IMG/VR virus record: IMGVR_UViG_3300046787_000200
Coordinates: 1-64,000 of that record
Direction: 5' to 3' (one strand)
Length of the DNA: 64,000 nucleotides
Each line of letters begins with the position of its first letter. Within the stretch, counting starts at the first letter, position 1. Below the pieces are notes generated by a model. The model made no database searches and had not been told where the DNA came from. It worked only from the letters and a program-made list of their open reading frames with translations. Positions 1 through 64,000 of the stretch are shown piece by piece. Both the position numbers and the translations under genes were made by a program.

Positions 1-106
1 TGGCTTGAATATTACCGGTAATTATGTCACCATTTGCTAAGACAACGTTGGCCGGTATCTCACCAACTGAGAAACCGCCTACCGAGTTAAATGGTTTAAT
101 TGCCAT
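1..106 (-). CDS. 5' part of a fibre/virion structural protein (runs off the left edge), paralogue of the 743-aa gene
   Basis: Hand translation gives MAIKPFNSVGGFSVGEIPANVVLANGDIITGNIQA. There is an AAGGA RBS and a GATAAATA box at 128-135. The N-terminus resembles MAFEPFGLVGGLTVGIPP of the neighbouring gene. Confidence 0.8.
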   Translation of the reverse strand, partial: MAIKPFNSVGGFSVGEIPANVVLANGDIITGNIQA

Positions 107-151
107 AATCTTTTCCTTTATTAATCATATTTATCTGAAATCTATAATGCG

Positions 152-2383
152 TCATGGTGCATACTCCGTAATCATCATCTTATAAGTAGTAGAATTCGCC
201 GAGTCTGGCGTTACTAAAAGTTTTATTATTGAAGGTGTGATGATAGTACCTTCTTCATATACCACAGAGAATGAACCTGTGCCACCGTTAATTTGTAGAC
301 TACCGAATTCATTCCACACTACACTGTTACCTAAAACTACTGTAGATATTTTTGCTGACTGTCTTGTAGAGCCAGCAACATCGGTTGAAATAATATGAAA
401 GTCTACACCTGAAACATTTGCTACTTCAACTGACCAAAGTAATTGATCTGTTGCTGTTGAATTAGTTGTAGCAAAATATACATATTGTGTTGAGAACTGA
501 TAGATACCGGCGCCAAGTTGTGCAGAGTTTGCTATTAAATTGCCTGCAACTTGGAATGTATTAGTTGCTTCATTAAAAGTTAAGTATGCACTACCACCAA
601 ACGTTCCTGCATCATTATATTGTATTTGTGTATTACTACCACCCGGTGTGCCATTGCCACCCCCACCGCCACCTGCTGTCCAACTTAAATTGCCAGCGCC
701 ATCAGTTGATAATACATAACCATTTGTTCCACCTTGAATGTGAACATTTGACACAGAACCTAAATTAATATTAGGTGATGAAGTCATAATCACATTGCTA
801 CTTGCAGTCAACACACCATTAATATTTGTAGTGTATAAATTTGCAGTAGTATTAACTGTCAATGTGTTTGCAATAGAAACAGTAGATGTATTAATAGTTG
901 GAACAGCTAATACATAACTAAACGGGTTGAATGTAAAGTTAGCACTAGCACCAAATGTTCCGCTATCATTAAACTGAACTTCAGTAGTATTACCACCTGG
1001 TGTACCATTACCGCCACCACCGCCACCGACAGCCCAACTTAAGTTGCCGGCGCCGTCTGTGCGTAAGAAATAACCTGATATACCACCTGAAATGTGAATA
1101 TTACTTACAGTTCCTAATGTAATGTTTGGTGAACTGTTAAAGTTAACATTACTCAATGATGTTAGACTACCCAATGCTCCTATAGTTACTGCGCCACCGA
1201 TACTAACTGTCCCTGTCAAGTTTGCATTCAATGCAGTTAAGTATTGATTAGCTGTTACGTTTGAACCAACTATATTCCCAGTAGCTAATAAATTACCTAC
1301 ATTAGCATTACCTGAAACTGAAACAGTTGTTAATGTTCCTATACTTGTAATATTAGGTTGAGCATTTGTATAAACTGTACTTGATACTAATGCATTTGAA
1401 ACTTGACCAATGACATTGGCAGCCGGAACATCAGTCAAATTCTCTGCAGTAACATTGCCGTTTCCACCGTTAATAGATATACCATCACTAGTTGCAGTGA
1501 TTGTTGTATTACCTATATAGATTGTATTACCGGATAGATATAAATCTTTCCAACGTTTTATCGAACTACCAATGTCATATGTAATATTTGCACTAGGTAT
1601 TAAGTTATTAGTAAACTGTGTAGCAGATAAGTTTCCAATATTTGCATTACCAGATACAGTCAGTGCAGTCAATGTTCCTAAACTAGTAATGTTTGGCTGA
1701 CTACTTACAGTAACATTACCTGCATAATTTGCAAAGTTAGCTAATGGTGTGTAGTTTGCATTACCAACACCAGTTAAGAATGCACCATTACCTAAGAAAT
1801 AGTTTGCTGTTACATTTCCTGATACACTTAATGTTGTTAATGTACCTAAACTTGTAATGTTCGGTTGACTTGCTACGGTTACATTACCTGCAAAGTTTGC
1901 AAAGTTTGCAGCCGTTGCTTGAATTCCTGTTAACTGACTACCATTACCGATAAAGTAATCTGCAGTAACGTTACCATTAGCAACTATTGTATCAATCGTA
2001 ATGTTGCCAGAACCTATAAAGTTATTAGCTACAATATTACCTGATACAGATAATACATTAGTTATACTATTATATGTGAATCCTGCATCACCACCGAAGT
2101 TGCCTGCATTGTTATACTGAACTTGCGTGTTGGCGCCACCTGGACTGCCGTTGCCACCGCCACCATTACCACCTGGTGCCCAAGTTAAATTACCTTCACC
2201 ATCAGTTTGTAGGAAATAACCGTTTTCACCACCAGTAATAATGACATTACCGATTGGACCTAAGTTGGATAAACCACTAACTTGTAATCCATTGAGGGTG
2301 GCTATACCATTGTCGTCTATTACTAGGATTGGCGGTATACCTACTGTTAAACCACCAACTAGACCAAAAGGTTCAAATGCCAT
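152..2383 (-). CDS. Gly/Asn/Thr-rich tail fibre or virion appendage protein with internal repeats
   Basis: Three copies of GYxLxTDGxGNLxWxxGGGGGGNGxPGGxxTxxQxNxxGxFG and three of QPNITSxGTLTxxxVSGN; a YDIGSSxxRWKDLYL fibre-type motif; late-type promoter upstream. Confidence 0.7.
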   Translation of the reverse strand: MAFEPFGLVGGLTVGIPPILVIDDNGIATLNGLQVSGLSNLGPIGNVIITGGENGYFLQTDGEGNLTWAPGGNGGGGNGSPGGANTQVQYNNAGNFGGDAGFTYNSITNVLSVSGNIVANNFIGSGNITIDTIVANGNVTADYFIGNGSQLTGIQATAANFANFAGNVTVASQPNITSLGTLTTLSVSGNVTANYFLGNGAFLTGVGNANYTPLANFANYAGNVTVSSQPNITSLGTLTALTVSGNANIGNLSATQFTNNLIPSANITYDIGSSIKRWKDLYLSGNTIYIGNTTITATSDGISINGGNGNVTAENLTDVPAANVIGQVSNALVSSTVYTNAQPNITSIGTLTTVSVSGNANVGNLLATGNIVGSNVTANQYLTALNANLTGTVSIGGAVTIGALGSLTSLSNVNFNSSPNITLGTVSNIHISGGISGYFLRTDGAGNLSWAVGGGGGGNGTPGGNTTEVQFNDSGTFGASANFTFNPFSYVLAVPTINTSTVSIANTLTVNTTANLYTTNINGVLTASSNVIMTSSPNINLGSVSNVHIQGGTNGYVLSTDGAGNLSWTAGGGGGGNGTPGGSNTQIQYNDAGTFGGSAYLTFNEATNTFQVAGNLIANSAQLGAGIYQFSTQYVYFATTNSTATDQLLWSVEVANVSGVDFHIISTDVAGSTRQSAKISTVVLGNSVVWNEFGSLQINGGTGSFSVVYEEGTIITPSIIKLLVTPDSANSTTYKMMITEYAP

Positions 2384-2481
2384 TATTCATCCTAAAATTT
2401 ATTTATTATATTATTTATCAATAAACCCATTTCTTTTCTTAGGAAAAAAACACCCAAGTGATCTTTTTTCTTAAATAGTGT

Positions 2482-2847
2482 ATGCTAACCAGACAACCAA
2501 ATAGACCACTATGTGAGCATTGCAAAACATCACTAGCAAAGCCTAATGGGAAGAGTAAGCACGGCTTTACTAAGTGGCACAAGTATTGTGTTGATTGTGC
2601 TAAAGGTGCATATAATAGTAAGTTTGGTTACTTACTACATAAGAAAGATAAGTGCGAGAAGTGTAGCTTTATACCAGAAGATAAATGTCAACTAGATGTT
2701 GTGTATAAAGACGGTAATAAGAAGAATAAAGACAAGCGCAATCTAAAAACATTATGTGCTAATTGTAATAGATTACATCAAAAGAAATTAAAAGAGAAAC
2801 GTAAATCTATACTAGATATTACGATTGATAGTGACTTTACACTTTAA
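2482..2847 (+). CDS. Zn-finger / degenerate HNH-like protein
   Basis: Four CxxC pairs. LDVVYKDGNKKNKDKRNLKTLCANCNR aligns to the HNH pattern L(E/D)VDHxDGNxxNNxxxNLxxLCxNCH but lacks the His residues. Confidence 0.6.
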   Translation: MLTRQPNRPLCEHCKTSLAKPNGKSKHGFTKWHKYCVDCAKGAYNSKFGYLLHKKDKCEKCSFIPEDKCQLDVVYKDGNKKNKDKRNLKTLCANCNRLHQKKLKEKRKSILDITIDSDFTL

Positions 2848-3221
2848 TAACTTTTTTCTTCAACTATACTAGAGCCAACTAATGTGTTAATATCTTTCTT
2901 AATTTTAGCTCGCAAGTCATTCTTTAGATATACTTGTCTTGCAGTATTGACAAAATCATCACCAAACGTTTGATTCTTTTCACATTCACGCTTATAGTTC
3001 TCAATATGCCAAAGTTCTAAATTGACTTTGTATAATTGACTTTGTAATGGTTCTACACTATCTAAATCTAATTTTAGTTCGTCTTTAAGTTCTTCTAGTG
3101 CTTGAAGTTCTTTTTCGATGTTGGACAACTTAATCTTATCTTTTATAAGATTTGATTTGATTTTTAGAATGGTAATTTTGTCAATCAGTTCACCTACTGA
3201 AATTGGGGCTAAGACTATCAT
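2844..3221 (-). CDS. DUF6165-like protein
   Basis: N-terminus APISVGELIDKITILxIK and C-terminus ARQVYLKNDLRAKIKKDINxLVGSSIVEEKSY match my recollection of the family pattern. Confidence 0.7.
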   Translation of the reverse strand: MIVLAPISVGELIDKITILKIKSNLIKDKIKLSNIEKELQALEELKDELKLDLDSVEPLQSQLYKVNLELWHIENYKRECEKNQTFGDDFVNTARQVYLKNDLRAKIKKDINTLVGSSIVEEKSY

Positions 3222-3253
3222 ACAAATATATAGTCGTTAAATATAATAACCAT

Positions 3254-3278
3254 AAAAAAGAGCACCGAAGTGCTCTTT
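3254..3278 (-). terminator. Rho-independent terminator after the major capsid gene
   Basis: Minus strand AAAGAGCAC-TTCG-GTGCTCTTT followed by a T run: 9-bp stem with a UUCG loop. Confidence 0.9.
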
Positions 3279-3334
3279 GATTCCTTCCCGTAACACAGAC
3301 CGTAGTCTGTGCTCCCGAACAAGAAGATTCCGAT

Positions 3335-4531
3335 TTATTGGAATGTAAGATTTTGAACTGCGATCTCACCAACGTAATCAGCCGCATTACCGAAAGATGA
3401 TGCAGTGTTAGTTAATTCGATGTAACCATAACGAGTCATAAATGACACTACTGGTTCGAATGTTGATGGATCTAGAACAACACCACTGCTCATCAATGGA
3501 ATGTATGGGCAATAGAATGCTGCCGCGTCAGTTTCGCTAGAACCCTTGTAACCAACCAATACAGGTGTTGTATCAGGAGCATAAGAGTCAACGAACACAC
3601 GCATAGCGCCGTTCAATGTACCAACGAACTTAGTGTTAGTTGGAGCTTCGAAAGTACCTTCTGTTGTACGAGCGAAAGCAGAAGTAGTTGCAGATTGCAA
3701 TACTGTCAATGCGGCGCTAGAAACAACAGCCCAGTTACCTGCGCCACGACGTGTACGTTGGGCGATCAAGTTAGCAACACGGTTGATTAGAACAGCTAAG
3801 GCAGCGTGTTCGTCACCAACGTAAGTAGCTGTACCTGATACAGTAGCTTGGTTGTATGTATATTCTGTAGATGCTAATGTACGCAATGACAATAGAATCT
3901 CTTGGTCGATTTCAGCAGTAATCTCTTGTGCTAATGCAGCCATGATTTCTGCTTCTACGTCGATACCATGTTGGCTTTGAGCGTCTTGAGCCGCTTCAAA
4001 TGTCCAACGTGCTTGCAACTTACGTGACTTAGCTTCAACAGCTTGACGCAAGATTTGTACGCTGATTTGACGACCACCGTTGCCTTCTAGGGCAGCAGTG
4101 TTGTTACCAGTGTAACCTGTTGCAGTTGCATCGTTAGATGGCTGACGTGAATATGCTTGAGCAATAGTGAATGGGCTCAATGCTTCTTGACCAGCAGTAA
4201 CGCTAGTTGCGGCAGCAGAGTTGTCCACTAAGTTTTGTGCATAACGAACACGTAGTGTATGGATCTGACCAACTGGGCCAGTCATTGGCTGAACGCCAAC
4301 CAACTCGTTAGCGATAACAGTTGGCATAACACGACGGATAACTGGAAGAATCACACGGTTTAATGTAGCGATGTTACCAGCTGTAGTTGTACCTGCTGAA
4401 CTTTCAGCAAGAAGTTGTTTCTTAGTATTTTCTAAGATAACACCCATAGTTGAGCGGCGAGTGCCCTTTAAGCCTTCTAACAGAGCTTCCTTGGTCTCGT
4501 CCCAACGGCTTTCTAATAGAACTTTTGACAT
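3335..4531 (-). CDS. gp23: Major capsid protein, T4 gp23-like
   Basis: gp23 motifs GVQPMTGPVGQIHTLR, RQAVEAKSRKLQARWTFEAAQD, EITAEIDQEI, FYCPYIPL, FMTRYG; follows scaffold and protease. Confidence 0.97.
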   Translation of the reverse strand: MSKVLLESRWDETKEALLEGLKGTRRSTMGVILENTKKQLLAESSAGTTTAGNIATLNRVILPVIRRVMPTVIANELVGVQPMTGPVGQIHTLRVRYAQNLVDNSAAATSVTAGQEALSPFTIAQAYSRQPSNDATATGYTGNNTAALEGNGGRQISVQILRQAVEAKSRKLQARWTFEAAQDAQSQHGIDVEAEIMAALAQEITAEIDQEILLSLRTLASTEYTYNQATVSGTATYVGDEHAALAVLINRVANLIAQRTRRGAGNWAVVSSAALTVLQSATTSAFARTTEGTFEAPTNTKFVGTLNGAMRVFVDSYAPDTTPVLVGYKGSSETDAAAFYCPYIPLMSSGVVLDPSTFEPVVSFMTRYGYIELTNTASSFGNAADYVGEIAVQNLTFQ

Positions 4532-4561
4532 TTATGTTTCTCCTAATCTATGTCTTTTTAA

Positions 4562-5662
4562 TTAAAGCCCTGCCAGACGCTTGATATCTATAACGTTGTC
4601 ACGTTGTTCCATATCAACTTCTTGTTTGGCAGCTTTATCCCCAGTAACTTCTGTAATAGTTGACTCAGTTAAGTTAGCCTTTACAGACTTCTTAACAGCG
4701 CCAGTATTTAGAACTGCTGGTAGATACTTATCGAAAGCGGCTTGCAACTTAGTTGTTTGCACACTTTCTAGTAAATTCTGCATTACATTTGCTTTTTCTT
4801 CATTTAATGTAGATAGCAATTCAGCCATAGTCTTCTCTCGAAGGTTAGACTCTTTAATAATGCGAACTTCACGTTCTTTTGATTCTACTAATCTCTTAGT
4901 ATTGTCGATTTCTTTGCGTGATTCGGCTAATTGAGTTTCTTTTTCTTCTAATTTTTGCATTAGTTTTCTTGTTTCAGCTTTGTCATTTAAATGAGTAACT
5001 GAGAATTCACCTGCAAAACTTTCGAAAATCTTACGACCAAAGTTGTTTTCTTTTGCAACTTTAATGTCTTCTTTCAATTGACCAATTTCACCCTTTAACT
5101 GTCCTGCTACAGCAGTAGACAACTTCTTAGCACTTTCAGCAACAAAACGTGCTTTCAATGCTTCTAATTGTTTACGTCCTTCAGCAACTAACTTAACCTT
5201 AGCTTCAACTACCGCTTGTTTGTCTTGTGCGAATTCTTTAATTTCACGTGCCAAAGCATGAACAATAAATTGCTCTAACTTTTGCTGACTTTCTTTTGCG
5301 ATTTGACGATCTGAACGTAATTCTTTGATTTCTTCAGCTAGTTTAGTAACCATAAAATCATTGAATTTAGTTGCAGATTCACGTAGTTGTTGTTGTGCTC
5401 TCACACGGTCTTCGTTCATTGCTTGCTTCTCAGCGTGAAATTCTTCAATTTCTTCTGATAGGCTTTCTGTAACCATCTTGTCAAGGGCTTCCACCATCAC
5501 GCTTCTGTCATGTTCATAACGTTGTGCGAATTCTTCGTGTAATTCTGCACGAACTTGTTGGCGAGCTTCATTTAATTTTGATTCCCATGCTTCATTTAAC
5601 TGAGCACCGATATCATCATTAATAAGTCCACTTTCAAGTAATGGCTTGATAGCATCAAACAT
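4562..5662 (-). CDS. gp22: Prohead core scaffold, gp22-like
   Basis: Glu/Lys-rich coiled coil between protease and capsid genes, with many (L/I)xE sites. Confidence 0.85.
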   Translation of the reverse strand: MFDAIKPLLESGLINDDIGAQLNEAWESKLNEARQQVRAELHEEFAQRYEHDRSVMVEALDKMVTESLSEEIEEFHAEKQAMNEDRVRAQQQLRESATKFNDFMVTKLAEEIKELRSDRQIAKESQQKLEQFIVHALAREIKEFAQDKQAVVEAKVKLVAEGRKQLEALKARFVAESAKKLSTAVAGQLKGEIGQLKEDIKVAKENNFGRKIFESFAGEFSVTHLNDKAETRKLMQKLEEKETQLAESRKEIDNTKRLVESKEREVRIIKESNLREKTMAELLSTLNEEKANVMQNLLESVQTTKLQAAFDKYLPAVLNTGAVKKSVKANLTESTITEVTGDKAAKQEVDMEQRDNVIDIKRLAGL

Positions 5663-5673
5663 GCTGTTTCCCC

Positions 5674-6309
5674 TTATTTAATTTTGAGATCCTTGATGAG
5701 GCGCATTACTTCCTCACGCAAGTATTTCTCTACTTTCTTGTCGCCTCTTGCTTCCTTAGCAATATCCAACATTTTATGACCATGACGCATATTCATCATG
5801 CCTTCATAAATTGCTTTAGGATACGCATTTGGTGCGCTAGGTTGTGCAACAATATCCACAGTGACTATCTCAAAGTCACTCACTTTGCCGTTCAAATCGT
5901 CAACGTTACCGCTGCCACGACTTGATACGCCGAGTTTCACACCACTCTCCAACATAGTCTCAACTAACTTACCCATTGGAGTTGGTAAAATCTTTAATTT
6001 GCCGAAGCCATTAGCCCCATCCATCCACATAGATGTAATCATATGTGATACACGGTCTAAATTAATCTTTAAATCATCTGGGTGATCTACTTCACCTAAT
6101 ACTGAATAGCCTTCTTGGATCTGCTTGTTCAATGTCTCTACTGCATTCTCAATTTCAGAAACAGGGTAAACACGCTCATTAGCGTTCTTTACCCCACCCT
6201 GAATGAAGATGCCTTTCATATAAAGGCTCTTCAATGCACCCTCACCTGAACTCTCAACAACCATGCTAGCACGGTCGAAAGTCAGATGTTCTTTGAGATA
6301 CAAAGCCAT
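5674..6309 (-). CDS. gp21: Prohead protease, gp21-like
   Basis: GEVDHP, GVSSRGSG and DIVAQPSAPNAY motifs, plus NANERVYP. Confidence 0.95.
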   Translation of the reverse strand: MALYLKEHLTFDRASMVVESSGEGALKSLYMKGIFIQGGVKNANERVYPVSEIENAVETLNKQIQEGYSVLGEVDHPDDLKINLDRVSHMITSMWMDGANGFGKLKILPTPMGKLVETMLESGVKLGVSSRGSGNVDDLNGKVSDFEIVTVDIVAQPSAPNAYPKAIYEGMMNMRHGHKMLDIAKEARGDKKVEKYLREEVMRLIKDLKIK

Positions 6310-6323
6310 TTCTCTCAGATTCC

Positions 6324-7112
6324 TTACTTAGCTACTGGGCTCTTAACTGCGCCGGCAGCATCTTTTGTCGTTGGCTTAGGAGCCGCTGACAAGTCTTGTC
6401 CTTTGTGACCTGGAGCATTTTTAAATGATCCTGCACCTTTAACACTTGTTTCACCTTTTGCATATGCATTAGATGGACCTTTTGGACTTGTTGGAACTGC
6501 TTCACTAGCACCGCTAAACTTAACTGGCTTGCTGTCCATACCAGCTTGACCACTGTTTGCGTCTACTGTGCTCTTATTCTGAACACCATTATCACCGTGT
6601 GTTACAGAAACTTTCTGCAACTGTACAGCTTCCATCATTGCTTCTTCATCATCGGCTGCACCAAAGTCAGCATCAGCATCAGCCATGTCATCATCGCCGG
6701 CTGCGAATTCATCGTCAGCGTCAACTTCAGCATCATCACCTGCCATGATGTCTTCAAACTCAGCCATCAATTGGTCTAGTTTATCTTCTAAATCAACAAC
6801 GCGGTCTTCTAAATCTTCTTCGCCCATGCCTTCTTCATCTTCACCATCTTCAATGTCGATTACTTCATCTTCTTCAGAATCAAACTCTAAGTCATCATCT
6901 TCGCCTTCAGACATGCCGGCTTCTTCAACTTCGATTTCGTCCATCAAGTCACCAACTTGACCGCCCATGCCTTCTCCCATTTCGTCATCCATCATTCCTT
7001 CATAGATTTCGCGGCTTTTTTCAACTACGATATCATGGAACAATGCACGTGCTTGTTCTTCGTCCTCATTAATAATCAAATTAATAAGTTGTTCAAATTT
7101 TTTATTATCCAT
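6324..7112 (-). CDS. Acidic prohead core protein, gp67-like, with extended tail
   Basis: N-terminus LINLIINEDEEQARALF resembles the T4 gp67 start as I recall it; long Asp/Glu tract; located between portal and protease. Confidence 0.6.
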   Translation of the reverse strand: MDNKKFEQLINLIINEDEEQARALFHDIVVEKSREIYEGMMDDEMGEGMGGQVGDLMDEIEVEEAGMSEGEDDDLEFDSEEDEVIDIEDGEDEEGMGEEDLEDRVVDLEDKLDQLMAEFEDIMAGDDAEVDADDEFAAGDDDMADADADFGAADDEEAMMEAVQLQKVSVTHGDNGVQNKSTVDANSGQAGMDSKPVKFSGASEAVPTSPKGPSNAYAKGETSVKGAGSFKNAPGHKGQDLSAAPKPTTKDAAGAVKSPVAK

Positions 7113-7161
7113 TGTTTGTTTCTCCTAAGTAATGGCTTTGTAGAGTTATTTAGTGACTATC

Positions 7162-7193
7162 AAAAAAAACAGCACAATAAGTGCTGTTTTTTT
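7162..7193. terminator. Bidirectional Rho-independent terminator
   Basis: A8-CAGCAC-AATAA-GTGCTG-T7. Confidence 0.85.
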
Positions 7194-7215
7194 ACGTTTT
7201 TACTAAAACTAATGA

Positions 7216-7440
7216 TTATACAGTAGGTGCGCCTTCTGCTTTTGGTGCATATTGCTGATGAACCTTCTTCAAGTAATTAACTTTTTCATAATTACGAACA
7301 TCATTCATCTTACGCAACTTGCGAATTTGTTTCAATGTAAGTTTAGTTTTGCGACTTTCACGCCATTTAGGTTTGCTATTATCAGCACTTACATCCTGAT
7401 AACCTGCTACCGCCTGATCAAACATTTCAAATAATTTCAT
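7216..7440 (-). CDS. Small basic head-module protein (possible internal head protein)
   Basis: 74 aa, starts MKLFEMF, sits directly after the portal gene and has its own GATAAATA box. Confidence 0.7.
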   Translation of the reverse strand: MKLFEMFDQAVAGYQDVSADNSKPKWRESRKTKLTLKQIRKLRKMNDVRNYEKVNYLKKVHQQYAPKAEGAPTV

Positions 7441-7456
7441 ATAGTTATTTATCTAA

Positions 7457-9250
7457 TTACATTCCAGTACCGCCGGGGGCTGGCATATTTTGTCCTGGTG
7501 CCGCTTGTCCTGGTACAGGAACTTGTCCGGCTGCATCAAGTGCTTGATCTGGTGGTAATTGCTCGGCTGCAGTAGCTTCTTCACCAGTCTGCATGTCTGT
7601 CTCAATATCACCAACTGATACACCAATACTACGTAAATCACTACCTTGTGGCTCAACTTCAATCTCTTTATCGTTTTCTTCACGCCACATTTTTTCGTTT
7701 TTAGCAATTTCTTCTTCGGTTAATCCTAAGAAACGTTCCATCGCAAAACGTTTACTGATATATGGATAAGCTTCAACTGCAGTAAATGAACCCATACGTG
7801 CTGTATCTAACTCACTTTGACGATAAGCCGCAAAGTTTTGTGGTGGATTAAATGTTAAGTTAAACAATCCACTATCAATGTTTAATCCTCTCCAACGTAA
7901 GAATAACTTGAATTCTTCATCAAGCTTTCTAACAAGATAGTTTTGTAATCTCTCACAATATTGATTAAATCTAAACTCTTGGATCATTGCTGTTCCAACA
8001 CGACCATCACTCATTGGAGTAACGTTATCGTCAGGACCAGTAGGTAAATATGAACTTGGAACACGTAAGCCACGTGCTAATCTATTATTAAAATAACGCA
8101 AGTCATCAATCTCACCCAAATTCTGACCACCGGGTAATAAATCAACGCTTGATCCACGACCATCAGCAGTAACTGGGAAGAAATAATCTTCGTTCATTGA
8201 TAATGGGTTGTATGTTGCATCTACCATACTACCACCGCCTTGAACACTTGGTATACGTCTTTGATGAATTTCGTTTTTAATACGTTCAACAAAAGCCATA
8301 GCCATGTGACTCGGCATATTACCAACGTCAATCTTAAACACTCTGCGTTCTGGTGCTCGTTGTACCCGATAGATTAGAACCGCATCTTCTAGTAACTCTT
8401 TTTGTTTATAAACTTTAAAGATATTCTCTAAAATACTTTGTCCAAAAGGCCAAAATCTGTCTAATCCTTCTGTTAAGCTTAAGTGAACGATATGTTTCGA
8501 ATCGATTGCGGCTTCGTTAAAACCTAAACTAAAACGTGATCCAGTTGTGTTATACGGTTGACTAGGAACAGTATATCCTCCACCACCACCTGCACCACCA
8601 CCGCCAGTACCACCTAATCCAGTTGCAGGATTAGCGGCAAAGTCTGTATTTGTTTTCTGTGCTACAACTAAGTTTTCTAAGTTAATGTTCAAGTCTTTCA
8701 ACACATATTGTTCAGGCTTTTTACCTTCACTTTCATTGACAATAACTTTAATAACTTTAGTCATATCTACCCAATATAACTTAAAATTTTCTGGGTCACG
8801 AACGAAAACCTGATCCCCGTACTTTAGACAGTTTCTAAAGATTTTAAAAATACGTGTTTCCATTTCATTCAACTTACACCATTGTTGTAGTTGAGTCTTA
8901 AGCATTTCTACTTCGTGCGGAGTAGGTTCTTCACGCCATTCTAAACTAAATGGTGTTTTATTATGTTCGTTTTTCTGTGTACTAAATTCTGAAATGATAT
9001 CTAAACATGCATTAATTTCAGCATCAACATCCATCATTTCATATTGATTATATCGTTCAATACGATTTGGGTGTCCGGTATATACTTCAGGTAAACGACT
9101 TCCGTAATTTTTATATCCAAAATCGTTATTACTATAGTTACTAGTTGTTGCGCCTCCCGGGCCGTTCCATGCTCCGGTGACGCTACCGCCACCTAATGGA
9201 CTCATTTGTCCCGATTGATTAACTCTAGTAAAGTGTTTTTTGTATGTCAT
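7457..9250 (-). CDS. gp20: Portal protein, gp20-like
   Basis: LEDAVLIYRVQRAPERRVFKIDVGNMP, EDYFFP, LPGGQNLGEIDDLRYF and GLRVPSSYL are gp20 motifs. Confidence 0.96.
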   Translation of the reverse strand: MTYKKHFTRVNQSGQMSPLGGGSVTGAWNGPGGATTSNYSNNDFGYKNYGSRLPEVYTGHPNRIERYNQYEMMDVDAEINACLDIISEFSTQKNEHNKTPFSLEWREEPTPHEVEMLKTQLQQWCKLNEMETRIFKIFRNCLKYGDQVFVRDPENFKLYWVDMTKVIKVIVNESEGKKPEQYVLKDLNINLENLVVAQKTNTDFAANPATGLGGTGGGGAGGGGGYTVPSQPYNTTGSRFSLGFNEAAIDSKHIVHLSLTEGLDRFWPFGQSILENIFKVYKQKELLEDAVLIYRVQRAPERRVFKIDVGNMPSHMAMAFVERIKNEIHQRRIPSVQGGGSMVDATYNPLSMNEDYFFPVTADGRGSSVDLLPGGQNLGEIDDLRYFNNRLARGLRVPSSYLPTGPDDNVTPMSDGRVGTAMIQEFRFNQYCERLQNYLVRKLDEEFKLFLRWRGLNIDSGLFNLTFNPPQNFAAYRQSELDTARMGSFTAVEAYPYISKRFAMERFLGLTEEEIAKNEKMWREENDKEIEVEPQGSDLRSIGVSVGDIETDMQTGEEATAAEQLPPDQALDAAGQVPVPGQAAPGQNMPAPGGTGM

Positions 9251-9274
9251 AATGAAGGTCTATTCAGTATTTAG

Positions 9275-12025
9275 TTAAACTTTAGAATACTGCAATAATT
9301 CAGATTGGATACTATTGCTGTCAGTTTGTGCAGTGATTAAATCATCCATTTTCTCTACAAATTCTTTCATTAATTCAATTAATTCACTGTTATCAACTTT
9401 AGTATTATCATTAAACATATCACCTGCAGGTGTGTTAGCAAGTTTATCTAATATAGAATCTTTGGTTAAACGTTTAATAAGTTCGTTCCCGTGTAATGTC
9501 GCATTGTAGCCAGATTCTGGACCTTGTGCTATACCCTCTAAATTAGCACTAACTTTACTATCTTTTAGTAAGCTAACAATAGTAGGTGCTCTGTTACCTA
9601 CTTGTTTATACCATTTACTTTGTTCTAAGTTGGCTGCGGCAGCTTGTGTATCACCTTCTTCAAGTTGCTTCTTAAGTTTAGGCCATTTACTAATCCAACT
9701 CGGTCCCATATTGAACGTTAAGTCGGTAAGAGCTCCTTGTCCCTTTCCGTTTAACTTATCAAATCCAGGAATATTCATAGCGGCACTTCTATGATGTGCA
9801 TAGTCTTTTTCAAACATCGCCATTACTTCTTCATCACTGAACTCTCTATTCATTTCAGGTGGTAACGTTTTTCCATCACCGATCAAGTGACCAACACCAA
9901 CTGTCCATAATCCTAATGAATCTTGGTAAGGTCTATTTCTCTTGCCTTCGTGTGCGATAATCATTTGTTTGATTTCATCTTCGCTCATTCCGGCATTGCT
10001 TACTTTTACTTTTGGTGGAGGCATTCCCCTTACATCTGCGGCACTAGCACCCTGTGTTTTCTGATTAGGATCAACTCCGCCACCGTCTGTTCCACCGCTT
10101 GTTAATGTACCCCAATTTTCATATAGGCCTTTTCCAAGCCCAACTGCGGCGCCTAATCCTGCACCAATTGCAGTTCCGACACCCGGTACAACACTACCAA
10201 TCATAGCTCCCGTGCCGGCATAACTTGCGGCTTGACTTGCTACATCTAAACCTGCGCCTGTTTTTGCATTACCTTGACTCTTAGCATAATCAGCACCTGC
10301 ACCTAATGCCATACCACCTACAGCTAATGCGCCACCTTTAGCTAACCCTCCAACAGCGCCCTTAACCCCACCAGTTGCTTTACCTGTGCCAGCACCGCCA
10401 ACTCCACCTGCTGTTTTCATTGCTCCGGCTGCTTTACTTGCCATAGCTAATGAACCTAATGCGGCGGCGGCTAATCCGGCTGCGGCTGTCAGTGCTGTAG
10501 TAGCAATTGTTAATGCATTGAATCCTGATATTAAAGGATTAGCTGATACTAACATTTTTTCCAATGCTCTATTTGTTTCAATAGTAGCAGTGGTCATTGC
10601 ATTTCTAGCTTTTTGTGCAGGATCTTCAGCCGCTGTTTCTCCTGTCTTGCCATCTTCAGGTTTACCTATACTTCTTGCGGCTTCTGCTCTAGCTTTCTTT
10701 TCATCTACTTCTGCTCTACCTGCCGCCCATTCCATTGTTTTTTCAGTTAAGCCAAAGACTTTACCAACTTCTTTATTATATGCGGCCGCAGTTCCTACTT
10801 CTTCTTGTTTTCTAGCAATACCATCTTTAAGAGCTTGTGCAAACTCAGCGGATACATCTTCACCATCTTGCATACGCTTTCTAAAGCCCTGCATATCAAC
10901 ACCCATTTGTGCGAATGCAGCCGATTGTTCAGTTATAGCACCTGTTGATAAGAACTTTTGTAAACCTGCTGTTATGTCTGCATCACCAATATCAGCAACG
11001 ACATTAAGCATACTATTTCTAGCTTCTTTTTCTGCTTCAAGTTGTTTTACTCTGTCAGTATTGCCTTCTTGTTCAGCTTTTTTGATCTCTCTAGTGATTC
11101 TAGCATTATCTAACTGTATCTCATAAGCGGCTTGTGCTTGTTTTTGCTGTGCCGCAACAGTATCAATATCTTTACCGGTTATTGCAGCCAATTGCAATAA
11201 GTTAGACGTATATTCTAATGAGGCTTTTTTACGACCTTCTTCAGTTTTTAATGAGCCTACTAATTGTGCACCAGAAGCTTTTTGTAATGCTACATAGTCA
11301 GCTTGATATCCCATCAAGTCTTCTTGGCCAATACCTAATCTTTGGAATGCTTCACGCTGTTCATTAGTAACAGCAAGCATACCCATCATTTTCTTCTGAC
11401 CATCTGCTGTAGTTGCACCTAAACTAACAATACTATCACCGGCTCTTTTTAGAGCTTTCGGCATTAAGGCAAATTGTTCATTACTTAGACCAATCTTAAT
11501 GCCCATCTCAGCAACACTTTTAGCAGTGAGGCCGCCGGCGGCTCCCATCTTGTTCATCTCATCAACTGCTTTTAGTGTATTATCAGCTTGCTTAGTGGCA
11601 GCTTGTGCCGCCATTGTCATGCCTTTGACTAATGCACCGGCAATTAATCCAATTGGTCCTAAGGCTTTACCAAACTGAAATGCCGCGTCACCTGCGCTAC
11701 TTAGCGTAGAGTTAAATTTTGAAAATTCAGTAGAGGTGTTAGTTAAACCAGTAGCAAACCCTTTCAATGCACTAATTGCTTGATCTTGGGCTTGTGCAAA
11801 ATTATTTGCAGCCGCTCTGGCTTTCTTTTGAGATTCAGTGTATGCATTTTGCAGTTCTGTTCCTGATTTTACACCCTTCTCATACCCTCTTTGTGCATTA
11901 CTAACCTTAGTAGTGGCATCTCCTAATCCGGTTATTTTTCCACCAGCGGCGTACATTACGTTGGTTAAGTTTTCAACTGCTTCAGTTAATTGTCTTACAA
12001 CTTCTGGATCTAAATTTTCTGCCAT
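9275..12025 (-). CDS. Tape-measure-like protein with C-terminal GH24 (T4-type) lysozyme domain
   Basis: Long Ala-rich helical region and glycine zipper. HEGKRNRPYQDSLGLWTVGVGH has the E-x8-D-x5-T catalytic triad spacing of T4 lysozyme. Confidence 0.8.
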   Translation of the reverse strand: MAENLDPEVVRQLTEAVENLTNVMYAAGGKITGLGDATTKVSNAQRGYEKGVKSGTELQNAYTESQKKARAAANNFAQAQDQAISALKGFATGLTNTSTEFSKFNSTLSSAGDAAFQFGKALGPIGLIAGALVKGMTMAAQAATKQADNTLKAVDEMNKMGAAGGLTAKSVAEMGIKIGLSNEQFALMPKALKRAGDSIVSLGATTADGQKKMMGMLAVTNEQREAFQRLGIGQEDLMGYQADYVALQKASGAQLVGSLKTEEGRKKASLEYTSNLLQLAAITGKDIDTVAAQQKQAQAAYEIQLDNARITREIKKAEQEGNTDRVKQLEAEKEARNSMLNVVADIGDADITAGLQKFLSTGAITEQSAAFAQMGVDMQGFRKRMQDGEDVSAEFAQALKDGIARKQEEVGTAAAYNKEVGKVFGLTEKTMEWAAGRAEVDEKKARAEAARSIGKPEDGKTGETAAEDPAQKARNAMTTATIETNRALEKMLVSANPLISGFNALTIATTALTAAAGLAAAALGSLAMASKAAGAMKTAGGVGGAGTGKATGGVKGAVGGLAKGGALAVGGMALGAGADYAKSQGNAKTGAGLDVASQAASYAGTGAMIGSVVPGVGTAIGAGLGAAVGLGKGLYENWGTLTSGGTDGGGVDPNQKTQGASAADVRGMPPPKVKVSNAGMSEDEIKQMIIAHEGKRNRPYQDSLGLWTVGVGHLIGDGKTLPPEMNREFSDEEVMAMFEKDYAHHRSAAMNIPGFDKLNGKGQGALTDLTFNMGPSWISKWPKLKKQLEEGDTQAAAANLEQSKWYKQVGNRAPTIVSLLKDSKVSANLEGIAQGPESGYNATLHGNELIKRLTKDSILDKLANTPAGDMFNDNTKVDNSELIELMKEFVEKMDDLITAQTDSNSIQSELLQYSKV

Positions 12026-12095
12026 GTTTTTTACCCACTAAATATTATGTAGTATTTAGTATTGGGCAATTGCCCATTTTTTATCAAGGACAACA

Positions 12096-12926
12096 ATGAC
12101 TATCCAAAACAACCCACTAAAACAATATTTCCGTAGACCTTCAATTTATTTGAAACTACCTAGTGGTGGCAAGATGTACCCACCTAATGTTGTGACTATA
12201 CCAGAATCCGGTGAGTTAGCAGTATATCCCATGACTGCAATTGATGAGATTAGTTCAAAAACACCTGATGCGTTATATAACGGTACTGCAATGGCAGATA
12301 TTATTCGTAGCTGTATCCCAGATATCAAAGACCCGTGGGCTATTAATAGTATTGATTTAGATGCTGTATTAATTGCCATTAGATCCGCAGCCGGTGGTAA
12401 TGATATGGCAATTGCGTCTGAATGCCCAAGCTGTAAGGAAGTTTCTGATTACGGAGTTAACTTAGTTGGTATACTAAATCAACTTAAATCTGCTGATTAC
12501 GAAAAAGAATTAGTGTTAAATGATTTGTCTATTAAATTTAGACCGTTATCTTATAAAGAAATGAATGAAGCTGGTACTAGTCAATTGGAAGCACAGCGTA
12601 TTTTTATTATGTTAGAAAAAGAAGAAGATGAAGCTATACGTAATAAAAAGACACAAGAAGCATTAAAATTCATAACCGAAGTTACGATGCGTATTTTGTC
12701 ACAGACTATAACACATGTTAGAACACCTAGCGCATTTGTAGAGGAACGTGAATATATTTTAGATTTCTTACATAATTGTGATAGAGATACGTATATTGCT
12801 ATTAGAGAATACAATAGTAATCTTAAAGCACAGACTGAAATTAAACCATTGCGTATTAAATGTGTTAATTGCCAACATGAATATGATCAACAATTTACAT
12901 TGAATACATCTGATTTTTTCGGATGA
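12096..12926 (+). CDS. gp26: Baseplate hub assembly protein, gp26-like
   Basis: NPLKQYFRRPSIYLKLPSGG start, PMTAIDE, two CxxC pairs; followed by a gp51-like gene. Confidence 0.75.
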   Translation: MTIQNNPLKQYFRRPSIYLKLPSGGKMYPPNVVTIPESGELAVYPMTAIDEISSKTPDALYNGTAMADIIRSCIPDIKDPWAINSIDLDAVLIAIRSAAGGNDMAIASECPSCKEVSDYGVNLVGILNQLKSADYEKELVLNDLSIKFRPLSYKEMNEAGTSQLEAQRIFIMLEKEEDEAIRNKKTQEALKFITEVTMRILSQTITHVRTPSAFVEEREYILDFLHNCDRDTYIAIREYNSNLKAQTEIKPLRIKCVNCQHEYDQQFTLNTSDFFG

Positions 12927-13150
12927 AGCTTCTACACCTTGACCACGAGGGTGTAAAGAAGCTTATTGATGACATGGAAAATGAGTGTGCCGCTATTAAG
13001 AAAAACGCACTTAGTATGAGTTGGTACATGAGAGGTGGTGTATCTTATGAAGATATATTAAACATGTCCTCAGAGGAACGTGAAGAAATTAAAAAAATTA
13101 TTGATGGTAATTTGGATGTTACTAAGAAATCACAAATGCCATTCTTCTAA
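12923..13150 (+). CDS. Baseplate hub assembly catalyst, gp51-like
   Basis: 75 aa with SWYMRGGVSYEDILNMSxEERE; ATGA overlap with gp26. Confidence 0.6.
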   Translation: MKLLHLDHEGVKKLIDDMENECAAIKKNALSMSWYMRGGVSYEDILNMSSEEREEIKKIIDGNLDVTKKSQMPFF

Positions 13151-13660
13151 TTAATCCCGTAACTGTTCATTTATCACATCGGGTTGTTTCTTTGTAAAGA
13201 TGAACTTCGTTCATCTAAGAACTCACTTCGTTCGTTCTTATTATTTACGGTTATCTATTGTTTTTTAATTCTAATTATATACGGATATGATTGCCGATTT
13301 GAAGCCATGGTAGTGCAAATTTGCACTACCTTTGGTAAAGGGTTGTTTGCACGACCGTCATCCATTGTCATTTCTTCCCCGTCTAATTAGCTATTTGATG
13401 CTATTAAACGCTACCGGTTGCTCTGTAAAGTTTACGGGACTGTAGTTGAATATACGCACTCTAGTGTTTCATTCCGCAACGCACATTCTATGACGCAGAA
13501 ATAAAGTTGTCATAGACTTGTTGAGGGTTCGCTTTGCCGATTGCCCTCTCGGTATTCCGTGTATATCGCTATACACGCTTACTCCAGATCCGTCAGCACA
13601 GCACAATCTGTACAAACTCAAGGAGGTCCTGCAGCCAGGACAACAAATTTTTATATTAAA
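13151..13660. other. 510-bp hairpin-dense non-coding element (candidate large ncRNA or replication/packaging site)
   Basis: Lies between convergent genes in an otherwise almost gap-free genome; at least seven stem-loops and one long-range inverted repeat are visible. Confidence 0.6.
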
Positions 13661-14227
13661 TTAAGTATTGATTGTGAGGATTTTGTTATCTGTAACAGTT
13701 TGATTTGACGTGGTGTCTGTTGATCCTGAATATTTTTTTAGTAATTCACTGTTGTGGTTGAAGAAACTGTCAAATTCTGTAATTATCCAATCTCCGTTTT
13801 TGGGACTAGTATAATATAAGAAATTGTCAGTCACCCATGTTAATTTGCTTTGAACAGCAATATAACGACCCTTACGATTGAATTTCATAAACAGAATATT
13901 ACAATCGCCCGGGTCAGCTACATCCATGAGTTGTGATAACCAAGCATCTATTACTTTGCATTCCCCTGAAAGTAATAAATGAAACGGAAAGTCAGCATAA
14001 AATTTACATTCAACGTTCATTTTAGTAAACGTATGACCAGGAACAATGTCCCCTTTAAAACTTCTTACTTGACCTTCATGCAAGATTTGTGTTCTTGCTT
14101 GATTTTTTCCACCGATATAAGCTCCAGACCCCGGAGCACGAATGAATGACTCACCGTACTTCTCTGAAAGATATTTAGCGATTTCTCGCTCAAAACCGGA
14201 ACCTTTTTGTTTCTGTGGACTTGGCAT
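13661..14227 (-). CDS. Holliday junction resolvase, PD-(D/E)xK type
   Basis: KQKGSGFEREIAKYL...RAPGSGA...GDI...NVECKFY, next to gp46/gp47. Confidence 0.8.
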   Translation of the reverse strand: MPSPQKQKGSGFEREIAKYLSEKYGESFIRAPGSGAYIGGKNQARTQILHEGQVRSFKGDIVPGHTFTKMNVECKFYADFPFHLLLSGECKVIDAWLSQLMDVADPGDCNILFMKFNRKGRYIAVQSKLTWVTDNFLYYTSPKNGDWIITEFDSFFNHNSELLKKYSGSTDTTSNQTVTDNKILTINT

Positions 14228-14260
14228 ACTACTACTTATCGTCTGTAACTCGCTTTAAAA

Positions 14261-16333
14261 TTATTCTATATCTACTGATGTATTATAACTTGTAAAGCCA
14301 TTTTCTTTAACAACTTTAAGAACGTTTGGTACTCGACCTGCAAGTTCTTCTCTATGAGAAACAAGCCAAATAGATTTCTGTCGTCTACGGCTCATGTCTT
14401 TAAGAATAGCTAAACTATTCTCAACACCCATTGTATCTAAACCACTATCAATCAATTCATCAATGAACAATGTATTGATCGGTGAATACAATGATTCCCA
14501 TACATCACGGAAAGCAAAGCTCAAGCCAAGAATCAATCGATTGCGTTCACCGCGACTCAAGTTATCAAAGTCAAGTTCACGACCTAACTCAGTAATTTCA
14601 ACTTGCAAGTCATTCTTAAAGATAACTTGATGTGGTAGACCGATCTTATCTAAGTAATGTGTCAAGCGACTATTCAAGTAACTCAAGTTCTGGTCAATAA
14701 TCTTCTTACGAACGAAACTATCTTTGCTAGTTAACAAATCTAACAAGAACTTTTGATGTTCCATTGTTCTTGTCAAACGATTGATAGCTTCAAAGTCAAT
14801 AGCTTGCAATGCTTGCGTTTCCATTTCGATAACTTGTTCTGCATATGGATCAGTTTCTTGTGCTTTGTTATCAATCTGATTTAGAATGTTAGCAACTTCA
14901 CTCGAATGCTTAACTGCTTCAGCTTCTGTATCATAATGCGTAACTGGTTTTATATCTAAAAATACAACAGGTTTCTCTAATAGTTGCTCATTAAATGGAT
15001 TTGACTCTTGTTTTTTATCTTCCCATACTTTCTTCAAGTTAGCTACATCACCGCTGTGACGAATAGCTTCCGCTTCAGTTTTATATGATGGGGTAGGCTT
15101 GGGCCCAATATCTTTAACTAGTGATTGGTTACTTGCTAATTGTGATTCCAATTCAGCTAAATCAGCTTTAGCATTTTCAAGTAGTGTTGTCTTTTCTAAT
15201 GTAACTTCTAAATGTTTATCATCATGGAAGTCTTGACCGCAAGCATAACACTTATGATCCTCAAGTTCTTTAACTTCCCGAACCAATTTCTCAATTAATT
15301 TTTTTTCTTTTGCAATACTTTTGGTTTGGGTATCAATTGTAATAGCAATGGCTTTCTGATCAGCTTCAGCTACTAGCCATTCTTTTAAATCACTCCAAGC
15401 TTTAAGCTCAGTTTCAATATCATATTCATTTTTACGTAGGTATGCAGTATGTGCTACAGTAACATCAGTATCATGTTTTTGTTGCCAAGCGGTAGAACGT
15501 GCAACTAATGCATTGTATGTGTCTTGTGCATCCTTTTGTTTATTCCAAAGAGTTAAGTCTTTGTGTGCTTGTAACTCAGCTTCAATATTGATTTTGCTTA
15601 GTTCATCATAATGTAACGCAAGAGTAGTCAAATCTTCATCATGTTTTTTCAACCACAATGTCTGTCTACGCTTTAGTGCATCAATCTGTTCTTTAACTCG
15701 TTTGTTAGCTTCTTCAATCGCTTTAACTCTAAATTCTTCACTTTGAATATCATCTTTGCTACGGCGAATCATCTCTTTGATAACTTCAGCCTTCTCACTT
15801 AACAAGGTGATACCCATCAATTGCTCAATGATATCTTTCTGGTCATTGTTTTTCAATGCTAAGAACGGCTCGCTATATGTGTTTAGCACAACGATGTGAC
15901 GGAACATGTCAGGTGACATGTTAATAACTTTTTCAATTGCCGCTTGTGTTTCTTTGTTCTCGCCTTGTTGATCCTCAGTAGCTTTCTCCTGAACATCATT
16001 CACATAGAACTTAAGAATATTTGGCTTACGACCACGTTCAATCTTATAATTAGTCCCGTTAACGTTGAATGTAAGAGTAACTAACATACCCTTACCATTT
16101 GTACGATTAACTAAATTATCTTTACGAATGTTATTAATGGGTTGACCGAACAATGCGTAGCTAAGACCTTGAATCAATGTAGTCTTACCTGTGCCGTTAC
16201 GTGCACCGTCACCACCTAAGTCTAAGTTCTCACCTAGAATAAGTGTTAAGTCTTTCTTGTCAAAGTCTACTGCTTGTGTTACTTGTCCGATTGATAAAAA
16301 ATTGCGTAAAGTAATGTTTTGTAATGTAATCAT
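14261..16333 (-). CDS. gp46: Recombination ATPase subunit, gp46/SbcC/Rad50-like
   Basis: Walker A NGTGKTT, zinc hook CYAC, signature LSRGE, Walker B LFIDE, D-loop SGLD, H-loop VSH. Confidence 0.95.
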   Translation of the reverse strand: MITLQNITLRNFLSIGQVTQAVDFDKKDLTLILGENLDLGGDGARNGTGKTTLIQGLSYALFGQPINNIRKDNLVNRTNGKGMLVTLTFNVNGTNYKIERGRKPNILKFYVNDVQEKATEDQQGENKETQAAIEKVINMSPDMFRHIVVLNTYSEPFLALKNNDQKDIIEQLMGITLLSEKAEVIKEMIRRSKDDIQSEEFRVKAIEEANKRVKEQIDALKRRQTLWLKKHDEDLTTLALHYDELSKINIEAELQAHKDLTLWNKQKDAQDTYNALVARSTAWQQKHDTDVTVAHTAYLRKNEYDIETELKAWSDLKEWLVAEADQKAIAITIDTQTKSIAKEKKLIEKLVREVKELEDHKCYACGQDFHDDKHLEVTLEKTTLLENAKADLAELESQLASNQSLVKDIGPKPTPSYKTEAEAIRHSGDVANLKKVWEDKKQESNPFNEQLLEKPVVFLDIKPVTHYDTEAEAVKHSSEVANILNQIDNKAQETDPYAEQVIEMETQALQAIDFEAINRLTRTMEHQKFLLDLLTSKDSFVRKKIIDQNLSYLNSRLTHYLDKIGLPHQVIFKNDLQVEITELGRELDFDNLSRGERNRLILGLSFAFRDVWESLYSPINTLFIDELIDSGLDTMGVENSLAILKDMSRRRQKSIWLVSHREELAGRVPNVLKVVKENGFTSYNTSVDIE

Positions 16334-17346
16334 AAGTTGTTATAAATGTCCAAAAGAATCTTTTTGTCAAAATTATTTGATTCGATTGCGTTAATTTGGT
16401 CAATGATAATTTGGTCTACTGATTCGAATTTCAATCCGTCTGCTGTTTGACCATTCTCATTTTGCTCTAACTTCATTGGTATCAATGCCATCTCTCGTAG
16501 TTTATGTTCTGGAATCCATGTTTCACGTAAGAAATTAGCTTCTTCGTATGATATTTCAATATCTAAATGTACTCTAACATGACTGTCAATCAATAGCAAG
16601 CCTTCAGGGTTTTCTAAGATATCACTTAGTTTATGAACACGGAAAACGGGCTGTCTAGGCCATGTATGAAATACTGGCTCACTTCCCCATTCTAAAATCA
16701 TCATACCACGTGCATCGTCACCTGCGTCAGCATAATTATGCGGGAAAGCATTACCGATATACCAAATGTTTTTACGTGCTTGTCGTTTGTGAAAATGACC
16801 ACTGAATACTTTTTCAAAGCCAGTCATATGGTCTTCACTAATCTCACCGTGATCGGGCATCTCAACCATAGCGTTCATGTAGAAGCGAGGTAATTCTAAG
16901 TGACCGAATAGATATTTGCCACCCATCTTTTGTAATTTCTTGTAATCTTCTTGTACAAGCCAGGGTGCAATAACTACATCTCCTTGACTAAAGAAGTCAT
17001 TGATAATTTTAACGTTTGGTAGATGTTTACCCCATTCAACGCTATGAATATCTCTACGGTCACGATAATAAAGATCGTGGTTACCTGGTATGAAATATAC
17101 AGTATCAAAGTTTGCACTTAGTTTTTCTAGTGCTTGTAGACCAAACTGAAGTGTGTGAATGTTAATACTTGCACGATGATGATTATAATCGCCCAAAAAG
17201 AAACAAGTTTCACACCCCTCACTCTTTGCTTTCTTAATAAACCAATCTACAAAATCGGAACAGTCTTGGTTGTGCTGTAAGCTGTTAGACTTCAATCCGA
17301 AATGAATGTCAGTGAAGACAGCGGCTTTTTTAAATAAATTACTCAT
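16330..17346 (-). CDS. gp47: Recombination nuclease subunit, gp47/SbcD/Mre11-like
   Basis: Metallophosphoesterase motifs DIH, GD, GNHD, GHLE, GHFH. Confidence 0.95.
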   Translation of the reverse strand: MSNLFKKAAVFTDIHFGLKSNSLQHNQDCSDFVDWFIKKAKSEGCETCFFLGDYNHHRASINIHTLQFGLQALEKLSANFDTVYFIPGNHDLYYRDRRDIHSVEWGKHLPNVKIINDFFSQGDVVIAPWLVQEDYKKLQKMGGKYLFGHLELPRFYMNAMVEMPDHGEISEDHMTGFEKVFSGHFHKRQARKNIWYIGNAFPHNYADAGDDARGMMILEWGSEPVFHTWPRQPVFRVHKLSDILENPEGLLLIDSHVRVHLDIEISYEEANFLRETWIPEHKLREMALIPMKLEQNENGQTADGLKFESVDQIIIDQINAIESNNFDKKILLDIYNNL

Positions 17347-17352
17347 TGTCCT

Positions 17353-17381
17353 AGTATAACAGTTCTATCTAGTTAATTCAA
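17353..17381 (-). promoter_or_regulatory. Sigma70-type promoter for gp47-gp46
   Basis: Minus strand TTGAAT-17 nt-TATACT; ATG follows 6 nt later. Confidence 0.65.
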
Positions 17382-18023
17382 ATCATTTGGGACTTTAGTA
17401 CGATAATAATGGTGCAACAGTGTTGTACCAGTAGAACTTTCAAATGTTCTACCTATTCCGGGTAAATCACATAGTTCATTGAATAAATGAACTTTAATCT
17501 CATTAGAATGTTTATGTACAAACGTAGTTAAATTTCTACAAACTACATGATAGTCATTTTCTAACTCAGCGTGGTCAATGGTATATAAGTCCTTTAAGGC
17601 ATCGTATACAATTTTATTGTTTTTAGAACAGCCCATAAATCCATTAAAAACTCTATCAATATCTCTGCGTTCTTTCAAAGAAGTATCTACGTTTAATGGA
17701 GCAAAAAAATCACAAGGGTAATCATTGATGATGCTATCCAACTTTACTTTTAATAGCGCATCGGAATCAATAAAGACACCACCGTTAATGTACATAAAAT
17801 AATACCGAAACAAATCAGCTTTATGTGGTCCTGATTTCAAATCATTAAAAACTTTAATTATATCTGGGAATTCTTCTAATGGATTGTTTGTGAAGAAATC
17901 AATGATAGCATTGTCATCAAACCAATGATATGCCCATTCGTAACTTAAGAACTTTTTTAATTCTGCAACAACAAATGGTTCAATTGGATTTTTAGATGTT
18001 TGTATTACTATTTTTGGTATCAT
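17373..18023 (-). CDS. Glycosyltransferase, GT32/Och1-like with DxD motif
   Basis: MIPKIVIQT start, HKADLFRYYFMYINGGVFIDSD, FNGFMG. Confidence 0.85.
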   Translation of the reverse strand: MIPKIVIQTSKNPIEPFVVAELKKFLSYEWAYHWFDDNAIIDFFTNNPLEEFPDIIKVFNDLKSGPHKADLFRYYFMYINGGVFIDSDALLKVKLDSIINDYPCDFFAPLNVDTSLKERRDIDRVFNGFMGCSKNNKIVYDALKDLYTIDHAELENDYHVVCRNLTTFVHKHSNEIKVHLFNELCDLPGIGRTFESSTGTTLLHHYYRTKVPNDLN

Positions 18024-18025
18024 TT

Positions 18026-18931
18026 TTATTCCTCATATACTGTACTACTTGAGCCGGAACCTTGTCTAGACCAACTTGGATTCAATCCATTTAATTCTAA
18101 AATATCATCACGTATATTTTGATTGCGTTTTTCGGTATTCAATACACGACAGAAACTATTTGTTATAGCAGCCGTATAATAAGCGAATGGGTTAGCAGAT
18201 TTAGCTTCATTGAAACGTAAGCCAACATAGGTTAACTGCAAGATAGCACTGTTACGCATTTCATCATTATATGTATATCCACGCCAATTATACTTCATAG
18301 CGTATTTTTCGCACATCATAATGTACATACGGGCAAGTTTGTTAGTAACTTGTCCGTGATCTTTACTGAATTCACCGGTCTCTAAATCACCTTTCCAATG
18401 ACTTTTACCTATGCATTGAAATGTATTAGTTTCATCTAATTTATAATGTTGGAATGGTGGGAAATTAACTTTGACATGGACCATGTCATCTACTTCAGCT
18501 TTGGTTGTAGTATCTTCTAAATCAGCAAAAATCTCATCTGGATCTGGTTCCTCGAACTCAAATATATCTTTTGCTGTTTTCTTTTTAACTGTTTTGCGGG
18601 GTTGTTTTGGTGCAACTGGAACATGATCCCAAGTCATTACACGAAATACCAAATCTTTAATATCTATTGAATCTGGACTAACTGCATCTTTACTGCCTTG
18701 TTCTAAACTAAGACGTAATGCTCTAGTTTCTTTTGCTTGTTGTATTGTTTCTGGTTTATATGCATAAGCTAAACTTTCTTCAATACTAGCTTGCGGCATA
18801 TCTACAATGAAATCGTAGCGATGAAATTCTGGTTTAGTAAAGTAGCAATATGCGTTTTTGCTTTCATGTATCTCTTTTAAAATGTCTTTATTATTTAAAT
18901 AGTTGACAGGTTTGCGTGATGGTAGGCTCAT
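18026..18931 (-). CDS. gp55: Late-transcription sigma factor, gp55-like
   Basis: VNYLNNKDIL start, NWRGYTYNDEM, FNEAKSANPFAYYTAAITNSFCR. Confidence 0.85.
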   Translation of the reverse strand: MSLPSRKPVNYLNNKDILKEIHESKNAYCYFTKPEFHRYDFIVDMPQASIEESLAYAYKPETIQQAKETRALRLSLEQGSKDAVSPDSIDIKDLVFRVMTWDHVPVAPKQPRKTVKKKTAKDIFEFEEPDPDEIFADLEDTTTKAEVDDMVHVKVNFPPFQHYKLDETNTFQCIGKSHWKGDLETGEFSKDHGQVTNKLARMYIMMCEKYAMKYNWRGYTYNDEMRNSAILQLTYVGLRFNEAKSANPFAYYTAAITNSFCRVLNTEKRNQNIRDDILELNGLNPSWSRQGSGSSSTVYEE

Positions 18932-18956
18932 AGTTCTCCGTTATTATGTTGATGTA

Positions 18957-18985
18957 AGTATAGCATTATTGTTGCTGAAAAGCAA
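18957..18985 (-). promoter_or_regulatory. Sigma70-type promoter for gp55
   Basis: Minus strand TTGCTT-17 nt-TATACT, followed by a GGAG RBS before the ATG at 18931. Confidence 0.7.
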
Positions 18986-19020
18986 CGATTTTGTGAGGGA
19001 AAGGGTAAAAACAGCACTTT

Positions 19021-19036
19021 TATTTAGTGCTAAATA
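19021..19036. promoter_or_regulatory. Back-to-back late-type promoter boxes (TATTTAG-TG-CTAAATA)
   Basis: Two inverted CTAAATA boxes between the divergent gp55 gene and the baseplate operon. Confidence 0.6.
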
Positions 19037-19058
19037 TAAGTAAGGATAACAACATATT

Positions 19059-20402
19059 ATGGCATCACAAGCTCAATTAGAAGCCGATATCGCTTTGGCA
19101 AAGGCGCAAGTAGCAACACTAGAACTTCAACTAGATGCAGCCGCTGGATCACCAAATCCAGATCCGGCAGTAATTGCTGATATTGAAAGAAGTTTGACTA
19201 TTGCAAAAAATTATCTAACCCAGTTACAAAATGAATTAAACCTTCTTAATACTGCATCTGATCCAAACACAAACATAGGAACTGAAGCACAAACGGTAGA
19301 AACTCAACAAACAATTAATACAGATAGTGATCCTAATTTAAATGCGAATGCCGGGGCAGTTCCCGGAACCGATATTGCAATACAAAAACAAGCAGAAGAC
19401 CTAGCGTTTAATGAGCCTGCAGGTAACAGTGATATTGAAAATTACGAACCAACTCCAATCACGGAAGAAGATCCTTTTGAGGCAGCTAGATTGGCAGCAG
19501 AAGAACGAAGCAACGAAGCTAATACGCAGGCTGCGATTGATGCAGTTAATCAATCAGTCCCTAAAGGTATCTCCACCGCATTAAACAATACACGTTCAAC
19601 TGCAACTAAAGATGATAGTGTTAACTTTCAACAAAAACCAGATTGGCGAGCAAGATTAAGTTTAGCCCCAAACGCAAACTACTTATATAAAGTTCCAAAA
19701 GAACAAGCAGGCATACTAGCACCATTACAATCTACAGATGGTGTTATATTTCCGTATACACCTGCAATTTCAGTAACATACAGTGCAGGATATGATGCTA
19801 GCGATCTAGTTCATAGTAACTACAAAGTATATCAATATAAAGGTAGTAGTGTAGACACTGTTTCAATTACGGCTGACTTCACTGCACAAGATACAACAGA
19901 AGCTAATTACTTGTTAGCCGTCATACACTTTTTCCGTAGTGTAACTAAGATGTTTTATGGACAGGATCAGAATCCAAATAACGGTGTTCCTCCTCCATTG
20001 TGTTATTTAAGTGGCTTTGGTGCATATACATTTGATTCGCATCCTTTAGTCGTAACTAACTTTACATATACAACTCCAACAGATGTAGATTATATACGTG
20101 CTGGCAGTCAGACAAATCAACCGGGTGTTAATATTTCCCAACAAAATAACATATTAAATAGTTTTGTTCCTAGTGTAGTAAGAACAGTTATTAATGGTTT
20201 ATCTCCTAAATTACCTAACTTCTCAACACAGAACTCAATGATTAATAGTGAAGCAACATATGTACCTACTAAATTACAATTGCAAATCACTTGCATACCT
20301 ATTGTTACTAGAAATGATATCAGTAATAAGTTTAGTTTAAAAGAGTATGCGACAGGTGCATTATTGCGTGGTAGCAAACGTTCAGGTGGAGGTATTTGGT
20401 AA
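19059..20402 (+). CDS. Tail-tube initiator / baseplate protein (gp48/gp54-like fold) with N-terminal extension
   Basis: C-terminal GVIFPYTP...PPPLCYLSGFG...VVTNFTY...DVDYI tube-like pattern; directly precedes a gp53-like gene. Confidence 0.55.
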   Translation: MASQAQLEADIALAKAQVATLELQLDAAAGSPNPDPAVIADIERSLTIAKNYLTQLQNELNLLNTASDPNTNIGTEAQTVETQQTINTDSDPNLNANAGAVPGTDIAIQKQAEDLAFNEPAGNSDIENYEPTPITEEDPFEAARLAAEERSNEANTQAAIDAVNQSVPKGISTALNNTRSTATKDDSVNFQQKPDWRARLSLAPNANYLYKVPKEQAGILAPLQSTDGVIFPYTPAISVTYSAGYDASDLVHSNYKVYQYKGSSVDTVSITADFTAQDTTEANYLLAVIHFFRSVTKMFYGQDQNPNNGVPPPLCYLSGFGAYTFDSHPLVVTNFTYTTPTDVDYIRAGSQTNQPGVNISQQNNILNSFVPSVVRTVINGLSPKLPNFSTQNSMINSEATYVPTKLQLQITCIPIVTRNDISNKFSLKEYATGALLRGSKRSGGGIW

Positions 20403-20710
20403 TGGCTAATAGTTTATATCCAGCAACAAGCCCATACTACGCAACAGGTGTAGTTAATGGTAGATTTTTAGATGTATTAATAGATCGTCCTATACCTAAA
20501 TTAGGTAGTGATAGATATTGGGAGATAACTCAAACGTATAACTTACGCCCTGATATGCTAGCATATGACTTATATAGTAATCCAAAGTTATGGTGGGTAT
20601 TTGCAAGTAGAAATCCGAATACATTGAAAGATCCTTTCTTTGATTTTACTGCAGGTACAAGTATCTATTTGCCAGAAGCGTCAACGCTAAAACAAGTATT
20701 AGGTATATAA
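20396..20710 (+). CDS. gp53: Baseplate wedge protein, gp53/LysM-like
   Basis: YNLRPDMLAYDLYSNPKLWWVFASRNP motif. Confidence 0.8.
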   Translation: MVMANSLYPATSPYYATGVVNGRFLDVLIDRPIPKLGSDRYWEITQTYNLRPDMLAYDLYSNPKLWWVFASRNPNTLKDPFFDFTAGTSIYLPEASTLKQVLGI

Positions 20711-23365
20711 ATGGCAATAACATTTGATGAGTTTGGTAATATAGTATCATCTACTCCTGACAATAATGATTTAGGAGGCACTGAAGGTGACGGCGAGTAT
20801 AGTTATGATGCTAACTATGCTGCCAATTATGCCGCCAAAGAAAATAATGCTACTGCTGTCGGTAGTAATGAGATGGAAACTCTTAATGAGAGTTATGCAG
20901 GTCAAACACAAGCAGGTAAAGCACAAGCCCCTGCAGGTAATACTGTAGTTAATAAAAGCGTAGGCACAGGTCCAACACCGGGCAGTAGATTACAAAACCC
21001 ATTAGGTAATTTTAGTAGTTATACATATCAATTAAGCTTGTATATGATAACACCTGACGCATATGATGCATTCCAATTATCAGGAAGAAAGAACATTAAT
21101 GCGCTAAGTGCAAAAGATAGTAATGGTCAAGCAACCAATGGTGGTGCATTCTTAATTGCACAATCAGGTGGTATTAATAATAAAACTAGCCAACGTGCTC
21201 CTGGATTTGAATTAGATTATTATATTGATGATTTAAAAATCAAAACTGCAGTTAACGGTAAAAGCACACAAACAGCGTCTAACGTAACTGCTATTTCATT
21301 TAACATATATGAACCGTATGGATTCTCTTTTATTACCAAACTTAAAAGAGCAAATGATGCATTAAAAAAGAATAGCAAGTTAAAGAATTACGACAAAGCA
21401 ATGAATGCAAGCAAGCAATTCTTTATTTTGGGTATTAGATTTCAAGGATATGATAAGAATGGTAATATAGCAAATGCCAGTGAAGTATTTTCTGATGACA
21501 CATTTAATGCTAGTCCGGACGCCAGCGGTGTATATGAAAGATTTTATGATATTATTTTAACTTCTATGAAGTTTAAAATTAATGGTGGTGCAACAACATA
21601 TAACATATCAGCGGCAATTATATCTACGAGTGTAGCATTGGGAACAGCTAAAGGTGTAGCGGATAACAATGTACCTATAGTAGCTAGCACAGTAAAAGAA
21701 GCATTAGAAGGTGAAGGTGATGGTATTACTAGTTTGTTGAAAACGATAAATGAAAATCAGCAAACATTAAAATCACAAGGATCAATTGAAATACCAAATG
21801 TGTATAAAGTTAGATTCTTAGGTGATACTAATCTTATACAAAGTGCTAGTTTAATCAGTAAAGCCGATCCGGATAAAAGCAAACTACCTATGGGTAGAGC
21901 AGATAATAGTAATGAAGTCAATGAAGGTACTAGTGTAAAAGCTACACCTGATATTACTAAAAGATTAATAACCATTAAACAAGGTACACCTATACCACAG
22001 GCTATCAACAACATTATAAAACAAAGTTCATATATGGAAGATGCACTTAAAGTTATATTTGTTGCCAGTGAAACACCTGATCCAGATACAAATAGTCCGG
22101 AAGTTGTTAAAAAGAAAGATATTCCACCTGTTAAATGGTATAACTTAAGTACAGAAATTAAAACATTAGGCTTTGATACTAAAGTAGGTGGGTTTGCATA
22201 TGAAATTACATACGTGATACAACCATATGAAACACCTGCAGCCTTCTCTCCATATACAAAGTCAAGTAAGTATTATGGTCCGCACAAACGTTATGAATAT
22301 TGGTTTACTGGAAAGAACAGTGAAATCTTATCATACGAACAGACCATGGATAATACATACTTCAATGTAGCATTGACACCTAACGGAGATCCAGCAAGTC
22401 AAGGCGGTGGTGCTAATATTCCAACTGAGCCAAACAAAAAACAAAACCAAGACAGTCAAGGTAGGGTCGATGCAGGTATGGAAGCACAAAATGCTTACAT
22501 GACTAGTTTATATGATCCTGGCGCATATGCAAAAGCTAAAGTTAGTATATTAGGAGATCCTGATTACTTAGCACAAGAAACTCCATCAAGTATCAATCAA
22601 GTTTATAATCAATTTTATGGTAGTGATGGGTTTACTATCAATCCTAACGGTGGACAAGTATTTGTTGAAATAGATTTTAAAGAAGCAATTGACTATGATA
22701 ACAGTGATGGCTTATTAGACATTAACGGATCTATATACTTTTGGAATTACCCAGCATCAGTAGCTAATAAGATTAAAGGTGTTAGTTATATGGTTACTGA
22801 AATAGAACATTATTTTAAGGGCGGTAAATTTACACAAACCTTATCAATGAATATCAATGATTTCCCAGGAGTGTTGGGCACACCCGCATCAGCCTCAGGT
22901 GGACGATCAAATGCAACGACTACTACTGCCGCTAGCTCCGGCGTCGCATTAACTACTGAGAATGCGGCTAATGCGAGAACAGCATTTGCGGCAAATGATC
23001 CTAGACGTATTGACTTAGCAAGTTCTGATGTACGATCAGGTAATAACCAAGACGGAGAAGGAGCTACACCAAGCAGTGGTTCTACTACTAGTTTTGGTAC
23101 TGGCTACTCACCCGACAACGAATTTTCGGGAGTTGATGAACAAGTATTAGCAATGCAACAAACGCCAGACAATGATCTTTTCTTTGATACTACACCAAGT
23201 CCAACACAAACTGAAAGTACTATTCAAGGTGTAGCTAATGATGATAGCGTTCAGAATGCAGGACAAACACAAAACGGTGTTGCTAACTCACAAAGCCCAG
23301 ATGCAGGTAGAGAAACAGAAAACACAACATTACTTACTGGTGCAAGACCAGGTGAAGGTGCATAA
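20711..23365 (+). CDS. Baseplate hub protein (gp27-like position) with disordered termini
   Basis: Between gp53 and gp5; NPLGNFSSYTYQLSLY start of the folded part and ILGDPDY...FKGGKFTQTL hub-like end. Confidence 0.55.
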   Translation: MAITFDEFGNIVSSTPDNNDLGGTEGDGEYSYDANYAANYAAKENNATAVGSNEMETLNESYAGQTQAGKAQAPAGNTVVNKSVGTGPTPGSRLQNPLGNFSSYTYQLSLYMITPDAYDAFQLSGRKNINALSAKDSNGQATNGGAFLIAQSGGINNKTSQRAPGFELDYYIDDLKIKTAVNGKSTQTASNVTAISFNIYEPYGFSFITKLKRANDALKKNSKLKNYDKAMNASKQFFILGIRFQGYDKNGNIANASEVFSDDTFNASPDASGVYERFYDIILTSMKFKINGGATTYNISAAIISTSVALGTAKGVADNNVPIVASTVKEALEGEGDGITSLLKTINENQQTLKSQGSIEIPNVYKVRFLGDTNLIQSASLISKADPDKSKLPMGRADNSNEVNEGTSVKATPDITKRLITIKQGTPIPQAINNIIKQSSYMEDALKVIFVASETPDPDTNSPEVVKKKDIPPVKWYNLSTEIKTLGFDTKVGGFAYEITYVIQPYETPAAFSPYTKSSKYYGPHKRYEYWFTGKNSEILSYEQTMDNTYFNVALTPNGDPASQGGGANIPTEPNKKQNQDSQGRVDAGMEAQNAYMTSLYDPGAYAKAKVSILGDPDYLAQETPSSINQVYNQFYGSDGFTINPNGGQVFVEIDFKEAIDYDNSDGLLDINGSIYFWNYPASVANKIKGVSYMVTEIEHYFKGGKFTQTLSMNINDFPGVLGTPASASGGRSNATTTTAASSGVALTTENAANARTAFAANDPRRIDLASSDVRSGNNQDGEGATPSSGSTTSFGTGYSPDNEFSGVDEQVLAMQQTPDNDLFFDTTPSPTQTESTIQGVANDDSVQNAGQTQNGVANSQSPDAGRETENTTLLTGARPGEGA

Positions 23366-26300
23366 TGGCAAATAATATTTTTAAACCCAGAGGCGCAACA
23401 AGCGCAAATAAATTAGGTGCAGGTGGCGCCGTAGTTAGTCCTGTACCTGTATTTGGAGTAGTAAAAGATAACATAGACCCTATCCGTTCAGGTAGATTAC
23501 GAGTATATGTTAGTGATATGGGAGGTACTGATCCTGATGATAGTAATAGTTGGGTAACGGTAAACTATATGACACCTTTCTATGGCTCAACCGAAGCAAC
23601 CGGTGACAAGACAGGATATGGTACATACAAACAAAATCCTATTAGCTATGGTATGTGGACTAGCCCACCAGATGTAGGTACTACTGTTATTTGTCTATTT
23701 GTTAACGGTGATCCTAACTATGGATATTGGATAGGATGTGTTCCTCAACCAGAAGCATTATATATGGTTCCTGCTAATGGCTCATCTGAGACTGCAGTTC
23801 TTAATCAGAATGAAGCAAACAGTTATGGTGGTGCAAAGAAATTACCAGTAACTAATATCAACACAAACAATGATAAGATTAACAATAGCGCATTATTCTT
23901 TAATGAACCTAAACCAGTAAACAGTTATCTTGCAGGTGTATTAGCACAACAAGGTTTGATTAGAGATACAATTAGAGGTACAATAGGAACATCTGCACAA
24001 CGTGAAAGTCCAAGTCGTGTTGGATGGGGTGTTAATACTCCAGGTAGACCAATATATGAAGGCGGATTTACTGATGAAACTATTGCTGATGCCGCAACGG
24101 GCCAAGGAGAACAAGGTAATTTAAAGATTACTTCACGTAGAGTTGGTCACAGTATTGTAATGGATGATGGTGATCTATTAGGTAGAGATCAACTAATTAG
24201 ATTACGTAGTAGTTTAGGTCATCAGATATTAATGAGTGATGACGGTCAAACCTTATTCATCATTCACGCTAACGGACAAAGTTATATTGAGTTAGGTAAA
24301 GAAGGTACAATTGATATGTATTCTACTAACTCAGTAAACATACGAACACAAGGTGATCTTAACTTACATGCAGACAACAATATTAATATGCACGCCAAAA
24401 AAGATTTTAATTTTTACGGTGAAAATATTAATCTAAACAGTGATAAGAAAACTAATTTTAGAATTGGTACAGATTACAATATACAATCATTAGGCAAATA
24501 CACATTGAAAGTTGGTAGCGGAATGAGTCTTGCTAGTTCAGGTGAAGCAAGTTTTGCTAGTTCTGCGGTCACGTTTGTAAATGGTAGTAAAATCAATTTA
24601 AATACTGGCTCAGCAAGTTTAGTTCCGCAAGAAGTTAAACCATTGACTACAGTTGCACATACTGATACATTGCATGACAAAGCAAAAGGCTGGGCGGCAG
24701 CACCGGGTACATTATTAAGTATTACTACTCGTGCACCGGCTCACTCACCATGGAGTAATGCAAATCAAGGGGTAGATGTTAAAGTAGATAATAGTGCAAG
24801 CGCAAACTTCCCTAGTGCTCCTAGTCCTGCAGTAGCCGCAACTAATGCAAGTGTACCCGGCACACCCACTGCACCAGTTGCACCTAGTGTAGCATCTACT
24901 GTTCCAGTGACCGGAGCAGTAAGTAAAGCAATAGGTCCAAACGCTACTAACGCTTTAGTTGGCGCAGCCGCAACAGCCGCACAAGTTGGTCCTGCAGCCG
25001 CTGCCGTTAAAGCAGGTGCAGGTATCGTTCAAACTGCAGGTGGTGCAGTACCTGCAATTGGTAAAATGGCACAGACACCACAGCAAATGGAAGCAGCCGG
25101 AGTTTTGAAACCGGGTAGTGCGGTACTAATTAACTCATTAGTAAGTTCAGGTAAAACAATTGAACAAGCAATGACACAGAATTTATTTACAGGCAAGCCG
25201 GGTGCAGAAAATGTTGCAAAGTATATTAATAATCCTACAGCACAGGTTCAAACTCAAGTTGCTAATTATCAACAAGCACAAACCCAATTAACACAAGCTG
25301 GAGTCATAACAGGTAATGAAGCCGATGGTCAAATTGCAGGTCTAGTCAATGCTACTGCAAGCGTTGGTTTAACAACTACAGTTAACTATTTAAAAACTGC
25401 ATCCGGTGGAGTATCAGGTGCAGTAACACAAGGTGGTAAGGCAATAAATCAAATGTTAGGGGACGTAACTAGTACTATATCATCAGGTAACTATGCCGCT
25501 AATATGGGTGCAGTGGTAACAGGTGGATTAAGTTCTATTGCAACTTCACTGTCAGGAATTAAAAAAGGTATTGGTGTTGGAATAAGTGGGTTATTAGATA
25601 GTGCAAAAGGAGTTGCTGGATCTGCGTTTTATGCGATCACTAGAGGCTTCCCAACACTTAAAGCAGGTGAGCCACAGAACTTAAAACAAATCGCTGAAAA
25701 AGCTATTGCAGATGTTCAATCTTCTGGAACAGTTCCAAGTAGTGTAGCTGATGTTGCTAATGCAGCCGCAATTAATTCAGGAATCAATGCTGACGCTATA
25801 GCATCAGGAGCAGCCTCATCAGCTATTAACGGATCAACTAGTATTAATACTGCTATAACAACTGGAGTGGGAACGGTTACTAACATTGTAAGTGCTACAG
25901 AAAATGCCGCAAGTGCAGTTAGTGCGACACTACCAGCAAGCGCATCAAGTGGATTAAGTGGATTACCCGGAGCACAGAATGCAGTGGCAACTGTAGTTAA
26001 AGGAGTACCTACTGTATTGCCAGGTGCAGGTAACATAACAAGTGCAATAACTCAAGTTACTTCTTCTATAAGTACAGGTATATTATCTGGAACTGCTAGT
26101 ACATTGATAAACAAACTTAAGGTGCCGGGAGCATCATTATTGGGATTAGCCAATACTGGACTCAGTCCGGCATTATCAGCAAAGCTTACGTCAGCAATAT
26201 CTTCATTAAGTTCAGGTGGTTCAGTACCTGTCATATTACCAGTAGTAGGTGAAGGTACTAACAATCGTACGGATTTAGCTAAGAATTTCACAGATGCGTT

Positions 26301-26571
26301 AAATGATCCTAAGATACCTGCACCAAACTATAGTGGAAACCCCGCAACAACGGGTGAAACTGCTGGTACAGAAGCTCTTAGTAAGAAGATTGCTGAACAG
26401 AGAGAATTAACTGAAAAGGTGTTTGCTAAAGTTGCAGAAGTCAGAGAAGCTAGATTAGCATTTACTAAAGCAAAAAATGAACTTCCTGCAGGTGATCCTC
26501 AAATTAATGAATTGAGAAATAAATGGCTTGCACTATCAGATGAGTTAGCCGCCCTAGAAACAGTAGCATAA
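23365..26571 (+). CDS. gp5: Central spike, gp5/VgrG-like, with a long C-terminal extension
   Basis: OB-fold GVVKDNIDPIRSGRLRVY...PPDVGTTVICLFVNGD, then GHSIVMDDG and beta-helix repeats ending GSKINLN. Confidence 0.8.
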   Translation: MANNIFKPRGATSANKLGAGGAVVSPVPVFGVVKDNIDPIRSGRLRVYVSDMGGTDPDDSNSWVTVNYMTPFYGSTEATGDKTGYGTYKQNPISYGMWTSPPDVGTTVICLFVNGDPNYGYWIGCVPQPEALYMVPANGSSETAVLNQNEANSYGGAKKLPVTNINTNNDKINNSALFFNEPKPVNSYLAGVLAQQGLIRDTIRGTIGTSAQRESPSRVGWGVNTPGRPIYEGGFTDETIADAATGQGEQGNLKITSRRVGHSIVMDDGDLLGRDQLIRLRSSLGHQILMSDDGQTLFIIHANGQSYIELGKEGTIDMYSTNSVNIRTQGDLNLHADNNINMHAKKDFNFYGENINLNSDKKTNFRIGTDYNIQSLGKYTLKVGSGMSLASSGEASFASSAVTFVNGSKINLNTGSASLVPQEVKPLTTVAHTDTLHDKAKGWAAAPGTLLSITTRAPAHSPWSNANQGVDVKVDNSASANFPSAPSPAVAATNASVPGTPTAPVAPSVASTVPVTGAVSKAIGPNATNALVGAAATAAQVGPAAAAVKAGAGIVQTAGGAVPAIGKMAQTPQQMEAAGVLKPGSAVLINSLVSSGKTIEQAMTQNLFTGKPGAENVAKYINNPTAQVQTQVANYQQAQTQLTQAGVITGNEADGQIAGLVNATASVGLTTTVNYLKTASGGVSGAVTQGGKAINQMLGDVTSTISSGNYAANMGAVVTGGLSSIATSLSGIKKGIGVGISGLLDSAKGVAGSAFYAITRGFPTLKAGEPQNLKQIAEKAIADVQSSGTVPSSVADVANAAAINSGINADAIASGAASSAINGSTSINTAITTGVGTVTNIVSATENAASAVSATLPASASSGLSGLPGAQNAVATVVKGVPTVLPGAGNITSAITQVTSSISTGILSGTASTLINKLKVPGASLLGLANTGLSPALSAKLTSAISSLSSGGSVPVILPVVGEGTNNRTDLAKNFTDALNDPKIPAPNYSGNPATTGETAGTEALSKKIAEQRELTEKVFAKVAEVREARLAFTKAKNELPAGDPQINELRNKWLALSDELAALETVA

Positions 26572-26590
26572 ATATTATATAGGATAAAAC

Positions 26591-27040
26591 ATGCCAACAT
26601 ATGTAGGATTTTCAACGATCGGGGCGAATGAGCCAAAGACCACTAATGCATCGACCGGCATTGACGGTGGTGTAGGTGGAGTTTTAAAGCCGGTTGTTCC
26701 TGGTAAGAAATATCGTTTAGTAGACGAACCTTTAGTTGTTAGAGACTTTATCAATGCACTAAACATTCAACAAGGTCAGAAAGTTGGCAATCCTGGATAT
26801 GGTTCTACTATTTGGAGCTATATATTTGAGCCAAATGATCCTCAAACACGCCTACGTATAGAAAACGAAATACGTAGAATCGCTAGTAACGATCCTAGAC
26901 TTATTATCAATACAGTAAAAAGTTATGAGCAAGATAACGGCATTCTATTAGAAGTAGAATTAGCTATAGCACCCTTCAACAATGCTGAAATACTAAACGT
27001 TTTCTTCAACAATTTAACTAATACAGCTACCGTACAATAA
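26591..27040 (+). CDS. gp25: Baseplate wedge subunit, gp25-like
   Basis: LNIQQGQKVGNPGYGSTIWSYIFEP...DPRL motif. Confidence 0.9.
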   Translation: MPTYVGFSTIGANEPKTTNASTGIDGGVGGVLKPVVPGKKYRLVDEPLVVRDFINALNIQQGQKVGNPGYGSTIWSYIFEPNDPQTRLRIENEIRRIASNDPRLIINTVKSYEQDNGILLEVELAIAPFNNAEILNVFFNNLTNTATVQ

Positions 27041-27088
27041 CAAAAACCATGGTTTTCATTTAAGATAAATACTTAAAAGAGAATAACT

Positions 27089-30000
27089 ATGGCTACAAGT
27101 TCCAGACAATCCGCAATATTTGGTGTACAAAATTGGCAACAGATTTATCAAACCTTCCGTGAAGCCGATTTTAAAAGCTATGACTATGAGACTCTGCGTA
27201 AGAGTTTTATAGATTATCTACGCACCTACTACCCTGAAACGTTTAATGATTACATTGAATCAAGTGAGTTTATCGCTCTACTTGACGTTATGGCGTTTAT
27301 GGGACAAGGTTTAGCTTTCCGTAACGACTTAAATACACGTGAAAACTTTATTGATACTGCTGAACGTAGAGATAGTGTTATCAAATTAGCTAACTTAGTA
27401 AGCTATAATCCTAAACGTAACATTGCAGGTCAGGGCTATCTTAAGATTACTAATATTAGTACTACTGAAAACCTAACAGACATTAATGGTATTAACTTAA
27501 GTAATCAGACAATTCTTTGGAATGACCCTGCAAACGCTAATTGGTTAGAACAATTTAATACGATTATCAATGCTACATTAATTAACAGTCAACGTGTAGG
27601 GCGTCCTGGAAATACACAAGAAATATTAGGTGTAAAGACTGACGAATACTCAGTAAACATTCCACCTACAAGCTTACCTATTGTACCATTCACTAGTACA
27701 GTTGATACTATCAATATGAATTTTGAGTTAGTTAGTGCAACTAGTTTAGATGAAGATTATGTATATGAAATTCCACCTGCACCAAGTGGAAAGATGAATA
27801 TGATGTATCGTAACGACAAATTAGGTTACGGTAGTCCAAATACAGGTTTCTTCTTTTACTTTAAGCAAGGAACATTACAGAGTTATGATTTTAACTTAGC
27901 TCAACAGATTAGTAACCAAGTAGTAGATATTGACATTCAAGGTGTTAATAATACAGATACGTGGTTATATCAACTTAATACTAGCAACGGTGGTAGAACA
28001 TTATGGAGATTAGTAGATAGCGTTTATGCAAATGCTAGTTTACAAACAGAGAGTAGCTATAAGAAAGTATTCTCTGTAGTTTCTAGGTTCAATGACCAAG
28101 TTAGTTACACTTTCGGTGATGGAGTATTTTCCGAAGCACCAGTTGGAACATTTAGAGCATATGTTCGTGCAGGTAATGCATTAACATATACTATCGATCC
28201 TACTGAAATGCAAGGGATACAAGTAACAATACAGTATATTAGCAGAGCAGGACGAACAGAAGCACTCACTATAGGATTATCATTACAAACACCAGCTTCA
28301 ACAGCGCAAGCCAGAGAAACATTAGCAAACATTAAATTACGTGCTCCTGCTCGATATTATACACAGAACAGAATGGTTAATGGTGAAGATTATACAAATT
28401 TCCCATATACATTATACAGTTCAATTATTAAAAGTGCAGCCATTAATCGTAGTTCTATCGGCGTGTCTAAAAACTTAGACTTGCTAGATCCTACAGGAAA
28501 ATACTCCAGCACGAATTCATTTGCAAGTGACGGTGGTTTATATCAAAATACTGATGATGGTAATTTGTTATTAACCATTAGCAACACCGGTGATATCATT
28601 AAATTCTTAACAGATTCATTGGCATTAGCATTAGCTGATAATCGAGCAAAACAATATTATCTACAGAATTACCCACGTTATAATATTAACATAGCGTCTG
28701 GAGATGGTACTGTTTATTGGAATACCAGCACAGTTGATGCTAACAGTATTACTGGTTACTTCTATAATATTGTTGGCTCTACTAATACACCTATATCAAC
28801 CGGCACATATAATACACATAACATGAAGTATGTTACTAAAGGTGCATTGGTTAGAGTTGATGCACCGAGTGGTGCATATTTTGATGAGAATAATAGATTA
28901 GTGTATGGCATCGCCGGTGCAAGCAATATCACATACTACTGGACAACAGTACTAAGTGTTATCGGTGATGGCTACAATAACGGTGAGGGTAACTTTAGTA
29001 ATGGTGCAGGTCCTGTATCATTAAATGGTTATGTACCGCAAGGCGCAATTATTACTCAAGTAATACCTGCATTCCAGAATACATTACCTACAAGCGTATT
29101 GACTGAAGCCCGTATCAAAATGGAATTAAATCAAAGCTTCAGCTTGATTTTTGATAACTCATTATTAATTAGCCAAGATAGATGGTCTGTTGCCGCATAT
29201 AATGCAACAGGGTGGTTTGTTAATTTCAATAGTGTTGGCAGCAATCGATATGAAGTTACATATAAATCATTACGTTACTATTTTGGAAGTGTGGCTGACA
29301 CACGTTTTTGGTTTGAAACAGGTAAACTTGTGTATGATCCAGTTACTGGTAAAATCTTATCAGACTATGTTAAGATACTACCATCTAACACACAACCTGG
29401 TAGTAATAATGCATTAGCAAAACCTGTACAGATTAGTATTATTGGACAAACTGTTGAGAGTGATGGGTATGTCAATGACTTTGAAGTAGAAGTTGCAAGT
29501 ATTGATGTTAATAATAATGAAATTGTTACTGACCCAGACTTTTTCCAAACCGTAACAGGATATGTAACTGGTGGAAATAATACAGGGATATACACCTTCT
29601 TTGAATTAATTGAAGATGCGATTAATCTATCACGTTATCAATTAATTGCTACTAGTAGTGTAGTTTATCAGTACCCAACGTTGACTAATATTGAAGTGGT
29701 TAAATATGAATATCCATTAGGTCAATTATTTTATGCATATAGTGAAAATAAGTTTTACACAACGGTACAAGATACTAGTGTAACTACACCTTACTATTTG
29801 GTAGTTGAACAAACACAATATTATATGCAGCCTGGACGTCAAGCATTGTCATATCAATATCGTCATAATAGCAATAATACAACACGTATTGATCCAGCGA
29901 CTACAAATATTATTGATTTGTATTTGGTAACACAAGCATATTATACTGCTTATCAAAACTGGATACAAGATACTACTGGTACTATACCAATGCCAGACAC

Positions 30001-30460
30001 ACCTACTATTAGTGAATTACAACAAGCATATGGTCAATTAGATGACTATAAGATGTTAACTGATAGTATTGTGCCTAATAGTGTTCGCTTTGTTCCGTTA
30101 TTTGGAACTAAAGCACCAACACAATTGCAAGGTACGATTAAAGTAATTAAATCACAAAACACAAATGCAAGTGATAGCGAAATACGTAGTGCAGTGTTAT
30201 CTGCAATGAATAGTTATTTCAATATTAACAATTGGAGTTTTGGTGATACATTCTATTTCTCTGAACTAAGCGCATACTTACACGCCCAGTTAGGAGATTT
30301 AGTAAGTTCAGTTGTTCTTGTACCTAATGATCCAACAATGAGTTTCGGTGATTTGTATGAAATCAAATCAGCTCCATACGAAATTTTTGTTAACGGTGCA
30401 ACTGCAAATGATGTGGTGGTAATTGCTGCCCTTACACCAGTGCAATTACAAATAAGATAA
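27089..30460 (+). CDS. gp6: Baseplate wedge subunit, gp6-like
   Basis: DFKSYDYETLRKSFIDYL, ENFIDTAERRDSVIKLA, ETLANIKLRAPARYYTQNRMVNGEDY. Confidence 0.85.
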   Translation: MATSSRQSAIFGVQNWQQIYQTFREADFKSYDYETLRKSFIDYLRTYYPETFNDYIESSEFIALLDVMAFMGQGLAFRNDLNTRENFIDTAERRDSVIKLANLVSYNPKRNIAGQGYLKITNISTTENLTDINGINLSNQTILWNDPANANWLEQFNTIINATLINSQRVGRPGNTQEILGVKTDEYSVNIPPTSLPIVPFTSTVDTINMNFELVSATSLDEDYVYEIPPAPSGKMNMMYRNDKLGYGSPNTGFFFYFKQGTLQSYDFNLAQQISNQVVDIDIQGVNNTDTWLYQLNTSNGGRTLWRLVDSVYANASLQTESSYKKVFSVVSRFNDQVSYTFGDGVFSEAPVGTFRAYVRAGNALTYTIDPTEMQGIQVTIQYISRAGRTEALTIGLSLQTPASTAQARETLANIKLRAPARYYTQNRMVNGEDYTNFPYTLYSSIIKSAAINRSSIGVSKNLDLLDPTGKYSSTNSFASDGGLYQNTDDGNLLLTISNTGDIIKFLTDSLALALADNRAKQYYLQNYPRYNINIASGDGTVYWNTSTVDANSITGYFYNIVGSTNTPISTGTYNTHNMKYVTKGALVRVDAPSGAYFDENNRLVYGIAGASNITYYWTTVLSVIGDGYNNGEGNFSNGAGPVSLNGYVPQGAIITQVIPAFQNTLPTSVLTEARIKMELNQSFSLIFDNSLLISQDRWSVAAYNATGWFVNFNSVGSNRYEVTYKSLRYYFGSVADTRFWFETGKLVYDPVTGKILSDYVKILPSNTQPGSNNALAKPVQISIIGQTVESDGYVNDFEVEVASIDVNNNEIVTDPDFFQTVTGYVTGGNNTGIYTFFELIEDAINLSRYQLIATSSVVYQYPTLTNIEVVKYEYPLGQLFYAYSENKFYTTVQDTSVTTPYYLVVEQTQYYMQPGRQALSYQYRHNSNNTTRIDPATTNIIDLYLVTQAYYTAYQNWIQDTTGTIPMPDTPTISELQQAYGQLDDYKMLTDSIVPNSVRFVPLFGTKAPTQLQGTIKVIKSQNTNASDSEIRSAVLSAMNSYFNINNWSFGDTFYFSELSAYLHAQLGDLVSSVVLVPNDPTMSFGDLYEIKSAPYEIFVNGATANDVVVIAALTPVQLQIR

Positions 30461-30486
30461 GTACTATATAATAATAGAGAGTTATA

Positions 30487-33400
30487 ATGGCAGCACGAAT
30501 TAGAACACTAAATTTTTTACCAGAAGTTTTTCAAACACCTACTAATGCACAATTCTTAGGTGCAACTCTGGATCAAATTGTTGATCAACCTAACACAATG
30601 AAAATTGAAGGTTATGTTGGTAGCAAATTTGGTTATGGTATTAATGCAAAAGACAAGTATGTAGTTGAACCAACTAAAACAAGAACAAATTATCAATTAG
30701 ATCCAGGTGTTGTCTTTACAAAAACAAACACATCTACTGCACAAGATTTTATATCTTATCCAGGCATTATTGATGCGTTGAAGCTTGAAGGTGGAATTAC
30801 TAATAATAACGATAGATTATTCAATAGTCAGTTCTACTCTTGGGATCCGTTTGTAAACCTAGATAAGATTATTAACTTCAATCAATATTACTGGTTACCA
30901 ACTGGTGCACCGGTTGTAAACATTTCTACTGACATAGTTTATACAGCAACAGATTATGTTGTTGAAAGCTTACCTAATGGATATAATATTTCCAGTGATA
31001 TTAATCCTGCAGGAGCGACTAATCCAACACTAACATTGATTCGTGGTGGTACTTATACGTTTGCAGTAAACCAAACTAGTGATTTTTGGATTCAAGGTAA
31101 ACCAGGTGTTACTGGTTTTGACCCACAACAAACTAATTTACAAACACGTGATGTATTGGGAGTTGAAAACAACGGTACCAACGCCGGCATTGTAGTATTC
31201 AGTGTTCCATATAAAGATGCGCAAGATGAATATAACTTGCCAGGTAACAATCTAGTAGATGTAGTATCAACATTACAGTTTAGTCAAATCAATGGATTGA
31301 GATTATCAGAAATCGGTGGCGGCATCGACGGTGTATCATCATTGAATGGTTTGACGTTAATGTTCTATAACGGCTTAACAGATGAAGTTGCTAACTTTGG
31401 TGCATATGACTTACAAACGTTTGATCAAACTGATGTTACTCCGGTATCATTTGATGATGATTCTTTGATATATCAACCAGTAAGTAGTTGGTTCTTTCAA
31501 ATTAATTATATCGACAATCCTGAAGATGCAACAGATCCAATTATTCAATTAGTACCATATCAGAATATACCTACTAGTCAAAAAATTACAGCTACTTATG
31601 GTACACAATGGAAAGCAAGAAATTTCTACCGTACCCCAAGTGGTGTAATTAATCTTGTTCCTTATTTAAGCGCAATCTTAGATACATTGTATTACCAAGA
31701 CGGCACAAGTCCAAATAAAGTAGGTATAATTAAGTTAATTGAAAGTAACTCAACTAATCAATTAGATATCAATGACATATTGGGACAAACACAATATACT
31801 AGCCCGAATGGCGTAGTGTTTACTAATGGTCTTAAAGTTAGTTTCAGTGGTGATATTTACCCTGCAAGTTATACTGAAGGTGAATATTATGTTGAAGGTG
31901 TTGGTACTGCAATTGAACTAATCAATACTGCTGACTTGATAGCACCCGAACCCTTCACTGAAGGAACATATACACCATACGATTCGTTACCATATGATAT
32001 TGGTAACTTTGATAGTACCTTATACATCCCTGTACAACAAGATTATATTACTATTGCTCGTAACAGTATTGATAAAAATGCATGGGCTCGTAGTAATCGT
32101 TGGTTCCACATTGACGTTATTAATGCAACTGCAACATATAACAACAATCCTAGTATTGCTACAACTTATGCAACACAAGATAACAAAGCAAAACGCCCAA
32201 TTATTGAATTTTACCCTAACTTAAGATTGTTCAATAACGGTGTTGTAGGTAAAGATCCTATCGATTTCTTTGATGATAGAACAACAGATGCGTTTACATA
32301 TGTTGCTGGTCAACAACAATACTGGCCAGACGTTGAAGTATATACTGCATATACTGGTACTATTGCTGCCGCAACAGGAACAAGTACTACTATAACTATC
32401 GATGCAGATGATGTTACAGGTACATTCCAAGTTGGTCAGTATATTAGTGATACTACAAACGTATTACCTAGAAATACTCAGATTACTAGTATCAGTGGAA
32501 CAACTACATTAACAATTACAGTAACTTGGGATGACTCTACAACTATTACTGCCACATCAAATGCATCATTGGTTGCAAATGATGTATCAAATGACAACTA
32601 TTCATTATATGATGGTGCAAGAATTGTATTCTCAGCAGATACCAATGAGAACGTAAGAAACAAAATATATGTTGTAAGATTCTCAAATATTGCAGGTGGT
32701 ACGAACACTGTAATTACATTAACTGAAGCAGTTGATGGATTAGTTCTTCCATTAGAAGAAATATTTGCATTTAAAGGATATAACAATCAAGGTAAAGATT
32801 TCTACTTTGACGGTATTGAATGGTTATTAGCACAGCAGAAAACTACTGTTAATCAAGCTCCATTGTTTGATATATTTGACAATGATGGTGTAAGCTTTGC
32901 TGATACTGATGTTTATGTTGGATCATCATTTGCTGGTAACAAATTATTCAGTTATGGAATAGGCTCAGGTATCAAAGATATTGTATTGGGTTTCCCATTA
33001 AGATATAGTGCAGTTAACAACGTAGGTGATATTAGCTTTGATGTTCCATTAAATTCAGCAACATTTAACTATGTTCGTGGAACCACACCAATAACACAAA
33101 ATGTTAATACAGGATATGTGTATAACTATACATCTGGTACTGATGTTGTACGTCAATTAGGCTGGCAAACTGCAGTAGCAGAAAGTCGCCAATATCAGAT
33201 ATTCAGTTTTGACTATATTGCAACAGATTTAACAACTACATATACATGTGATATTGCAGCCGCTACTGACACTGTGTGGCCTAATATTCAAGTATATGTT
33301 AATAACGAAATACAACCTTCAACAAGTTATACATATACTATCGGAGCTAATTCTACAGTCATCACGTTTACTGTACCTGATCCATTAGTAGATACTATTG

Positions 33401-36400
33401 TTGAAGTTTCTATATTAAGTGATCAAGTTAGTTCAACTGCATACTATCAAGTACCAATTAACTTAAGTAACAATCCATTCAATGAAGATGTTACTGTAGT
33501 TAATGTAGGTGATATTCGTGGACAATATCAAAGTATATTCTATAACAACCCAAATACTACCGGCAATGTATTTGGATCAAATAATTACCGTGATTTAGGT
33601 AATCTTGTGCCATGGGGTAATAAAATTATTCAGAACAGTGCAAGTTTAGCATTGCCTGGATCATTGTTAAGATTACAAAATCATAACTTGTTTAGTTCTA
33701 TTCAGTACAATAGTCAACAGTATATTACATTCAAATCATTGTTGATTAACACAATTGATAGTACTGAGTATAATATAATGCAGACACCTGCAGTAATATT
33801 AGATGATGCATTAGATCAAATTACCGCAAATAAAACAACAACAGAACCTTTCTTCTGGAGTGATATGTTGCCAAACAAGGCAGCATACGCAACTAATACA
33901 TACACATTTGCAAACAGTTTAGATGTAAGTATATATCCATTAACAAGAATTTATAATTTTGATACAGCTAATTATTATGGCGTATTGGTATATTTGACAA
34001 GAACAGTTGATAATTTTACATCGACCTCACAACTTATTGTTAACCAAGATTATACTGTAAGTACAGATAGTCCGTCATTGACAATCACTAAAGATTTGTT
34101 ACCAGGTGACATAGTTACTATCAAAGAATATACACAAACATTTGGTTCATATGTTCCAAATACTCCTACAAAATTAGGATTGTATCCTTCATTTATTCCT
34201 GAAGTTGTATTAGATAGTAATTATTCACAACCTACTTATTTCATTGTAGGGCATGATGGTTCATACACTAAATTATACGGTGACTATATTGATGGTCATC
34301 TAGTTGATTTTAGAGATCAGGCTCTATTAGAATTTGAAACACGTATCTATAATAATTTGAAATTAACAGATACTGTACCTATCAGTGAATTTGACGTTAT
34401 CCCTGGTTTCTTTAGAACAACAGACTACACGTATGATGAAGTATTAGAAATTTATAGTCAATACTTCTTAAATTGGGTAGGTCAAAATCGTATTGAATAT
34501 AAGAAACAATTTTATCAAGCCAATAACGAGTTCACTTATAACTATACACAATCCGGTAACAGACTTAACAATCAACCATTTGAGCAAGGGTTCTGGAGAG
34601 GTATATATGAATATTTCTATGACACTAGTACGCCAAATACAACTCCATGGGAGATGTTAGGATTTAGTGATCAACCTACATGGTGGACAAATAGATATGG
34701 TCCTGCTCCATATACAAGTGATAACTTAGTATTGTGGGGAGATTTAGCACAAGGTATTAATTGGAACAATGGTGATCCAGTCGTTCTACCTAATTGTGTA
34801 AGAGAAGGATTGTTAGATGTAATCCCAGTTGACAGTCAAGGCGACTTATTGTCACCTTTCGATGCAGTCATGGGTAACTACAATCAAAAAACATTCCGCA
34901 ATGATTGGGTAGTAGGAGATGTTGGACCTGCTGAGTTCAGCTATCGTAGAAGTAGCTCATATCCATATGATTTGATGCAAATTCTTGCGCTTACAAAACC
35001 TGCACAATTCTATAACTTAGGATTTGATGTAGACAATTACAAATATAACGCAGAATTTAATCAATATTTGGTCAACAATCGCAGCCATTTAGTAATAAGT
35101 GATGTTGCTATATACGGTAACGGCACAGCTAAAACAAGTTATGTTAACTGGATAGTTGATTATGAGAAACAAGTTGGTGTAGATGCAACTACTAACATAA
35201 CTGATTTGTTTGACAACTTAGATGTTCGTTTGATTTATAGATTAGCAGGCTTTAGTGATAAGAGTTTATTAAATTTCTTTGTTGAAAAGGGTACACCTAA
35301 CAGTAGAAATGCATCACTATTAATTCCCGATGAAAGTTATAGTGTATTGTTATATGATAACGTACCACTAACAACTATTATCTATAGCAGTGTTGTAGTA
35401 CAAAGTACCAGCACTGGTTGGAAAGTATTTGGTAATTCACAAGATACTGCATACTTTACGGTATCAGTACCTAAGATAAACGGTAACTACAACAGAGTTA
35501 ATGTAGGTGATTTGTCAGTTCAATTAGCAAAAGACTATGTAACAGACAGCACAGCACTAATTCCATACGGTACTGAGTTTCCTGACTTACAAGGAGTAAG
35601 TCAGTTTATTGCAAGCTATGGACATTACTTATCAACTCAAGGTGTATTATTTGAACAAATTGAATCTGGTATAGATGTTAATTGGAATCAAATGGTCACT
35701 GAGTTGTTATATTGGGCACAAAGTGGTTGGGAGACAGGAAGTATTATTAACTTGAATCCTGCGGCTAACTTAATAACTATTAATAAAGATAGTTATGTAG
35801 TTCAACCTTTGACTCTACAAAGACAAAACTTTATTTTAAATCAAAATCTATATCCAATTCAAAGTGTTGATTTGGCTGTAATACGTGACAGTACATTGTT
35901 TAGTGCTAAACCATTAAATGAAGGGGACACAGTTGCGTATGGTCAATTCAATATTAGTAACTTTGAACACGGTATTGTATTTGATAATGTAACATTATTC
36001 AATGATACATTGTACAATCTTGTAACTGGTTTACGCCAGAATCGTATCTTAACAAGAGGCACTAAATCTGCCGATTGGAATGGTACAGTTGATGCACAAG
36101 GCTTTATTCTTAACCAAGACAACATACAAGAATGGAGTCCTAATGTAAAATATACAAGAGGCAATATAGTTAAGTACAAAAACAAATATTGGTTCGCATT
36201 AAAAGTATTAAATGCACAAGTAACATTTGATGAACAATACTGGAAAGAAACTGATTACAATGAAATTCAAAAAGGCTTGTTACCTAATAGTTCAACACGC
36301 TCATATGAATCTACTTTGTTCTATGATACAAATAAATCTAACTTAGACCAAGATAGTGATTTACTAAGCTGGTCATTGATTGGATATCGCCCACGTGATT

Positions 36401-39400
36401 ATTTGGCACTTGCTGATTTGACTGATATTACTCAAGTTAATGTTTATAAGAACTTGATTAAAGAAAAAGGTACTCGCATTGCAGCCAATGCCTTTAAGGG
36501 ATTAACATTACCTCAAGGTGGTATTGATTATGATATCTATGAAAACTGGGCTATTAAGACCGGTGAGTTTGGTGGTGTATTAAATGACAACTTTGTTGAC
36601 TTCCGCTTAAATCAAAATCTATTAACAAGTAATCCAAGTATTGTAGGATTAACTAATGGTATAGATACCGATGGCGTACAACAAGGTGTACCTCTATATT
36701 CAGTATTCAACTACGGTAGACCAATTAGCAATCCTGATGTACTACCAACATTGCCAGTAGATACACCCAATAAACTATTCCCTAATGCTGGATATGTTAA
36801 TTTTAATGATGTTAAAATTTCATCATACTATTACAATGGATTGAACACTGCCGTTACTCCTCTATCTAACTTATATGTAAATGAATATGTATGGTTAGCG
36901 GATTATAATAACACATGGCAAGTATACACACCAACTAGTGCAGGACAAGTAATTAGTGCAATTAATAACTTGAATGGTACTGTTACAATTCAATTTAATG
37001 GTCCACATAATCTAACAAAGTATCAACCATTTGCAATTGTTAACTTCAATGAAAATATTGATGGTTATAGAATTGTTGCAACAATTGTGGATACTACTAA
37101 AGTAACCATAGCACTAAGCTTACCTGGATCTATTACTACCATAACAGGTCAAGGTGTTGCGTTGAAATTCTCATCACAACGTATAGCTACTCCAAGTGAT
37201 GTTAACACATTACCATTACTTGATAGTGAATTTGTAAAAAATAAAGTTTGGGTTGATACAAACAATGATGGTTCTTGGGCTGTATATCGTAAGAGTTTAA
37301 ATTATGTATATACTGATGAATTATTAAAAGATGGTTCAACAACTTATGGAAGTGCAGTAGCACAGACTAGTAATTTAGGTTACTTAGTAACAGACGCAGA
37401 TGCAGGTGTAGCATATCGTTATGCTTATAGCCCTGTGTTTGATAATTACAGCATTGTACAGACCATTACAAAAGATGCATCATTTGGTACAACTATTGAA
37501 TATGTAGATGATGTGTTTGTAATTTCACAACCTACTGGTGCTTCATACACTGATAGAAAAGTTTATATCTATGAGTTAGTAATTAACACCTTAGTGAATG
37601 AATTACAAGAAGTACAAGTAATTACTGCTCCTAATACAGTAACTAACTGGGGTTCTTCAATCGCATTATCCGGAGACAAGAACTGGTTGTATATCTCTGC
37701 TTATGAACAGAATTTAGTTTATGCATATCGTAAATCAGTTCTAACAGGTGAATATGAATTTGTTGAAACTATAACTGATGCAGTATTAAGTTCAGGTGAC
37801 AACTTTGGTTATTCAATCGCTACAAATTATTATGGTAATAATGTTGTAATTAGTGCTCCTAACCAAGATAGTACTGTTACTGATTTTGGTTACGCATACG
37901 CATATGATAGATTAGTACAAACATTCGAAGCTCCTTATAATAGCTTACCATATGCACCGCAAACATTTAGTTTGATATTCACACCTACAACTACAACAGT
38001 ATCAGTAACAGATACTGATGCAACTAATGACCGTTTCACATGTACTGATAGCTCAGTATTGACTATAGGTGATCCTATTGTCTTTACTGGCACTACCGTA
38101 TTTGGTGGTGTTGCGCTCAACACAGTTTATTATGTGTTAACTAAACCTACAGGAACTACTTTCACAGTATCTACTACACGCAGTGGTTCTGTGCTACAGT
38201 TACAAACTGCATCGGGTACAATGACAGGTAACCAACAAACAGAACCATTGTTTGTAAGTGTTAATGGAACATTGATAGATGACAATGAATATGGAGTAGT
38301 TGGATCATTGTTGAATGTGTATGCATCATTGACTGCAGGTGATATTGTTACTGTAAGTGGCTCAGAATTTATACTAACACAAACATTCCAATCATCATCT
38401 ACTAACGCATATGAAATTGGTACAAACTTCGGTTACAGTTTAGATGTAGATACATATGCTAACGAAATATTAATTGGTGCTCCGTTTGAAATCAACGCAC
38501 AAAACCAAGAAGGTGCAGTATATCGCTATACCAATAGTGGTGGAAGTTACGGTTTAATTACCGGCACAACAGCAGGTAATGTAACTTCAGCAACTACTAT
38601 TTTATTAAATGGCTATGCAGTAATTATCCCTACAGGAAATGCAACAGTAGTAGCGAACGCAATCAATAACGCAAACATCACAAATGTTATCGCTTCAGCG
38701 ACTGACGGTATATTGACTATTCAAGTTATAAGTGTTGACTTAGCATTTGCCAATGACAAGCTATCATTATCTGTATTAGATATCGATGTGTTAACTCAAT
38801 TGGGTGTCAGCATTTATACTGAAACACAAGTAATTAATGACCCTCATAGTCAGGGTAGAACTCAGTTTGGTTCTACAATCAAGTTTAACTCAAGTGGTTC
38901 ATTTGTAGTTAGTGCACCAGTAAGTGCTCGTTATGCAGAAACAACGTTTGATGCAAGTGATGACGAAAACTATGACAATGATACATTGTTTGACAACAAT
39001 ACAACACAGTTTATAGATAGTTTTGTTAATGCAGGTGCAGTATACATGTATGATTACTTACCAGTATATAATGAAACTGTATCTAACTCTGGTGTATATG
39101 TATATGCACAGAGTGTAAATGCATTGAACGAAGATTACGGAAGTCAACCATATTATGGTACTGCGTTAGATTTCAATAACAATAGTGTTATGATTGGTAC
39201 TCCTAACTTCAGACCAGGTATTGATAACGGTCAAGTTATTATATACAACAATGCTACTGGTGAGACAGATTGGTCAGTGTATCGTAACTCTGCCCCTATC
39301 GTAAACACAGATGCTATTCAAAATGTTCAGTTGTATAGTGTATCAACCAATAATACATTAGTTAATTTAGATTATATTGATCCATTGCAAGGTAAAATAT

Positions 39401-42400
39401 TAGGTGCAGTACGAGAGAACTTAGATATTGTTTCTAATGTAGATCCTGCAAATTATAATTCACCTACTGCAACTAATACAGGTTCTACTGTATGGGGTCC
39501 TGCACAAGTAGGTAAATTATGGTTTAATACTTCAACTACACGATTTGTAAACTATCATCAAAGTAATGATGTTGTTTATAATAGTCAATGGTGGGGTAGA
39601 GTATTTCCTGGTAGTGATGTAAAAGTTTATAGTTGGGTCACAAGTGATGTGCCACCTATTAGTTATCAAGGTCCAGGCACTCCTTATGATATTGAAGAAT
39701 ACGTAGAACAATACTCATTGAATAGTACAGGTTCATTAGTTCCTGTATATTACTATTGGGTTAGAAATACTAATATAGTGTTTACTAAAACAGGTAAAAC
39801 TCTATCAGATACTATATGTGAATCATATATTGCTACCCCATTAGCAACTGGCATTCAATATATGGCAGCAATACAACCAAATGTATTTGGATTGTATAAT
39901 TCAGGATCAGATATAAATGCTACAGATACTGCATTACATATTGGATTCAGTACAGGAACAAGTGATGATGTATCACATAGCGTTTATAGTTTAATTCGTA
40001 GTAACTATGCTGATGATTTCTTACCAGGATTACCTGGAATTGGTGACACTATAGTTCCAGAATCATTATATAACAGAATGATAGAAAGCTTCAGTGGGGT
40101 TGATCAAACCGGAGCAGTAGTTCCTGATCCGTTCTTACCTAAGCCAGTGCAGTCAGGTATATTGGTTCGTCCTCGTCAAAGCTTCTTCTATAACAGATAT
40201 AAAGCATTAGAAAACTATTTGAAATTTGCAAATGAAGTATTTTTACAATATCCATTAGCTGAAACTAATAGTTTAAAATTCTTATTCACTGAAGGTGCAA
40301 TTAACCCATCTACAGTAGATAATCCTAACTGGCCAGGGTTACCTCAGCGTTTCTATAATACACAAGATTATTGGGAACTAGTTAACTGGTGGGCAACTGG
40401 TTATAGTGATAGTACTAAATCAGCAATGTTAGTAGAATCATATTATGATTTAGCTACAATAAATGCTCAAGTTGGATTGATTGTTACTGTAAACAGAAAC
40501 GGTGAAGGCTTACAAGAAACTTATGTGTTTGATGGCACAGAATGGGTTCGTATTGGTTTGCAAAACGGTACAATACAATTTAAGAGTTCATTGTGGGATT
40601 ATTCTACTGCTAGAATAGGTTTTGGTGATAACTTCTTTGATACTACACCATACGATACTTTCCCTAGTGAAGAAACACGTTATATCATTCGTGCATTAAA
40701 TGAAGAATTACCTAGCGAATTGTTATTGTATAGAAATGAAGCATTGATTTTAATGTTCCAATACATCGTAAGTGAAACAATTGAATCACAAAACTACTTA
40801 CCATGGTTGAACAAGACTTCATTTATTGATGTAGCACATACTATACGTGAGTTATTACCGTTGGAAGTTTTCCAAAGTGATAACCAAGATTTCTTAGCTG
40901 GATACTTGAATGAAGCCAAACCATATCATGTGGTTATCAAAGACTTCTTGTTTAAGTATACTGGTACAGATGTATATGATGGTGAAATTACTGACTTTGA
41001 TTTACCAGCACAGTACAATACACAGTATCAACAATATATTACTCCTGAATTAGTATATTCTAATCCAAGCAGTATCAATCAATATTTGCCAACTGACCCT
41101 ATATGGCAGACTCAGCCATATGTTAATTGGTTTAACAATCAAGGTTTAAGTATCACTGGAGTAAACAATTATCCAATTACCGTATTGAGTTCATATGTAG
41201 CATTGAATAGTAATTCGATGGTAGTTGATAACGTATATGGATTCCCTACTACCGGTGTTGTGACTATAGGAACTGAACAAATTGCTTATAGCAGTGTTGA
41301 TAGAGCTTATAGTACTATAAGTGGATTAACCCGCGGTGTTAATGGAACTGCAATTACAAATCATATCCCAGGCGAACAAATTATAATTGATTTGCCTCCT
41401 GTGTTGTTATTAAATGGTGGACGTGGGTATGCTGAACCTCCAAAAGTTACAGCATATATTGACACATCTATATATCCTGCCCCAAGACGTGCAGCCATAC
41501 TACAACCAGTAATGAACTTAGATACAATATTACGTATCGATGTAGTAGATCCAGGTGATGGATATCAAGTATTACCTGAAATACGTATTGAACCAAGTGA
41601 AGTAATTACTTTTGCTAGTACAGATGTTGACACATTAACTAATACGATTACATTACAAACACAGTTCATACAAACAGGTGACTTAATCAAGTATTATGTA
41701 GGTAGCAATACTACACCAATTGGTGGATTAGATAATGAACAATATTATTATGTTTCAGTATTAGAGAATACACCATTCTTCGTAATAGCATTGTATACTA
41801 ATTATGCAGATGCATTGCAGGATCATGACCGAGTTGTGTTAACTAGTGTTGGTTCTGGTACTAATAATAATATTGCTGTAAGTGCAAGAGCAAGCTGTGT
41901 ATCTACATCTATACCAATCAGAGAAAATCAAATTACATTGAGATTTGATAGAACAACTTATAGCTCTGATATTACAGAATGGACGCCTAATAGATTCTAT
42001 GGTAGTTTCTATGCTGGCTTATTTAATAACAGCACAAGAATTGCAAGTTCAAGCATAACACTTGAATCAACTCAACCACCTATCGAAAGCATTTTAGCTA
42101 GTGCTCAAGGTGCAACATTTGAGATTCAAGGTGTAACAAATGACCAAGTATTGACATGGTCATCATTGACACGTACAGTTGGATCTACTACTGCATCTAC
42201 TAACGTGATAACATTGTCATATAATAGTTCAGAACCAAACGCTTCTGGGTCAACTATTGGTTTCTACGTTGACATGCCGGTTAAATTTACCGGTGCATTA
42301 TCTGGAACTGGTTTAGTAGACGGAACAACTTACTATATTATAGAAGTTATTAACGAGTCAGACTTTAAAGTTTCAGCAACAGTGAACGGATCTGCGGTTG

Positions 42401-45400
42401 ATATTACAGGAAATATTGGAGCTGCCGGTGTAATATGTTATACAGGTGAAGTTGTCAACACTGCAGTTGTAACAATCGCATATCCTGGCATATTAGATAT
42501 AACTGCTACTGAGCGAACATCTAACTTTATAACAACACCGTTGTTACCAAGTGGTACTGCAGGAACTCAAGGTTTCTATGTTGATTTACCAGTATACTTT
42601 GTTGGCGATGTGTTTGGCGGTATCATTGAAAATGATACGTACTATATCACTACAATCATAGATAATGAAACATTTACTATATCTAAAACACAAGATCCAA
42701 TTATTTTAGACGTTACTGCTACTACCGGATCTACTGATACTGTAACAGTTTCTTCAACAATTGAATTAAATGTAAATGATCCTATTGTATTCACTGGAAC
42801 TACATTTGGTGATATAGTTGCCGGACAAGTTTATTACATTAGAAGTGTTGAAACCGGCACATCAATTACGATTGCCGAAGTATTGAACGGTGGTGCAGTC
42901 AACTTATCAAATGGTTCAGGTTCTTGTACATTAACTAACCAGAAAGATGTTGTTCAATTGACAACTGCTACTGGCTCTATGACAATGAACGTTGGCTTGC
43001 CAGTAAGTCCAGGACAAGTAACTGGACAGCAATTCACATTCTATAACACTGATGTGTCTATCGCTACTGGTGTGACTGGAACAAATGGCAATTTAGTTAC
43101 AAGAACAACTGTTGCTTCTACAAGCAATGGTGATTATTTGTTCTTAGATTATTTCAGTGGTGGATTGAAAAACATTTACAATAACTTACCATTTGAAGTG
43201 TCAGCTACAATAGGTGGACTATCAACCGGTACAACATATTATGTTGAATCAAATGGTGTATTGGCAGTAAATGTTTCTGGGTCAAGTTCTTCAACTAACG
43301 AATACACATTAGCATCTGGATCTGATACTACTGGCTTCTATATTGAAATGCCAGTCTCATTCAGCGGTGGCGTATTTGGTGGTGTGCAGGCCTTAGTAAC
43401 ATACTATATCAATAGCTATACATTAGGTGGTGATCAATTTACTATTACTGACGTATTAGGTGGAGTATTAGTTGATGACGTTGTACCAGGTGACTCATAC
43501 ACAATTTATGATTTAGGTACAACTACTCAATTAGAATGGAACACTATTGCAGGAACCAGTGCTATTGTTTATGTAGCAGGTGATAGAATCACTGCAGCCG
43601 CTACTGGTACTGGTACTGGTAGAGTATCTGCTGACTTTGTATTGACAAATGATGCAGGATCAATGACTATAACTGCTGATAATCCATATATTACTATTAA
43701 AGATGGTAGCGGAACATCAGTGACATTGACAGATGATGTAGCTGAAGTTACTGTAACACAAACTCCATTATCAGTACCAACATTCAATGTTGGGTATGTC
43801 TTAGGTGGATACACCGTTGAGATAGATGATATAGGTGAAGGTTATACATTCGACAACACGATTACTATTTCAGGAACTGATTTGGGTGGTACAAGCCCAG
43901 CAAATGATTTAGTACTAACTGTAGACGGTATCGATGTAATCATTCCAAATCCTAACACTACGTATGATTTCTTATTACCAGTGTCGTCAGATGGAACAAT
44001 TACAAGCTTTATATCTTCTGGTAATCCTGCAGATGTAGTGAACAACTATTACTTGAAAGTAATATCTGCGACAGAATGTGAAGTTTATTCTGATCCATTA
44101 ATGCAGATTCCCGTAAGTGGTATCGACTTCCCGTATGTTGCAGAAGATTATGCATTCTTACCAGAGCCATTCTACTTTGACCAATCGATTGTTAAGTATA
44201 ACAATCAAATATGGCAGTGTATTATTAGTAATAATGATAGCGAATTTATATTAGGTAAATGGGAACTATTAGACAGTGGTAGTAGAAAACTTAACGAGTT
44301 AGATCGTATTGTTGGCTATTACACACCAACAGTTAACATGCCAGGTGTAGATTTAACTCAACTAGTTACAGGTATTACATATCCAAATGGAACATATTTA
44401 GGTAATGCATTTGCACCTGAAGATCAATACACTTTAGACACTGATTTACAAGATCAACCGTTCTATCCAACTGAAGTAGATACTGTTTCTATTGTTTATG
44501 ATGGTTCACAATATGTAGCCGTTTCAAACACACCAGAATATTCTGCAACATTATTGAGTGCAGATACTGCCGAGTGGACAATTAACAAATTTGTTAATAT
44601 CCCAATACAAGCATCTGATATTGTGTATGCTGACGATAAATTTGTAATTGTGTGCGAAGATGCAACTACACCAATCTATACAAGTGATGACGGTATAACA
44701 TTCACTACAACAGGTGGTGCAACTGGATCACTAATAGTTGAATCAACATCGTTATCTAGCGTTGCACATAACGGCAGTGTTTGGGTAGCAGTTGGTGAAA
44801 ACATTGTGTCATCCGCTGATGCTATAACTTGGACAGAAACTGACTCATTTACGAATGGTCTTACTAATAACTTAAATGGTATTGCATATTCTAATTTGTC
44901 TAGCTATACAGGGTTTGTTGTAGTAGGTACAGGTCAAGAATTGATATCAGGTAATAATCAAACAGTAAGTGTTATCAAATTAAGTACTGATGGAAACACA
45001 TGGACAACATTACCAATCGTTTCTTATAACGGATTTAATGCTGTAACAATTGGTAATTCTAAATTATTAGCAGTAGGAGAAGACGGAGTAATCTACACTT
45101 CATTGAACGGTACTAATTGGGCAGGTGTAAATGAATCTAATGTTATCAGTGTAAATGCAAGCACCAATGTTATTAACGTAGGTAGCACAACTGGATTTGC
45201 AGTAAATGATATTGTTAGATTTACTACGTCATTTGATGTTGTTTCATCTTCAACAACGTATTATATTGTAGCTATCGTATCAACTACACAAGTACAAGTA
45301 AGTACAACGTTAGGTGGTTCAGCAATTACATTAACTGGTGTAAACCCAACGTCATTGACGTTCATGTATGAATATCCATCTGGTCAAAACTTGAATGATG

Positions 45401-48400
45401 TATTATATGCTAATTCATTGTTTGTAACAGTAGGTAACAGTGGTACTATTAAAACTAGTACTGACGGTTACACATGGACAACTGAAACATCAGGTACTAC
45501 TGAGAATCTAAATGGTATCACATACAATAGTGATTCAAGTGAATGGGTAGTAGTAGGTGATAACAACACTATTATTTCTAGTGCTGATGGAAGTACATGG
45601 ACAAGTTCATCATTGTTTGCACCCGAACCAACTGTATATAATGTACAGGGTGATCCATTCATGTCAGGTTATGGTCCTGAAGAATTAGTACCAGGTGTAG
45701 TAACTGATAATCTATCAATGATTGTTACAACACGTCCTGGAACAGATTGGGATGTTTCTATATACGGACATGCAGGTTTCAATGTAGTTTCTACTGAAGC
45801 AACTATGACTTCAACATCTATATCATTTGCAGGTATAGTAGAAAATCCTGCAAGTATGTCATTATTTGATGTAACTCCAACTACAAATACAAGTGTAAGA
45901 ATTTATGATTATACAGTAGATTGGGTAAACAAAGTAATCACATTAGATACTGCATTAGCAGTAGGTCATAAATTGCGTTTTGACTTGTATGAAGTAGGTA
46001 ACGGAGACCAATTAATTAAGTCAAACTCACAAGTTATCCCGTTCATTGACAATGAAACTACTGGTTTTGTTGAGATGCCATTGAATTGCAATTACTCTGC
46101 TAGCAGATTTAACGGTTCAGGCATTATAAGACCTAACACTGATCCTAAGCAAGTTACTGCTATTGAAACAGATGCGTTAGATAATGGTATCGTATGCGAT
46201 TCAGTATCATATTTTACAGTTAATGCACCTATAACATTCCAAGGTTCTGTATTTGGTGGTATAACTTCTGGTACTACTTATTGGGTAAAAACAGTAAGTA
46301 CTATTACTAACAAGATAACAATATCTGCTTCTGTCTCAGGTGGTATCGCTGGTCCAACTGTAGAATTAACATCTGATACAGGTACAATGTTAGTTAACAT
46401 CCAATCAACTAATGGTTTAGTTTGGACTGACCCGGTTGTAATACACAACGGCACACGCTTAGTTTTAGGTGAACAGGGTATTGTTTCAGAAACAATAAGT
46501 GGAACAAATACAATCATAGTTAATACTACAGACCATTATGATGTAGGCGACACTCTAGTATTCAGTGATGCTATTGAAACTGGCACGTTCATTGGTTGTG
46601 GATTGTCTGCACAAACAACGTATTACATTACATCATTGACAGGTACATCATTTACAGTATCTACTACATTAGGTGGTTCTAACGTTTCATTGAATGATGC
46701 AACTGGTATAGCATTATGCGTAACTAATGATTATGCAATAACAATTGCTGATGTAGGAACTTCTGCGAAAATGGTATTTGCAAATCAATATGATCAAGCT
46801 AATGATTTTGTTGTATTATCTATATTTGGTGAGACTGCACCGGAGCAATATGGATACACATTGCCTGAAGTAGAAGTATTCAATCTTACTTCAGGTTTAA
46901 CAGAATTCACATTGACTAATTACGTAGGTGGAACCAATGCAACTAATGCTATCGTTGAATATAATGGATTACGTCTAGTTGATATTTCAAACTATACGAT
47001 TGACTTCAACACAGCAACATTAAGTTTGAACTTTGGAACAACTGCAGGTGATACTGTCGCTGTAACCAGCTATAACTTAACAGATAGACAATATTTGCAT
47101 ACAACATACGGTGGTTCGTTCTCAGGTTCAAGCACTAATTCATTTACAATTAGTGATACTACACATGAGCCAGGGTATGATGCTGTTTTAACCGCAGGTG
47201 CATTCGTTGTAGGTACTGAATATGTTATTGAAACAATAGGAACTACTGACTTTACGTTGATTGGAGCTTCAAGTAATACAGTAGGTGTGGTGTTTACTGC
47301 AACTGGTGTAGGTTCAGGAACTGGAACTGCGGCAGTTGGTTGGGGCGAAACATACTCACCGGGCCCAGATTACCTAACATTAAGTGCGGGTAGCACAACT
47401 TCATTGAATATCAATGATGCCATAACATTTAGTGGAACAACATTTGGTGGAATTGTTGCTAACCAAACATATTATGTAGTAACTATTATAAGTGCAACTG
47501 AATTTGCAGTATCAGAAACACCCGGCGGAACAGCAGTTACTTTAACTACAGCTTCTGGCTCATTCTCTGGTATTACTAATCCTCCTACAGTAGCTCCAAT
47601 AACAGGAATTGATAATGAGATTATTGCACCAACTAATATAGGTGTTACTGATGTTGATTCAGTTGGTAATGTTATAACATGTACATCAACTACTGGTTTT
47701 AGTGCAGGACAACCAGTCATGTTTAAGAGTGCTACTCCTAACACACCGTTTGGTAATGTACTATGTGACGGCACAGTATACTATATTTCTAACCCAGTTG
47801 TTAGTGCTACTGAGTTCACTATATCAGAAACATCAGGTGGACCAGAGTTTGATCCAGGTACTGCTAGTGGGGCAATTGTAGCAGAAGTAGGTGGAAACCC
47901 AACAGTAACAATTACTACCGGCGTAGCACATAATTTAGTTGAAAATGATATTGTTAGAATTGACGGGACTATCGGTTCAACTCAATTGAACAACAATACA
48001 TATTATGCTAAGATTATCAATGCAACACAAATTGCATTGTATAATAGCGAGTATGACCCAACAGTTAATGCAGTTAACGATCCAGTAACAGTGGTATCTA
48101 ACTGGATTAGCGGTGGTTATGTATGGTTAGATAAGACATTCACGTTGATTACTGCGGTTGCAACAAACACAACCGCACCTAACTTAATTACAGTACCGGA
48201 CACGGGAGAATTTGTAATAGGAACTCCAATTATATTCACTGGTACTGACTTATTAGGTGGAATAGTTTCTGAAGTTACTGCAGGTAGCTTTGTCGCAGGA
48301 CGCACATATCAAATCAATAGCACAGGAACTACTGACTTCACACTAATCGGTGCATTGAATAACAATGCAGGAACTACATTTGTGGCTACAGATGTTGGAA

Positions 48401-49362
48401 CAGGAACCGGCACTGCAACTGCTATATATTATGTTTATGATATTGAATCTGCTACTGAGTTCAGAGTTACTGCAGTACGTGACGGTGACCCATACACTGT
48501 AACAACTGATTCAGGCTTTATGAACGTTACTCAGTGGGAACAATCTAATGTAGACCGTTTATGGGTAACGGTCAACGGGTATCGTGTACCATCAAGTGCG
48601 TTGAGATTAAATTTTGACAATAATTTGAGTATATTGACAACTGTTGAGGCAGGCGATGTGGTTATCATTACAAGTATGATACCAACAGCTACTCCTAACC
48701 AAGAAGTTTATATTCAGAATGTTAATAAGTCAAATACACAATCTGTATATAGAGCTAATACTTTGACTAGAACTTGGTTAACTCAACCATTAGAAAATGT
48801 AGATAATACAATTTATTTGGAAGATGTAACTAGAGTAACTGAAAATGTTGTTCAAACTGAAATAGCACCTGCAGTGGTAAATGATACTATGAGTATCGGG
48901 TTGTTTGGTGACAAGCGTATTATTACGCAAGTTATTGTATACAACAACGACACAAGTACAACTATTGACCCAACAGAATATAGTGTTGTTTTAGAAGATT
49001 TGGCTCCAATACTAGTAATAAATATTGATCCAGATAGTCCTGCAATTACTGCAGGAGATGAGTTAACAATTACTGTTATTTTGGGTAATTTAATATATGT
49101 TAATGGTGAGCAGATACGTTTCACTACAGTAGATTTTGACGCAAATACGTTGTCAGGATTACAGCGTGGGGCTAACGGTACCGGCGAGCAAGTTTATATC
49201 CCTGCATATACTACAGTATATGGCATATTGTCAGGTAATCAGTTACCTGCAGTGTATAACGGGGTAAGTTGGAATTCGTTTAATTATAATTTAGTAGATG
49301 GTGATCCACTACAAATTAGTACAACTTATAGTGCTAATTTCTTAAATGCGGATGTTCCCTGA
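30487..49362 (+). CDS. Giant (6291 aa) modular baseplate/fibre protein in the gp7 position
   Basis: Uninterrupted ORF after gp6; FG-GAP-like and Asp-box propeller repeats; more than a dozen copies of a ~50-aa beta module. Confidence 0.75.
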   Translation: MAARIRTLNFLPEVFQTPTNAQFLGATLDQIVDQPNTMKIEGYVGSKFGYGINAKDKYVVEPTKTRTNYQLDPGVVFTKTNTSTAQDFISYPGIIDALKLEGGITNNNDRLFNSQFYSWDPFVNLDKIINFNQYYWLPTGAPVVNISTDIVYTATDYVVESLPNGYNISSDINPAGATNPTLTLIRGGTYTFAVNQTSDFWIQGKPGVTGFDPQQTNLQTRDVLGVENNGTNAGIVVFSVPYKDAQDEYNLPGNNLVDVVSTLQFSQINGLRLSEIGGGIDGVSSLNGLTLMFYNGLTDEVANFGAYDLQTFDQTDVTPVSFDDDSLIYQPVSSWFFQINYIDNPEDATDPIIQLVPYQNIPTSQKITATYGTQWKARNFYRTPSGVINLVPYLSAILDTLYYQDGTSPNKVGIIKLIESNSTNQLDINDILGQTQYTSPNGVVFTNGLKVSFSGDIYPASYTEGEYYVEGVGTAIELINTADLIAPEPFTEGTYTPYDSLPYDIGNFDSTLYIPVQQDYITIARNSIDKNAWARSNRWFHIDVINATATYNNNPSIATTYATQDNKAKRPIIEFYPNLRLFNNGVVGKDPIDFFDDRTTDAFTYVAGQQQYWPDVEVYTAYTGTIAAATGTSTTITIDADDVTGTFQVGQYISDTTNVLPRNTQITSISGTTTLTITVTWDDSTTITATSNASLVANDVSNDNYSLYDGARIVFSADTNENVRNKIYVVRFSNIAGGTNTVITLTEAVDGLVLPLEEIFAFKGYNNQGKDFYFDGIEWLLAQQKTTVNQAPLFDIFDNDGVSFADTDVYVGSSFAGNKLFSYGIGSGIKDIVLGFPLRYSAVNNVGDISFDVPLNSATFNYVRGTTPITQNVNTGYVYNYTSGTDVVRQLGWQTAVAESRQYQIFSFDYIATDLTTTYTCDIAAATDTVWPNIQVYVNNEIQPSTSYTYTIGANSTVITFTVPDPLVDTIVEVSILSDQVSSTAYYQVPINLSNNPFNEDVTVVNVGDIRGQYQSIFYNNPNTTGNVFGSNNYRDLGNLVPWGNKIIQNSASLALPGSLLRLQNHNLFSSIQYNSQQYITFKSLLINTIDSTEYNIMQTPAVILDDALDQITANKTTTEPFFWSDMLPNKAAYATNTYTFANSLDVSIYPLTRIYNFDTANYYGVLVYLTRTVDNFTSTSQLIVNQDYTVSTDSPSLTITKDLLPGDIVTIKEYTQTFGSYVPNTPTKLGLYPSFIPEVVLDSNYSQPTYFIVGHDGSYTKLYGDYIDGHLVDFRDQALLEFETRIYNNLKLTDTVPISEFDVIPGFFRTTDYTYDEVLEIYSQYFLNWVGQNRIEYKKQFYQANNEFTYNYTQSGNRLNNQPFEQGFWRGIYEYFYDTSTPNTTPWEMLGFSDQPTWWTNRYGPAPYTSDNLVLWGDLAQGINWNNGDPVVLPNCVREGLLDVIPVDSQGDLLSPFDAVMGNYNQKTFRNDWVVGDVGPAEFSYRRSSSYPYDLMQILALTKPAQFYNLGFDVDNYKYNAEFNQYLVNNRSHLVISDVAIYGNGTAKTSYVNWIVDYEKQVGVDATTNITDLFDNLDVRLIYRLAGFSDKSLLNFFVEKGTPNSRNASLLIPDESYSVLLYDNVPLTTIIYSSVVVQSTSTGWKVFGNSQDTAYFTVSVPKINGNYNRVNVGDLSVQLAKDYVTDSTALIPYGTEFPDLQGVSQFIASYGHYLSTQGVLFEQIESGIDVNWNQMVTELLYWAQSGWETGSIINLNPAANLITINKDSYVVQPLTLQRQNFILNQNLYPIQSVDLAVIRDSTLFSAKPLNEGDTVAYGQFNISNFEHGIVFDNVTLFNDTLYNLVTGLRQNRILTRGTKSADWNGTVDAQGFILNQDNIQEWSPNVKYTRGNIVKYKNKYWFALKVLNAQVTFDEQYWKETDYNEIQKGLLPNSSTRSYESTLFYDTNKSNLDQDSDLLSWSLIGYRPRDYLALADLTDITQVNVYKNLIKEKGTRIAANAFKGLTLPQGGIDYDIYENWAIKTGEFGGVLNDNFVDFRLNQNLLTSNPSIVGLTNGIDTDGVQQGVPLYSVFNYGRPISNPDVLPTLPVDTPNKLFPNAGYVNFNDVKISSYYYNGLNTAVTPLSNLYVNEYVWLADYNNTWQVYTPTSAGQVISAINNLNGTVTIQFNGPHNLTKYQPFAIVNFNENIDGYRIVATIVDTTKVTIALSLPGSITTITGQGVALKFSSQRIATPSDVNTLPLLDSEFVKNKVWVDTNNDGSWAVYRKSLNYVYTDELLKDGSTTYGSAVAQTSNLGYLVTDADAGVAYRYAYSPVFDNYSIVQTITKDASFGTTIEYVDDVFVISQPTGASYTDRKVYIYELVINTLVNELQEVQVITAPNTVTNWGSSIALSGDKNWLYISAYEQNLVYAYRKSVLTGEYEFVETITDAVLSSGDNFGYSIATNYYGNNVVISAPNQDSTVTDFGYAYAYDRLVQTFEAPYNSLPYAPQTFSLIFTPTTTTVSVTDTDATNDRFTCTDSSVLTIGDPIVFTGTTVFGGVALNTVYYVLTKPTGTTFTVSTTRSGSVLQLQTASGTMTGNQQTEPLFVSVNGTLIDDNEYGVVGSLLNVYASLTAGDIVTVSGSEFILTQTFQSSSTNAYEIGTNFGYSLDVDTYANEILIGAPFEINAQNQEGAVYRYTNSGGSYGLITGTTAGNVTSATTILLNGYAVIIPTGNATVVANAINNANITNVIASATDGILTIQVISVDLAFANDKLSLSVLDIDVLTQLGVSIYTETQVINDPHSQGRTQFGSTIKFNSSGSFVVSAPVSARYAETTFDASDDENYDNDTLFDNNTTQFIDSFVNAGAVYMYDYLPVYNETVSNSGVYVYAQSVNALNEDYGSQPYYGTALDFNNNSVMIGTPNFRPGIDNGQVIIYNNATGETDWSVYRNSAPIVNTDAIQNVQLYSVSTNNTLVNLDYIDPLQGKILGAVRENLDIVSNVDPANYNSPTATNTGSTVWGPAQVGKLWFNTSTTRFVNYHQSNDVVYNSQWWGRVFPGSDVKVYSWVTSDVPPISYQGPGTPYDIEEYVEQYSLNSTGSLVPVYYYWVRNTNIVFTKTGKTLSDTICESYIATPLATGIQYMAAIQPNVFGLYNSGSDINATDTALHIGFSTGTSDDVSHSVYSLIRSNYADDFLPGLPGIGDTIVPESLYNRMIESFSGVDQTGAVVPDPFLPKPVQSGILVRPRQSFFYNRYKALENYLKFANEVFLQYPLAETNSLKFLFTEGAINPSTVDNPNWPGLPQRFYNTQDYWELVNWWATGYSDSTKSAMLVESYYDLATINAQVGLIVTVNRNGEGLQETYVFDGTEWVRIGLQNGTIQFKSSLWDYSTARIGFGDNFFDTTPYDTFPSEETRYIIRALNEELPSELLLYRNEALILMFQYIVSETIESQNYLPWLNKTSFIDVAHTIRELLPLEVFQSDNQDFLAGYLNEAKPYHVVIKDFLFKYTGTDVYDGEITDFDLPAQYNTQYQQYITPELVYSNPSSINQYLPTDPIWQTQPYVNWFNNQGLSITGVNNYPITVLSSYVALNSNSMVVDNVYGFPTTGVVTIGTEQIAYSSVDRAYSTISGLTRGVNGTAITNHIPGEQIIIDLPPVLLLNGGRGYAEPPKVTAYIDTSIYPAPRRAAILQPVMNLDTILRIDVVDPGDGYQVLPEIRIEPSEVITFASTDVDTLTNTITLQTQFIQTGDLIKYYVGSNTTPIGGLDNEQYYYVSVLENTPFFVIALYTNYADALQDHDRVVLTSVGSGTNNNIAVSARASCVSTSIPIRENQITLRFDRTTYSSDITEWTPNRFYGSFYAGLFNNSTRIASSSITLESTQPPIESILASAQGATFEIQGVTNDQVLTWSSLTRTVGSTTASTNVITLSYNSSEPNASGSTIGFYVDMPVKFTGALSGTGLVDGTTYYIIEVINESDFKVSATVNGSAVDITGNIGAAGVICYTGEVVNTAVVTIAYPGILDITATERTSNFITTPLLPSGTAGTQGFYVDLPVYFVGDVFGGIIENDTYYITTIIDNETFTISKTQDPIILDVTATTGSTDTVTVSSTIELNVNDPIVFTGTTFGDIVAGQVYYIRSVETGTSITIAEVLNGGAVNLSNGSGSCTLTNQKDVVQLTTATGSMTMNVGLPVSPGQVTGQQFTFYNTDVSIATGVTGTNGNLVTRTTVASTSNGDYLFLDYFSGGLKNIYNNLPFEVSATIGGLSTGTTYYVESNGVLAVNVSGSSSSTNEYTLASGSDTTGFYIEMPVSFSGGVFGGVQALVTYYINSYTLGGDQFTITDVLGGVLVDDVVPGDSYTIYDLGTTTQLEWNTIAGTSAIVYVAGDRITAAATGTGTGRVSADFVLTNDAGSMTITADNPYITIKDGSGTSVTLTDDVAEVTVTQTPLSVPTFNVGYVLGGYTVEIDDIGEGYTFDNTITISGTDLGGTSPANDLVLTVDGIDVIIPNPNTTYDFLLPVSSDGTITSFISSGNPADVVNNYYLKVISATECEVYSDPLMQIPVSGIDFPYVAEDYAFLPEPFYFDQSIVKYNNQIWQCIISNNDSEFILGKWELLDSGSRKLNELDRIVGYYTPTVNMPGVDLTQLVTGITYPNGTYLGNAFAPEDQYTLDTDLQDQPFYPTEVDTVSIVYDGSQYVAVSNTPEYSATLLSADTAEWTINKFVNIPIQASDIVYADDKFVIVCEDATTPIYTSDDGITFTTTGGATGSLIVESTSLSSVAHNGSVWVAVGENIVSSADAITWTETDSFTNGLTNNLNGIAYSNLSSYTGFVVVGTGQELISGNNQTVSVIKLSTDGNTWTTLPIVSYNGFNAVTIGNSKLLAVGEDGVIYTSLNGTNWAGVNESNVISVNASTNVINVGSTTGFAVNDIVRFTTSFDVVSSSTTYYIVAIVSTTQVQVSTTLGGSAITLTGVNPTSLTFMYEYPSGQNLNDVLYANSLFVTVGNSGTIKTSTDGYTWTTETSGTTENLNGITYNSDSSEWVVVGDNNTIISSADGSTWTSSSLFAPEPTVYNVQGDPFMSGYGPEELVPGVVTDNLSMIVTTRPGTDWDVSIYGHAGFNVVSTEATMTSTSISFAGIVENPASMSLFDVTPTTNTSVRIYDYTVDWVNKVITLDTALAVGHKLRFDLYEVGNGDQLIKSNSQVIPFIDNETTGFVEMPLNCNYSASRFNGSGIIRPNTDPKQVTAIETDALDNGIVCDSVSYFTVNAPITFQGSVFGGITSGTTYWVKTVSTITNKITISASVSGGIAGPTVELTSDTGTMLVNIQSTNGLVWTDPVVIHNGTRLVLGEQGIVSETISGTNTIIVNTTDHYDVGDTLVFSDAIETGTFIGCGLSAQTTYYITSLTGTSFTVSTTLGGSNVSLNDATGIALCVTNDYAITIADVGTSAKMVFANQYDQANDFVVLSIFGETAPEQYGYTLPEVEVFNLTSGLTEFTLTNYVGGTNATNAIVEYNGLRLVDISNYTIDFNTATLSLNFGTTAGDTVAVTSYNLTDRQYLHTTYGGSFSGSSTNSFTISDTTHEPGYDAVLTAGAFVVGTEYVIETIGTTDFTLIGASSNTVGVVFTATGVGSGTGTAAVGWGETYSPGPDYLTLSAGSTTSLNINDAITFSGTTFGGIVANQTYYVVTIISATEFAVSETPGGTAVTLTTASGSFSGITNPPTVAPITGIDNEIIAPTNIGVTDVDSVGNVITCTSTTGFSAGQPVMFKSATPNTPFGNVLCDGTVYYISNPVVSATEFTISETSGGPEFDPGTASGAIVAEVGGNPTVTITTGVAHNLVENDIVRIDGTIGSTQLNNNTYYAKIINATQIALYNSEYDPTVNAVNDPVTVVSNWISGGYVWLDKTFTLITAVATNTTAPNLITVPDTGEFVIGTPIIFTGTDLLGGIVSEVTAGSFVAGRTYQINSTGTTDFTLIGALNNNAGTTFVATDVGTGTGTATAIYYVYDIESATEFRVTAVRDGDPYTVTTDSGFMNVTQWEQSNVDRLWVTVNGYRVPSSALRLNFDNNLSILTTVEAGDVVIITSMIPTATPNQEVYIQNVNKSNTQSVYRANTLTRTWLTQPLENVDNTIYLEDVTRVTENVVQTEIAPAVVNDTMSIGLFGDKRIITQVIVYNNDTSTTIDPTEYSVVLEDLAPILVINIDPDSPAITAGDELTITVILGNLIYVNGEQIRFTTVDFDANTLSGLQRGANGTGEQVYIPAYTTVYGILSGNQLPAVYNGVSWNSFNYNLVDGDPLQISTTYSANFLNADVP

Positions 49363-49377
49363 AAGATAAATAAGTAA

Positions 49378-49530
49378 ATGAATAATATACAAGAAACCAA
49401 AGAAAATTTGTCAGATTCTAAAGGTGAAGTTAAACCTAATGAATCTGGCGGATTTTACTTTTCATCTTTTTTAAAAATAACAGATCCAAATACCAAAGAA
49501 GTATTGGTTCAAACACGGGGCGATAACTAA
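49378..49530 (+). CDS. 50-aa protein missed by the ORF track
   Basis: Hand translation gives MNNIQETKENLSDSKGEVKPNESGGFYFSSFLKITDPNTKEVLVQTRGDN. It has a GATAAATA box 5 nt upstream and a TAATG overlap with the next gene. Confidence 0.8.
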   Translation: MNNIQETKENLSDSKGEVKPNESGGFYFSSFLKITDPNTKEVLVQTRGDN

Positions 49531-50150
49531 TGTCAGTAATAACACTATCATACAAAGTAGAGGGTTTTTTAAAGATTTATGACCCTAATAACGGAGAAGT
49601 TTTCGTTGATAAGCATAATGCTATTAACTACGAAAATATGAGCGAAGCTATTGCTGACACACTAAGCAGTCGCGGTTACGGAGAAATCTATCAGATGGCA
49701 TTCGGGAACGGTGGTGCAAGCGTAGATGAAACAGGGGTTATCACATATCTACCCCCGAATACTACTGGTCAGAATGCGGCTTTGTACAATCAAACTTATG
49801 CTAAAATTGTTGACGATACTAGTGTTTTTAACCTAGATCCCACACGTAATAAGATGACAGTATCACACACTACTGGTCGTGTTTATACAGATATCTTAGT
49901 TCAATGTTTATTAGATTACGGTGAGCCTTCAGGGCAAGCGGCATTTGATAATAGCACACAAACTGATAGTAGCTACATTTTCGATGAGTTAGGTTTACTA
50001 GCTAATTACGGTACTGATAATAGCGGAAACGTGATTACCAGACTACTAACTCATGTAATTTTTCACCCAGTCCAAAAAAGTCTAAATAGACAAATTCAGA
50101 TAGACTATACAGTAAGAATTCAAGCGTTGACTAACTTAGTCACAATTTAA
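49530..50150 (+). CDS. Baseplate/fibre attachment protein
   Basis: MAFGNGG...FDELGL...LLTHVIFHPVQKSLNRQIQIDYTVRI resembles fibre-proximal beta-sandwich proteins. Confidence 0.5.
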   Translation: MSVITLSYKVEGFLKIYDPNNGEVFVDKHNAINYENMSEAIADTLSSRGYGEIYQMAFGNGGASVDETGVITYLPPNTTGQNAALYNQTYAKIVDDTSVFNLDPTRNKMTVSHTTGRVYTDILVQCLLDYGEPSGQAAFDNSTQTDSSYIFDELGLLANYGTDNSGNVITRLLTHVIFHPVQKSLNRQIQIDYTVRIQALTNLVTI

Positions 50151-50183
50151 GATAAATAAAAGAGAACACCGGAGTAATTTAAC

Positions 50184-51413
50184 ATGGCATATACAATTGT
50201 AAAAAGTGATGGTACAACACTAACAACCATTGCTGACGGTACCATAAATACCACTAGTACTTCACTGGGATTGCCCGGTAGGAACTATGCAGGTTATGGT
50301 CAAACATTAGACACAAACTTTGTTTGGTTGACAGAAAATTTTGCAGATTCTACCCCTCCTGCAAACGCAATAACTGGGCAGTTATGGTATAACACTAACG
50401 CTAATACTTTATATGTTTCTCCGGTAGACAATCCTGCAAACGCAAATGTATGGGTTTCATTAGCAGTAAGTTCATCAAATTCAACATCTACTTTCGGATC
50501 AGTTCAAGTTACAGGTAATTTAACTGCAAATAACATTACTGCAAACAATAATGTTACAAGTGCAAATGGTATATTTACTAATATTTCAGTAAGTTCTACT
50601 GCTAATATTAGCTCAGGTACTGCAAATATCGGTACAGGTAATATTGCTTCATTGTTTACACAATCTATTAATGCAGGTTCACAATCAACAGCTATATCGT
50701 TGACTGGTGTATTAACTGCAAACGGTGCAGGTACTGCAAACAGTGTTGCAGGAACAAGTATGTGGGTTACAGGTGGTAATCTTGTTGTTACTGGTTCAGG
50801 CAACGTGGGTATTAGAACTGACTATTATTACTATGCAAACGGTGCCGCAATTAGCTTTGCCGGTTCATACTCAAATAGTAATGTAGCTTCATACTTACCA
50901 ACATATAATGGTGCGATACTAGCTACAACAGTTACAGCAACAACGTTAACTACTGGTGCAAATACTACAGCCGGTACGATAACAGGTAATTTCTCACTAA
51001 GTGCAGGTTCACGTTTGAATGCTACATACGCTGACTTGGCTGAACGCTTTGAAGCAGACAGCTATTATGATGCAGGTACTGTTGTTGAAATGGGCGGAGA
51101 TAAAGAAATTACTGCTGTAGTAAACGAATTAAGCGAAGATGTATTCGGTGTTGTATCTAATACAGCGGCTTATTTGATGAATTCAGCAGCCGGTGATGAT
51201 ACAACTCATCCACCAATCGCTGTAGGTGGGCGTGTTCCTGTTAAAGTAACAGGCAAAGTTCGTAAAGGTCAACGTTTAGTTAGTGCAGGTAATGGTATTG
51301 CACGTGCGGCTAAGCCAGGTGAAGCAACAGCATTCAACATTATTGGTCGTGCATTAGAACATAAGACGACAGATGAAATAGGGGCCGTAGAAGCCTTCGT
51401 TAAAATAAATTAA
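50184..51413 (+). CDS. Tail fibre with C-terminal intramolecular chaperone / peptidase G2-like autocleavage domain
   Basis: N-terminal baseplate anchor GRNYAGYG...ENFA...GQLWYN; C-terminal YADLAERFEAD...GTVVEMGG...GVVS...GRVPVKVTGKVRKGQRLVSAG. Confidence 0.7.
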   Translation: MAYTIVKSDGTTLTTIADGTINTTSTSLGLPGRNYAGYGQTLDTNFVWLTENFADSTPPANAITGQLWYNTNANTLYVSPVDNPANANVWVSLAVSSSNSTSTFGSVQVTGNLTANNITANNNVTSANGIFTNISVSSTANISSGTANIGTGNIASLFTQSINAGSQSTAISLTGVLTANGAGTANSVAGTSMWVTGGNLVVTGSGNVGIRTDYYYYANGAAISFAGSYSNSNVASYLPTYNGAILATTVTATTLTTGANTTAGTITGNFSLSAGSRLNATYADLAERFEADSYYDAGTVVEMGGDKEITAVVNELSEDVFGVVSNTAAYLMNSAAGDDTTHPPIAVGGRVPVKVTGKVRKGQRLVSAGNGIARAAKPGEATAFNIIGRALEHKTTDEIGAVEAFVKIN

Positions 51414-51422
51414 GGATAAACA

Positions 51423-52376
51423 ATGAGTTACGCACAATTTGGAACAATCGCGGCAGCAGACTTTAACACGTTGGTAGGAGGCAATCCTACTTCAACTGCC
51501 AATACACTAAATGCTACTTGGGCTACTGGTTCAGGTGCCGCAGGGTATGGTCAAACTGCACAAGCAAACGTATCAGTAGGTCAAACTATTGGTGCATCAG
51601 AATGGGCTAACTTGGTTAATAGAACAGCAAGTGCCGCAAGTCATCAAGGTTCAAGTATCACTAGTGTTACTGCTCCTAGTGCAGGTGGTGTCATTACTTA
51701 CTTGTCTGCTATCCCTACAAACTTGCAGACAATTTACACTAACAGACGTAATGCCGCAACACAAAGTTCTACTACAAGTAATGCAGTAACTTCCGCATCT
51801 ACATGGTCTAGTCTTGCAACATTCACGCATACAGCAACTTTTGCTAATGGAGATGCCGCACGTTATTTCTTTAACTCAGGTGGTCAATTAGCAATTACAG
51901 TATCACATGCTAATACTACATCTGGTATCAATTTGTTGTTGAATCAGTTATGTACTAACGTAGGTACAGTTGTACTAAGTTCAGTAACATCAGGAACAGC
52001 AACAATTGCAAGTACATCATATAATGGTATCACTAAAGTAGGTGGTGGCGGTAATAGTCCAACTATCTCAACAAATAGTGGATATTATAACTTGACAACA
52101 AGTAATGCTAACGTATTCTATCAAACTGCATCAACTGGTCCTTCTGGATACCTATCTACTAACATTAATATCTTTATTAAAACAAATGGAACAGTTGGAT
52201 CTAACGGTGACGTTGGTAACGTTGTTACTATCTATACAGTTTGGGACGAGATTCCAAACGGATTGACAGTTGGTACAGGTGCTACAACTACGTTGACAGT
52301 TCGTCCACCCGAAGTTACTAACTTAGCAAATACCTGGGGCACGATTAGCCTTGCAGGTTCTGTAACACAATCTTAA
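51423..52376 (+). CDS. Ser/Thr/Gly-rich virion fibre or tip protein
   Basis: Beta-rich composition; ARYFFNSGG motif; AAGGA RBS; lies in the fibre cluster. Confidence 0.55.
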   Translation: MSYAQFGTIAAADFNTLVGGNPTSTANTLNATWATGSGAAGYGQTAQANVSVGQTIGASEWANLVNRTASAASHQGSSITSVTAPSAGGVITYLSAIPTNLQTIYTNRRNAATQSSTTSNAVTSASTWSSLATFTHTATFANGDAARYFFNSGGQLAITVSHANTTSGINLLLNQLCTNVGTVVLSSVTSGTATIASTSYNGITKVGGGGNSPTISTNSGYYNLTTSNANVFYQTASTGPSGYLSTNINIFIKTNGTVGSNGDVGNVVTIYTVWDEIPNGLTVGTGATTTLTVRPPEVTNLANTWGTISLAGSVTQS

Positions 52377-52401
52377 TTTTTATCAACAGCTTGGTATCTA
52401 T

Positions 52402-52408
52402 CTAAATA
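52402..52408 (+). promoter_or_regulatory. Late-type promoter heading the glycosyltransferase / radical SAM operon
   Basis: CTAAATA box of the same class as those before structural genes, followed by an AGGAG RBS. Confidence 0.6.
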
Positions 52409-52425
52409 CTCGTAGGAGTAAACAG

Positions 52426-52734
52426 ATGGATACCAAAACCTTAATCAGCGAGGCGAAAGCCAGATTTAATCACAACGCTGCCAAAGCCCAATTAAAAGAC
52501 AAATATGACGGTAAGCTTATTATAGCAGATCAAGGGGGACTTTGGAAAGCGACCCCTGAACTTATTTCTTTTCTTAATTCAGCGTCAGAAGATAACTTTG
52601 TAATACTAATTGATAACTTTGATAATCCGGTACAAGTTGACAGAGAAAAACTGTTAACAGTATTAAAAAGCACACATCAAAAAGTTATGCTTGAATGGCA
52701 TAAAGAATGGAAAGAACTAGAGTCAAAACGATGA
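52426..52734 (+). CDS. Hypothetical protein (possible fibre assembly chaperone)
   Basis: Strong AGGAG RBS; first gene after the fibre genes. Function is inferred from position only. Confidence 0.6.
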   Translation: MDTKTLISEAKARFNHNAAKAQLKDKYDGKLIIADQGGLWKATPELISFLNSASEDNFVILIDNFDNPVQVDREKLLTVLKSTHQKVMLEWHKEWKELESKR

Positions 52735-53534
52735 ATAGAGGTGCAATATTATTTGCGTTCAACTCACCAAAGTTTAACTACTATGAGATGGCAGTTGCAA
52801 CAGCAAAAAGAGTAAATCATTTCTTAGATATACCTGTTACTGTAGTAACGGATGAATCATCTATTTCTGATTCGGCATATCAATTTGATAAAACTATTAT
52901 CGTAGAACCTGATAAAAGCAATAGCAGAGATTGGGGAATGTGGATCAATAAAGGTCGATACCAAGCATATGAACTAAGTCCATATGATGAGACCTTATTA
53001 CTTGATACTGACTACATGGTCAACTCAAATAAGATATTAGATGTATTCAATTACTATGATGATTTTTGTTGCCATAATAAAACTAGTTTCTTAATGCAGC
53101 CGGGTCTACCACAAGAAGTATTAAGTGTGTATAGCTTTGATACATTATGGGCTACTGTAGTTGCATTTAAGAAATCTAATCGTACTAAACAAATCTTTGA
53201 ATGCTTAGAAATGGTTCAAAAGAATTTCGAACATTACAGCAACTTACATGGATTTGTTGCAGGTACCTTTAGAAATGATTACGCATTAACATTAGCACTT
53301 AGAATTGCTAATGGACATTCAAGTGTTAAGCAAGATTTCATACCTTGGAATCTTGTTCATTTAGGTCAAAAGAATGTGCATATCTATAGAAACAATGATG
53401 ATGAATTCAATACTGAGTACACAGTAATGTATGACAACTGGCAACGTGGTAAAATCAAAAAAGAATATATTACGATTAAAGATATGGATTTTCATGTAAT
53501 GAACAAACTTAATTTTATGGAGTTAATAGCATGA
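52731..53534 (+). CDS. GT-A fold glycosyltransferase (GT8/GT71-like), copy 1
   Basis: SPYDETLLLDTDY DxD motif. The start is probably the ATG at 52731 (ATGA overlap), not 52707. Confidence 0.7.
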   Translation: MNRGAILFAFNSPKFNYYEMAVATAKRVNHFLDIPVTVVTDESSISDSAYQFDKTIIVEPDKSNSRDWGMWINKGRYQAYELSPYDETLLLDTDYMVNSNKILDVFNYYDDFCCHNKTSFLMQPGLPQEVLSVYSFDTLWATVVAFKKSNRTKQIFECLEMVQKNFEHYSNLHGFVAGTFRNDYALTLALRIANGHSSVKQDFIPWNLVHLGQKNVHIYRNNDDEFNTEYTVMYDNWQRGKIKKEYITIKDMDFHVMNKLNFMELIA

Positions 53535-54304
53535 CCCGTGGCTTTGTAATTATGGCACAGAATACAGAAAAAACTGACTATGTTAAATGTGCAAAAGTTT
53601 TAGAACAAAGCATCAAACGTGTTATGCCCGATGCCAATGTAACTATAATAACAACTGATATGTTACCATACGGTGACCAAGCTATTGATAGTGATTGGAA
53701 ACTTAATAATGATTGGCAAGTTTATGAAGCAAGCCCATATGATGAAACAATTAAGTTAGAAGCGGATATGTTTATCCCTAGAGATATCTCGCATTGGTTT
53801 GATATTTTAAGTGTTCAGGATGTAGTAATATGCACTAAAATTCGTAATTATAAAGGTGTGTTATCAGATGTGAAAGTTTATAGAAAGTTCATTGATGATA
53901 ACAATTTACCAGATACATATAACGCTATTACTTATTTTAAAAAGTCAGATACGGCAGAACGGTTTTATAAAATAGTAAGAGATGTATTTGAAAATTGGGA
54001 TGAATACAAATCAATATTAAAATGTAAACCAACAGAAGAAGCAACAACTGATTGGGTTTATGCAATTGCAAGTCATATAATAGGGGTAGATAAAACAACA
54101 CTACCGAATTTTGATGAACTATCAATGACCCATATGAAACAATTTGTTGTTGGAACTACAACAGAAAATTGGACGGACACGCTTGTATATGAAATATTAC
54201 CGCATGCATTAAGAGTGAATACATATCCACAAGAATATCCGTTTCACTATCATTACAAAGAATTTTCTGATAGAATACTAGAAAGCTACAAATGGAACAC
54301 GTAA
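53531..54304 (+). CDS. GT-A fold glycosyltransferase, copy 2 (paralogue)
   Basis: SPYDETIKLEADM; shares the RGxxxxAxN start and overall layout with copy 1. Confidence 0.65.
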   Translation: MTRGFVIMAQNTEKTDYVKCAKVLEQSIKRVMPDANVTIITTDMLPYGDQAIDSDWKLNNDWQVYEASPYDETIKLEADMFIPRDISHWFDILSVQDVVICTKIRNYKGVLSDVKVYRKFIDDNNLPDTYNAITYFKKSDTAERFYKIVRDVFENWDEYKSILKCKPTEEATTDWVYAIASHIIGVDKTTLPNFDELSMTHMKQFVVGTTTENWTDTLVYEILPHALRVNTYPQEYPFHYHYKEFSDRILESYKWNT

Positions 54305-54624
54305 TACTTTGGGAACAGCCCCCATTAGAAAAGCCTGAATTCAGATTATACTATGATGACAAGGGTAAAGTAATATGTTACTCTTGTGAAAAGATTGAAG
54401 GTAATTACATCATCATCGATGCGGCAACATACGCTGCCGGCAGACCTGACATAAGAGTAATTGAAGGTAAGATATCTACTGCTATTCCTAGTTTAGTTGT
54501 TTCAAAATTAATGCCCAATGCAGAAGGTATTACGTGTACTGAAGAAGATATTAGTATTGTAGTTGATGACAAATACAAAGATAAAATTATTAAATGGAAG
54601 CTAAACACATATGAACTCGAATGA
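54292..54624 (+). CDS. Hypothetical protein
   Basis: 110-aa ORF overlapping both neighbours. Confidence 0.7.
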   Translation: MEHVILWEQPPLEKPEFRLYYDDKGKVICYSCEKIEGNYIIIDAATYAAGRPDIRVIEGKISTAIPSLVVSKLMPNAEGITCTEEDISIVVDDKYKDKIIKWKLNTYELE

Positions 54625-55564
54625 TATTATTGACGTTGCAGACTTAGATTGCATCTATCTAAGTTATGACGAGCCACAGAAAGAAGAATTCTGGCTAAAG
54701 ATTAAGAACATGGTGCCTTGGGCAAAACGTGTCGATGGCGTTAAAGGCAGTGATGCGGCACACAAAGCCGCCGGTGAAGCAAGTGACACAGAACGCTTTA
54801 TTCTAATTGATGGCGATAATATGCCAGAAGAAAGTTTCTTTAATATTCAATTAGACTTCACCGGGAAAGACGAATCATTTAAGAAAGCACAGTTTCGTTG
54901 GAAAGCAATCAACAACATCAACGGATTGCGTTACGGAAATGGTGGTATGAGTTCTTGGACTAAAGAATATGTAGCCAACATGAAAACACATGAACATCAA
55001 AAAGATGGTGATGTGTCACGTATTGCTGACTTCTGCATGGGCGGTGATGACAATTTGTATTGGGCTATGTGGGATTGTTATTCAACTACATATCCAAATA
55101 TGACACCATTCCAAGCTTGGCGTGCAGGTTTCCGTGAAGGTGTTAAGATGAGTTTAGATAGAGGTGCTCGTCCTACAGTAGATCAATTTAAAGAAACAGT
55201 AGCAAGTCGTAACTTAGATAACTTAACAATATGGCATAATGTTGGTGCAGATGTTGAAAACGGTGAGTGGGCTATATATGGTGCTCGTCTTGGTACATAT
55301 ATGACTATGCTTACAGAATGGGATCATACTAACGTTCAATGGTTTGATAACTATATCACATTGTGGGAAGAACATGTGAATAGAGATCCTGTACGTGAAT
55401 CAGCATTGCTAGGAGCCGCACTGAATAATAAGCTAGGACTACCGATGGCTACGTTAGATGGGTTACAAAGTAAGTTCTTTAAACGTCATTATGGCGCAGA
55501 CAAATACAATCGAGGACCTCTTGTAACAGAGATGGAAGTGATTCGTAAGATTGAGGGCTGGTGA
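54611..55564 (+). CDS. Glycosyltransferase-like protein (GT-A, DGD motif)
   Basis: IYLSYDEP...AAHKAA...RFILIDGDN...YGNGG pattern with a DxD motif after a hydrophobic strand. Confidence 0.5.
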   Translation: MNSNDIIDVADLDCIYLSYDEPQKEEFWLKIKNMVPWAKRVDGVKGSDAAHKAAGEASDTERFILIDGDNMPEESFFNIQLDFTGKDESFKKAQFRWKAINNINGLRYGNGGMSSWTKEYVANMKTHEHQKDGDVSRIADFCMGGDDNLYWAMWDCYSTTYPNMTPFQAWRAGFREGVKMSLDRGARPTVDQFKETVASRNLDNLTIWHNVGADVENGEWAIYGARLGTYMTMLTEWDHTNVQWFDNYITLWEEHVNRDPVRESALLGAALNNKLGLPMATLDGLQSKFFKRHYGADKYNRGPLVTEMEVIRKIEGW

Positions 55565-56169
55565 TGATTTGGAAAAATGTTTATAGTTCAGACCCGACTG
55601 ATACCAAAGAGGCTAGTGAATATTTGAATAAACTATATCCTTATCTAAAAATTTGCGAAAATAAGAAAATTTTAGAAATTGGACCATTTAATGGGACACA
55701 CACTCAAGTTGTCAAATCGTACAATCCAGAAAGTGTTACCCTAGTAGAATTATATGAACATGCACTAATCGCATTGAAACAAGATTATTCAGACTATGAA
55801 ATAGTAGAGAATGATATATTTCACTACCTAGAAAAACCGCGTGATTTTGATGTGGTATTATGTTGCGGAGTCCTATATCATTTACATGCACCTTTGTATC
55901 TATTAGAGTTAATAGTGAATAGAATTTCCCCTCAATTTGTGTGCTTAGAATCATATGACACTAGTTTACATGCACACCAAGAAGATGACAATACTCCAGG
56001 TGCAAGGCAAATAGTACCGGGTTGGAAATCATCTAATATATCAATTCAACTTCCTAAAGAAATAATAATCACTGCTATGCAAAATTTAGGATATAAATTA
56101 AATGTATATGATGATTCGTTGGTAAAATTTAAAAATAAACCTTTTTTCTGTGTGTTTGAAAAAGTATGA
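55561..56169 (+). CDS. Class I SAM-dependent methyltransferase
   Basis: ILEIGPFNG motif I, LVE acidic motif II, FDVVLCCGVLYHL motif IV. Confidence 0.85.
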   Translation: MMIWKNVYSSDPTDTKEASEYLNKLYPYLKICENKKILEIGPFNGTHTQVVKSYNPESVTLVELYEHALIALKQDYSDYEIVENDIFHYLEKPRDFDVVLCCGVLYHLHAPLYLLELIVNRISPQFVCLESYDTSLHAHQEDDNTPGARQIVPGWKSSNISIQLPKEIIITAMQNLGYKLNVYDDSLVKFKNKPFFCVFEKV

Positions 56170-57731
56170 GCGGAGAATACGATCAATTTGCTAGAGATAT
56201 GCGTGACCGCTTAAATGCAGTCAGTCCATCTCTATGTCTTGCTAAATGGCAACAAGTAAGTTTACACTTACCAAGTGGAATGACACAAAGTTGTTATCAC
56301 CCGCCTACACATAAGATTCCACTAGAACTATTGGAAACTAAACCTAGTGCATTACACAATACGCCAATTAAAATCTACGAGCGTAAACAGATGCTTGAGG
56401 GCAAAAGACCTGAAGGTTGTAGCTATTGTTGGAAAGTAGAAGATGCTCAAAGTGATGATCCTAAAGGTCATATGAGTGATAGACATTATCGTAGTAGCGA
56501 ATGGTGGAATGCACCCACGTTTGAAGAAGTAACTACTAATAAGTTTGATTATGATGTTACCCCACGCTATGTAGAAGTAAACTTCAATCAAGCATGTAAT
56601 TTCAAATGCATGTACTGTAGTCCTCACTTATCTACAAGTTGGGAAGAAGAAATTAGAAAACACGGACCTTATCCTCTAGCAACATTATCACATAATGATA
56701 TCGGTGCATTAGAGAATAAAGGTATGATGCCACTTAAAGTAGCAAACAAAGATAACCCATACGTTGAAGCATTTTGGAAATGGTTCCCTGAAATCTATCG
56801 TAAACTACGTGTATTCAGAATGACAGGTGGTGAGCCACTTATGGACAAAAATACATTCAAAGTGTTAGACTATGTGAACGAGAATCCTCACGGTCAGCTT
56901 GAGTTATCCATTACAAGCAATATGTGTCCTCCGGATCAGAAGTTATTTGATAAGTTTGTTGAGAAAGTCAAAGCAATTGAAACACTACGCACATACGAAG
57001 ATAAAGAAAATTTTAATGAGTTCAGTGGCAATCATTGGTATGTAGATAAAGGATTCAAACACTTTTGGTTATTTGTATCATTAGACGGCTTTGGTGAACA
57101 AGCTGAATATATGCGTACTGGTTTAGAGTTTGACCGTATGTTAAATAACGTTCGTACATTCTTACGTGAAACGAAATACAGTACAGTTAGCTTCATCAAT
57201 ACTTTTAACATCATGTCTATTCCTAGCTTACATAAGTTTTTAGAAATGGTACTAGAGTTGAGAGCAGAGTTCGGTGGTCGTAGTCAAGTTGAGTTTGAGA
57301 TTGCACCCGATCAGACTGACGTAGAGAAAGAAAACAACATTGTACATAAAGTTTATAAACAAAAGAAGTTCCAGCGTGTATTCTTTGATATTCCAATCTT
57401 AAGGTATCCACCATGGTTCAGTATTCAGAATGCAGGACAATATGGTATTGATGAAGTAGAACGTTGCTTGAAGTATATGGAAGATAATGTACAAGGTGAT
57501 GACTATTTGGAAACATTCGAGGGATTTAAACCGTATGAGATATTGAAAATTAAGCGAGACCTTGCTATAATGAAAGAATCTCTACCCCAAGATCAACTCT
57601 TACTAAATAAAAAGAACTTCTACATGTTCATTACAGAATATGATAGACGCAGGCAGACGAATTTTATGGAAACTTTCCCAGAACTAAAGAGTTACTGGAG
57701 AGAGTGTATCAAAGCACATACTAAACACTAA
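56166..57731 (+). CDS. Radical SAM protein with N-terminal twitch domain, copy 1
   Basis: CNFKCMYC and MTGGEP; N-terminal CLAKW...SCYHP...CSYC. Confidence 0.9.
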   Translation: MSGEYDQFARDMRDRLNAVSPSLCLAKWQQVSLHLPSGMTQSCYHPPTHKIPLELLETKPSALHNTPIKIYERKQMLEGKRPEGCSYCWKVEDAQSDDPKGHMSDRHYRSSEWWNAPTFEEVTTNKFDYDVTPRYVEVNFNQACNFKCMYCSPHLSTSWEEEIRKHGPYPLATLSHNDIGALENKGMMPLKVANKDNPYVEAFWKWFPEIYRKLRVFRMTGGEPLMDKNTFKVLDYVNENPHGQLELSITSNMCPPDQKLFDKFVEKVKAIETLRTYEDKENFNEFSGNHWYVDKGFKHFWLFVSLDGFGEQAEYMRTGLEFDRMLNNVRTFLRETKYSTVSFINTFNIMSIPSLHKFLEMVLELRAEFGGRSQVEFEIAPDQTDVEKENNIVHKVYKQKKFQRVFFDIPILRYPPWFSIQNAGQYGIDEVERCLKYMEDNVQGDDYLETFEGFKPYEILKIKRDLAIMKESLPQDQLLLNKKNFYMFITEYDRRRQTNFMETFPELKSYWRECIKAHTKH

Positions 57732-57740
57732 GGAAAATAA

Positions 57741-59267
57741 ATGGCAGGCAAAAGACACGAAGAAAGCTTCTCAGCATACAAAGCACGACTAATCGACCCA
57801 ATCAGCGATAGCTATTGTGCCGCTAAATGGCTTAATGCTACTATCTGGTTAGGTAACGGACAAACAACTAGTTGTCACCACCCATTAGGTCACCAGATTG
57901 ATGCTAATGAATTAGTTACTAACCCATCAGCGATTCACAATACACCGCACAAGAAGTACATGCGTAAGTTGATGCAAGAAGGTAAGCGTCCACAAGAATG
58001 TGAATACTGCTGGAAGATTGAAGATATCGGTCGTAACAACATCAGTGACCGTGTTTATAAAACTGCGGTGTTTGAAGAATCAGACATTCTACATACTGCT
58101 AAAGCAGATTGGCAAGAAAATACAATGTTGAAAACATTAGAAATTTCTTTTGACCGTACATGTAACTTTGCTTGCTCATACTGCAACCCATCATTCAGTA
58201 CTACATGGGTTAAAGATATTCACAAGTATGGTCCTTATCGTAATATTGATGGTGATGCACGTAGTCACTTCATTAACGAAGCTGACCATGCTAAACCTAT
58301 CCCGGATGATATCAATCCATATTCACAAGCGTTCTGGCGCTGGTGGGAAGAAGGACTTGCTGATAACTTAGAAGAAATTCGAATTACAGGTGGAGAACCA
58401 CTCATGGCTCCTGGCGTATGGAAGTTGTTTGAATGGTTCAGAGATAACCAAGAACGTGTAAAGAATCGTCCAGATGGTAAAGTATTGCGTTATGCAGTTA
58501 ATAGTAACTTAGTACCTAAGGATGAAATCATGGACAAACTAATTGAATTAAGTCACTATGTGCCATGGTTAGAAGTATACACAAGTTGTGAAGCTTTCGG
58601 TGCACATGCGGAATATATCCGTGATGGATTTGATTGGAACAAGTGGATTCATAACTTGCAACGATTGCATACTGAAGGTAATATTAAAAAGACACACATG
58701 ATGATGACTATCAATAGTTTGTGTTTGTCTAGTATTGTACAATTTATGGATCAGATGATGGAATTCAAAAAGATTCACAATACAACTTATCCTACAATGA
58801 GCTTGAACATTCTACGTTTCCCTAGCTTCCAGTCATGTGCTATGTTGCCAATGGATATTCGTCAGAAGTATGCAAATGAATTGCAAGTGTGGTTAGACGC
58901 ACAGATTGCAGCCGATTTCAGAACAACTGAAGGCGCACCTATGCTTATGAGTATTGAGCGTGAGCAGACACAACGTTTAATTGATTACCTTGACGTTGTT
59001 AAGACTCCTCACAAAAACGTGAAAGACATTGAACAGAACCGTAGAGACTTTAAACAATTCTATGCACAGTATGATGTACGTAGAGGTAAGAGTTTCCGTA
59101 ACACTTTCCCACCAGAGTTCGTTGCGTTCTATGACAGCATTCAAACTGAACTACCTACAGCGGATGAAATTATTACAGGTAATTATCGTGCAGGGGTTGA
59201 TATGATTCCAGATCATCCGCCTGAAGATCCAAGTAAGGATGTTTTTGTTAACCCAGACTTACAATGA
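57741..59267 (+). CDS. Radical SAM protein with N-terminal twitch domain, copy 2
   Basis: CNFACSYC and ITGGEP; N-terminal CAAKW...SCHHP...CEYC. Confidence 0.9.
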   Translation: MAGKRHEESFSAYKARLIDPISDSYCAAKWLNATIWLGNGQTTSCHHPLGHQIDANELVTNPSAIHNTPHKKYMRKLMQEGKRPQECEYCWKIEDIGRNNISDRVYKTAVFEESDILHTAKADWQENTMLKTLEISFDRTCNFACSYCNPSFSTTWVKDIHKYGPYRNIDGDARSHFINEADHAKPIPDDINPYSQAFWRWWEEGLADNLEEIRITGGEPLMAPGVWKLFEWFRDNQERVKNRPDGKVLRYAVNSNLVPKDEIMDKLIELSHYVPWLEVYTSCEAFGAHAEYIRDGFDWNKWIHNLQRLHTEGNIKKTHMMMTINSLCLSSIVQFMDQMMEFKKIHNTTYPTMSLNILRFPSFQSCAMLPMDIRQKYANELQVWLDAQIAADFRTTEGAPMLMSIEREQTQRLIDYLDVVKTPHKNVKDIEQNRRDFKQFYAQYDVRRGKSFRNTFPPEFVAFYDSIQTELPTADEIITGNYRAGVDMIPDHPPEDPSKDVFVNPDLQ

Positions 59268-60664
59268 CAAATAAAATAATGCCAATATGGGGAACGGATG
59301 CTAAACCAGATCCAAATAGCCCCAATAAAGTATTTTGTATGGCTCCGTGGACACATACCTACATTAGCCCACAAAGCGAACGTAGGATGTGCTGTGCATC
59401 ACGTGAAGAACATAGTTTTCAGAAACAATACATTGATAGTAGCAATGATGAAAAATATGGTGAAGTCAAAGAATCTAAAACGTCACTAGACGCATACAAG
59501 CCGGTCAGTTTGAAAGAACACTGGAATAGTGATTACATGAAAGATATTCGTGTAAAACTAATGCGCGGTGAAGAGATCCCTCAATGTGACGTATGTAATC
59601 ATAATCTGTTGATGGAGGGTGAAAGCTACCGCGGATGGTTTACTGGTGTATTGTTTAAAGACAAGATACAACAGGCATTTGACAGCACAGATGATACTGG
59701 TCACACAACAATGGAGCCTATCTCATTTGACTATCGATTTAGTAATCTATGCAACTTCAAATGTCGCATGTGTGGTGAGCAATTGTCCAGTACATGGGAA
59801 ACTGAAAAGAAAGTTCACAATATGTGGACTGAGAAGAATCAGCCCTTTATGGTTCCTGAAATAAAATCTGCAATGCAAGACTTTCAGCAGAACGTTGTTG
59901 AACCAGAGTTCCGTGATGCAGTAAGTCGTGGCATAGTTGAAGAAATGTATTGGGTTGGTGGTGAGCCATTGATGTATGATGTGCATTGGTGGACACTAGA
60001 AGAAATGCTAAAGAATGGCAGTGCTAAGAATTGCTATATGCGTTACAATAGTAACTTAAGTCGTGTACAATTTGGACAAAAGAACTTGTATGACTATCTA
60101 CCTCACTACAAAGATTGGATGATGTGTGCAAGTATTGATGGTACAGGTGAGATTGTAGAATACATCCGTACGGGTATTAAATGGGATAAATGGCTAGATA
60201 ACTTTAAACAAGGATTAGCATTACCCGGCGGCAAAGATAAGATGAAGTTAGACTTAACTATCACTGCCCCAGGAATGTTCTCGTTGAAAGAATTGTTTGA
60301 CTTAAGTATTGAGTTAGATGTTGAAATCATTACTAAGATTACATTTGCATTTCACCCTGATATCATGTGGAGTCCAACTAGTTGGCCACGTGAGATACTA
60401 AATGAAATGGTAGATGATATCATTAATTATTGTCAGCCAAGAGCTACATGGAAGCAACGTAGCTTTATTAGCAACTTACAGGCATTAAAAGATAGTCGCA
60501 AGACACATGAAGAAGAATGGCCAGATACATATAAAACAGCAAGATTGAATGGTAAACGTTGGGTTGAACATTTAGAAAAGATACGCGGTGATGAAAAAGT
60601 CACAATGCGTAATATATATAGTCGCAACCCTAAATTATTAACATGGTGGGATAGTATACAATGA
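59264..60664 (+). CDS. Radical SAM protein with N-terminal twitch domain, copy 3
   Basis: CNFKCRMC and WVGGEP; N-terminal CMAPW...MCC...CDVC. Confidence 0.9.
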   Translation: MTNKIMPIWGTDAKPDPNSPNKVFCMAPWTHTYISPQSERRMCCASREEHSFQKQYIDSSNDEKYGEVKESKTSLDAYKPVSLKEHWNSDYMKDIRVKLMRGEEIPQCDVCNHNLLMEGESYRGWFTGVLFKDKIQQAFDSTDDTGHTTMEPISFDYRFSNLCNFKCRMCGEQLSSTWETEKKVHNMWTEKNQPFMVPEIKSAMQDFQQNVVEPEFRDAVSRGIVEEMYWVGGEPLMYDVHWWTLEEMLKNGSAKNCYMRYNSNLSRVQFGQKNLYDYLPHYKDWMMCASIDGTGEIVEYIRTGIKWDKWLDNFKQGLALPGGKDKMKLDLTITAPGMFSLKELFDLSIELDVEIITKITFAFHPDIMWSPTSWPREILNEMVDDIINYCQPRATWKQRSFISNLQALKDSRKTHEEEWPDTYKTARLNGKRWVEHLEKIRGDEKVTMRNIYSRNPKLLTWWDSIQ

Positions 60665-61356
60665 GTAAAAATATTTTAGTAGTAGGTGGTGGCACACCGG
60701 GTAAGTTTGGAAATCAATTTGTTAAAAAAGCTAGAGATGATGGACATCGTGTAGTAAATTTCTCGCATAAGGATCATAATACTGGACATATAGACGATAG
60801 ACATATCAACTATAATGACATTAGACAAGTTAAAAATAAATGTGCAGAATTATCAACTGAAATGCCAGTAATTGATATTATCCTGTTCAACCAAAATGGA
60901 GCGGGATATCCCGGAACAGTTGAACAATTATTTAAAGAACCAAATTTACTTGAATATAATCAAACAATAACTAGAGCAGTAACTGTACCTCATCAGATTA
61001 TTGCATCGTTGTATAACAACTTAATCCCTGGTAGTAGAGTAGTATATATGGGTTCTACTATGTCATTCTTATACGAACGTGAAAATTACACAGAACATGT
61101 AGGCTACCCTAGTGCTAAATCATTTGCTATGCATTTAATATCAGCTATGGCAAAAGGTAGAACTAAAGAAATTACATTTAGTTGTATGTGTCCTTATTTC
61201 TTATATGATAAACCAGACTTGTATGAAAACATTTTTGACCAAACGTACAGCTACATCTTAACACATGATGATAGTTTTAATGGAAAAATAGTAAATCAAT
61301 TAAACGGCTTTGAGAATCCATACGTGCCGGGTAAAGTAACTTATGCAAAACAATGA
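60661..61356 (+). CDS. Short-chain dehydrogenase/reductase
   Basis: Rossmann ILVVGGGTPGKFG, ILFNQNG, catalytic Ser in YMGS, and YPSAK (YxxxK). Confidence 0.75.
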   Translation: MSKNILVVGGGTPGKFGNQFVKKARDDGHRVVNFSHKDHNTGHIDDRHINYNDIRQVKNKCAELSTEMPVIDIILFNQNGAGYPGTVEQLFKEPNLLEYNQTITRAVTVPHQIIASLYNNLIPGSRVVYMGSTMSFLYERENYTEHVGYPSAKSFAMHLISAMAKGRTKEITFSCMCPYFLYDKPDLYENIFDQTYSYILTHDDSFNGKIVNQLNGFENPYVPGKVTYAKQ

Positions 61357-62563
61357 TGACACATGGTGCGTATTGCCATGGTCACATCTATATGTAGGAC
61401 CTAATGGTAAAATTGCACCTTGCTGTGTAGGTAAAACATTGGGTGAGTACGGAGATACTACCTTAGAAGAAGCATGGAACAGTGATGCCATGAAACAATT
61501 ACGCATAGACATGACAAATGGCGTAAAAAATGATATATGTTCATCCTGCTATAAAAAAGAAGATATGGGATTTAAGTCAATGAGACAGAATTCCAATGTC
61601 ACAATGAAAGATGTTGCAGACGTAGTTAGGACAACCTCAAATAGTGATGGATCAATTGACGAATTTAAATTGTACTATTTAGATTTACGATTTAATAATC
61701 TTTGTAATTTTAAATGTAGAACATGTAATCCATTCTTTAGTAGTTCGGTTGCAGTTGAGCATATGCAAAACACCTCATTGAAAAAATTTCACAAAACGCC
61801 AGAACGTGGTATTATTCAAAACAACAATATACTTTCAGAAATAGAAAAACAATATCCCAATGTAACTAGAATATATTTTGCAGGTGGCGAGCCAATGATG
61901 CAAGAAGAACATTGGAACATTTTAAAGTATTATGTTGATAATGATACTGCTAAAAATGTAGGTCTAGTATATTCTACTAACACTAGTAGATTAACATATA
62001 AAACCAATTCAGTATTTGACTATTGGAAACACTTTAAAAGTGTACATGTACAAACAAGTATTGATGCTGAAGGTAAAAGAGCAGAATATTGGAGAGACGG
62101 TACTGTTTGGGAAGACATACTTACTAATATAAAACTTATTAAAGAAAGCAAAGTTCAATGGTCTATACATAGTGTAATCTCTTGGGCTAATGTTTATAGC
62201 TATGTAGAATTAGTTAAAACATTATTACAAGAAAAATTATCACTCGGGTATAATTTTACCATATGGTGCTTAGATGAAAGCCATGAATTTAACTTACAAG
62301 AATTACCTGACTTTAAAAAACAAGAAATAGCAAGTATGCTAGATACATTTATTGTAGAGTTAGAAGATGGTAAATTTGGTAGATATTTAGGTGAACCTGT
62401 AATAAAAACAAATATAGAAAATATTAAAATGTTTATGTTTGCTAAATCAATACCTATAAATAAAGAAAAATTTGAAAAACATTTCATACTAGATGGTATA
62501 AGAAATAAGGATTTCTTTGAGTACTTCCCCGAACATGAAAACATGAGAGAATATATACAATGA
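61343..62563 (+). CDS. Radical SAM protein with N-terminal twitch domain, copy 4
   Basis: CNFKCRTC and FAGGEP; N-terminal CVLPW...PCC...CSSC. Confidence 0.9.
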   Translation: MQNNDDTWCVLPWSHLYVGPNGKIAPCCVGKTLGEYGDTTLEEAWNSDAMKQLRIDMTNGVKNDICSSCYKKEDMGFKSMRQNSNVTMKDVADVVRTTSNSDGSIDEFKLYYLDLRFNNLCNFKCRTCNPFFSSSVAVEHMQNTSLKKFHKTPERGIIQNNNILSEIEKQYPNVTRIYFAGGEPMMQEEHWNILKYYVDNDTAKNVGLVYSTNTSRLTYKTNSVFDYWKHFKSVHVQTSIDAEGKRAEYWRDGTVWEDILTNIKLIKESKVQWSIHSVISWANVYSYVELVKTLLQEKLSLGYNFTIWCLDESHEFNLQELPDFKKQEIASMLDTFIVELEDGKFGRYLGEPVIKTNIENIKMFMFAKSIPINKEKFEKHFILDGIRNKDFFEYFPEHENMREYIQ

Positions 62564-63738
62564 GTAACACTCTATGCGTATTGCCCTGGATGCATTTAGC
62601 CACACACCCAAACGGTGGTGCAAGTCTTTGTTGTCGCAGTAATCACACTGATGCAATTAGTTGGGCAAAGAAAACAGATAGTCACAATCTAGTTATGCTA
62701 GATAATGATAGTGTTTCCGATATAATGAACAGCGACAAGTTTGTTGAAGTAAGGCAAGCTATGATTGATGGAAAACGTCCAATTGAATGTGAAGGATGTT
62801 GGAGTGATGAAGATAAAGGCATTAAAAGCAAACGACAATATGAGAATGAGCGTTGGGCACACATTATCCCTAAACTTGAAAAATCAGCGAAACTACAAGA
62901 CATTAATTTAATATATGTGGAACTACGTTTGGGTAATGTGTGCAACAATGCCTGCTTAACTTGTAACAGTTATAGCAGTACTAAGTGGTATCCAGATGAA
63001 AAGAAGATATCAAATGATTTACCTTGGTTTCAACTACGACCAATGGAAAACTTTAAGTGGTTTGAGAAAGAAGAATTCTACTATGACTTAGCAAACAAAA
63101 GTAAGTCTGTAGAAGAAATCTATATCAACGGTGGCGAACCTACAATGATTAAGGCTCACTTTGAATACTTAAAGCACTTGATTACATTGGGTACAGCACA
63201 GAATGTTCACTTAGTTTATAGTTTGAACATGATGGATATACCAGACAGATTGATTGAGTTGTGGAAAGATTTTAAACAAGTTACAGTTAATGCAAGCATT
63301 GATGATTTAGGTGAACGTAACTATTATATTCGATATCCAAGTAAGTGGGAAGAAACAGTTGCAAGTATAGATAAATTAAATAAACTATCTAATGTCAATT
63401 GGCATGTAACACAAACTGTTAGCATACTAAACATATATCATTTAGCAGAATTTGGACATTGGCTTGAGACAAACTACAACAAGACACCTCATCATAATTA
63501 TGTACTGTACCCTGATTATTTGAGCATTGCGGCATTGCCCGATTATTATAAAGAAGAATTACGTAGTCATTATTCAAATAGATTACATGAATGGCAACGT
63601 AAAGATTTGTTTAATAAATTGCATGAGCCTTACCAACCCGACTTGCTAAAGAAAGCAAAAGAGTTTATACTAGCAGTTGACAAAGCACGTGGATTAGATT
63701 ATAAAAACTATATACCGGAACTAAAAGACATACTATGA
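62560..63738 (+). CDS. Radical SAM protein with N-terminal twitch domain, copy 5
   Basis: CNNACLTC and INGGEP; N-terminal CVLPW...LCC...CEGC. Confidence 0.9.
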   Translation: MSNTLCVLPWMHLATHPNGGASLCCRSNHTDAISWAKKTDSHNLVMLDNDSVSDIMNSDKFVEVRQAMIDGKRPIECEGCWSDEDKGIKSKRQYENERWAHIIPKLEKSAKLQDINLIYVELRLGNVCNNACLTCNSYSSTKWYPDEKKISNDLPWFQLRPMENFKWFEKEEFYYDLANKSKSVEEIYINGGEPTMIKAHFEYLKHLITLGTAQNVHLVYSLNMMDIPDRLIELWKDFKQVTVNASIDDLGERNYYIRYPSKWEETVASIDKLNKLSNVNWHVTQTVSILNIYHLAEFGHWLETNYNKTPHHNYVLYPDYLSIAALPDYYKEELRSHYSNRLHEWQRKDLFNKLHEPYQPDLLKKAKEFILAVDKARGLDYKNYIPELKDIL

Positions 63739-64000
63739 TACCAATTATACCAGACAAAATTAAAGACTCATTCTGTTCAGCTAAGTGGCTGATGGCTACT
63801 ATGCACTTTGGTATGGGTGAAAATCATAGTTGCTATCACCCACCTATTCATCGCTGGAACTTAGAAGATGTAAAACGTGATCCTAGTATGCTACATAATA
63901 CACAGCATAAGATTGAACAACGCAGACAGATGATGAATGGCGAGAAGCCAAAAGAATGTTACTATTGCTTTGACATGGAAGCAATCAATCCAGATGTTAT
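63735..64000 (+). CDS. Radical SAM protein with N-terminal twitch domain, copy 6 (partial, runs off the right edge)
   Basis: Hand translation gives MIPIIPDKIKDSFCSAKWLMATMHFGMGENHSCYHPP...KPKECYYCF, the same twitch type as copies 1 and 2; ATGA overlap. Confidence 0.85.
   Translation, partial: MIPIIPDKIKDSFCSAKWLMATMHFGMGENHSCYHPPIHRWNLEDVKRDPSMLHNTQHKIEQRRQMMNGEKPKECYYCFDMEAINPDV

What the first reader, a model, noticed from the sequence alone, without database searches (positions are those of the whole stretch)
2471..49380. Late promoter boxes placed 5 nt before ATG suggest a set of leaderless late mRNAs
Seen: GATAAATA-N5-ATG at the 74-aa head gene (box 7446-7453) and the 50-aa ORF (49365-49372); GATAAGTA-N5-ATG at the resolvase (14233-14240); CTATATA-N5-ATG at the DUF6165-like gene (3227-3233); TTAAATA-N4-ATG at the HNH-like gene (2471-2477). 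None has room for a Shine-Dalgarno sequence between box and ATG. Established, from memory: the T4 late box TATAAATA spans about -13 to -6, which would put +1 on the A of ATG. Major structural genes instead have long leaders with AGGA/GGAG. Inference: the phage uses two translation modes to set protein stoichiometry, and the host translates leaderless mRNA efficiently.
Basis: partly seen in the sequence, partly recalled or inferred. Interest (0 to 1): 0.65.

Follow-up and report, generated by a model that had tools for sequence, protein, structure and literature searches.

The report
Leaderless late genes of jumbo phage
In this uncultured 352-kb T4-related phage, about thirty late genes carry the late-promoter box so close to the ATG that transcription should start on the ATG itself, giving mRNAs with no leader and no ribosome-binding site; its environmental relatives share this layout, but T4 and the four cultured phages tested do not.

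Summary
All five sites exist as described; three lie on the minus strand. The window is the first 64 kb of a 352,012-bp IMG/VR jumbo phage, a distant relative of the RaK2/PA5oct group, and it encodes a gp55-type late sigma factor.

Genome-wide, ATAAATA-N4-6-ATG occurs 37 times against 7-9 expected, and 31 of these open ORFs of at least 40 codons. Spacings of 7-14 nt are almost empty. A second group at 15-29 nt carries a Shine-Dalgarno (SD) sequence, and that SD never begins less than 5 nt after the box. This fits T4 geometry (box at -13 to -6), which puts +1 on the A of the ATG.

Starts at 4-6 nt are ATG only and have no SD above background. Eleven of them head divergent transcription units, and two sit 3 nt after a terminator. 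Orthologues in hundreds of environmental relatives keep the box and the spacing, or switch cleanly to a box-SD-ATG form. T4, CBB, PA5oct and a Vibrio phage show no such peak.

Leaderless late mRNAs are therefore well supported by sequence and comparison, but no transcription start site (TSS) data could be obtained. The "long leaders" are in fact about 10-24 nt. I rate this a new variant of known kinds.

The parts
7446..7453 (-). Consensus late box GATAAATA, 5 nt before ATG 7440-7438. Predicted +1 is the A of the ATG.
   Evidence: The box with N4-7 is conserved before the orthologous gene in about 60 of 80 related loci. About 14 loci have box-N6-AGGAAA-N6-ATG/GTG instead.
7216..7440 (-). 74-aa gene directly after the portal gene; predicted first, leaderless cistron of the head-gene operon.
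   Evidence: Homologous and syntenic to PA5oct EST35_0150, which is annotated as a virion protein found by MS, and to CBB_253. The N-terminus MKLFE is conserved from residue 1. An in-frame stop lies 15 nt upstream and there is no alternative start.
49365..49372 (+). Consensus late box GATAAATA, 5 nt before ATG 49378 and 3 nt after the stop of the 6291-aa gene.
   Evidence: ATAAATA-N4-6-ATG is kept in nearly all of 80 loci. This includes forms where an upstream in-frame ATG overlaps the box (ATG-ATAAATA-N5-ATG).
49378..49530 (+). 50-aa gene, predicted leaderless first cistron. Its 3' end carries the SD for the next, highly conserved 206-aa gene.
   Evidence: The C-terminal motif KPNExGGFYFSS..DPNT..RGDN is conserved across 80 loci. 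No Pfam family was found.
14233..14240 (-). Variant late box GATAAGTA, 5 nt before ATG 14227-14225 of the PDDEXK/endonuclease VII-position resolvase gene (13661-14227).
   Evidence: ATAAGTA-N5-ATG (N4 in one) is conserved in 19 of 30 relatives while the flanks diverge. The variant is enriched 4.1-fold at N4-6 genome-wide.
3227..3233 (-). Weak box-like CTATATA (two mismatches), 5 nt before ATG 3221-3219 of the DUF6165 gene (2844-3221).
   Evidence: Relatives: L013 has ACTATATA-N5-ATG, L090 has ATAAGTA-N5-ATG, and L022 has an SD instead.
3254..3278 (-). Intrinsic terminator after the major capsid gene (AAAGAGCAC-TTCG-GTGCTC-TTTTTT on the minus strand), 32 nt before the DUF6165 ATG.
   Evidence: Read directly. 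It leaves only 32 nt, with no SD, for any promoter serving the DUF6165 gene.
2471..2477 (+). Variant box TTAAATA, 4 nt before ATG 2482 of a 121-aa HNH-like ORF (2482-2847) that lies opposite to both neighbours.
   Evidence: The variant is enriched 3-fold at N4-6. There is no Pfam hit and no comparative support, so this assignment is uncertain.
18026..18931 (-). Gene for the gp55-type late sigma factor (301 aa), the protein expected to read the boxes.
   Evidence: phrog_12791 'sigma factor for late transcription', E 2e-73. phrog_234 'late sigma transcription factor', E 9e-22. 36% identity to CBB_244, E 5e-56.
27065..27071 (+). Leadered-class box (GATAAATA, 17 nt before the ATG) of the 1123-aa baseplate wedge gene (27089-30460).
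   Evidence: The orthologues are also leadered, at 17-20 nt.
26568..26574 (+). Leadered-class box (CATAAATA, 16 nt before the ATG, SD AGGA starting 6 nt after the box) of the 149-aa gp25-like baseplate gene.
50152..50158 (+). Leadered-class box (GATAAATA, 25 nt before the ATG, SD GGAG) of the 409-aa virion protein gene (50184-51413).
2400..2418 (-). Two leadered-class boxes (16 and 28 nt before the ATG, SD AGGA) before the 743-aa tail-fibre-like gene (152-2383).
30457..30463 (+). Variant box GATAAGTA, 23 nt before the ATG of the 6291-aa gene.

Best explanation
The boxes are T4-type late promoters, read by host RNA polymerase carrying the phage's gp55-like sigma factor. In T4 the 8-bp box occupies -13 to -6, so transcription starts on the sixth base after it.

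In this phage and its environmental clade the late promoters come in two discrete layouts.
1. Box-N5(+/-1)-ATG. Here +1 is the A of the ATG, and the mRNA has no 5' leader and no Shine-Dalgarno sequence. It must be translated by the leaderless route, in which a ribosome binds a 5'-terminal AUG.
2. Box-N5-SD-N6-8-ATG. Here the transcript starts at or just before the SD, and the leader is only about 10-24 nt.

There are about 31 consensus cases of the first kind in the genome, close to half of all start-proximal consensus boxes, plus perhaps ten or more with one-mismatch boxes. Two consensus cases lie in the window. The leaderless gene is often the first cistron of a late operon whose later cistrons have ordinary SDs. 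One such operon runs from the 74-aa gene through the protease gene to the capsid gene; another runs from the 50-aa gene into the 206-aa gene.

Shown: the motif, its spacing statistics, the lack of an SD, ATG-only starts, conservation and switching among relatives, and the presence of a gp55 homologue. Inferred: that the box is an active promoter, the exact start site, and the mode of translation.
For: 1. Spacing. There is a sharp peak at 4-6 nt (37 observed against 7-9 expected), a gap at 7-14 and a second hump at 15-29. The same bimodal pattern appears in two complete relatives, a 116-kb fragment and 80 loci.
2. Geometry. PMC2988020 numbers the first T of TATAAATA as -13 and notes an AT-rich segment after the box. 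Here -4 to -1 is AT-rich and -5 favours C in both classes, and nothing upstream is conserved.
3. Internal calibration of +1. In the leadered class the SD 4-mer never starts 0-4 nt after the box. Its onset at 5 nt is sharp: 0 of 22 in this genome and 1 of 86 pooled fall below 5.
4. No SD. SD-like words at -18 to -5 occur in 4 of 31 leaderless-class genes, which equals the random rate of 12.5%. The rate is 22 of 35 in the leadered class. There is no excess of internal SD-led starts.
5. Start codons. All starts at 4-6 nt are ATG, with no GTG or TTG in this genome or in 80 loci. GTG appears only in leadered orthologues.
6. Context. Eleven of 31 head divergent transcription units and two lie 3 nt after canonical terminators.
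7. Conservation. The leaderless state is kept in 12 of 16 (G004) and 11 of 18 (G003) orthologues with a resolved N-terminus. Switches go only to the box-SD form (Fisher P 0.002 and 9e-5).
8. The ATGs are real starts. For the 74-aa gene, relatives place an SD in front of the same ATG, and homologues are annotated virion proteins. The terminase N-terminus aligns with CBB_275.
9. A gp55 homologue is encoded. Box-bearing genes are baseplate, tail-fibre-like, virion and terminase genes.
10. The first 35 nt are less folded than in other genes (P = 0.009).
Against: - There are no transcription start or ribosome data.
- T4 geometry is assumed to hold for a gp55 homologue that is only distantly related. 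Spacings of 4, 6 and 7 nt require flexible start-site choice or would leave 1-2 nt leaders.
- About half of the leaderless-class genes sit 3-28 nt after a same-strand gene. These could also be translated from read-through transcripts.
- gp33 and gp45 homologues were not demonstrated. The Pfam search for the clamp was uninformative, and the CBB authors found neither.
- The host is unknown. If it is a proteobacterium, as the tmRNA suggests, efficient leaderless translation would be unusual.
Confidence: 0.72

Rival explanations
1. The boxes are real late promoters, but they mainly serve the downstream cistrons. The adjacent ATG gene is translated mostly from longer read-through transcripts by termination-reinitiation or SD-independent initiation. 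Leaderless translation would then be a minor by-product of packing a promoter into a very short intergenic gap.
For: About half of the leaderless-class genes lie 3-28 nt after a same-strand gene, and some boxes overlap the upstream stop codon. Both window cases are small first cistrons followed by SD-bearing genes.
Against: Eleven of 31 head divergent units and two follow terminators, where no upstream cistron exists. The ATG-only rule, the exact spacing and its conservation are not needed for coupling. Large essential genes such as the terminase are in the class.
Confidence: 0.15
2. ATAAATA at -12 to -6 acts here as an A/U-rich translation signal, for example an S1-type enhancer or a site favoured by ribosomes carrying the phage bS21. 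It would replace the SD on ordinary leadered transcripts rather than act as a promoter at these sites.
For: The word ends 4-6 nt before the ATG, exactly where SD words end. The phage encodes a bS21 homologue.
Against: The same box, with the same flanks, sits 15-29 nt upstream with a normal SD in between. Orthologues switch between the two forms while keeping the box. A +/-1 nt spacing, a strict 7-mer and the 5-nt exclusion zone for SDs fit a promoter and not a loose A/U enhancer. bS21 is also present in PA5oct and a Vibrio phage that lack the peak.
Confidence: 0.08
3. The pattern is a compositional or gene-calling artefact of an AT-rich genome.
For: The genome is 36.6% G+C. The box contains TAA, which tends to close upstream frames.
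Against: The count is 37 against 8.7 +/- 3 in Markov simulations and 8 for the reversed pattern. The analysis did not depend on gene calls. AT-rich T4 and the cultured relatives show no excess. The pattern is conserved across diverged relatives.
Confidence: 0.01

Closest known systems
T4 late transcription (gp55 sigma, TATAAATA box at -13 to -6)
   Same: The core motif (ATAAATA) is the same. There is no -35 element, the segment after the box is AT-rich, a gp55 homologue is encoded, and the boxes sit in front of virion and packaging genes.
   Different: Position -13 is mostly G or T here. T4 shows no excess of ATAAATA-N4-6-ATG (2 against a control of 2), so T4 late mRNAs are leadered. gp33 and gp45 homologues were not shown here.
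Predicted ATAAATA late promoters of RaK2-like jumbo phages (CBB, GAP32; PMC5259590)
   Same: The phage supergroup is the same (major capsid protein 64% identical). The gp55-like gene has the same gene neighbours. The ATAAATA motif is reported at 35 sites before structural genes.
   Different: CBB orthologues of the window's leaderless-class genes have ordinary SD leaders. CBB, PA5oct and Vibrio phage 2.275.O show no peak at 4-6 nt. The searched papers do not mention leaderless transcripts for this group.
-10 element adjacent to the ORF in Deinococcus-Thermus and other leaderless-rich lineages (PMC12340547, PMC4007540)
   Same: The logic is the same: a -10-type element a few bp before the start codon, no SD, and transcription starting on the start codon.
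   Different: Those are cellular housekeeping promoters in lineages adapted to leaderless translation. Here a phage-specific sigma system does this for a subset of late genes, in a genome that otherwise uses strong SDs.
Single leaderless phage mRNAs such as lambda cI from PRM (from my own knowledge, not checked here)
   Same: A phage mRNA that begins with AUG and is translated without an SD.
   Different: Those are isolated regulatory genes with sigma70 promoters. Here there are about thirty late genes, including the terminase and virion proteins. TSS maps of jumbo phages phiKZ and AR9 report no leaderless transcripts.

Membership tests
T4-type (gp55-dependent) late promoter | The phage encodes a gp55-family late sigma factor. 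| tested here: met
   Window 18026-18931 (-): phrog_12791 E 2e-73 and phrog_234 E 9e-22; 36% identity to CBB_244.
T4-type (gp55-dependent) late promoter | An 8-bp TATAAATA-like box is the only conserved element, with no -35 motif. | tested here: met
   The aligned sites show the invariant core ATAAATA, position -13 as G or T more often than A or C, and nothing conserved from -22 to -14. The core is the most enriched non-SD word near starts.
T4-type (gp55-dependent) late promoter | The segment between the box and the start site is AT-rich. | tested here: met
   Positions -4 to -1 are mostly A or T in both classes, and C is favoured at -5. The property is described in PMC2988020.
T4-type (gp55-dependent) late promoter | Transcription starts about 6 nt after the box. 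| tested here: inconclusive
   The evidence is indirect only. SDs never begin less than 5 nt after the box, and box-to-ATG spacings of 7-14 nt are empty. There are no 5'-end data.
T4-type (gp55-dependent) late promoter | The boxes precede late (virion, packaging) genes. | tested here: met
   Box-bearing genes include baseplate wedge, gp25-like, tail-fibre-like, virion structural and large terminase genes. Many others have unknown function.
T4-type (gp55-dependent) late promoter | A gp33 co-activator and a gp45 sliding clamp are present. | not tested
   The Pfam PF02916 search matched nothing, including in the control genomes, so it is uninformative. gp33 was not searched. The CBB authors found neither in CBB.
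Leaderless mRNA | The primary 5' end lies at the A of the start codon, or within a few nt of it. | not testable with these tools
The 5' end is inferred from promoter geometry only.
Leaderless mRNA | There is no Shine-Dalgarno sequence before the start. | tested here: met
   4 of 31 have an SD-like 4-mer at -18 to -5, equal to the random rate of 12.5%. The rate is 22 of 35 in the leadered class.
Leaderless mRNA | The start codon is AUG, because 5'-terminal GUG and UUG are poorly used. | tested here: met
   No GTG or TTG occurs at spacings 4-6 in this genome, G003, G004, G006 or the 80 loci. GTG occurs only in leadered orthologues.
Leaderless mRNA | The annotated ATG is the real translation start. 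| tested here: met
   Most have an in-frame stop within 3-30 nt upstream and no alternative start. For the 74-aa gene, relatives place an SD before the same ATG. The terminase N-terminus aligns with that of CBB. Internal SD-led starts are not enriched.

The most novel reading that the evidence does not exclude
Late in infection this phage clade may deliberately shift part of its protein synthesis to SD-independent initiation on 5'-terminal AUGs. It might do so with help from phage-made translation components (it encodes bS21, 34 tRNAs and a tmRNA). Under this reading, leaderless late mRNAs escape competition with, or shut-off of, SD-dependent host and early phage messages. It would be a programmed, sigma-factor-coupled switch of translation mode in a phage of an SD-using host.
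Probability: 0.12. Interest if true: 0.85.

Novelty: new variant of a known kind. Interest (0 to 1): 0.66.

Why it matters
T4-type late promoters and leaderless mRNAs are each well known. I found no report that joins them, and the jumbo phages with mapped start sites have none.

If the prediction holds, a very large uncultured aquatic phage clade (at least 598 IMG/VR contigs) expresses dozens of late genes, including the large terminase and virion proteins, without any ribosome-binding site.

The clade also offers natural switches between the leaderless form and the SD-led form of the same gene. That is a ready-made comparison for asking what leaderless initiation costs or buys during infection.

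There are practical consequences too. Gene callers that rely on an SD will misplace or miss these starts. One example is the spurious 'MINKYM' N-terminal extension of the 50-aa gene. Late promoters in such genomes can be predicted to the nucleotide.

Tried and rejected
- Host identification from bacterial assemblies. The portal matched only mis-binned contigs in MAGs of many phyla, which is not informative. The protein atlas placed the phage bS21 only among viral clusters.
- Phage-encoded factors that might favour leaderless initiation. No IF3 or S1 domain was found.
- bS21 as a factor linked to the layout. bS21 is present, but it also occurs in PA5oct and Vibrio phage 2.275.O, which lack the peak, so it does not track the layout. 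I rejected it as an explanation.
- The Pfam clamp family PF02916 matched nothing anywhere, so the result is uninformative.
- Hidden downstream SD-led starts in the leaderless class are not enriched (4 of 31 against 3 of 35).
- A motif shared upstream of two distant boxes (GATTTATTGTCAACC) is absent from the window and was not pursued.
- Pfam on the 6291-aa protein gave only a marginal FG-GAP repeat.
- My simple ORF-based gene caller found 393 genes and misses small ones. The key tests were therefore made independent of it.

Full report
**What the window is.** The window is bases 1-64,000 of a 352,012-bp IMG/VR virus record (36.6% G+C, rated complete by CheckV). Its major capsid protein is 63-67% identical to those of Vibrio phage 2.275.O, Pseudomonas phage PA5oct and the RaK2-like phages CBB and GAP32. 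Gene order around the head module matches CBB. The window carries head, baseplate and tail genes, a T4-type portal, and a 301-aa homologue of the gp55-type late sigma factor at 18026-18931 (-).

**The observation.** Three are on the minus strand. Two are perfect GATAAATA-N5-ATG sites (the 74-aa and 50-aa genes). One is a one-mismatch box, GATAAGTA-N5-ATG (resolvase). One is TTAAATA-N4-ATG (the HNH-like ORF). One is two mismatches from the consensus, CTATATA-N5-ATG (DUF6165).

**Genome-wide test.**
- Of 111 ATAAATA words on both strands, 10, 19 and 8 are followed by ATG after 4, 5 and 6 nt. Thirty-one of these 37 open ORFs of at least 40 codons.
- The background at spacings 40-100 is 2.3 per position (Poisson P about 1e-15). 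Third-order Markov genomes give 8.7 +/- 3, and the reversed pattern gives 8.
- Spacings 7-14 are almost empty. A second hump lies at 15-29 nt.
- A scan of all 7-mers that end 4-6 nt before ORF-opening ATGs returns SD variants and ATAAATA (31 observed, 1.4 expected). The only other leading words are overlapping windows on the box.
- Single-mismatch variants are enriched more weakly: CTAAATA 5.6-fold, ATAAGTA 4.1-fold, TTAAATA and GTAAATA 3-fold.

**Why this points to a promoter with +1 on the ATG.**
- The T4 late-transcription review (PMC2988020) describes an 8-bp box about one helical turn upstream of the start, with an AT-rich segment after it. It numbers the first T as -13, so the box spans -13 to -6 and five bases separate it from +1.
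- Both classes here share the same box flanks: C favoured at -5, A/T-rich at -4 to -1, and nothing conserved upstream.
- The leadered class gives an internal calibration. SD 4-mers begin 5-10 nt after the box and never 0-4 nt after it (0 of 22 in this genome, 1 of 86 pooled unique sites). An SD plus spacer would physically fit at box-to-ATG distances of 10-14 nt, yet none occurs there.
- The simplest reading is that the first five bases after the box are not transcribed. That is the same five bases that separate the box from the ATG in the other class.

**Properties of the 4-6 nt class.**
- SD-like words occur at the random rate (4 of 31, against 22 of 35 in the leadered class).
- Most have an in-frame stop just upstream and no alternative start.
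- Hidden downstream SD-led starts are not enriched.
- All starts are ATG. No GTG or TTG occurs at these spacings in this genome, in three larger relatives or in 80 loci.
- Eleven of 31 are the first gene after a strand switch. Two sit 3 nt after canonical terminators.
- Their first 35 nt are less folded than those of other genes (P = 0.009).
- Codon 2 is never GCN (0 of 31, against 14 of 35 in the leadered class; P = 3e-5).
- Members include the large terminase, two virion structural proteins and a radical SAM protein. Most have unknown function.
- The terminase N-terminus aligns with that of CBB.

**Comparative evidence.** The portal found at least 598 related IMG/VR contigs.
- The 74-aa gene. 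About 60 of the 80 fetched loci keep (G/A)ATAAATA-N4-7-ATG although the flanks and spacers differ. About 14 instead have GATAAATA-N6-AGGAAA-N6-ATG or GTG. One of these has a portal 96% identical to ours.
- The 50-aa gene keeps ATAAATA-N4-6-ATG in nearly all of 80 loci.
- The resolvase keeps the G variant, ATAAGTA-N5-ATG (N4 in one), in 19 of 30 loci.
- Two complete relatives (G003, G004) and one fragment (G006) show the same bimodal histograms.
- The orthologue state is largely conserved. The leaderless state is kept in 12 of 16 and 11 of 18 orthologues with a resolved N-terminus. The leadered state is kept in 11 of 22 and 15 of 20. Switches occur in both directions, but the spacing is never intermediate.
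- T4, CBB, PA5oct and Vibrio phage 2.275.O show no excess, with 2, 3, 12 and 2 hits against controls of 2, 5, 9 and 2. CBB orthologues have normal SDs.

**Interpretation.** The best explanation is a set of about 30 or more leaderless late mRNAs made from gp55-type promoters fused to start codons. They sit alongside a class with very short SD-bearing leaders. In the window, the two consensus cases are small first cistrons of late operons. The operon led by the 74-aa gene contains the head genes, and its homologue in PA5oct is annotated as a virion protein found by MS. Later cistrons have SDs.

The 'long leaders' are not correct. Stoichiometric design and host efficiency are untested. The ease of switching between the two forms in near-identical relatives argues against a rigid design.

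**Limits.** The host is unknown. gp33 and gp45 homologues were not shown. Related loci are not independent samples.

**Literature.**
- The ATAAATA motif was predicted as a late promoter in CBB and GAP32, without mention of leaderless transcripts.
- PA5oct work reports only sigma70-like promoters.
- phiKZ and AR9 TSS maps report no leaderless phage transcripts.
- No paper in the library combines the T4 box with leaderless mRNAs.
- The closest cellular analogue is the -10 element adjacent to ORFs in Deinococcus-Thermus.

Noticed in passing
G000:C1:251000-251215 (+), outside the window (locus L139:1486-1701): The phage encodes a ribosomal protein bS21 homologue (Pfam PF01165, 58 bits). The gene is also present in four large clade relatives, in PA5oct and in Vibrio phage 2.275.O, but not in CBB or T4. 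It therefore does not track the leaderless layout.
   Followed up: partly
G000:C1:83288-83786 (locus L146): A permuted two-piece tmRNA (tag ANDSQFALAA; Rfam beta_tmRNA 106 bits, tmRNA_permuted 113 bits) is followed directly by a tRNA with anticodon CTA, which reads TAG. The betaproteobacterial tmRNA type is a lead to the host.
   Followed up: partly
G000:C1:97496-99553: TAG is a rare stop (9 of 393 called genes). One gene ends in a TAG formed by the late box plus one base (TATAAATAG). It is followed in frame by the 329-aa radical SAM gene of the leaderless class. With the phage's TAG-reading tRNA, read-through fusion is conceivable.
   Followed up: no
G000:C1:300450-315120 (-): An array of 34 tRNA genes lies on the minus strand. 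Several consensus boxes with N4-5-ATG face outward from, or sit between, these tRNA genes (313552, 315134, 304546).
   Followed up: no
window 30487-49362 (+): A single 6291-aa ORF, preceded by a GATAAGTA box 23 nt before its ATG. Pfam gives only a marginal FG-GAP repeat hit, so its function is unknown.
   Followed up: partly
window 12038-12059: Two divergent CTAAATA boxes overlap in a near-palindrome between the 916-aa gene (-) and the T4_baseplate-family gene (+). This looks like a compact bidirectional late promoter.
   Followed up: no
whole genome, codon 2 of box-proximal genes: The second codon is GCN (Ala) in 14 of 35 leadered-class genes and in 0 of 31 leaderless-class genes, where AAA and AAT dominate (Fisher P = 3e-5). 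The cause is unknown; it could reflect promoter opening or escape, or leaderless initiation.
   Followed up: partly
G000:C1 near 116986 (-) and 308251 (+): The same 15-16-nt word (GATTTATTGTCAACC) lies about 7-10 nt upstream of two distant consensus boxes. It is absent from the window.
   Followed up: partly
window 2482-2847 (+): A 121-aa ORF with a Cys/His-rich HNH-like N-terminus lies in the opposite orientation between a tail-fibre-like gene and the DUF6165 gene. This is the typical position of a homing endonuclease insertion. No Pfam family reached threshold.
   Followed up: no
loci L122-L138 (genome contigs): Portal-bearing contigs of this phage group are binned into MAGs labelled as at least eight different phyla or classes. 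Such bins should not be read as host assignments.
   Followed up: no
loci L155-L189 and others (upstream of the 206-aa gene): In many relatives an in-frame ATG overlaps the box (ATG-ATAAATA-N5-ATG). Longest-ORF calling then adds a spurious 'MINK(Y/E)M' extension to the 50-aa protein.
   Followed up: yes

What the first reader, a model, noticed from the sequence alone, without database searches (positions are those of the whole stretch)
13151..13660. 510-bp densely structured non-coding element between convergent genes
Seen: this is by far the largest gap in the window. Stems are AGATGAAC/GTTCATCT (13198-13216), AAGAAC/GTTCTT (13217-13239), a perfect 22-bp palindrome (13309-13330), TCTATGAC/GTCATAGA (13487-13516), GAGGG/CCCTC with an inner TCG/CGA (13523-13548), CGTGTATA/TATACACG (13558-13577; GCGA GNRA loop on the minus strand) and GTCCTG/CAGGAC (13626-13641). 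A long-range pair, TCCCGTAA (13155-13162) with TTACGGGA (13432-13439), closes a domain of about 280 nt. It starts right after the resolvase stop on the minus strand. I do not recognise it as tRNA, tmRNA, RNase P or a group I intron. Inference: an undescribed large phage ncRNA, probably minus-strand, or a cis-acting origin or packaging site.
Basis: partly seen in the sequence, partly recalled or inferred. Interest (0 to 1): 0.8.

Follow-up and report, generated by a model that had tools for sequence, protein, structure and literature searches.

The report
New large pseudoknotted phage RNA
The only sizeable gene-free stretch in this giant freshwater phage genome encodes a roughly 450-base, intricately folded RNA that matches no described RNA family; more than a hundred related uncultured phages keep it, so it very likely has a function, which is still unknown.

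Summary
The same interval occurs in 191 of 200 related viral contigs: 122 distinct copies, down to 57% identity, length kept at about 500 nt. It shows no codon periodicity and its indels are mostly 1 nt. Base-pair covariation is very strong. In the central domain 98.6% of cells are paired, 24 of 30 pairs show double changes, and 0 of 500 shuffles reach this. G-U versus A-C counts (302 vs 19) place the RNA on the minus strand, directly 3' of the resolvase gene. No Rfam 15 family matches at E<=10 in three diverged copies. There is no homologue in 50,697 phage genomes, in E. coli, or in the cultured relatives checked (PA5oct, SCTP-2, Phosso). The GC-skew switch lies elsewhere, so an origin is not supported. 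Best reading: a new class of large structured phage RNA acting through its fold, as an RNP scaffold or ribozyme. Function, transcript ends and partner are not shown.

The parts
13198..13654 (-). Whole conserved RNA element (about 457 nt in RNA sense, 13654 -> 13198)
   Evidence: Conserved in 191/200 related loci. Non-coding. Strand from G-U 302 vs A-C 19 and alifold energy -71.5 vs -56.6.
13645..13654 (-). Conserved 5' block UAA(A/C)AAUU(U)G, just after the resolvase stop; either a -10-like promoter word or the 5' tail of the RNA
   Evidence: At least 80% conserved in 78 loci, with no conserved -35. The word is not enriched in the window.
13293..13644 (-). Core domain closed by P1 (13641-13644 with 13293-13296)
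   Evidence: RNAalifold on 60 and on 93 sequences. P1 shows only one-sided U->C changes opposite G, so support is weak.
13626..13641 (-). H1 hairpin (GUCCUG/CAGGAC)
   Evidence: All inner pairs covary with 3-4 pair types; G-U occurs in 16 sequences.
13582..13625 (-). H2 (invariant CUCC..GA with UC..GGAG) enclosing the variable hairpin H3 (13592-13617)
   Evidence: H2 is 99.6% paired and invariant; H3 has 5/6 pairs compensatory, and some classes carry tandem G-A.
13558..13577 (-). H4 hairpin with a GNRA loop
   Evidence: 6/6 pairs compensatory; loop variants seen.
13412..13554 (-). Central four-way junction: H5 (13550-13554 with 13412-13416), H6 (13523-13548), H7 (13483-13521), H8 (13475-13480 with 13417-13422) and the variable hairpin H9 (13447-13474)
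   Evidence: Covariance model R1 scores 149.6 bits at 13410-13558(-). On 93 loci 98.6% of cells are paired, 24/30 pairs show double changes, 0/500 shuffles reach this, and slid controls give 29-38% paired.
13499..13504 (-). PK1 5' strand (in the loop of H7), pairs with 13368-13373
   Evidence: At least 8 complementary variants. Own-partner duplex 6.1 vs 4.1 for mismatched partners, with a flat control. Pair states change 14-20 times on the tree.
13368..13373 (-). PK1 3' strand
13436..13439 (-). PK2 5' strand (UCCC), pairs with 13376-13379 and crosses H5 and H8
   Evidence: Twelve complementary variants, for example UCCC/GGGA, GCC/GGC, ACC/GGU, CCU/AGG, UCUC/GAGA, AUCC/GGAU and CUCC/GGAG. Every one of the 93 sequences keeps at least 3 contiguous pairs.
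13376..13379 (-). PK2 3' strand (GGGA)
13380..13410 (-). H11 hairpin, lying between H5 3' and PK2 3'
   Evidence: 9/11 pairs compensatory, 97% paired, many G-U.
13305..13335 (-).
   Evidence: 96% paired. Only the loop-closing pair covaries; an A->G change in 7 sequences gives G-U.
13354..13354 (-). Base that changes in step with 13297 as the same letter (G:G, U:U, C:C, A:A); probably a tertiary contact
   Evidence: MI 1.06 bits. 9 of 9 phylogenetically independent pairs go the same way, p = 0.004.
13297..13297 (-). Partner of 13354
13240..13292 (-). A/U-rich linker, variable in length and sequence
   Evidence: A sigma-70-like promoter word in the window is kept in only 23% of relatives.
13198..13239 (-). 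Twin 3' hairpins: H12 (13217-13239; stem, tandem G-A, C-GNA-G loop) and H13 (13198-13216; C-GNA-G loop)
   Evidence: 7/7 and 7/8 pairs compensatory, also in the most diverged copies. No U-tract follows, and the terminator scan finds nothing here.
13151..13197 (.). Unassigned tail holding a conserved block (13157-13175); either the 3' tail of the RNA or the 3' end signal of the convergent + gene
   Evidence: Conserved sequence, but no covariation with any partner.

Best explanation
13198-13654 (minus strand) is the gene for a previously undescribed structured RNA of about 450 nt. It is carried as a fixed, single-copy core feature by one uncultured freshwater and estuarine clade of T4-core jumbo phages. 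SHOWN: it is non-coding. It is conserved as well as the neighbouring core proteins. It is constrained for RNA-type pairing on the minus strand. It folds into a core of about 350 nt with a four-way junction, at least ten covarying helices and two pseudoknots that tie two distant loops onto one single-stranded segment (13368-13379). Many joining nucleotides are invariant, and at least one non-Watson-Crick tertiary covariation is present. Two 3' hairpins with C-GNA-G loops follow the core. INFERRED: it is transcribed with, or just behind, the gp47/gp46/resolvase (Mre11-Rad50-like) recombination operon, because it starts 0-77 nt after the resolvase stop on the same strand and no terminator lies between. 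It is released or stabilised as a discrete RNA, with the twin hairpins protecting the 3' end. It acts in trans through its three-dimensional fold, as the RNA subunit of a ribonucleoprotein or as a ribozyme or ligand-binding RNA, rather than by base-pairing to a target or as a DNA site.
For: Conservation and constant length. Non-coding. Covariation on a structure-blind MAFFT alignment: 51 of 91 pairs compensatory. Central domain with controls. Helix table. Pseudoknots: with many independent events on a tree. Strand. Fixed synteny behind the resolvase in 160 of 161 loci with enough flanking sequence. In L146 the resolvase gene is replaced and the RNA is kept, so the RNA is selected for itself. 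One copy per window. Contigs from RNA libraries cover it. No known family matches.
Against: No transcript ends, strand-specific reads or abundance are available. The metatranscriptome contigs cover the neighbouring genes equally and could include DNA. No promoter or terminator could be assigned. No partner protein, ligand or activity is known. The invariant stem of the long hairpin could also reflect a DNA-level or protein-binding constraint. The choice of trans-acting over cis-acting rests only on size, complexity and analogy.
Confidence: 0.6

Rival explanations
1. A cis-acting 3'-UTR element of the recombination operon. It would be a structured end that blocks 3' exonucleases, directs processing, or stops or insulates transcription where two convergent units meet, with no function as a free RNA.
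For: It lies directly after the last gene of a minus-strand operon and faces a convergent gene. It ends in two stable hairpins. No promoter of its own was found.
Against: About 350 nt of doubly pseudoknotted core with invariant joining regions is far more than known stabilisers or terminators need. No U-tract follows the hairpins. The RNA is retained when the upstream gene is replaced.
Confidence: 0.2
2. A very diverged member of a known catalytic RNA class, either a group-I-like ribozyme or an RNase-P-like RNA.
For: The order H8 5' ... PK2 5' ... H8 3' - hairpin H11 - PK2 3' has the same topology as P3/P7/P8 of group I introns. Short words resemble RNase P conserved regions (GGAAUACCG; ACAGAGCAACCGG) (the comparison with RNase P is from memory).
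Against: No Rfam intron or RNase P model reaches E<=10 in three diverged copies. Both flanking genes are intact and convergent, so there are no exons to join. The helix order does not fit RNase P: H5 closes at 60% of the length and is followed by more domains. ARAGORN finds no tRNA genes in the window.
Confidence: 0.07
3. A partner or guide RNA of the adjacent PD-(D/E)xK nuclease, by analogy with nuclease genes that are followed by their own structured RNA (TnpB and its omega RNA).
For: The nuclease gene lies immediately 5' on the same strand in 160 of 161 loci.
Against: Homologous resolvases in PA5oct, SCTP-2 and Phosso have no such RNA. L146 keeps the RNA without the gene. The protein's C-terminal tail is poorly conserved. 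There is no terminal hypervariable guide segment and no mobile-element ends.
Confidence: 0.05
4. A DNA-level element: replication origin, packaging site or protein-binding operator.
Against: Pairing tolerates G-U but not A-C, which is strand-specific. Pseudoknots covary. The cumulative GC-skew minimum is at about 19 kb, at a divergent gene switch, not here. The genes here converge.
Confidence: 0.03
5. A missed protein-coding gene or pseudogene.
For: ORFs of 50-68 codons with TTG starts exist in the window copy.
Against: Variation shows no 3-nt periodicity (0.21, 0.17, 0.19 by phase). 1-nt indels dominate (1181 of about 1900 gap runs). The longest open frame differs in strand and length between copies.
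Confidence: 0.01

Closest known systems
GOLLD, ROOL and OLE: large 'ornate' bacterial and phage ncRNAs (Rfam families; cryo-EM in PMC12286853)
   Same: They are hundreds of nucleotides long and multi-domain, and were found by comparative analysis with heavy covariation. GOLLD was first seen in lake metagenomes, and GOLLD and ROOL are often phage-borne. Their biochemical function is unknown.
   Different: No sequence or structure match. This RNA is shorter (about 450 nt). It is not next to tRNA genes and not mobile: it sits at one fixed locus of one phage clade. Nothing here shows multimerisation.
Group I intron catalytic core
   Same: Comparable size. It has a pseudoknot in which a hairpin (H11, like P8) lies between the 3' strands of two crossing helices, GNRA loops and peripheral loop-strand contacts. 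T4-type phages carry such introns.
   Different: It does not lie inside a gene, there is no Rfam RF00028 match, the joining segments differ in length, and no P1 or guanosine-site features were identified.
Bacterial RNase P RNA
   Same: Comparable size, long-range helices and short words recalling conserved regions I and V.
   Different: All RNase P models give E>10. The helix order differs and there are no tRNA genes nearby.
PA5oct 'lncRNAs' ncRNA001-004 (PMC7318152)
   Same: They are ORF-free transcribed regions of 236-619 nt in the closest well-studied cultured relative.
   Different: They are not homologous (best 11.5 bits, E 0.12 with filters off). They lie at different loci, and no conserved structure has been reported for them.
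TnpB / IscB omega RNAs
   Same: A structured, pseudoknotted RNA encoded next to a nuclease gene on the same strand.
   Different: The nuclease family is different, there is no transposon and no guide segment, and the RNA persists without the gene.

Membership tests
Any Rfam 15 family (4227 models) | Covariance-model match at the gathering score, or at least a consistent sub-threshold match | tested here: not met
   No gathering-score hit in the 64-kb window. At E<=10 there are only unrelated chance hits, and they differ between the three diverged copies tested.
Group I intron | Interrupts a gene, with exons on both sides | tested here: not met
   The flanking genes are complete Pfam matches and converge.
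Group I intron | P3-P7 pseudoknot with P8 between the 3' strands | tested here: inconclusive
   H8/PK2/H11 share this topology. Joiner lengths differ and no guanosine-binding site could be recognised.
Group I intron | Match to RF00028 | tested here: not met
RNase P RNA | Match to the bacterial, archaeal or nuclear RNase P models | tested here: not met
RNase P RNA | P1-P4 core order, with the P4 3' strand near the 3' end | tested here: not met
   H5 closes at 13412-13416 and about 120 nt of further core domains follow it.
tRNA / tmRNA | ARAGORN detection | tested here: not met
   0 genes in the window.
GOLLD / ROOL | Rfam model match; usual neighbourhood of tRNA genes in phages or prophages | tested here: not met
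GOLLD / ROOL / OLE-like behaviour | Homo-oligomeric assembly | not testable with these tools
   Needs native gels, SEC-MALS or cryo-EM.
Intrinsic terminator | G+C-rich hairpin followed by a U-tract | tested here: not met
   No site in 13151-13660 on either strand. H13 is followed by UUUAC, CUUAA, UCUAA and similar.
Replication origin | GC-skew turning point; constraints symmetric at DNA level | tested here: not met
   The skew minimum is at about 19 kb. G-U 302 vs A-C 19.
Nuclease guide RNA (omega-RNA-like) | Obligate co-occurrence with the nuclease gene and a terminal variable guide | tested here: not met
   Resolvase homologues lack the RNA. The RNA occurs without the gene in L146. The variable part is an internal A/U-rich linker.
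Protein-coding gene | Codon periodicity, frame-preserving indels, a conserved ORF | tested here: not met

The most novel reading that the evidence does not exclude
This is the RNA subunit of a new ribozyme or RNA-protein machine that works with the phage's recombination and replication apparatus (Mre11-Rad50-like gp46/47 plus resolvase). It would be a new catalytic or scaffolding RNA fold specific to jumbo phages. Its doubly pseudoknotted core would form an active or binding site, and the same-letter covariation 13354/13297 would mark an unusual tertiary or partner contact.
Probability: 0.25. Interest if true: 0.95.

Novelty: new member of a known kind. Interest (0 to 1): 0.8.

Why it matters
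Large, highly structured RNAs with complex tertiary folds are rare, and in the past have often proved to be ribozymes or the cores of RNP machines. This one already has more than 120 distinct natural sequences, two well-supported pseudoknots and a compact size that suits cryo-EM and chemical probing. It sits at a fixed place beside DNA recombination genes in an abundant but uncultured group of freshwater jumbo phages. It is therefore a ready candidate for a new RNA class. It also shows that essential-looking phage functions can lie in what annotation pipelines leave as an empty gap. I rated novelty as a new member of a known kind because large ornate ncRNAs of unknown function are already a recognised category. 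As an RNA family it has no detectable relative.

Tried and rejected
- DNA similarity searches with the interval and with 8.5 kb around it against 50,697 phage genomes found no match. A search against E. coli genomes also found none.
- A scan of 185,579 species genomes with a 16-base invariant pattern returned 120 loci, all chance matches by nhmmer.
- Covariance-model searches of the resolvase neighbourhoods of SCTP-2, PA5oct and Phosso, and of three of the four PA5oct RNA-seq 'lncRNA' loci (ncRNA001, 002, 004), found nothing.
- Laying metatranscriptome contigs showed coverage of the element but equally of its neighbours, with no strand or end information.
- The T4 late-promoter word TATAAATA is depleted in the window. 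The conserved AUAAAAAU word is not enriched. An internal sigma-70-like promoter (TTCAAA-18-TATAAT) is kept in only 23% of copies.
- By eye on the alignment, the H4 GNRA loop type does not follow the H6 pair type.
- I did not pass a typed pseudoknot structure to the count of structure pairs, to avoid sending a long repetitive string. The pseudoknots were tested in Python instead.

Full report
**Setting.** The window is the first 64 kb of a 352-kb IMG/VR viral contig. Around the finding the minus strand carries a gp47-like phosphoesterase (16330-17346), a gp46/Rad50-like ATPase (14261-16333) and a 188-aa PDDEXK_15 endonuclease (13661-14227). Homologues of this endonuclease in cultured phages are annotated as Holliday-junction resolvase. 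Two plus-strand genes converge on it: a T4-type baseplate protein (12096-12926) and a 75-aa ORF (12923-13150). Beyond them lies a minus-strand gp5-like hub-lysozyme. By resolvase similarity the closest cultured relatives are the jumbo phages Salicola SCTP-2, Pseudomonas PA5oct and Sinorhizobium Phosso (40-45% aa identity). No phage genome in the reference collection matches at DNA level.

**Conservation.**
- A protein-anchored search with the resolvase returned 80 loci, and all carry the interval at 69-100% nucleotide identity with length 496-528 nt.
- A context-free scan with an invariant 16-base pattern added 120 loci, and an nhmmer profile finds the element in 191 of the 200 loci.
- This gives 122 distinct full-length copies, 93 of them below 95% identity, down to 57% identity to the window.
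- Variation has no 3-nt periodicity, gaps are mostly 1 nt, and no ORF is conserved, so the element is not coding.
- Conservation is patchy, with invariant blocks next to variable ones, as in structured RNAs.

**Structure.**
- On a structure-blind MAFFT alignment of 60 copies, RNAalifold predicts 91 pairs, and 51 of them show compensatory double changes.
- A covariance model of the central domain finds one copy in the window (13410-13558, minus strand, 149.6 bits) and one in each of 93 non-redundant loci.
- On that alignment 98.6% of cells are paired, 24 of 30 pairs change on both sides, no shuffle out of 500 reaches the observed values, and partners slid by 1-3 columns give only 29-38% pairing. 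That alignment was fitted to the model and so leans towards it. One search, which is structure-blind, shows the same.

**Pseudoknots.** A scan for stacked covarying pairs outside the nested model found two crossing helices.
- PK1 joins the loop of hairpin H7 (13499-13504) to 13368-13373. It has at least eight complementary versions, for example UUAUCU/AGAUAA, UCACUU/AAGUGA, UUGUCU/AGACAA, UCGUUU/AAACGA and UUGAUU/AAUCAA.
- PK2 joins 13436-13439 to 13376-13379 with twelve versions, and it crosses H5 and H8.
- For PK1, own-partner complementarity clearly exceeds that of mismatched partners (6.1 vs 4.1, with a flat control). For PK2 the margin is smaller (3.7 vs 3.1), but all 93 sequences keep at least 3 pairs.
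- On a tree built without these columns, individual PK1 pairs switch state 14-20 times. The signal therefore does not come from one inherited change. Recombination among phages could inflate these counts.

The 8-bp pair 13155-13162 with 13432-13439 fails the same test (3.33 vs 3.38).

**Strand.** In well-aligned pairs there are 302 G-U/U-G cells against 19 A-C/C-A cells. The alignment also folds better in this sense (-71.5 vs -56.6 kcal/mol). The RNA is therefore the window's minus strand, in the same sense as the resolvase gene and starting 0-77 nt after its stop.

**Other features.**
- Positions 13354 and 13297 change together as the same letter (G:G 57, U:U 22, C:C 2, A:A 2; MI 1.06 bits). 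In 9 of 9 phylogenetically independent contrasts they go the same way. No third partner was found, and I cannot explain this.
- A variable A/U-rich linker follows the core. After it come two hairpins that covary even in the most diverged copies. Both end in C-GNA-G loops, and the first has tandem G-A pairs.

**Context.** Synteny is fixed. In 160 of 161 loci with enough 5' sequence the resolvase gene precedes the RNA and the convergent baseplate genes follow it. In the single exception (L146) the resolvase gene is replaced by radical-SAM/SPASM genes and a SegE-like GIY-YIG endonuclease gene, and the RNA remains. The cultured relatives have no comparable gap after the resolvase and no match to the model. 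The three PA5oct RNA-seq-defined 'lncRNA' loci that were searched (ncRNA001, 002, 004) do not match either. None of the 120 loci sampled from cellular genomes carries the element.

**What it is not.**
- No Rfam 15 family matches. Three diverged copies give only different chance hits at E<=10.
- It is not a tRNA or tmRNA.
- It is not an intron, because both neighbouring genes are intact.
- It is not an intrinsic terminator.
- It is not at the GC-skew turning point, which lies at about 19 kb where gene orientation diverges.
- The resemblance to RNase P conserved words and the group-I-like pseudoknot topology are leads only. The membership tests that could be run failed.

**Expression.** Contigs from four metatranscriptomic libraries cover the element, one of them with 2 differences in 210 nt. 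They cover the flanking genes as well, carry no strand information and may include DNA. No promoter or terminator could be assigned.

**Mechanism.**
- Shown: selection acts on a specific, compact, pseudoknotted minus-strand RNA fold.
- Inferred: the RNA is co-transcribed with the recombination operon and acts as a folded RNA in trans, as an RNP scaffold, ribozyme or ligand binder, with the twin hairpins as a 3' end module.
- I put about 0.95 on 'conserved structured RNA on the minus strand' and about 0.6 on the full statement.
- Rivals, with my confidence in each: a cis-acting 3'-UTR element (0.2), an unrecognisably diverged known ribozyme (0.07), a partner RNA of the nuclease (0.05), a DNA site (0.03) and a coding gene (0.01).

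**Verdict.** This is a real and, as far as these libraries and the searched literature show, undescribed class of large structured phage RNA. It merits experimental follow-up.

Noticed in passing
window 13354 and 13297: Two positions 57 nt apart change together as the same letter (G:G, U:U, C:C, A:A; MI 1.06 bits; 9 of 9 independent contrasts). The relation is not Watson-Crick and remains unexplained.
   Followed up: partly
L146:5786-7161: In one relative the resolvase gene beside the RNA is replaced by radical-SAM and SPASM genes and a SegE-like GIY-YIG homing endonuclease gene. The RNA is retained.
   Followed up: partly
L167:1574-2261: One copy has an insertion of about 170 nt inside the variable hairpin H9 of the RNA.
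   Followed up: no
window 30487-49362 (+): A single ORF of 6291 codons.
   Followed up: no
whole window: The T4 late-promoter word TATAAATA occurs once against 11.5 expected from shuffles, so it is strongly avoided. The promoters of this phage are unknown.
   Followed up: no
window about 18931-19059: Divergent gene switch that coincides with the cumulative GC-skew minimum of the window. It is a better candidate for a replication-related boundary than the finding.
   Followed up: no
window 13157-13175: Conserved block (RNA sense GAUAAAUGAAYAGUUACGG) directly beside the stop of the convergent 75-aa gene. No pairing partner was found, and it is unclear which strand it serves.
   Followed up: partly
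L203:1987-3000 (Sinorhizobium phage Phosso) and L202:1479-2141 (PA5oct): Unannotated gaps of about 1 kb and 0.66 kb upstream of the resolvase genes of cultured relatives. They do not match the RNA model.
   Followed up: partly
window 7216-7440 (-): A 74-aa ATG ORF fills the second largest apparent gap.
   Followed up: no

Follow-up and report, generated by a model that had tools for sequence, protein, structure and literature searches.

A predicted sugar-tailoring operon with fourteen radical-SAM enzymes next to the tail-fibre genes of an uncultured jumbo phage

Directly after its tail-fibre genes, a 352-kb uncultured jumbo phage with T4-like core genes carries a 27-kb late-type operon of glycosyltransferase-like, sugar-tailoring and fourteen radical-SAM enzymes that most likely builds and edits a glycan inside the infected cell, probably on virion proteins. 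We hold this reading at a probability of roughly one half. The analysis began from a 64,000-nucleotide stretch (the window; positions 1 to 64,000 of IMG/VR contig 3300046787_000200), in which an earlier note had described a run of at least 13 co-oriented, overlapping genes encoding three DxD-type GT-A proteins, a methyltransferase, an SDR and six paralogous twitch radical SAM proteins behind a late-type box. That observation is confirmed, the main correction being that the feature does not end at position 64,000: the window cuts the system roughly in half, and on the contig the run comprises 25 genes (g1-g25). The note's interpretation, a late-expressed pathway that builds a glycan and then oxidises, epimerises or methylates it on virion proteins, is supported in part. 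A virion-protein acceptor is plausible but nothing shows it, nor that the radical SAM enzymes, whose substrate is not known, act on sugar, while the tight transcription unit, its position after fibre-like genes, the twitch-type radical SAM enzymes and a glycan-chemistry reading are supported. Literature searches returned no paper on such an operon and none naming the radical SAM family or its NCBIfam accession, and an array of 13 members of this family in one viral operon is new.

Table. Features of the fibre-linked cluster within the window (positions are those of the contig; NF033640 cut-off, 170 bits).
Feature	Position	Strand	Assignment	Supporting observations
Fibre-like gene (u409)	50184..51413	+	Fibre-like protein, 409 aa; candidate glycan acceptor (inferred)	Ala/Thr/Gly/Asn/Ser-rich shaft; weak C-terminal match to an intramolecular-chaperone domain (Pfam Peptidase_G2 IMC domain, 24.4 bits, cut-off 25); PHROG virion structural protein; precedes the cluster in relatives
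Last fibre-like gene (u317)	51423..52376	+	Fibre-like protein, 317 aa, 30% Ser+Thr; candidate glycan acceptor (inferred)	No family match; immediately upstream of g1 in every related locus that extends that far; RsoM2USA has a fibre-like gene with similarity to it in that position
CTAAATA box	52402..52408	+	Late-promoter-like box	Followed by AGGAG (52414-52418) and the g1 start codon (ATG at 52426); a [C/A]TAAATAC box is conserved 17-24 nt upstream of g1 in 10 related contigs
Whole gene run	52426-79020	+	25 co-oriented, mostly overlapping genes	Extends 15 kb beyond the window
g1	52426..52734	+	Conserved 102-aa protein of unknown function	No meaningful family match (one Pfam hit far below its cut-off); orthologues at 28-81% identity, including RsoM2USA
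g2	52707..53534	+	GT-A glycosyltransferase-like protein, predicted GT8-like fold	DTD motif with an invariant second Asp; D102 invariant
g3	53531..54304	+	Paralogue of g2 (about 20% identity)	EAD in place of DxD; joint alignment with g2 shows shared invariant residues
g4	54292..54624	+	Conserved 110-aa protein of unknown function	No family match; orthologues at 26-79% identity
g5	54611..55564	+	GT-A-like N-terminal domain plus novel helical C-terminal half	Conserved D67-x-D69; one of the most conserved genes of the block
g6	55561..56169	+	Class-I SAM-dependent methyltransferase; accessory	Pfam and NCBIfam hits, among them weak class-I hits to Methyltransf_11 at 25.2 bits (cut-off 21.2) and NodS at 25.0 (cut-off 24); no orthologue found in any related locus, several of which carry an unrelated protein of about 222 aa there
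g7	56166..57731	+	N-terminal-twitch radical SAM enzyme, g7-type	NF033640 290.8 bits; Cys24, 43, 85, 88 plus C144xxxCxxC; the paralogue most tightly linked to the GT module; directly follows g5 in RsoM2USA
g8	57741..59267	+	N-terminal-twitch radical SAM enzyme, g8-type	NF033640 295.1 bits; 51% identical to the RsoM2USA protein next to the SGNH and carbamoyltransferase genes
g9	59264..60664	+	N-terminal-twitch radical SAM enzyme	NF033640 311 bits; Pfam SPASM hit at residues 25-112, ahead of Radical_SAM at 158-315
g10	60661..61356	+	Short-chain dehydrogenase/reductase-like protein (marginal); accessory	adh_short 25.4 bits, just under the 26.6 cut-off; Y149xxxK153 and Ser132/135 present; found in 3 of the related contigs
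g11	61343..62563	+	N-terminal-twitch radical SAM enzyme	NF033640 337.2 bits; SPASM hit at residues 9-70, ahead of Radical_SAM at 118-272; variable among relatives
g12	62560..63738	+	N-terminal-twitch radical SAM enzyme	NF033640 350.5 bits; Cys6, 25, 77, 80 plus C128xxxC132xxC135, invariant across all 13 paralogues
g13	63735..64000	+	N-terminal-twitch radical SAM enzyme, cut by the window end	Complete on the contig at 63735-65021, where it scores 284 bits on NF033640; twelve more genes follow

Within the window the genes overlap by 4-28 nt except for one 9-nt gap between 57731 and 57741, and across the roughly 26.6-kb run the intergenic distances range from -28 to +84 nt with no convincing + strand terminator. 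The CTAAATA box is not enriched overall (14 found against about 21 expected) but is extremely enriched by position, being strongly concentrated upstream of structural genes. Eight of 19 copies in the first 82.6 kb lie in the 2% of DNA that is intergenic, each 17-89 nt upstream of a same-strand start, including those of the portal and a virion structural protein gene. Further boxes precede g15 and g17. Late timing of expression rests on this motif alone, and none of the 25 proteins has a membrane segment.

The three GT-A proteins have no Pfam, NCBIfam or PDB sequence match, nor a sequence-level match to any curated GT family, and only predicted structure supports them. For g2 (AF2 pLDDT of 85) the best Foldseek match is glycogenin (GT8; E of 6e-8, TM about 0.5), followed by the Skp1 alpha-galactosyltransferase, UGGT, LARGE1 and GlyE, several of the best-matching enzymes being ones that glycosylate proteins. 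Identity is only 14-16%, there is no Pfam Glyco_transf_8 match, and an extra C-terminal beta-rich region is not part of GT8. An HMM built from the joint g2-g3 alignment finds both genes in all relatives. The g5 model is confident (pLDDT of 92.6) but its structural matches are weak (TM of 0.2-0.34), although the top-ranked hits are nearly all GT-A-fold glycosyltransferases or nucleotidyltransferases, among them the chlorovirus PBCV-1 capsid-glycosylating transferase and a mycobacteriophage Che8 glycosyltransferase. The g5 family is very widespread (more than 8000 clusters at 90% identity and 1132 representatives at 50% identity), and homologues of 444-809 aa are fused to GT-B glycosyltransferase domains (EryCIII/GT28/UDPGT).

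A glycan-chemistry reading is strengthened by genes beyond the window, which the note could not have taken into account. The last gene, g25, encodes an O-carbamoyltransferase of the NodU/CmcH family: both Pfam domains score above cut-off (159 and 119 bits) and the solved enzymes NovN, GdmN and TobZ match with E values of 7e-52 to 1e-33, although at 501 aa the phage protein is shorter than these enzymes (576-702 aa) and its acceptor is not known. Three further proteins (g21, g22, g24) are SGNH/GDSL-like, with GDS or GCS plus D-x(1-2)-H conserved. GDSL proteins are the top PDB profile hits (E of 0.014 and 0.067), hhalign between the two families gives 95.8% probability, and a homologue carries a faint precomputed Lipase_GDSL hit. 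In contrast, the methyltransferase and the SDR, which the note counted as part of the system, are variable accessories, each absent from most relatives.

Fourteen radical SAM enzymes are encoded, against the note's count of at least six. One (g20) is a classical radical SAM/SPASM enzyme, and thirteen are deeply diverged paralogues of the uncharacterised NCBIfam family NF033640 (twitch domain-containing radical SAM protein, N_Twi_rSAM). Twelve paralogues score 166-367 bits on NF033640, eleven of them passing the curated cut-off over the full model length, while the thirteenth (g23) scores 222 bits against an HMM built from the other twelve. All 13 keep C-x18/19-C...CxxC followed by CX3CX2C. The note compared these proteins with BtrN, the butirosin 2-deoxy-scyllo-inosamine dehydrogenase, which likewise combines a CX3CX2C core with a four-Cys auxiliary-cluster domain. 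The N-terminal residues 9-93 of the phage family do align to the C-terminal part of BtrN (residues 162-259), and a sugar or cyclitol substrate would fit the neighbouring genes, but the twitch domain is N-terminal here and the domain order is thus permuted relative to BtrN. The core is more similar to the peptide maturases TvgB (E of 2.5e-14) and SkfB, its closest solved relatives.

This similarity leaves room for a rival view, in our judgement unlikely, in which the array modifies amino-acid residues directly, as RiPP or protein maturases do, through epimerisation or C-C, C-S or C-O cross-links in the fibre proteins or in the conserved small proteins g1 and g4, while the glycosyltransferases and hydroxyl-tailoring enzymes act in parallel on the same protein. 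Secondary NCBIfam hits go to many peptide or protein maturases, including PapB, CefB, XyeB, YhhB, DarW, HxsB/C and QhpD, and, as in radical SAM/SPASM RiPP maturase clusters, multiple auxiliary-cluster radical SAM enzymes occur in one operon. A small-protein family recurs beside the radical SAM genes in three bacterial loci, its member in the one locus with Pfam annotation being PqqD, and bacterial arrays occur without any glycosyltransferase. However, no RRE or PqqD domain, recognisable precursor peptide, protease or exporter lies in the phage cluster, and the auxiliary domain is N-terminal with a single cluster motif. g1 has no Cys and g4 has three, the fibre proteins are Cys-poor (a 6291-aa protein is 0.3% Cys), the twitch domain aligns best to that of the cyclitol/sugar oxidase BtrN, and the radical SAM genes are interleaved and translationally coupled with enzymes that typically act on sugar hydroxyls.

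The order u409-u317-g1-g2-g3-(g4)-g5-g7 recurs in about 20 IMG/VR contigs, in three phage-like contigs binned into MAGs and in the cultured Ralstonia phage RsoM2USA. The note had specified in advance that scattering of these genes away from structural genes in relatives would count against a virion role, and the comparison gave a mixed answer: the fibre-to-GT linkage is kept, but in RsoM2USA a separate module of a g8-type radical SAM, two SGNH genes and a carbamoyltransferase lies about 90 kb from the fibre-linked module, which is partly the scattered arrangement. The late-type promoter and the position in the structural region joined to fibre genes speak against hypermodification of phage DNA, for example glycosylation and further tailoring of hydroxymethyl-pyrimidines to evade host restriction, which we regard as very unlikely. 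Phage glycosyltransferases that act on DNA are well known, some DNA glycosyltransferases have GT-A-like folds, all enzymes here are cytoplasmic, and in two relatives a dCMP deaminase gene follows the carbamoyltransferase. Yet the cluster has no hydroxymethylase, DNA kinase, PLP enzyme or other known DNA-hypermodification component, although the rest of the 352-kb genome was not examined, and an array of fourteen radical SAM enzymes has no precedent in DNA modification, none having turned up in the literature searches.

The bacterial members of the radical SAM family found here are almost all from Bdellovibrionota, and their mixed gene contexts do not settle the function. Arrays of the same radical SAM subfamilies in Bdellovibrionota lack the g2, g3 and g5 families, and many sit in housekeeping contexts such as ATP synthase, Pst, PrmA and RsmE. 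One Bacteriovoracales locus joins N-twitch radical SAM genes to a DegT aminotransferase, a carbamoyltransferase, GT1, MBOAT and an ABC-2 exporter, and bacterial loci often carry ABC-type exporters next to the radical SAM genes (the ATPase in 9 loci and the ABC-2 permease in 6). These neighbours are compatible with two further readings. In the first, which is doubtful, the operon makes a free, diffusible, heavily tailored oligosaccharide or pseudo-oligosaccharide (aminoglycoside- or orthosomycin-like), or modifies a soluble host metabolite, the product acting on the host or on competitors rather than decorating the virion. The solved enzymes most similar to g25 act on small-molecule natural products, BtrN-type twitch chemistry is known from aminoglycoside pathways, all proteins are soluble and no acceptor gene can be identified. 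Against it, the phage cluster has no scaffold-forming enzyme (cyclitol synthase, aminotransferase or NDP-sugar synthase) and no exporter, the promoter is late-type, and synteny with fibre genes is conserved across distant phages. In the second, the least likely, the pathway remodels a host cell-envelope glycan precursor, for example to block superinfection or to alter receptors. GT8 enzymes include LPS core glycosyltransferases, and SGNH and carbamoyl decorations are common on surface polysaccharides, but the cluster has no membrane protein, lipid-carrier transferase, flippase or polymerase, and late expression shortly before lysis would, by inference, give little time for envelope remodelling.

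Taken with these observations, we favour a soluble, cytoplasmic pathway that assembles a glycan and then tailors it heavily. In this model transcription starts late in infection at the CTAAATA box in front of g1, with further boxes before g15 and g17, after which the two GT8-like retaining GT-A enzymes (g2, g3) and g5 transfer sugars from host NDP-sugars onto a soluble acceptor. Hydroxyl groups would then be decorated by g25, by g21, g22 and g24 as O-acyl transferases or esterases and, in this phage, by the methyltransferase g6. The thirteen N-terminal-twitch enzymes and g20 would each abstract a hydrogen atom at a different position of the product, with oxidation, epimerisation (the SDR g10 being a possible ketoreductase), deoxygenation or cross-linking as possible outcomes. 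The fold assignment of the glycosyltransferases is shown; their activity, the radical SAM chemistry and the acceptor are inferred, timing is inferred from motif position only, and no enzyme activity, glycan or modified virion protein has been observed. The lack of any NDP-sugar biosynthesis gene or aminotransferase in the phage cluster also counts against this model. In the tree, several paralogues fall into deep subfamilies that also have members in related phages and in Bdellovibrionota, which points to distinct, non-redundant specificities. The most likely acceptor is a virion protein, either the Ser/Thr-rich fibre proteins encoded immediately upstream or the 6291-aa protein, since the GT module stays joined to those fibre genes across very distant relatives and no lipid-carrier, flippase or exporter gene is present.

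Virus-encoded GT-A enzymes also sit beside structural genes in the virion glycosylation systems of phages and giant viruses (mycobacteriophage Che8/Corndog-type glycosyltransferases, Freeman et al., 2023, PMC10527164; chlorovirus PBCV-1 A64R), and assembly on soluble proteins in the cytoplasm would fit the absence of membrane components here. Those systems contain a few glycosyltransferases (plus a methyltransferase domain in chlorovirus) and no radical SAM enzymes, whereas the present cluster has 14 together with a carbamoyltransferase and SGNH-like proteins. The base composition of the cluster matches the rest of the phage.

The DNA examined forms the first 64,000 positions of IMG/VR contig IMGVR_UViG_3300046787_000200, which is 352,012 bp long, and the same contig was read onward to follow the gene run beyond position 64000. 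The window carries T4-like structural genes, including those for the major head protein, the portal, a gp46-like SbcC nuclease, and baseplate hub and gp6-like wedge proteins. Directly after the wedge gene lies a single ORF that is very large for a phage protein (20% Ser+Thr and 0.3% Cys) and presumably encodes a giant baseplate or fibre protein. Three fibre-like genes follow, of which the 409-aa product (u409) has a Ser/Thr/Ala/Gly/Asn-rich shaft and a weak C-terminal match to an intramolecular-chaperone domain, while the 317-aa product (u317) is 30% Ser+Thr. A megablast search of the region against cultured phages returned no match, so that no cultured phage is close at the DNA level.

Positions of the features discussed in the text (contig numbering unless another sequence is named)
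Feature	Position	Strand	Description
Major head protein	3335-4531	-	
Portal	7457-9250	-	
916-aa protein	9275-12025	-	C-terminal lysozyme/endolysin-type domain; next to the portal gene
CTAAATA boxes	12038-12059 and 19021-19036		Two back-to-back divergent pairs in intergenic regions between oppositely oriented genes
Second hub-like protein	23365-26571		
Giant ORF	30487-49362	+	6291 aa
Fibre protein u409	50184-51413		
Fibre protein u317	51423-52376		
CTAAATA box before g1	52402-52408		Followed by AGGAG and the ATG
First gene of the run, g1	52426 (start)	+	102 aa
g5	54611-55564	+	
End of the gene run	79020	+	
Protein after g25	79028 onward (17668-21251 of locus L023, a later stretch of the contig)		At least 1194 aa
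Second g5-like gene of RsoM2USA	216629-217330 of RsoM2USA		Truncated, 233 aa; directly after the g7-type radical SAM gene
Gap in the bacterial radical SAM array of locus L070	11410-12249 of L070		840 bp

The gene layout claimed in the earlier note was fully confirmed, as the thirteen + strand ORFs all overlap by 4-28 nt except for a single 9-nt gap. The CTAAATA motif is not over-represented in total (14 copies against about 21 expected), but its placement is far from random. In the first 82.6 kb of the contig 98% of the DNA is coding, yet 8 of 19 copies lie in intergenic DNA, each 17-89 nt upstream of a same-strand start, including those of the portal and a virion structural protein gene. The canonical T4 late box TATAAATA is depleted in the window, with 1 copy against about 11.5 expected, whereas a [C/A]TAAATAC box sits 17-24 nt upstream of the g1 orthologue in ten related contigs. 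This is good evidence for a late-type promoter class shared with structural genes; it is not evidence of actual timing, and as no transcript data were at hand, late expression together with the structural genes is neither supported nor contradicted beyond the motif. Downstream of position 64000 the same strand continues without a convincing terminator to give 25 genes in all (g1-g25), so that the system is twice as long as the window shows.

HMM searches, which the earlier note had named among the first checks of its gene assignments, place thirteen of the products in one radical SAM family. The five complete radical SAM proteins in the window score 291-351 bits over NCBIfam NF033640, 'twitch domain-containing radical SAM protein', for which the curated cut-off is 170 bits. 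Seven further proteins downstream belong to the same family, including the one cut by the window end (284 bits) and g16 (181 bits); together g7, g8, g9, g11, g12, g13, g15, g16, g17, g18 and g19 score 181-367 bits, while g14, at 166.2 bits, falls just below the cut-off. The thirteenth paralogue, g23, was not scanned against NCBIfam but scores 222 bits against an HMM of the other twelve. In addition g20 is a classical radical SAM protein with a C-terminal SPASM domain. The thirteen paralogues are only 17-47% identical to each other, yet every one keeps the pattern C-x18/19-C(C)...C-x2-C followed by CNxxCxxC, with these Cys columns invariant, in agreement with a CX3CX2C SAM-cluster motif preceded by an N-terminal Cys-rich twitch domain. 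Binding of two [4Fe-4S] clusters and reductive cleavage of SAM were not assayed.

The enzymes are therefore twitch-type, as the earlier note proposed, but with the auxiliary-cluster domain moved to the N-terminus. Pfam SPASM-type and NCBIfam twitch regions lie at residues of about 6-112, ahead of the Radical_SAM domain, in contrast to BtrN-type sugar/cyclitol dehydrogenases where the twitch domain is C-terminal to the core. A profile of the family aligns its N-terminal 9-93 residues to BtrN residues 162-259, the C-terminal part of that enzyme. Only this twitch region aligns to BtrN (E about 1e-5), while the core matches TvgB, SkfB, Tes and viperin better, so the comparison with BtrN across the core points neither way; oxidation of a secondary alcohol on a sugar or cyclitol was not measured. 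The core is most similar to TvgB (8vpo, a cyclopropylglycine synthase; PMC10878394), SkfB, the archaeal tetraether synthase, viperin, BlsE and MoaA, a spread that does not identify the substrate class. Direct radical modification of protein residues is a rival reading, which we consider unlikely but the strongest of the alternatives. Neither an adjacent precursor peptide nor an RRE/PqqD-like recognition domain, as would be expected of a RiPP-type maturation cluster, was found in the phage cluster. A tblastn search with g12 hit KVP40-like vibriophages, but that gene lacks the N-terminal twitch part and sits beside a QueC-like gene; it is probably a different kind of radical SAM enzyme and was set aside. 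PADLOC defence models gave only a trivial viperin-level hit.

Among the remaining genes, g2 and g3 have no sequence-level family, with no match in Pfam (including Glyco_transf_8), NCBIfam or PDB profiles and nothing useful in PHROGs, so that fold prediction was needed. The AlphaFold model of g2 (pLDDT 85, pTM 0.87) gives 122 PDB matches at E<=0.001, of which the 50 best listed are all glycosyltransferases, led by GT8 glycogenin (E 6e-8, TM about 0.5) and followed by the Skp1 alpha-galactosyltransferase, UGGT, LARGE1 and GlyE. This supports a predicted GT-A Rossmann-like fold for g2, whereas g3 is assigned by paralogy only. g2 carries a DxD metal and nucleotide-sugar motif (D100-T-D102) and g3 has E-A-D in its place, with the second Asp (D102 of g2) invariant across 22 g2/g3 sequences.

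The g5 family is very large, with more than 8000 clusters at 90% identity and 1132 representatives at 50% identity, all without a Pfam domain. Searches of g5 against Pfam, NCBIfam, PHROG and PADLOC models gave no match, and the best PDB profile hint is GmaR at E 0.13. The g5 model is confident (pLDDT 92.6) but matches known structures only weakly (TM 0.2-0.34 at E 1e-4 to 1e-2), mainly over the N-terminal 135-200 residues. The top-ranked matches are nearly all GT-A-fold glycosyltransferases or nucleotidyltransferases, including hyaluronan and cellulose synthases, RmlT, TarP, SunS, the PBCV-1 transferase that glycosylates the chlorovirus capsid and a mycobacteriophage Che8 glycosyltransferase; with matches this weak, assignment of g5 to the GT-A (GT2-like) fold stays undecided. 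D67-x-D69 is conserved in at least 90% of 55 diverse homologues. In a recurrent architecture the g5 domain follows a GT-B (EryCIII/GT28/UDPGT) glycosyltransferase domain in proteins of 715-809 aa, with a shorter 444-aa variant.

Of the presumed tailoring genes, g6 is a class-I methyltransferase with marginal scores, and g10 is SDR-like (25.4 bits against a cut-off of 26.6) with YxxxK and Ser present. Outside the window, g25 is a clear NodU/CmcH O-carbamoyltransferase, with Carbam_trans_N and Carbam_trans_C domains above cut-off (118.7 and 159 bits), a match to the PHROG 'Nol-like carbamoyltransferase' at E 2.8e-94, and NovN, GdmN and TobZ as its closest solved relatives. The products of g21, g22 and g24, also outside the window, are homologous to each other (hhalign probability 95.8%). 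g21 and g22 have invariant G-D-S and D-x-H, while g24 has G-C-S and D-x-x-H, to be compared with the block I GDS(L) nucleophile and block V DxxH of SGNH/GDSL proteins. Their best PDB profile hits are GDSL proteins but reach only E 0.014 and 0.067, no Pfam hit was obtained, and a homologue carries a faint precomputed Lipase_GDSL hit, so that membership of this class is suggested without being settled; we treat them as probable SGNH-type O-acyl transferases or esterases. Both g1 and g4 (110 aa) are conserved and of unknown function. None of the 25 proteins has a hydrophobic stretch compatible with a membrane segment. No pyrimidine hydroxymethylase, DNA-base kinase or transferase, or deazaguanine gene was found among g1-g25, although the remaining roughly 270 kb of the genome was not examined, and we regard hypermodification of phage DNA as very unlikely.

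Whether the block stays joined to fibre genes in related phages, and how its copy number varies, had been put forward in the earlier note as a test of a virion role, and both were examined. About 20 IMG/VR contigs share the order u409-u317-g1-g2-g3-g4-g5-g7-g8-g9-g12-g13-...-g19-g20-g21-g22-g23-g24-g25, and in those contigs a protein of 1200-1640 aa follows g25. The variable genes are g6 (no orthologue found outside this contig), g10 (three contigs), g11, g14-g17 and g23, so that radical SAM copy number varies among relatives. More distant contigs (g5 at 59-65% identity, radical SAM at about 35-47%) keep the same layout with fewer radical SAM genes. Three contigs binned into MAGs named Haliscomenobacter, Neomarinimicrobiota and Fischerella carry the phage-type order fibre-g1-g2-g3-g5-g7 and are probably jumbo-phage contigs mis-binned into bacterial genomes. 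The cultured Ralstonia jumbo phage RsoM2USA, whose annotation is entirely 'hypothetical protein', has fibre-like-g1-g2-g3-(184 aa)-g5-g7-type radical SAM in one place, and about 90 kb away a second module of g8-type radical SAM, two SGNH-like genes and a carbamoyltransferase. The GT module plus g7 is thus persistently joined to fibre genes, while the tailoring module can be separated from them. The cluster directly follows fibre-like genes in this phage, in about 20 relatives and in RsoM2USA, in agreement with the placement of glycosyltransferase genes in or next to structural genes in phage virion glycosylation systems.

A scan of one genome per species with a g7/g8-type alignment returned 38 loci, nearly all from Bdellovibrionota MAGs and some on contigs of 0.47-1.9 Mb, a distribution that may reflect gene transfer or hint at the host. 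Several carry tandem arrays of 7-9 N-twitch radical SAM genes, for example locus L070 on a 1.89-Mb chromosome with four nearly identical copies, but none carries the g2, g3 or g5 families. In a tree of 130 sequences the phage paralogues fall into deep subfamilies, with the g7-, g8-, g9-, g12- and g18-types each interleaved with bacterial members; the paralogues are therefore old, differentiated lineages rather than a recent expansion. Gene contexts in bacteria are mixed. One Bacteriovoracales locus combines the radical SAM genes with a DegT aminotransferase, a carbamoyltransferase, GT1, MBOAT, an ABC-2 exporter and a PqqD gene, and small proteins homologous to the latter lie in two more bacterial loci. 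ABC ATPases recur in 9 loci and ABC-2 permeases in 6, whereas other copies lie beside ATP synthase, pst, prmA and rsmE genes. These contexts do not decide between a sugar substrate and a protein substrate. Flagellin genes near bacterial homologues suggested flagellin glycosylation, but in the one such locus with Pfam annotation the radical SAM gene lies between pst transport genes and prmA/rsmE, several genes from either flagellin gene, and the idea was dropped. A precursor-peptide ORF was sought in the gap inside the L070 array, where only short ORFs that look like fragments of an insertion sequence were seen.

Three kinds of enzyme in the run typically act on hydroxyl groups of sugars, namely the carbamoyltransferase, the SGNH-like proteins and the methyltransferase, and these are interleaved and translationally coupled with three GT-A-type proteins and the radical SAM genes. 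Together with the fusion of g5 to GT-B domains, this makes a glycan (or polyol) product the best-supported reading. Since all the proteins are soluble and no lipid-carrier or export gene is present, assembly should take place in the cytoplasm on a soluble acceptor. The late-type promoter and the conserved junction with fibre genes make virion proteins the leading candidate acceptor, in parallel with mycobacteriophage and chlorovirus virion glycosylation. While the gene order and its conservation were observed directly, the identity of the acceptor is inference, no glycan having been looked for on virion proteins, and we place the whole chain at a probability of about 0.5. The interpretation in the earlier note, of a late glycan-building and tailoring pathway acting on the virion, is partly supported, while its observation held and the finding is larger and stranger than the note reported. 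A free small-molecule product is an unlikely alternative, and remodelling of the host envelope is the least likely of those considered.

A more speculative possibility, which we hold only tentatively, is that the thirteen N-terminal-twitch subfamilies are a toolkit for editing a protein-linked glycan after it has been assembled, each enzyme epimerising, oxidising, deoxygenating or cross-linking one defined sugar position on the tail fibres and so turning a simple glycan made from host NDP-sugars into a highly unusual one. In that case this would be a first assigned function for NF033640 and, to our knowledge, the first radical-SAM glycan-editing pathway in any virus, as well as a system shared by gene transfer with predatory Bdellovibrionota.

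Virus-encoded glycosylation and tailoring clusters are already known; what is unprecedented here is the radical SAM component. Fourteen Fe-S radical enzymes in one viral operon is far beyond any phage known to us, and implies a product of unusual chemical complexity and a heavy demand on host Fe-S assembly, SAM and reductant late in infection. Literature searches for the family name and its accession, for g5, and for phage radical SAM enzymes together with glycosylation found nothing relevant or comparable, and candidate papers that were examined proved unrelated. Neither NF033640 nor the g5 family has an assigned function, and the operon offers a genetic context in which both could be assigned, with the reduced version in RsoM2USA making the finding testable and giving an experimental entry point. 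If the product decorates the virion, it would extend virion glycosylation from mycobacteriophages and giant viruses to abundant environmental jumbo phages, and would add radical chemistry to the ways viruses diversify their surfaces.

The large protein encoded just after g25 has no Pfam, PHROG, PDB or cultured-phage match. It carries four repeats of a W-x-PDP-..-PPYIY-x-FGN module, and its complete homologues in two related loci (1567-1639 aa) end in a g5-like domain whose DxD motif has been replaced.

What the first reader, a model, noticed from the sequence alone, without database searches (positions are those of the whole stretch)
56166..64000. Radical SAM array has inverted architecture and two subtypes
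Seen: in all six copies the auxiliary Cys cluster is N-terminal to the CxxxCxxC motif, whereas SPASM/twitch domains are normally C-terminal. Copies 1, 2 and 6 have C-x-AKW...SC(Y/H)HP...CxYC; copies 3, 4 and 5 have C-xx-PW...CC...CxxC. Most complete copies end with a D-x-x-R...F...FPE-like motif. The copies are very divergent, so this is an old expansion. From memory, an NCBIfam family of N-terminal-twitch radical SAM proteins of unknown function exists, mostly from uncultured sources. Inference: each paralogue acts at a different position or on a different sugar, or the two subtypes work as pairs.
Basis: partly seen in the sequence, partly recalled or inferred. Interest (0 to 1): 0.62.

Follow-up and report, generated by a model that had tools for sequence, protein, structure and literature searches.

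The report
Phage array of N-terminal-twitch radical SAM enzymes
A 352-kb freshwater jumbo phage carries, next to its tail-fibre genes, a tandem array of 13 very divergent radical SAM enzymes whose extra iron-sulfur domain sits in front of the catalytic core instead of behind it; they belong to a catalogued but uncharacterised family that is probably used to remodel sugars.

Summary
All six ORFs in 56166-64000 match NCBIfam NF033640 (N_Twi_rSAM). The five complete copies score 290-350 bits against a cut-off of 170. The window cuts the array: in the 352,012-bp virus record it runs to 76621 and holds 13 N-terminal-twitch copies plus one canonical copy with a C-terminal SPASM/twitch domain.

Four N-terminal Cys are invariant in all 13 copies. 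A profile of that domain alone finds only the twitch domain of BtrN among solved structures.

The two subtypes are real. With the N-terminal domain removed, the single-Cys "SC[YH]H" type forms a clade (99/98 support) seen so far only in phages. The "CC" type is basal and also occurs in bacteria.

Each paralogue has its own orthologues in related phage contigs (dN/dS about 0.03-0.1), so the expansion is old and maintained.

Function is inferred, not shown. Two bacterial members lie in polysaccharide clusters, and one of them is fused to a glycosyltransferase. The phage array is flanked by methyltransferase, SDR, carbamoyltransferase and GT-A-like genes. I therefore favour radical tailoring of a glycan. 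Obligate pairing of the two subtypes is not supported.

The parts
52707..53534 (+). 275-aa ORF, probable GT-A-type nucleotide-diphospho-sugar transferase, upstream of the array
   Evidence: No Pfam or NCBIfam hit. The nearest ESM Atlas clusters are viral 'nucleotide-diphospho-sugar transferase' clusters (score 0.97, 192 of 256 features), some with PF03407, PF01501 or PF11051. This is a lead only.
54611..55564 (+). 317-aa conserved ORF that travels with the radical SAM gene; possibly a GT-A or nucleotidyltransferase fold
   Evidence: It is 39% identical to RsoM2USA_350, which lies directly upstream of that phage's type-A radical SAM gene. More than 8000 metagenomic homologues exist, and the top 120 are 82-97% identical. 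The AF2 model is poor (pLDDT 61). Its N-terminal half matches GT-A and nucleotidyltransferase folds only weakly, at Z 5.5-7.2. A related domain ends the 1427-aa protein at 79029-83312.
55561..56169 (+). SAM-dependent methyltransferase (class I, NodS-like), overlapping the start of copy 1 by 4 nt
   Evidence: Pfam Methyltransf_11 reaches 25.2 bits (cut-off 21.2) and NodS 25.0 bits (cut-off 24). NCBIfam gives weak hits that include a pseudaminic-acid-associated methylase.
56166..57731 (+). R01, N-twitch radical SAM, type A (521 aa)
   Evidence: NF033640 at 290.8 bits, E 1.8e-86. N-terminal Cys at 24, 43, 85, 88; CxxxCxxC at 144. It has an orthologue in RsoM2USA at 34% identity.
57741..59267 (+). 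R02, N-twitch radical SAM, type A (508 aa)
   Evidence: NF033640 at 295.1 bits. N-terminal Cys at 26, 45, 87, 90; CxxxCxxC at 141. It groups with RsoM2USA_202.
59264..60664 (+). R03, N-twitch radical SAM, type B (466 aa)
   Evidence: NF033640 at 311 bits. Pfam SPASM at 25-112 lies ahead of Radical_SAM at 158-315. N-terminal Cys at 25, 43, 44, 108, 111.
60661..61356 (+). Short-chain dehydrogenase/reductase-like ORF (231 aa) embedded in the array
   Evidence: Pfam adh_short at E 1.1e-5 and 25.4 bits, just under the 26.6 cut-off. NCBIfam gives weak SDR hits.
61343..62563 (+). R04, N-twitch radical SAM, type B (406 aa); a variable member of the array
   Evidence: NF033640 at 337.2 bits. SPASM at 9-70 with E 1.1e-11, ahead of Radical_SAM at 118-272. 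It has no close orthologue in the related contig L018.
62560..63738 (+). R05, N-twitch radical SAM, type B (392 aa); the copy that was modelled
   Evidence: NF033640 at 350.5 bits. The AF2 model has pLDDT 92.9 and pTM 0.88. The best structural matches are BlsE, anSME, viperin, SkfB and MoaA, tied at Z about 12. There are 1738 homologues at E<=1e-5.
63735..64000 (+). R06, N-twitch radical SAM, type A, cut by the window end (full gene 63735-65021, 428 aa, in the parent record)
   Evidence: The 88-aa stub matches NF033640 at E 2.2e-15. The full gene scores 284 bits. N-terminal Cys at 14, 33, 75, 78. The array continues beyond the window: R07 65012-66202, R08 66247-67536, R09 67549-68730, R10 68740-70056, R11 70049-71362, R12 71362-72615, R13 (canonical, C-terminal SPASM) 72615-73787, R14 75272-76621.

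Best explanation
The six ORFs are the first part of a 20-kb, tightly packed, co-directional array in a 352-kb freshwater jumbo myovirus. The array holds 13 paralogous radical SAM enzymes of the NCBIfam family N_Twi_rSAM. It also holds one canonical radical SAM/SPASM enzyme, an SDR and three GDSL-motif ORFs. It is flanked by a methyltransferase, a carbamoyltransferase and GT-A-like proteins, and it lies directly downstream of the baseplate and giant-fibre genes.

Shown: each enzyme has the CxxxCxxC and GGEP radical SAM core. In front of the core, each has a BtrN-like twitch domain with four invariant Cys in the pattern C-x18-C-x26..63-C-x2-C. That is enough for one auxiliary cluster, not the two of a full SPASM domain.

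Inferred mechanism: the core [4Fe-4S] cluster cleaves SAM to a 5'-deoxyadenosyl radical, which abstracts a hydrogen from a sugar carbon. The fully Cys-ligated auxiliary cluster, held beside the active site by the N-terminal domain, takes up or relays the electron. The net result would be a dehydrogenation, an epimerisation or a related radical rearrangement, as in BtrN and other twitch enzymes.

Inferred role: the paralogues tailor different residues or positions of a phage-made glycan. The glycan would sit either on the virion fibres or on the infected cell's surface polysaccharide. The methyl, carbamoyl, acyl and redox enzymes of the same cluster would add further decorations. Type B is the ancestral form, shared with bacterial polysaccharide loci. 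Type A is a derived, phage-borne clade.
For: Family and architecture. NF033640 hits over the cut-off for 12 copies, with the 13th at 163.6 bits. SPASM precedes Radical_SAM in the Pfam hits. C6, C25, C77, C80, C128, C132, C135 and GGEP are invariant. A profile of the N-terminal domain alone hits only BtrN's twitch in the PDB, at E 1.9e-4 with the Cys columns aligned. The same twitch sequence sits at the C-terminus of a canonical Planctomycetota enzyme. The AF2 model is confident and compact, with pLDDT 92.9 and pTM 0.88.

Maintained paralogues. Each copy has its own orthologues in related viral contigs. dN/dS is roughly 0.03-0.1, with dS saturated.

Link to glycans. A bona fide bacterial member (376 bits) lies between GT2 genes in a Wzm/Wzt polysaccharide cluster. 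It groups with the phage type-B copies. A second member (177.8 bits) is a single 853-aa fusion of twitch, radical SAM and GT4/GT1 glycosyltransferase domains. It lies among GT2, GT4, polysaccharide deacetylase and CBM genes.

Phage neighbours. NodS-like methyltransferase and SDR. NodU/CmcH carbamoyltransferase at E 1e-46. A GT-A-like 275-aa ORF and the 317-aa ORF. An NDP-sugar epimerase/dehydratase and a DegT aminotransferase sit beside two further radical SAM genes at 96-100 kb.

Prior description. Glycosyltransferases and variable radical SAM cassettes have been described in the tail-fibre 'host recognition cluster' of pelagimyophages (PMC7029224). The genome also encodes two A-type Fe-S carrier proteins, echoing PMC5332604.
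Against: No substrate, product or cluster content has been measured for any member of the family. The structural and sequence neighbours of the core do not discriminate between substrates: peptide maturases (SkfB, TigE, CteB, anSME) score as well as the sugar and nucleotide enzymes (BlsE, viperin, MoaA). No Pfam GT1, GT2 or GT8 domain is found anywhere in the phage genome. The GT-like nature of the upstream ORFs rests on a weak fold match to a low-confidence model and on language-model look-alikes. The three 'GDSL' ORFs are called from motifs seen by eye only; Pfam and NCBIfam give nothing for them. A third bacterial locus has a mixed context of FGE-sulfatase-like, class-III aminotransferase and TIR genes. 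The bacterial sample covers one phylum only.
Confidence: 0.5

Rival explanations
1. The enzymes modify proteins or peptides, in the manner of RiPP maturases. For example, they could cross-link or epimerise residues of the giant fibre (6291 aa), of the low-complexity fibre proteins upstream, or of the 1427-aa repeat protein downstream. Each paralogue would recognise a different motif.
For: The best sequence and fold neighbours of the core include the peptide maturases TigE/8vpo (E 2.5e-14), SkfB, CteB, SuiB and anSME. The array adjoins structural genes. A protein with about 15 internal repeats lies just downstream. Some bacterial relatives carry TPR domains, which bind proteins.
Against: No Pfam or NCBIfam scan reported an RRE/PqqD-like peptide-recognition domain; the N-terminus is occupied by the twitch domain. 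There is no room for precursor genes: all intergenic gaps in the array are 84 bp or less. Bacterial members sit in polysaccharide clusters, and one is fused to a glycosyltransferase. The neighbouring tailoring genes (carbamoyltransferase, NodS-like methyltransferase, SDR) are typical of sugar chemistry.
Confidence: 0.2
2. The cluster makes a free small molecule, such as an aminocyclitol, an aminoglycoside-like pseudo-oligosaccharide or a modified nucleotide sugar, rather than decorating a polymer. The radical SAM enzymes would be successive steps of one or several such pathways.
For: The twitch domain resembles that of BtrN, an aminoglycoside pathway dehydrogenase. Carbamoyltransferase, methyltransferase, SDR and, further on, 4,6-dehydratase-type and DegT aminotransferase genes are the usual aminoglycoside or deoxysugar tool kit. 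A class-III aminotransferase lies between two bacterial relatives.
Against: Thirteen radical steps are far more than any known sugar pathway uses. No scaffold-forming enzyme (such as a DOI synthase) was seen in the ORFs scanned. The bacterial contexts are Wzm/Wzt-type polymer export and glycosyltransferase fusion. The position beside the tail fibres suggests a surface structure.
Confidence: 0.12
3. The enzymes act on nucleotides or on the phage DNA, either in hypermodification of bases or of sugars attached to DNA, or in viperin-like nucleotide chemistry for or against host defence.
For: There are weak hits to viperin and MoaA models. Radical SAM enzymes take part in some phage DNA hypermodification pathways (from my own knowledge). 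Thymidylate synthase lies at 95201-96100.
Against: The viperin model scores 17-33 bits against a cut-off of 180. The ThyA hit is full length at 356 bits, as expected of an ordinary thymidylate synthase, and it lies 20 kb away. The bacterial contexts are polysaccharide loci.
Confidence: 0.07
4. One reading: type A and type B proteins form obligate heterodimers, so the array encodes A/B pairs.
For: A and B genes are adjacent with overlapping stop and start codons at three conserved junctions (R02/R03, R05/R06, R11/R12).
Against: The numbers are unequal: 5 type A against 8 type B. Nearly all genes of the array overlap or abut, so adjacency is not specific. RsoM2USA has two type-A genes at separate loci and no type B was found there. 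All bacterial relatives examined are type B alone. The complex prediction of R05 with R06 gave no verdict and is not evidence either way.
Confidence: 0.08

Closest known systems
NCBIfam NF033640, N_Twi_rSAM (twitch domain-containing radical SAM protein)
   Same: Twelve copies score above the curated cut-off and one scores just below it, with matches along the whole model (positions 1-398). They share the same domain order (twitch, then radical SAM core, then a helical C-terminal region with the D-x-x-R...F...P-E motif).
   Different: The family is a sequence-defined subfamily. I found no published biochemistry for it: no paper in the library names it. New here are a 13-fold tandem expansion in one phage genome and a split into a phage-borne type-A clade and a type-B grade.
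BtrN (2-deoxy-scyllo-inosamine dehydrogenase of butirosin biosynthesis; PDB 4m7s, 4m7t)
   Same: The auxiliary-cluster domain is homologous, at E 1.9e-4 for the N-terminal profile alone. The four Cys and the intervening helix (the '...I.N.dkf...Rk.m..G...C..C' region) align. Both have a single auxiliary cluster site, that is a twitch rather than a SPASM domain. BtrN acts on a sugar-like substrate (from my own knowledge).
   Different: BtrN's twitch follows the radical SAM core, whereas here it precedes it. The core is no closer to BtrN than to other twitch/SPASM enzymes. Here there is an extra conserved C-terminal helical region. The substrate is unknown.
Canonical radical SAM/SPASM maturases (anSME, SkfB, CteB, SuiB, TigE)
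   Same: The partial TIM-barrel core is shared, at Z 11-12.5, with E 2.5e-14 to TigE. Pfam SPASM matches the Cys domain. One gene of the array itself (R13, 72615-73787) has this canonical order.
   Different: The canonical enzymes have an N-terminal RRE and a C-terminal seven-Cys SPASM domain with CX2CX5CX3C, which binds two clusters (PMC10878394). The phage copies have no RRE and no CX2CX5CX3C, carry only 4-5 Cys, and place the domain at the N-terminus.
Radical SAM cassettes in the tail-fibre 'host recognition cluster' of pelagimyophages, and the T4-like marine viral genome with 12 radical SAM genes
   Same: These are also large T4-type aquatic phages in which glycosyltransferases and variable numbers of radical SAM genes sit in the hypervariable region beside the tail fibres (PMC7029224). 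Many radical SAM genes occur together with phage-encoded Fe-S assembly proteins (PMC5332604). Both features hold here.
   Different: Those papers did not define the family, the inverted architecture or the subtypes. I did not test whether their genes belong to NF033640. The present phage belongs to a different lineage: its capsid protein is 66% identical to those of Vibrio phage 2.275.O and Pseudomonas phage PA5oct.

Membership tests
NCBIfam NF033640 N_Twi_rSAM | Whole-protein HMM score at or above the curated cut-off of 170 bits | tested here: met
   In-window complete copies score 290.8, 295.1, 311.0, 337.2 and 350.5 bits. In the six-frame search of the whole record, 12 places are over the cut-off. 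R07 scores 163.6 bits, just under it, and R13 scores 43 bits, so it is not a member.
NCBIfam NF033640 N_Twi_rSAM | Twitch-type Cys domain placed N-terminal to the CxxxCxxC radical SAM motif | tested here: met
   There are four invariant Cys upstream of the CxxxCxxC motif in all 13 copies. Pfam SPASM lies ahead of Radical_SAM. The domain shows homology to the BtrN twitch.
Radical SAM superfamily (PF04055) | CxxxCxxC cluster motif together with the GGE-type SAM-binding motif in a partial TIM barrel | tested here: met
   C128, C132, C135 and G191-G192-E193-P194 are invariant. PF04055 finds 16 places in the genome. The AF2 core matches radical SAM structures at Z about 12.
Radical SAM superfamily (PF04055) | Reductive cleavage of SAM by a bound [4Fe-4S] cluster | not testable with these tools
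   This needs anaerobic reconstitution, EPR or Mossbauer spectroscopy, and a 5'-deoxyadenosine assay.
Full SPASM domain (two auxiliary clusters) | Seven Cys including the CX2CX5CX3C motif | tested here: not met
   Only 4 (type A) or 5 (type B) Cys precede the core, and no Cys follows the CxxC within the domain. The motif definition is taken from PMC10878394. The domain is therefore a twitch, not a SPASM domain.
BtrN-type radical SAM dehydrogenases | Twitch domain with four Cys fully ligating one auxiliary [4Fe-4S] cluster | tested here: inconclusive
   Sequence homology and Cys alignment are met. Ligation and cluster type cannot be tested here.
BtrN-type radical SAM dehydrogenases | Twitch domain C-terminal to the core; oxidation of a secondary alcohol of an aminocyclitol | tested here: not met
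   The domain order is reversed. The chemistry is untested. These enzymes may work like BtrN, but they are not members of its family.
RiPP radical SAM maturases | RRE (PqqD-like) leader-binding domain and an adjacent precursor peptide gene | tested here: not met
   The Pfam and NCBIfam scans reported no RRE. The intergenic gaps in the array are 84 bp or less, so no separate small gene fits. A distant precursor is not excluded.
Viperin-like antiviral radical SAM (NF038283) | HMM score at or above 180 bits | tested here: not met
   The scores are 17-33 bits.

The most novel reading that the evidence does not exclude
The array is a phage-encoded combinatorial 'radical glycan editing' system. A dozen twitch-first radical SAM enzymes would each carry out a different C-H-activating step (oxidation, epimerisation, or C-C or C-X bond formation) on a polysaccharide displayed on the virion's giant fibres or on the infected cell. 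Copy gain and loss would tune host recognition or exclusion of competing phages. This would add a new reaction class to polysaccharide biology, and it would give a function to a family that also occurs, fused to a glycosyltransferase, in bacteria.
Probability: 0.3. Interest if true: 0.82.

Novelty: new member of a known kind. Interest (0 to 1): 0.6.

Why it matters
Radical SAM enzymes with auxiliary clusters are best known for peptide maturation and for a few small-molecule sugar pathways. Here an uncharacterised family is expanded 13-fold beside the tail fibres of an abundant freshwater jumbo phage lineage. Each copy is conserved under purifying selection. In bacteria the same family is embedded in polysaccharide loci, and one member is fused to a glycosyltransferase. 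That gives a concrete and testable lead to radical chemistry on glycans, and to how large phages remodel their own surface or their host's surface. It also provides a natural circular permutation of the twitch/core arrangement, which is useful for understanding how the auxiliary cluster is positioned. The practical entry point is a cultivable relative, Ralstonia phage RsoM2USA, which has only two copies.

Tried and rejected
1. The search for related loci with the 13-paralogue alignment failed because no conserved 7-10 column stretch exists. A four-member alignment against genome contigs found only canonical C-terminal SPASM/twitch domains. This was useful only as evidence for the permutation.
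3. Complex prediction on R05 plus R06 was first busy and then returned no verdict, with score 0.00. This is not evidence for or against binding.
4. An hhalign comparison of R13's C-terminal domain with the type-B N-terminal domains aligned only the 15-residue '...G...PCC' motif (E 0.064). That is not significant, so I make no claim that R13 is the direct donor.
5. Foldseek and VIA-align could not separate sugar-acting from peptide-acting relatives; all are tied near Z 12.
6. The structure of the 317-aa ORF came out with low confidence (pLDDT 61), and its fold matches are below Z 8.
7. PDB sequence searches for the three upstream ORFs gave nothing.
8. Literature searches for the family name, for 'N-terminal twitch/SPASM' and for phage radical SAM glycan work gave no characterisation. 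The Grell et al. twitch review is not held.
9. Reads: contigs about 85-90% alike from a marine metatranscriptome cover parts of R01-R03. These are relatives, and the library may contain DNA, so transcription is not shown.
10. The listing of cluster members gave only 'hypothetical' and generic names.
11. The large representative search (search of protein representatives) was deliberately not used, because the family scans had settled membership.

Full report
WHAT IS THERE.
The window is the first 64 kb of a 352,012-bp IMG/VR virus record that CheckV rates as complete. Between 56166 and 64000 there are six co-oriented ORFs with a CxxxCxxC motif at residues 121-163. An SDR-like ORF at 60661-61356 sits between the third and fourth. 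All six match NCBIfam NF033640, 'twitch domain-containing radical SAM protein' (N_Twi_rSAM). The five complete copies score 290-350 bits against a curated cut-off of 170. The sixth is cut by the window end and matches with its first 88 residues.

THE ARRAY IS LARGER THAN THE WINDOW SHOWS.
A six-frame search of the whole record finds 12 places over the cut-off and one just under it (163.6 bits), all between 56.2 and 76.6 kb. I call the ORFs R01-R14: R01 56166, R02 57741, R03 59264, R04 61343, R05 62560, R06 63735, R07 65012, R08 66247, R09 67549, R10 68740, R11 70049, R12 71362, R13 72615, R14 75272.
- R13 is the exception. Its CxxxCxxC is at residue 22 and a Pfam SPASM hit lies at 284-350, which is the canonical order.
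- Genes overlap or are separated by at most 84 bp.
- Two more radical SAM genes of another kind lie at 98561-100514, giving 16 radical SAM genes in the genome.

ARCHITECTURE.
- In copies 3-5, Pfam places SPASM (PF13186) at residues 6-112 and Radical_SAM after it.
- Across the 13 N-twitch paralogues, which are only 17-47% identical, the invariant residues include four N-terminal Cys (C6, C25, C77, C80 in R05), the three core Cys, GGEP, and an Arg in the C-terminal motif.
- In a 74-sequence alignment with orthologues, D374, R377 and P386 of the 'D-x-x-R...F...P-E' motif are conserved at 90% or more.
- No CX2CX5CX3C motif follows the CxxC, so the domain can hold one auxiliary cluster. It is a twitch, not a full SPASM domain (motif definition in PMC10878394).
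- A profile of the N-terminal domain alone finds a single significant relative among all solved structures: the C-terminal twitch of BtrN (E 1.9e-4). The Cys and the helix between them align.
- A canonical Planctomycetota enzyme carries the same sequence pattern at its C-terminus.
- The AF2 model of R05 is confident and compact (pLDDT 92.9, pTM 0.88). It shows a beta-hairpin between the first two Cys and helices around the CxxC.
- Its core matches BlsE, anSME, viperin, SkfB and MoaA at Z about 12, all tied.
I could not inspect coordinates, so the distance between the two cluster sites is not measured.

TWO SUBTYPES.
- Type A (C...SC[YH]H...CxxC, four Cys): R01, R02, R06, R12, R14.
- Type B (C...CC...CxxC, five Cys): R03, R04, R05, R07-R11. 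R07 and R09 have a shortened linker.
- The second C of 'CC' aligns with the single C of type A.
- Trees were built only from the core and C-terminal region, with the trait's own domain removed. They recover type A as one clade with 99/98 and 99/99 support. Type B is a basal, unresolved grade.
- Both copies in Ralstonia phage RsoM2USA are type A, and one groups with R02.
- All six bacterial relatives examined are type B.

AGE AND SELECTION.
- Related viral contigs carry 9-15 copies each, in the same order.
- Most paralogues have an orthologue at 84-95% amino-acid identity in the nearest contigs. dN/dS is roughly 0.03-0.1; dS is saturated, so these values are rough.
- R04, R07 and R08 lack close orthologues in one relative, so copy content varies.
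- Long inter-paralogue branches and short orthologue branches show an old, maintained expansion.

THE PHAGE.
- The capsid, portal, baseplate wedge and hub are T4-like. The capsid protein is 66% identical to those of Vibrio phage 2.275.O and Pseudomonas phage PA5oct.
- The array follows the baseplate genes, a 6291-aa ORF and fibre-like ORFs.
- Near-identical DNA occurs in freshwater, estuary and other aquatic metagenomes from 11 studies.
- Two A-type Fe-S carrier genes are present. No flavodoxin was found.

WHAT THE ENZYMES ACT ON (INFERENCE).
The fold does not settle the substrate. Context does better.
(a) In a sample of 301 Planctomycetota genomes, two have members over the cut-off and six have relatives at E<=1e-25.
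- One member (376 bits) lies between GT2 genes in a cluster with Wzm, Wzt and a polysaccharide deacetylase. In the tree it sits among the phage type-B copies.
- The other (177.8 bits) is an 853-aa fusion of twitch, radical SAM and GT4/GT1 glycosyltransferase domains. It lies among GT2, GT4, deacetylase and carbohydrate-binding genes.
- A third locus, with sub-cut-off relatives, is mixed.
(b) In the phage, the array is flanked by or interleaved with the following genes:
- a NodS-like methyltransferase and an SDR;
- a NodU/CmcH carbamoyltransferase;
- three ORFs with GDSL-like N-terminal motifs, seen by eye only;
- a 275-aa ORF whose Atlas look-alikes are nucleotide-diphospho-sugar transferases;
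- a 317-aa ORF that is 39% identical to the gene directly upstream of the RsoM2USA radical SAM gene, and whose N-terminal half weakly resembles GT-A or nucleotidyltransferase folds.
(c) An NDP-sugar epimerase/dehydratase and a DegT aminotransferase lie next to the other two radical SAM genes.
(d) Pelagimyophage 'host recognition clusters' beside the tail fibres were reported to hold glycosyltransferases and variable radical SAM cassettes (PMC7029224).
Against this, Pfam GT1, GT2 and GT8 models find nothing in the phage, and peptide maturases are equally close in fold.
I therefore put about 0.5 on glycan tailoring. I put 0.2 on protein or peptide modification, 0.12 on a free small molecule, and less than 0.1 on nucleotide or DNA chemistry.

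MECHANISM PROPOSED.
Shown: the motifs for a SAM-binding [4Fe-4S] cluster and for one four-Cys auxiliary site.
Inferred from what is established for BtrN and other twitch/SPASM enzymes: a 5'-deoxyadenosyl radical abstracts a substrate hydrogen, and the auxiliary cluster accepts or relays the electron. The outcome would be a dehydrogenation, an epimerisation or a related reaction. The conserved C-terminal helical region with the D-x-x-R...P-E motif is a candidate substrate-binding lid.

THE PAIRING IDEA.
The numbers are unequal (5 type A against 8 type B). Type A occurs alone in RsoM2USA and type B alone in bacteria, which argues against obligate A/B pairs. The complex prediction gave no verdict and is not used as evidence.

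LIMITS AND COMPLIANCE.
- No alternative genetic code was needed.
- The costly representative search was not used.
- Coordinates beyond 64000 are those of the parent record, which is in register with the window.

Noticed in passing
window 30487-49362 (+): There is a single 6291-aa ORF between the baseplate wedge gene and the fibre-like ORFs. It is presumably a giant fibre or other structural protein, and it is a possible acceptor of whatever the downstream cluster makes.
   Followed up: no
parent record 79029-83312 (L013:15029-19312, +): A 1427-aa protein carries about 15 internal repeats of a 'FD(F/Y)SW.PD...P.IY.FG.QW' unit. Its C-terminal domain is related to the 317-aa ORF at 54611-55564 (BLASTP E 1e-8). 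It has no Pfam match.
   Followed up: partly
window 54611-55564 (+): The 317-aa ORF of unknown function has more than 8000 metagenomic homologues, and the best 120 are 82-97% identical. That is far more conserved than the radical SAM genes beside it. It is syntenic with RsoM2USA_350.
   Followed up: partly
parent record 96350-100514 (L014:12350-16514, +): An NDP-sugar epimerase/dehydratase (E 5e-44) and a DegT/DnrJ/EryC1 aminotransferase (E 1e-37) are followed by two tandem radical SAM genes of 330 and 334 aa. These belong to a different kind, with a Cys-rich C-terminus and weak viperin and BlsE model hits. Together they look like a second, smaller sugar module.
   Followed up: partly
parent record 86249-87133 (L014:2249-3133, +): The phage encodes a Gram-negative porin homologue (Pfam Porin_4, E 1.4e-22). 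Nearby are a MoxR-type AAA ATPase and a DUF2201 metallopeptidase/VWA pair (87985-90610), and a GH113-like glycoside hydrolase (91956-93158).
   Followed up: no
parent record 139714-140016 and 275742-276053 (+): There are two A-type Fe-S cluster carrier genes (PF01521, E 1e-21 and 5e-20) in a genome with 16 radical SAM genes. No flavodoxin was found.
   Followed up: partly
parent record 73784-75263 and 76706-77518 (+): Three ORFs of 249, 248 and 270 aa have GDS(F)- or GCSF-type N-terminal motifs suggestive of SGNH/GDSL esterases or acyltransferases. They have no Pfam or NCBIfam hit. They interrupt the array before R14 and precede the carbamoyltransferase at 77515-79020.
   Followed up: partly
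L043:7818-10379 (-), Planctomycetota genome G072: A bacterial 853-aa protein fuses an N-terminal twitch, a radical SAM core and a GT4/GT1 glycosyltransferase. Next to it, a 245-aa SPASM-only ORF and a 288-aa radical-SAM-only ORF look like a split or frameshifted second copy.
   Followed up: partly
window 56166-60000: Contigs about 85-90% identical to R01-R03 occur in a marine metatranscriptomic library and in a freshwater library labelled RNA-Seq. They are relatives rather than this phage, and transcription is not shown.
   Followed up: partly
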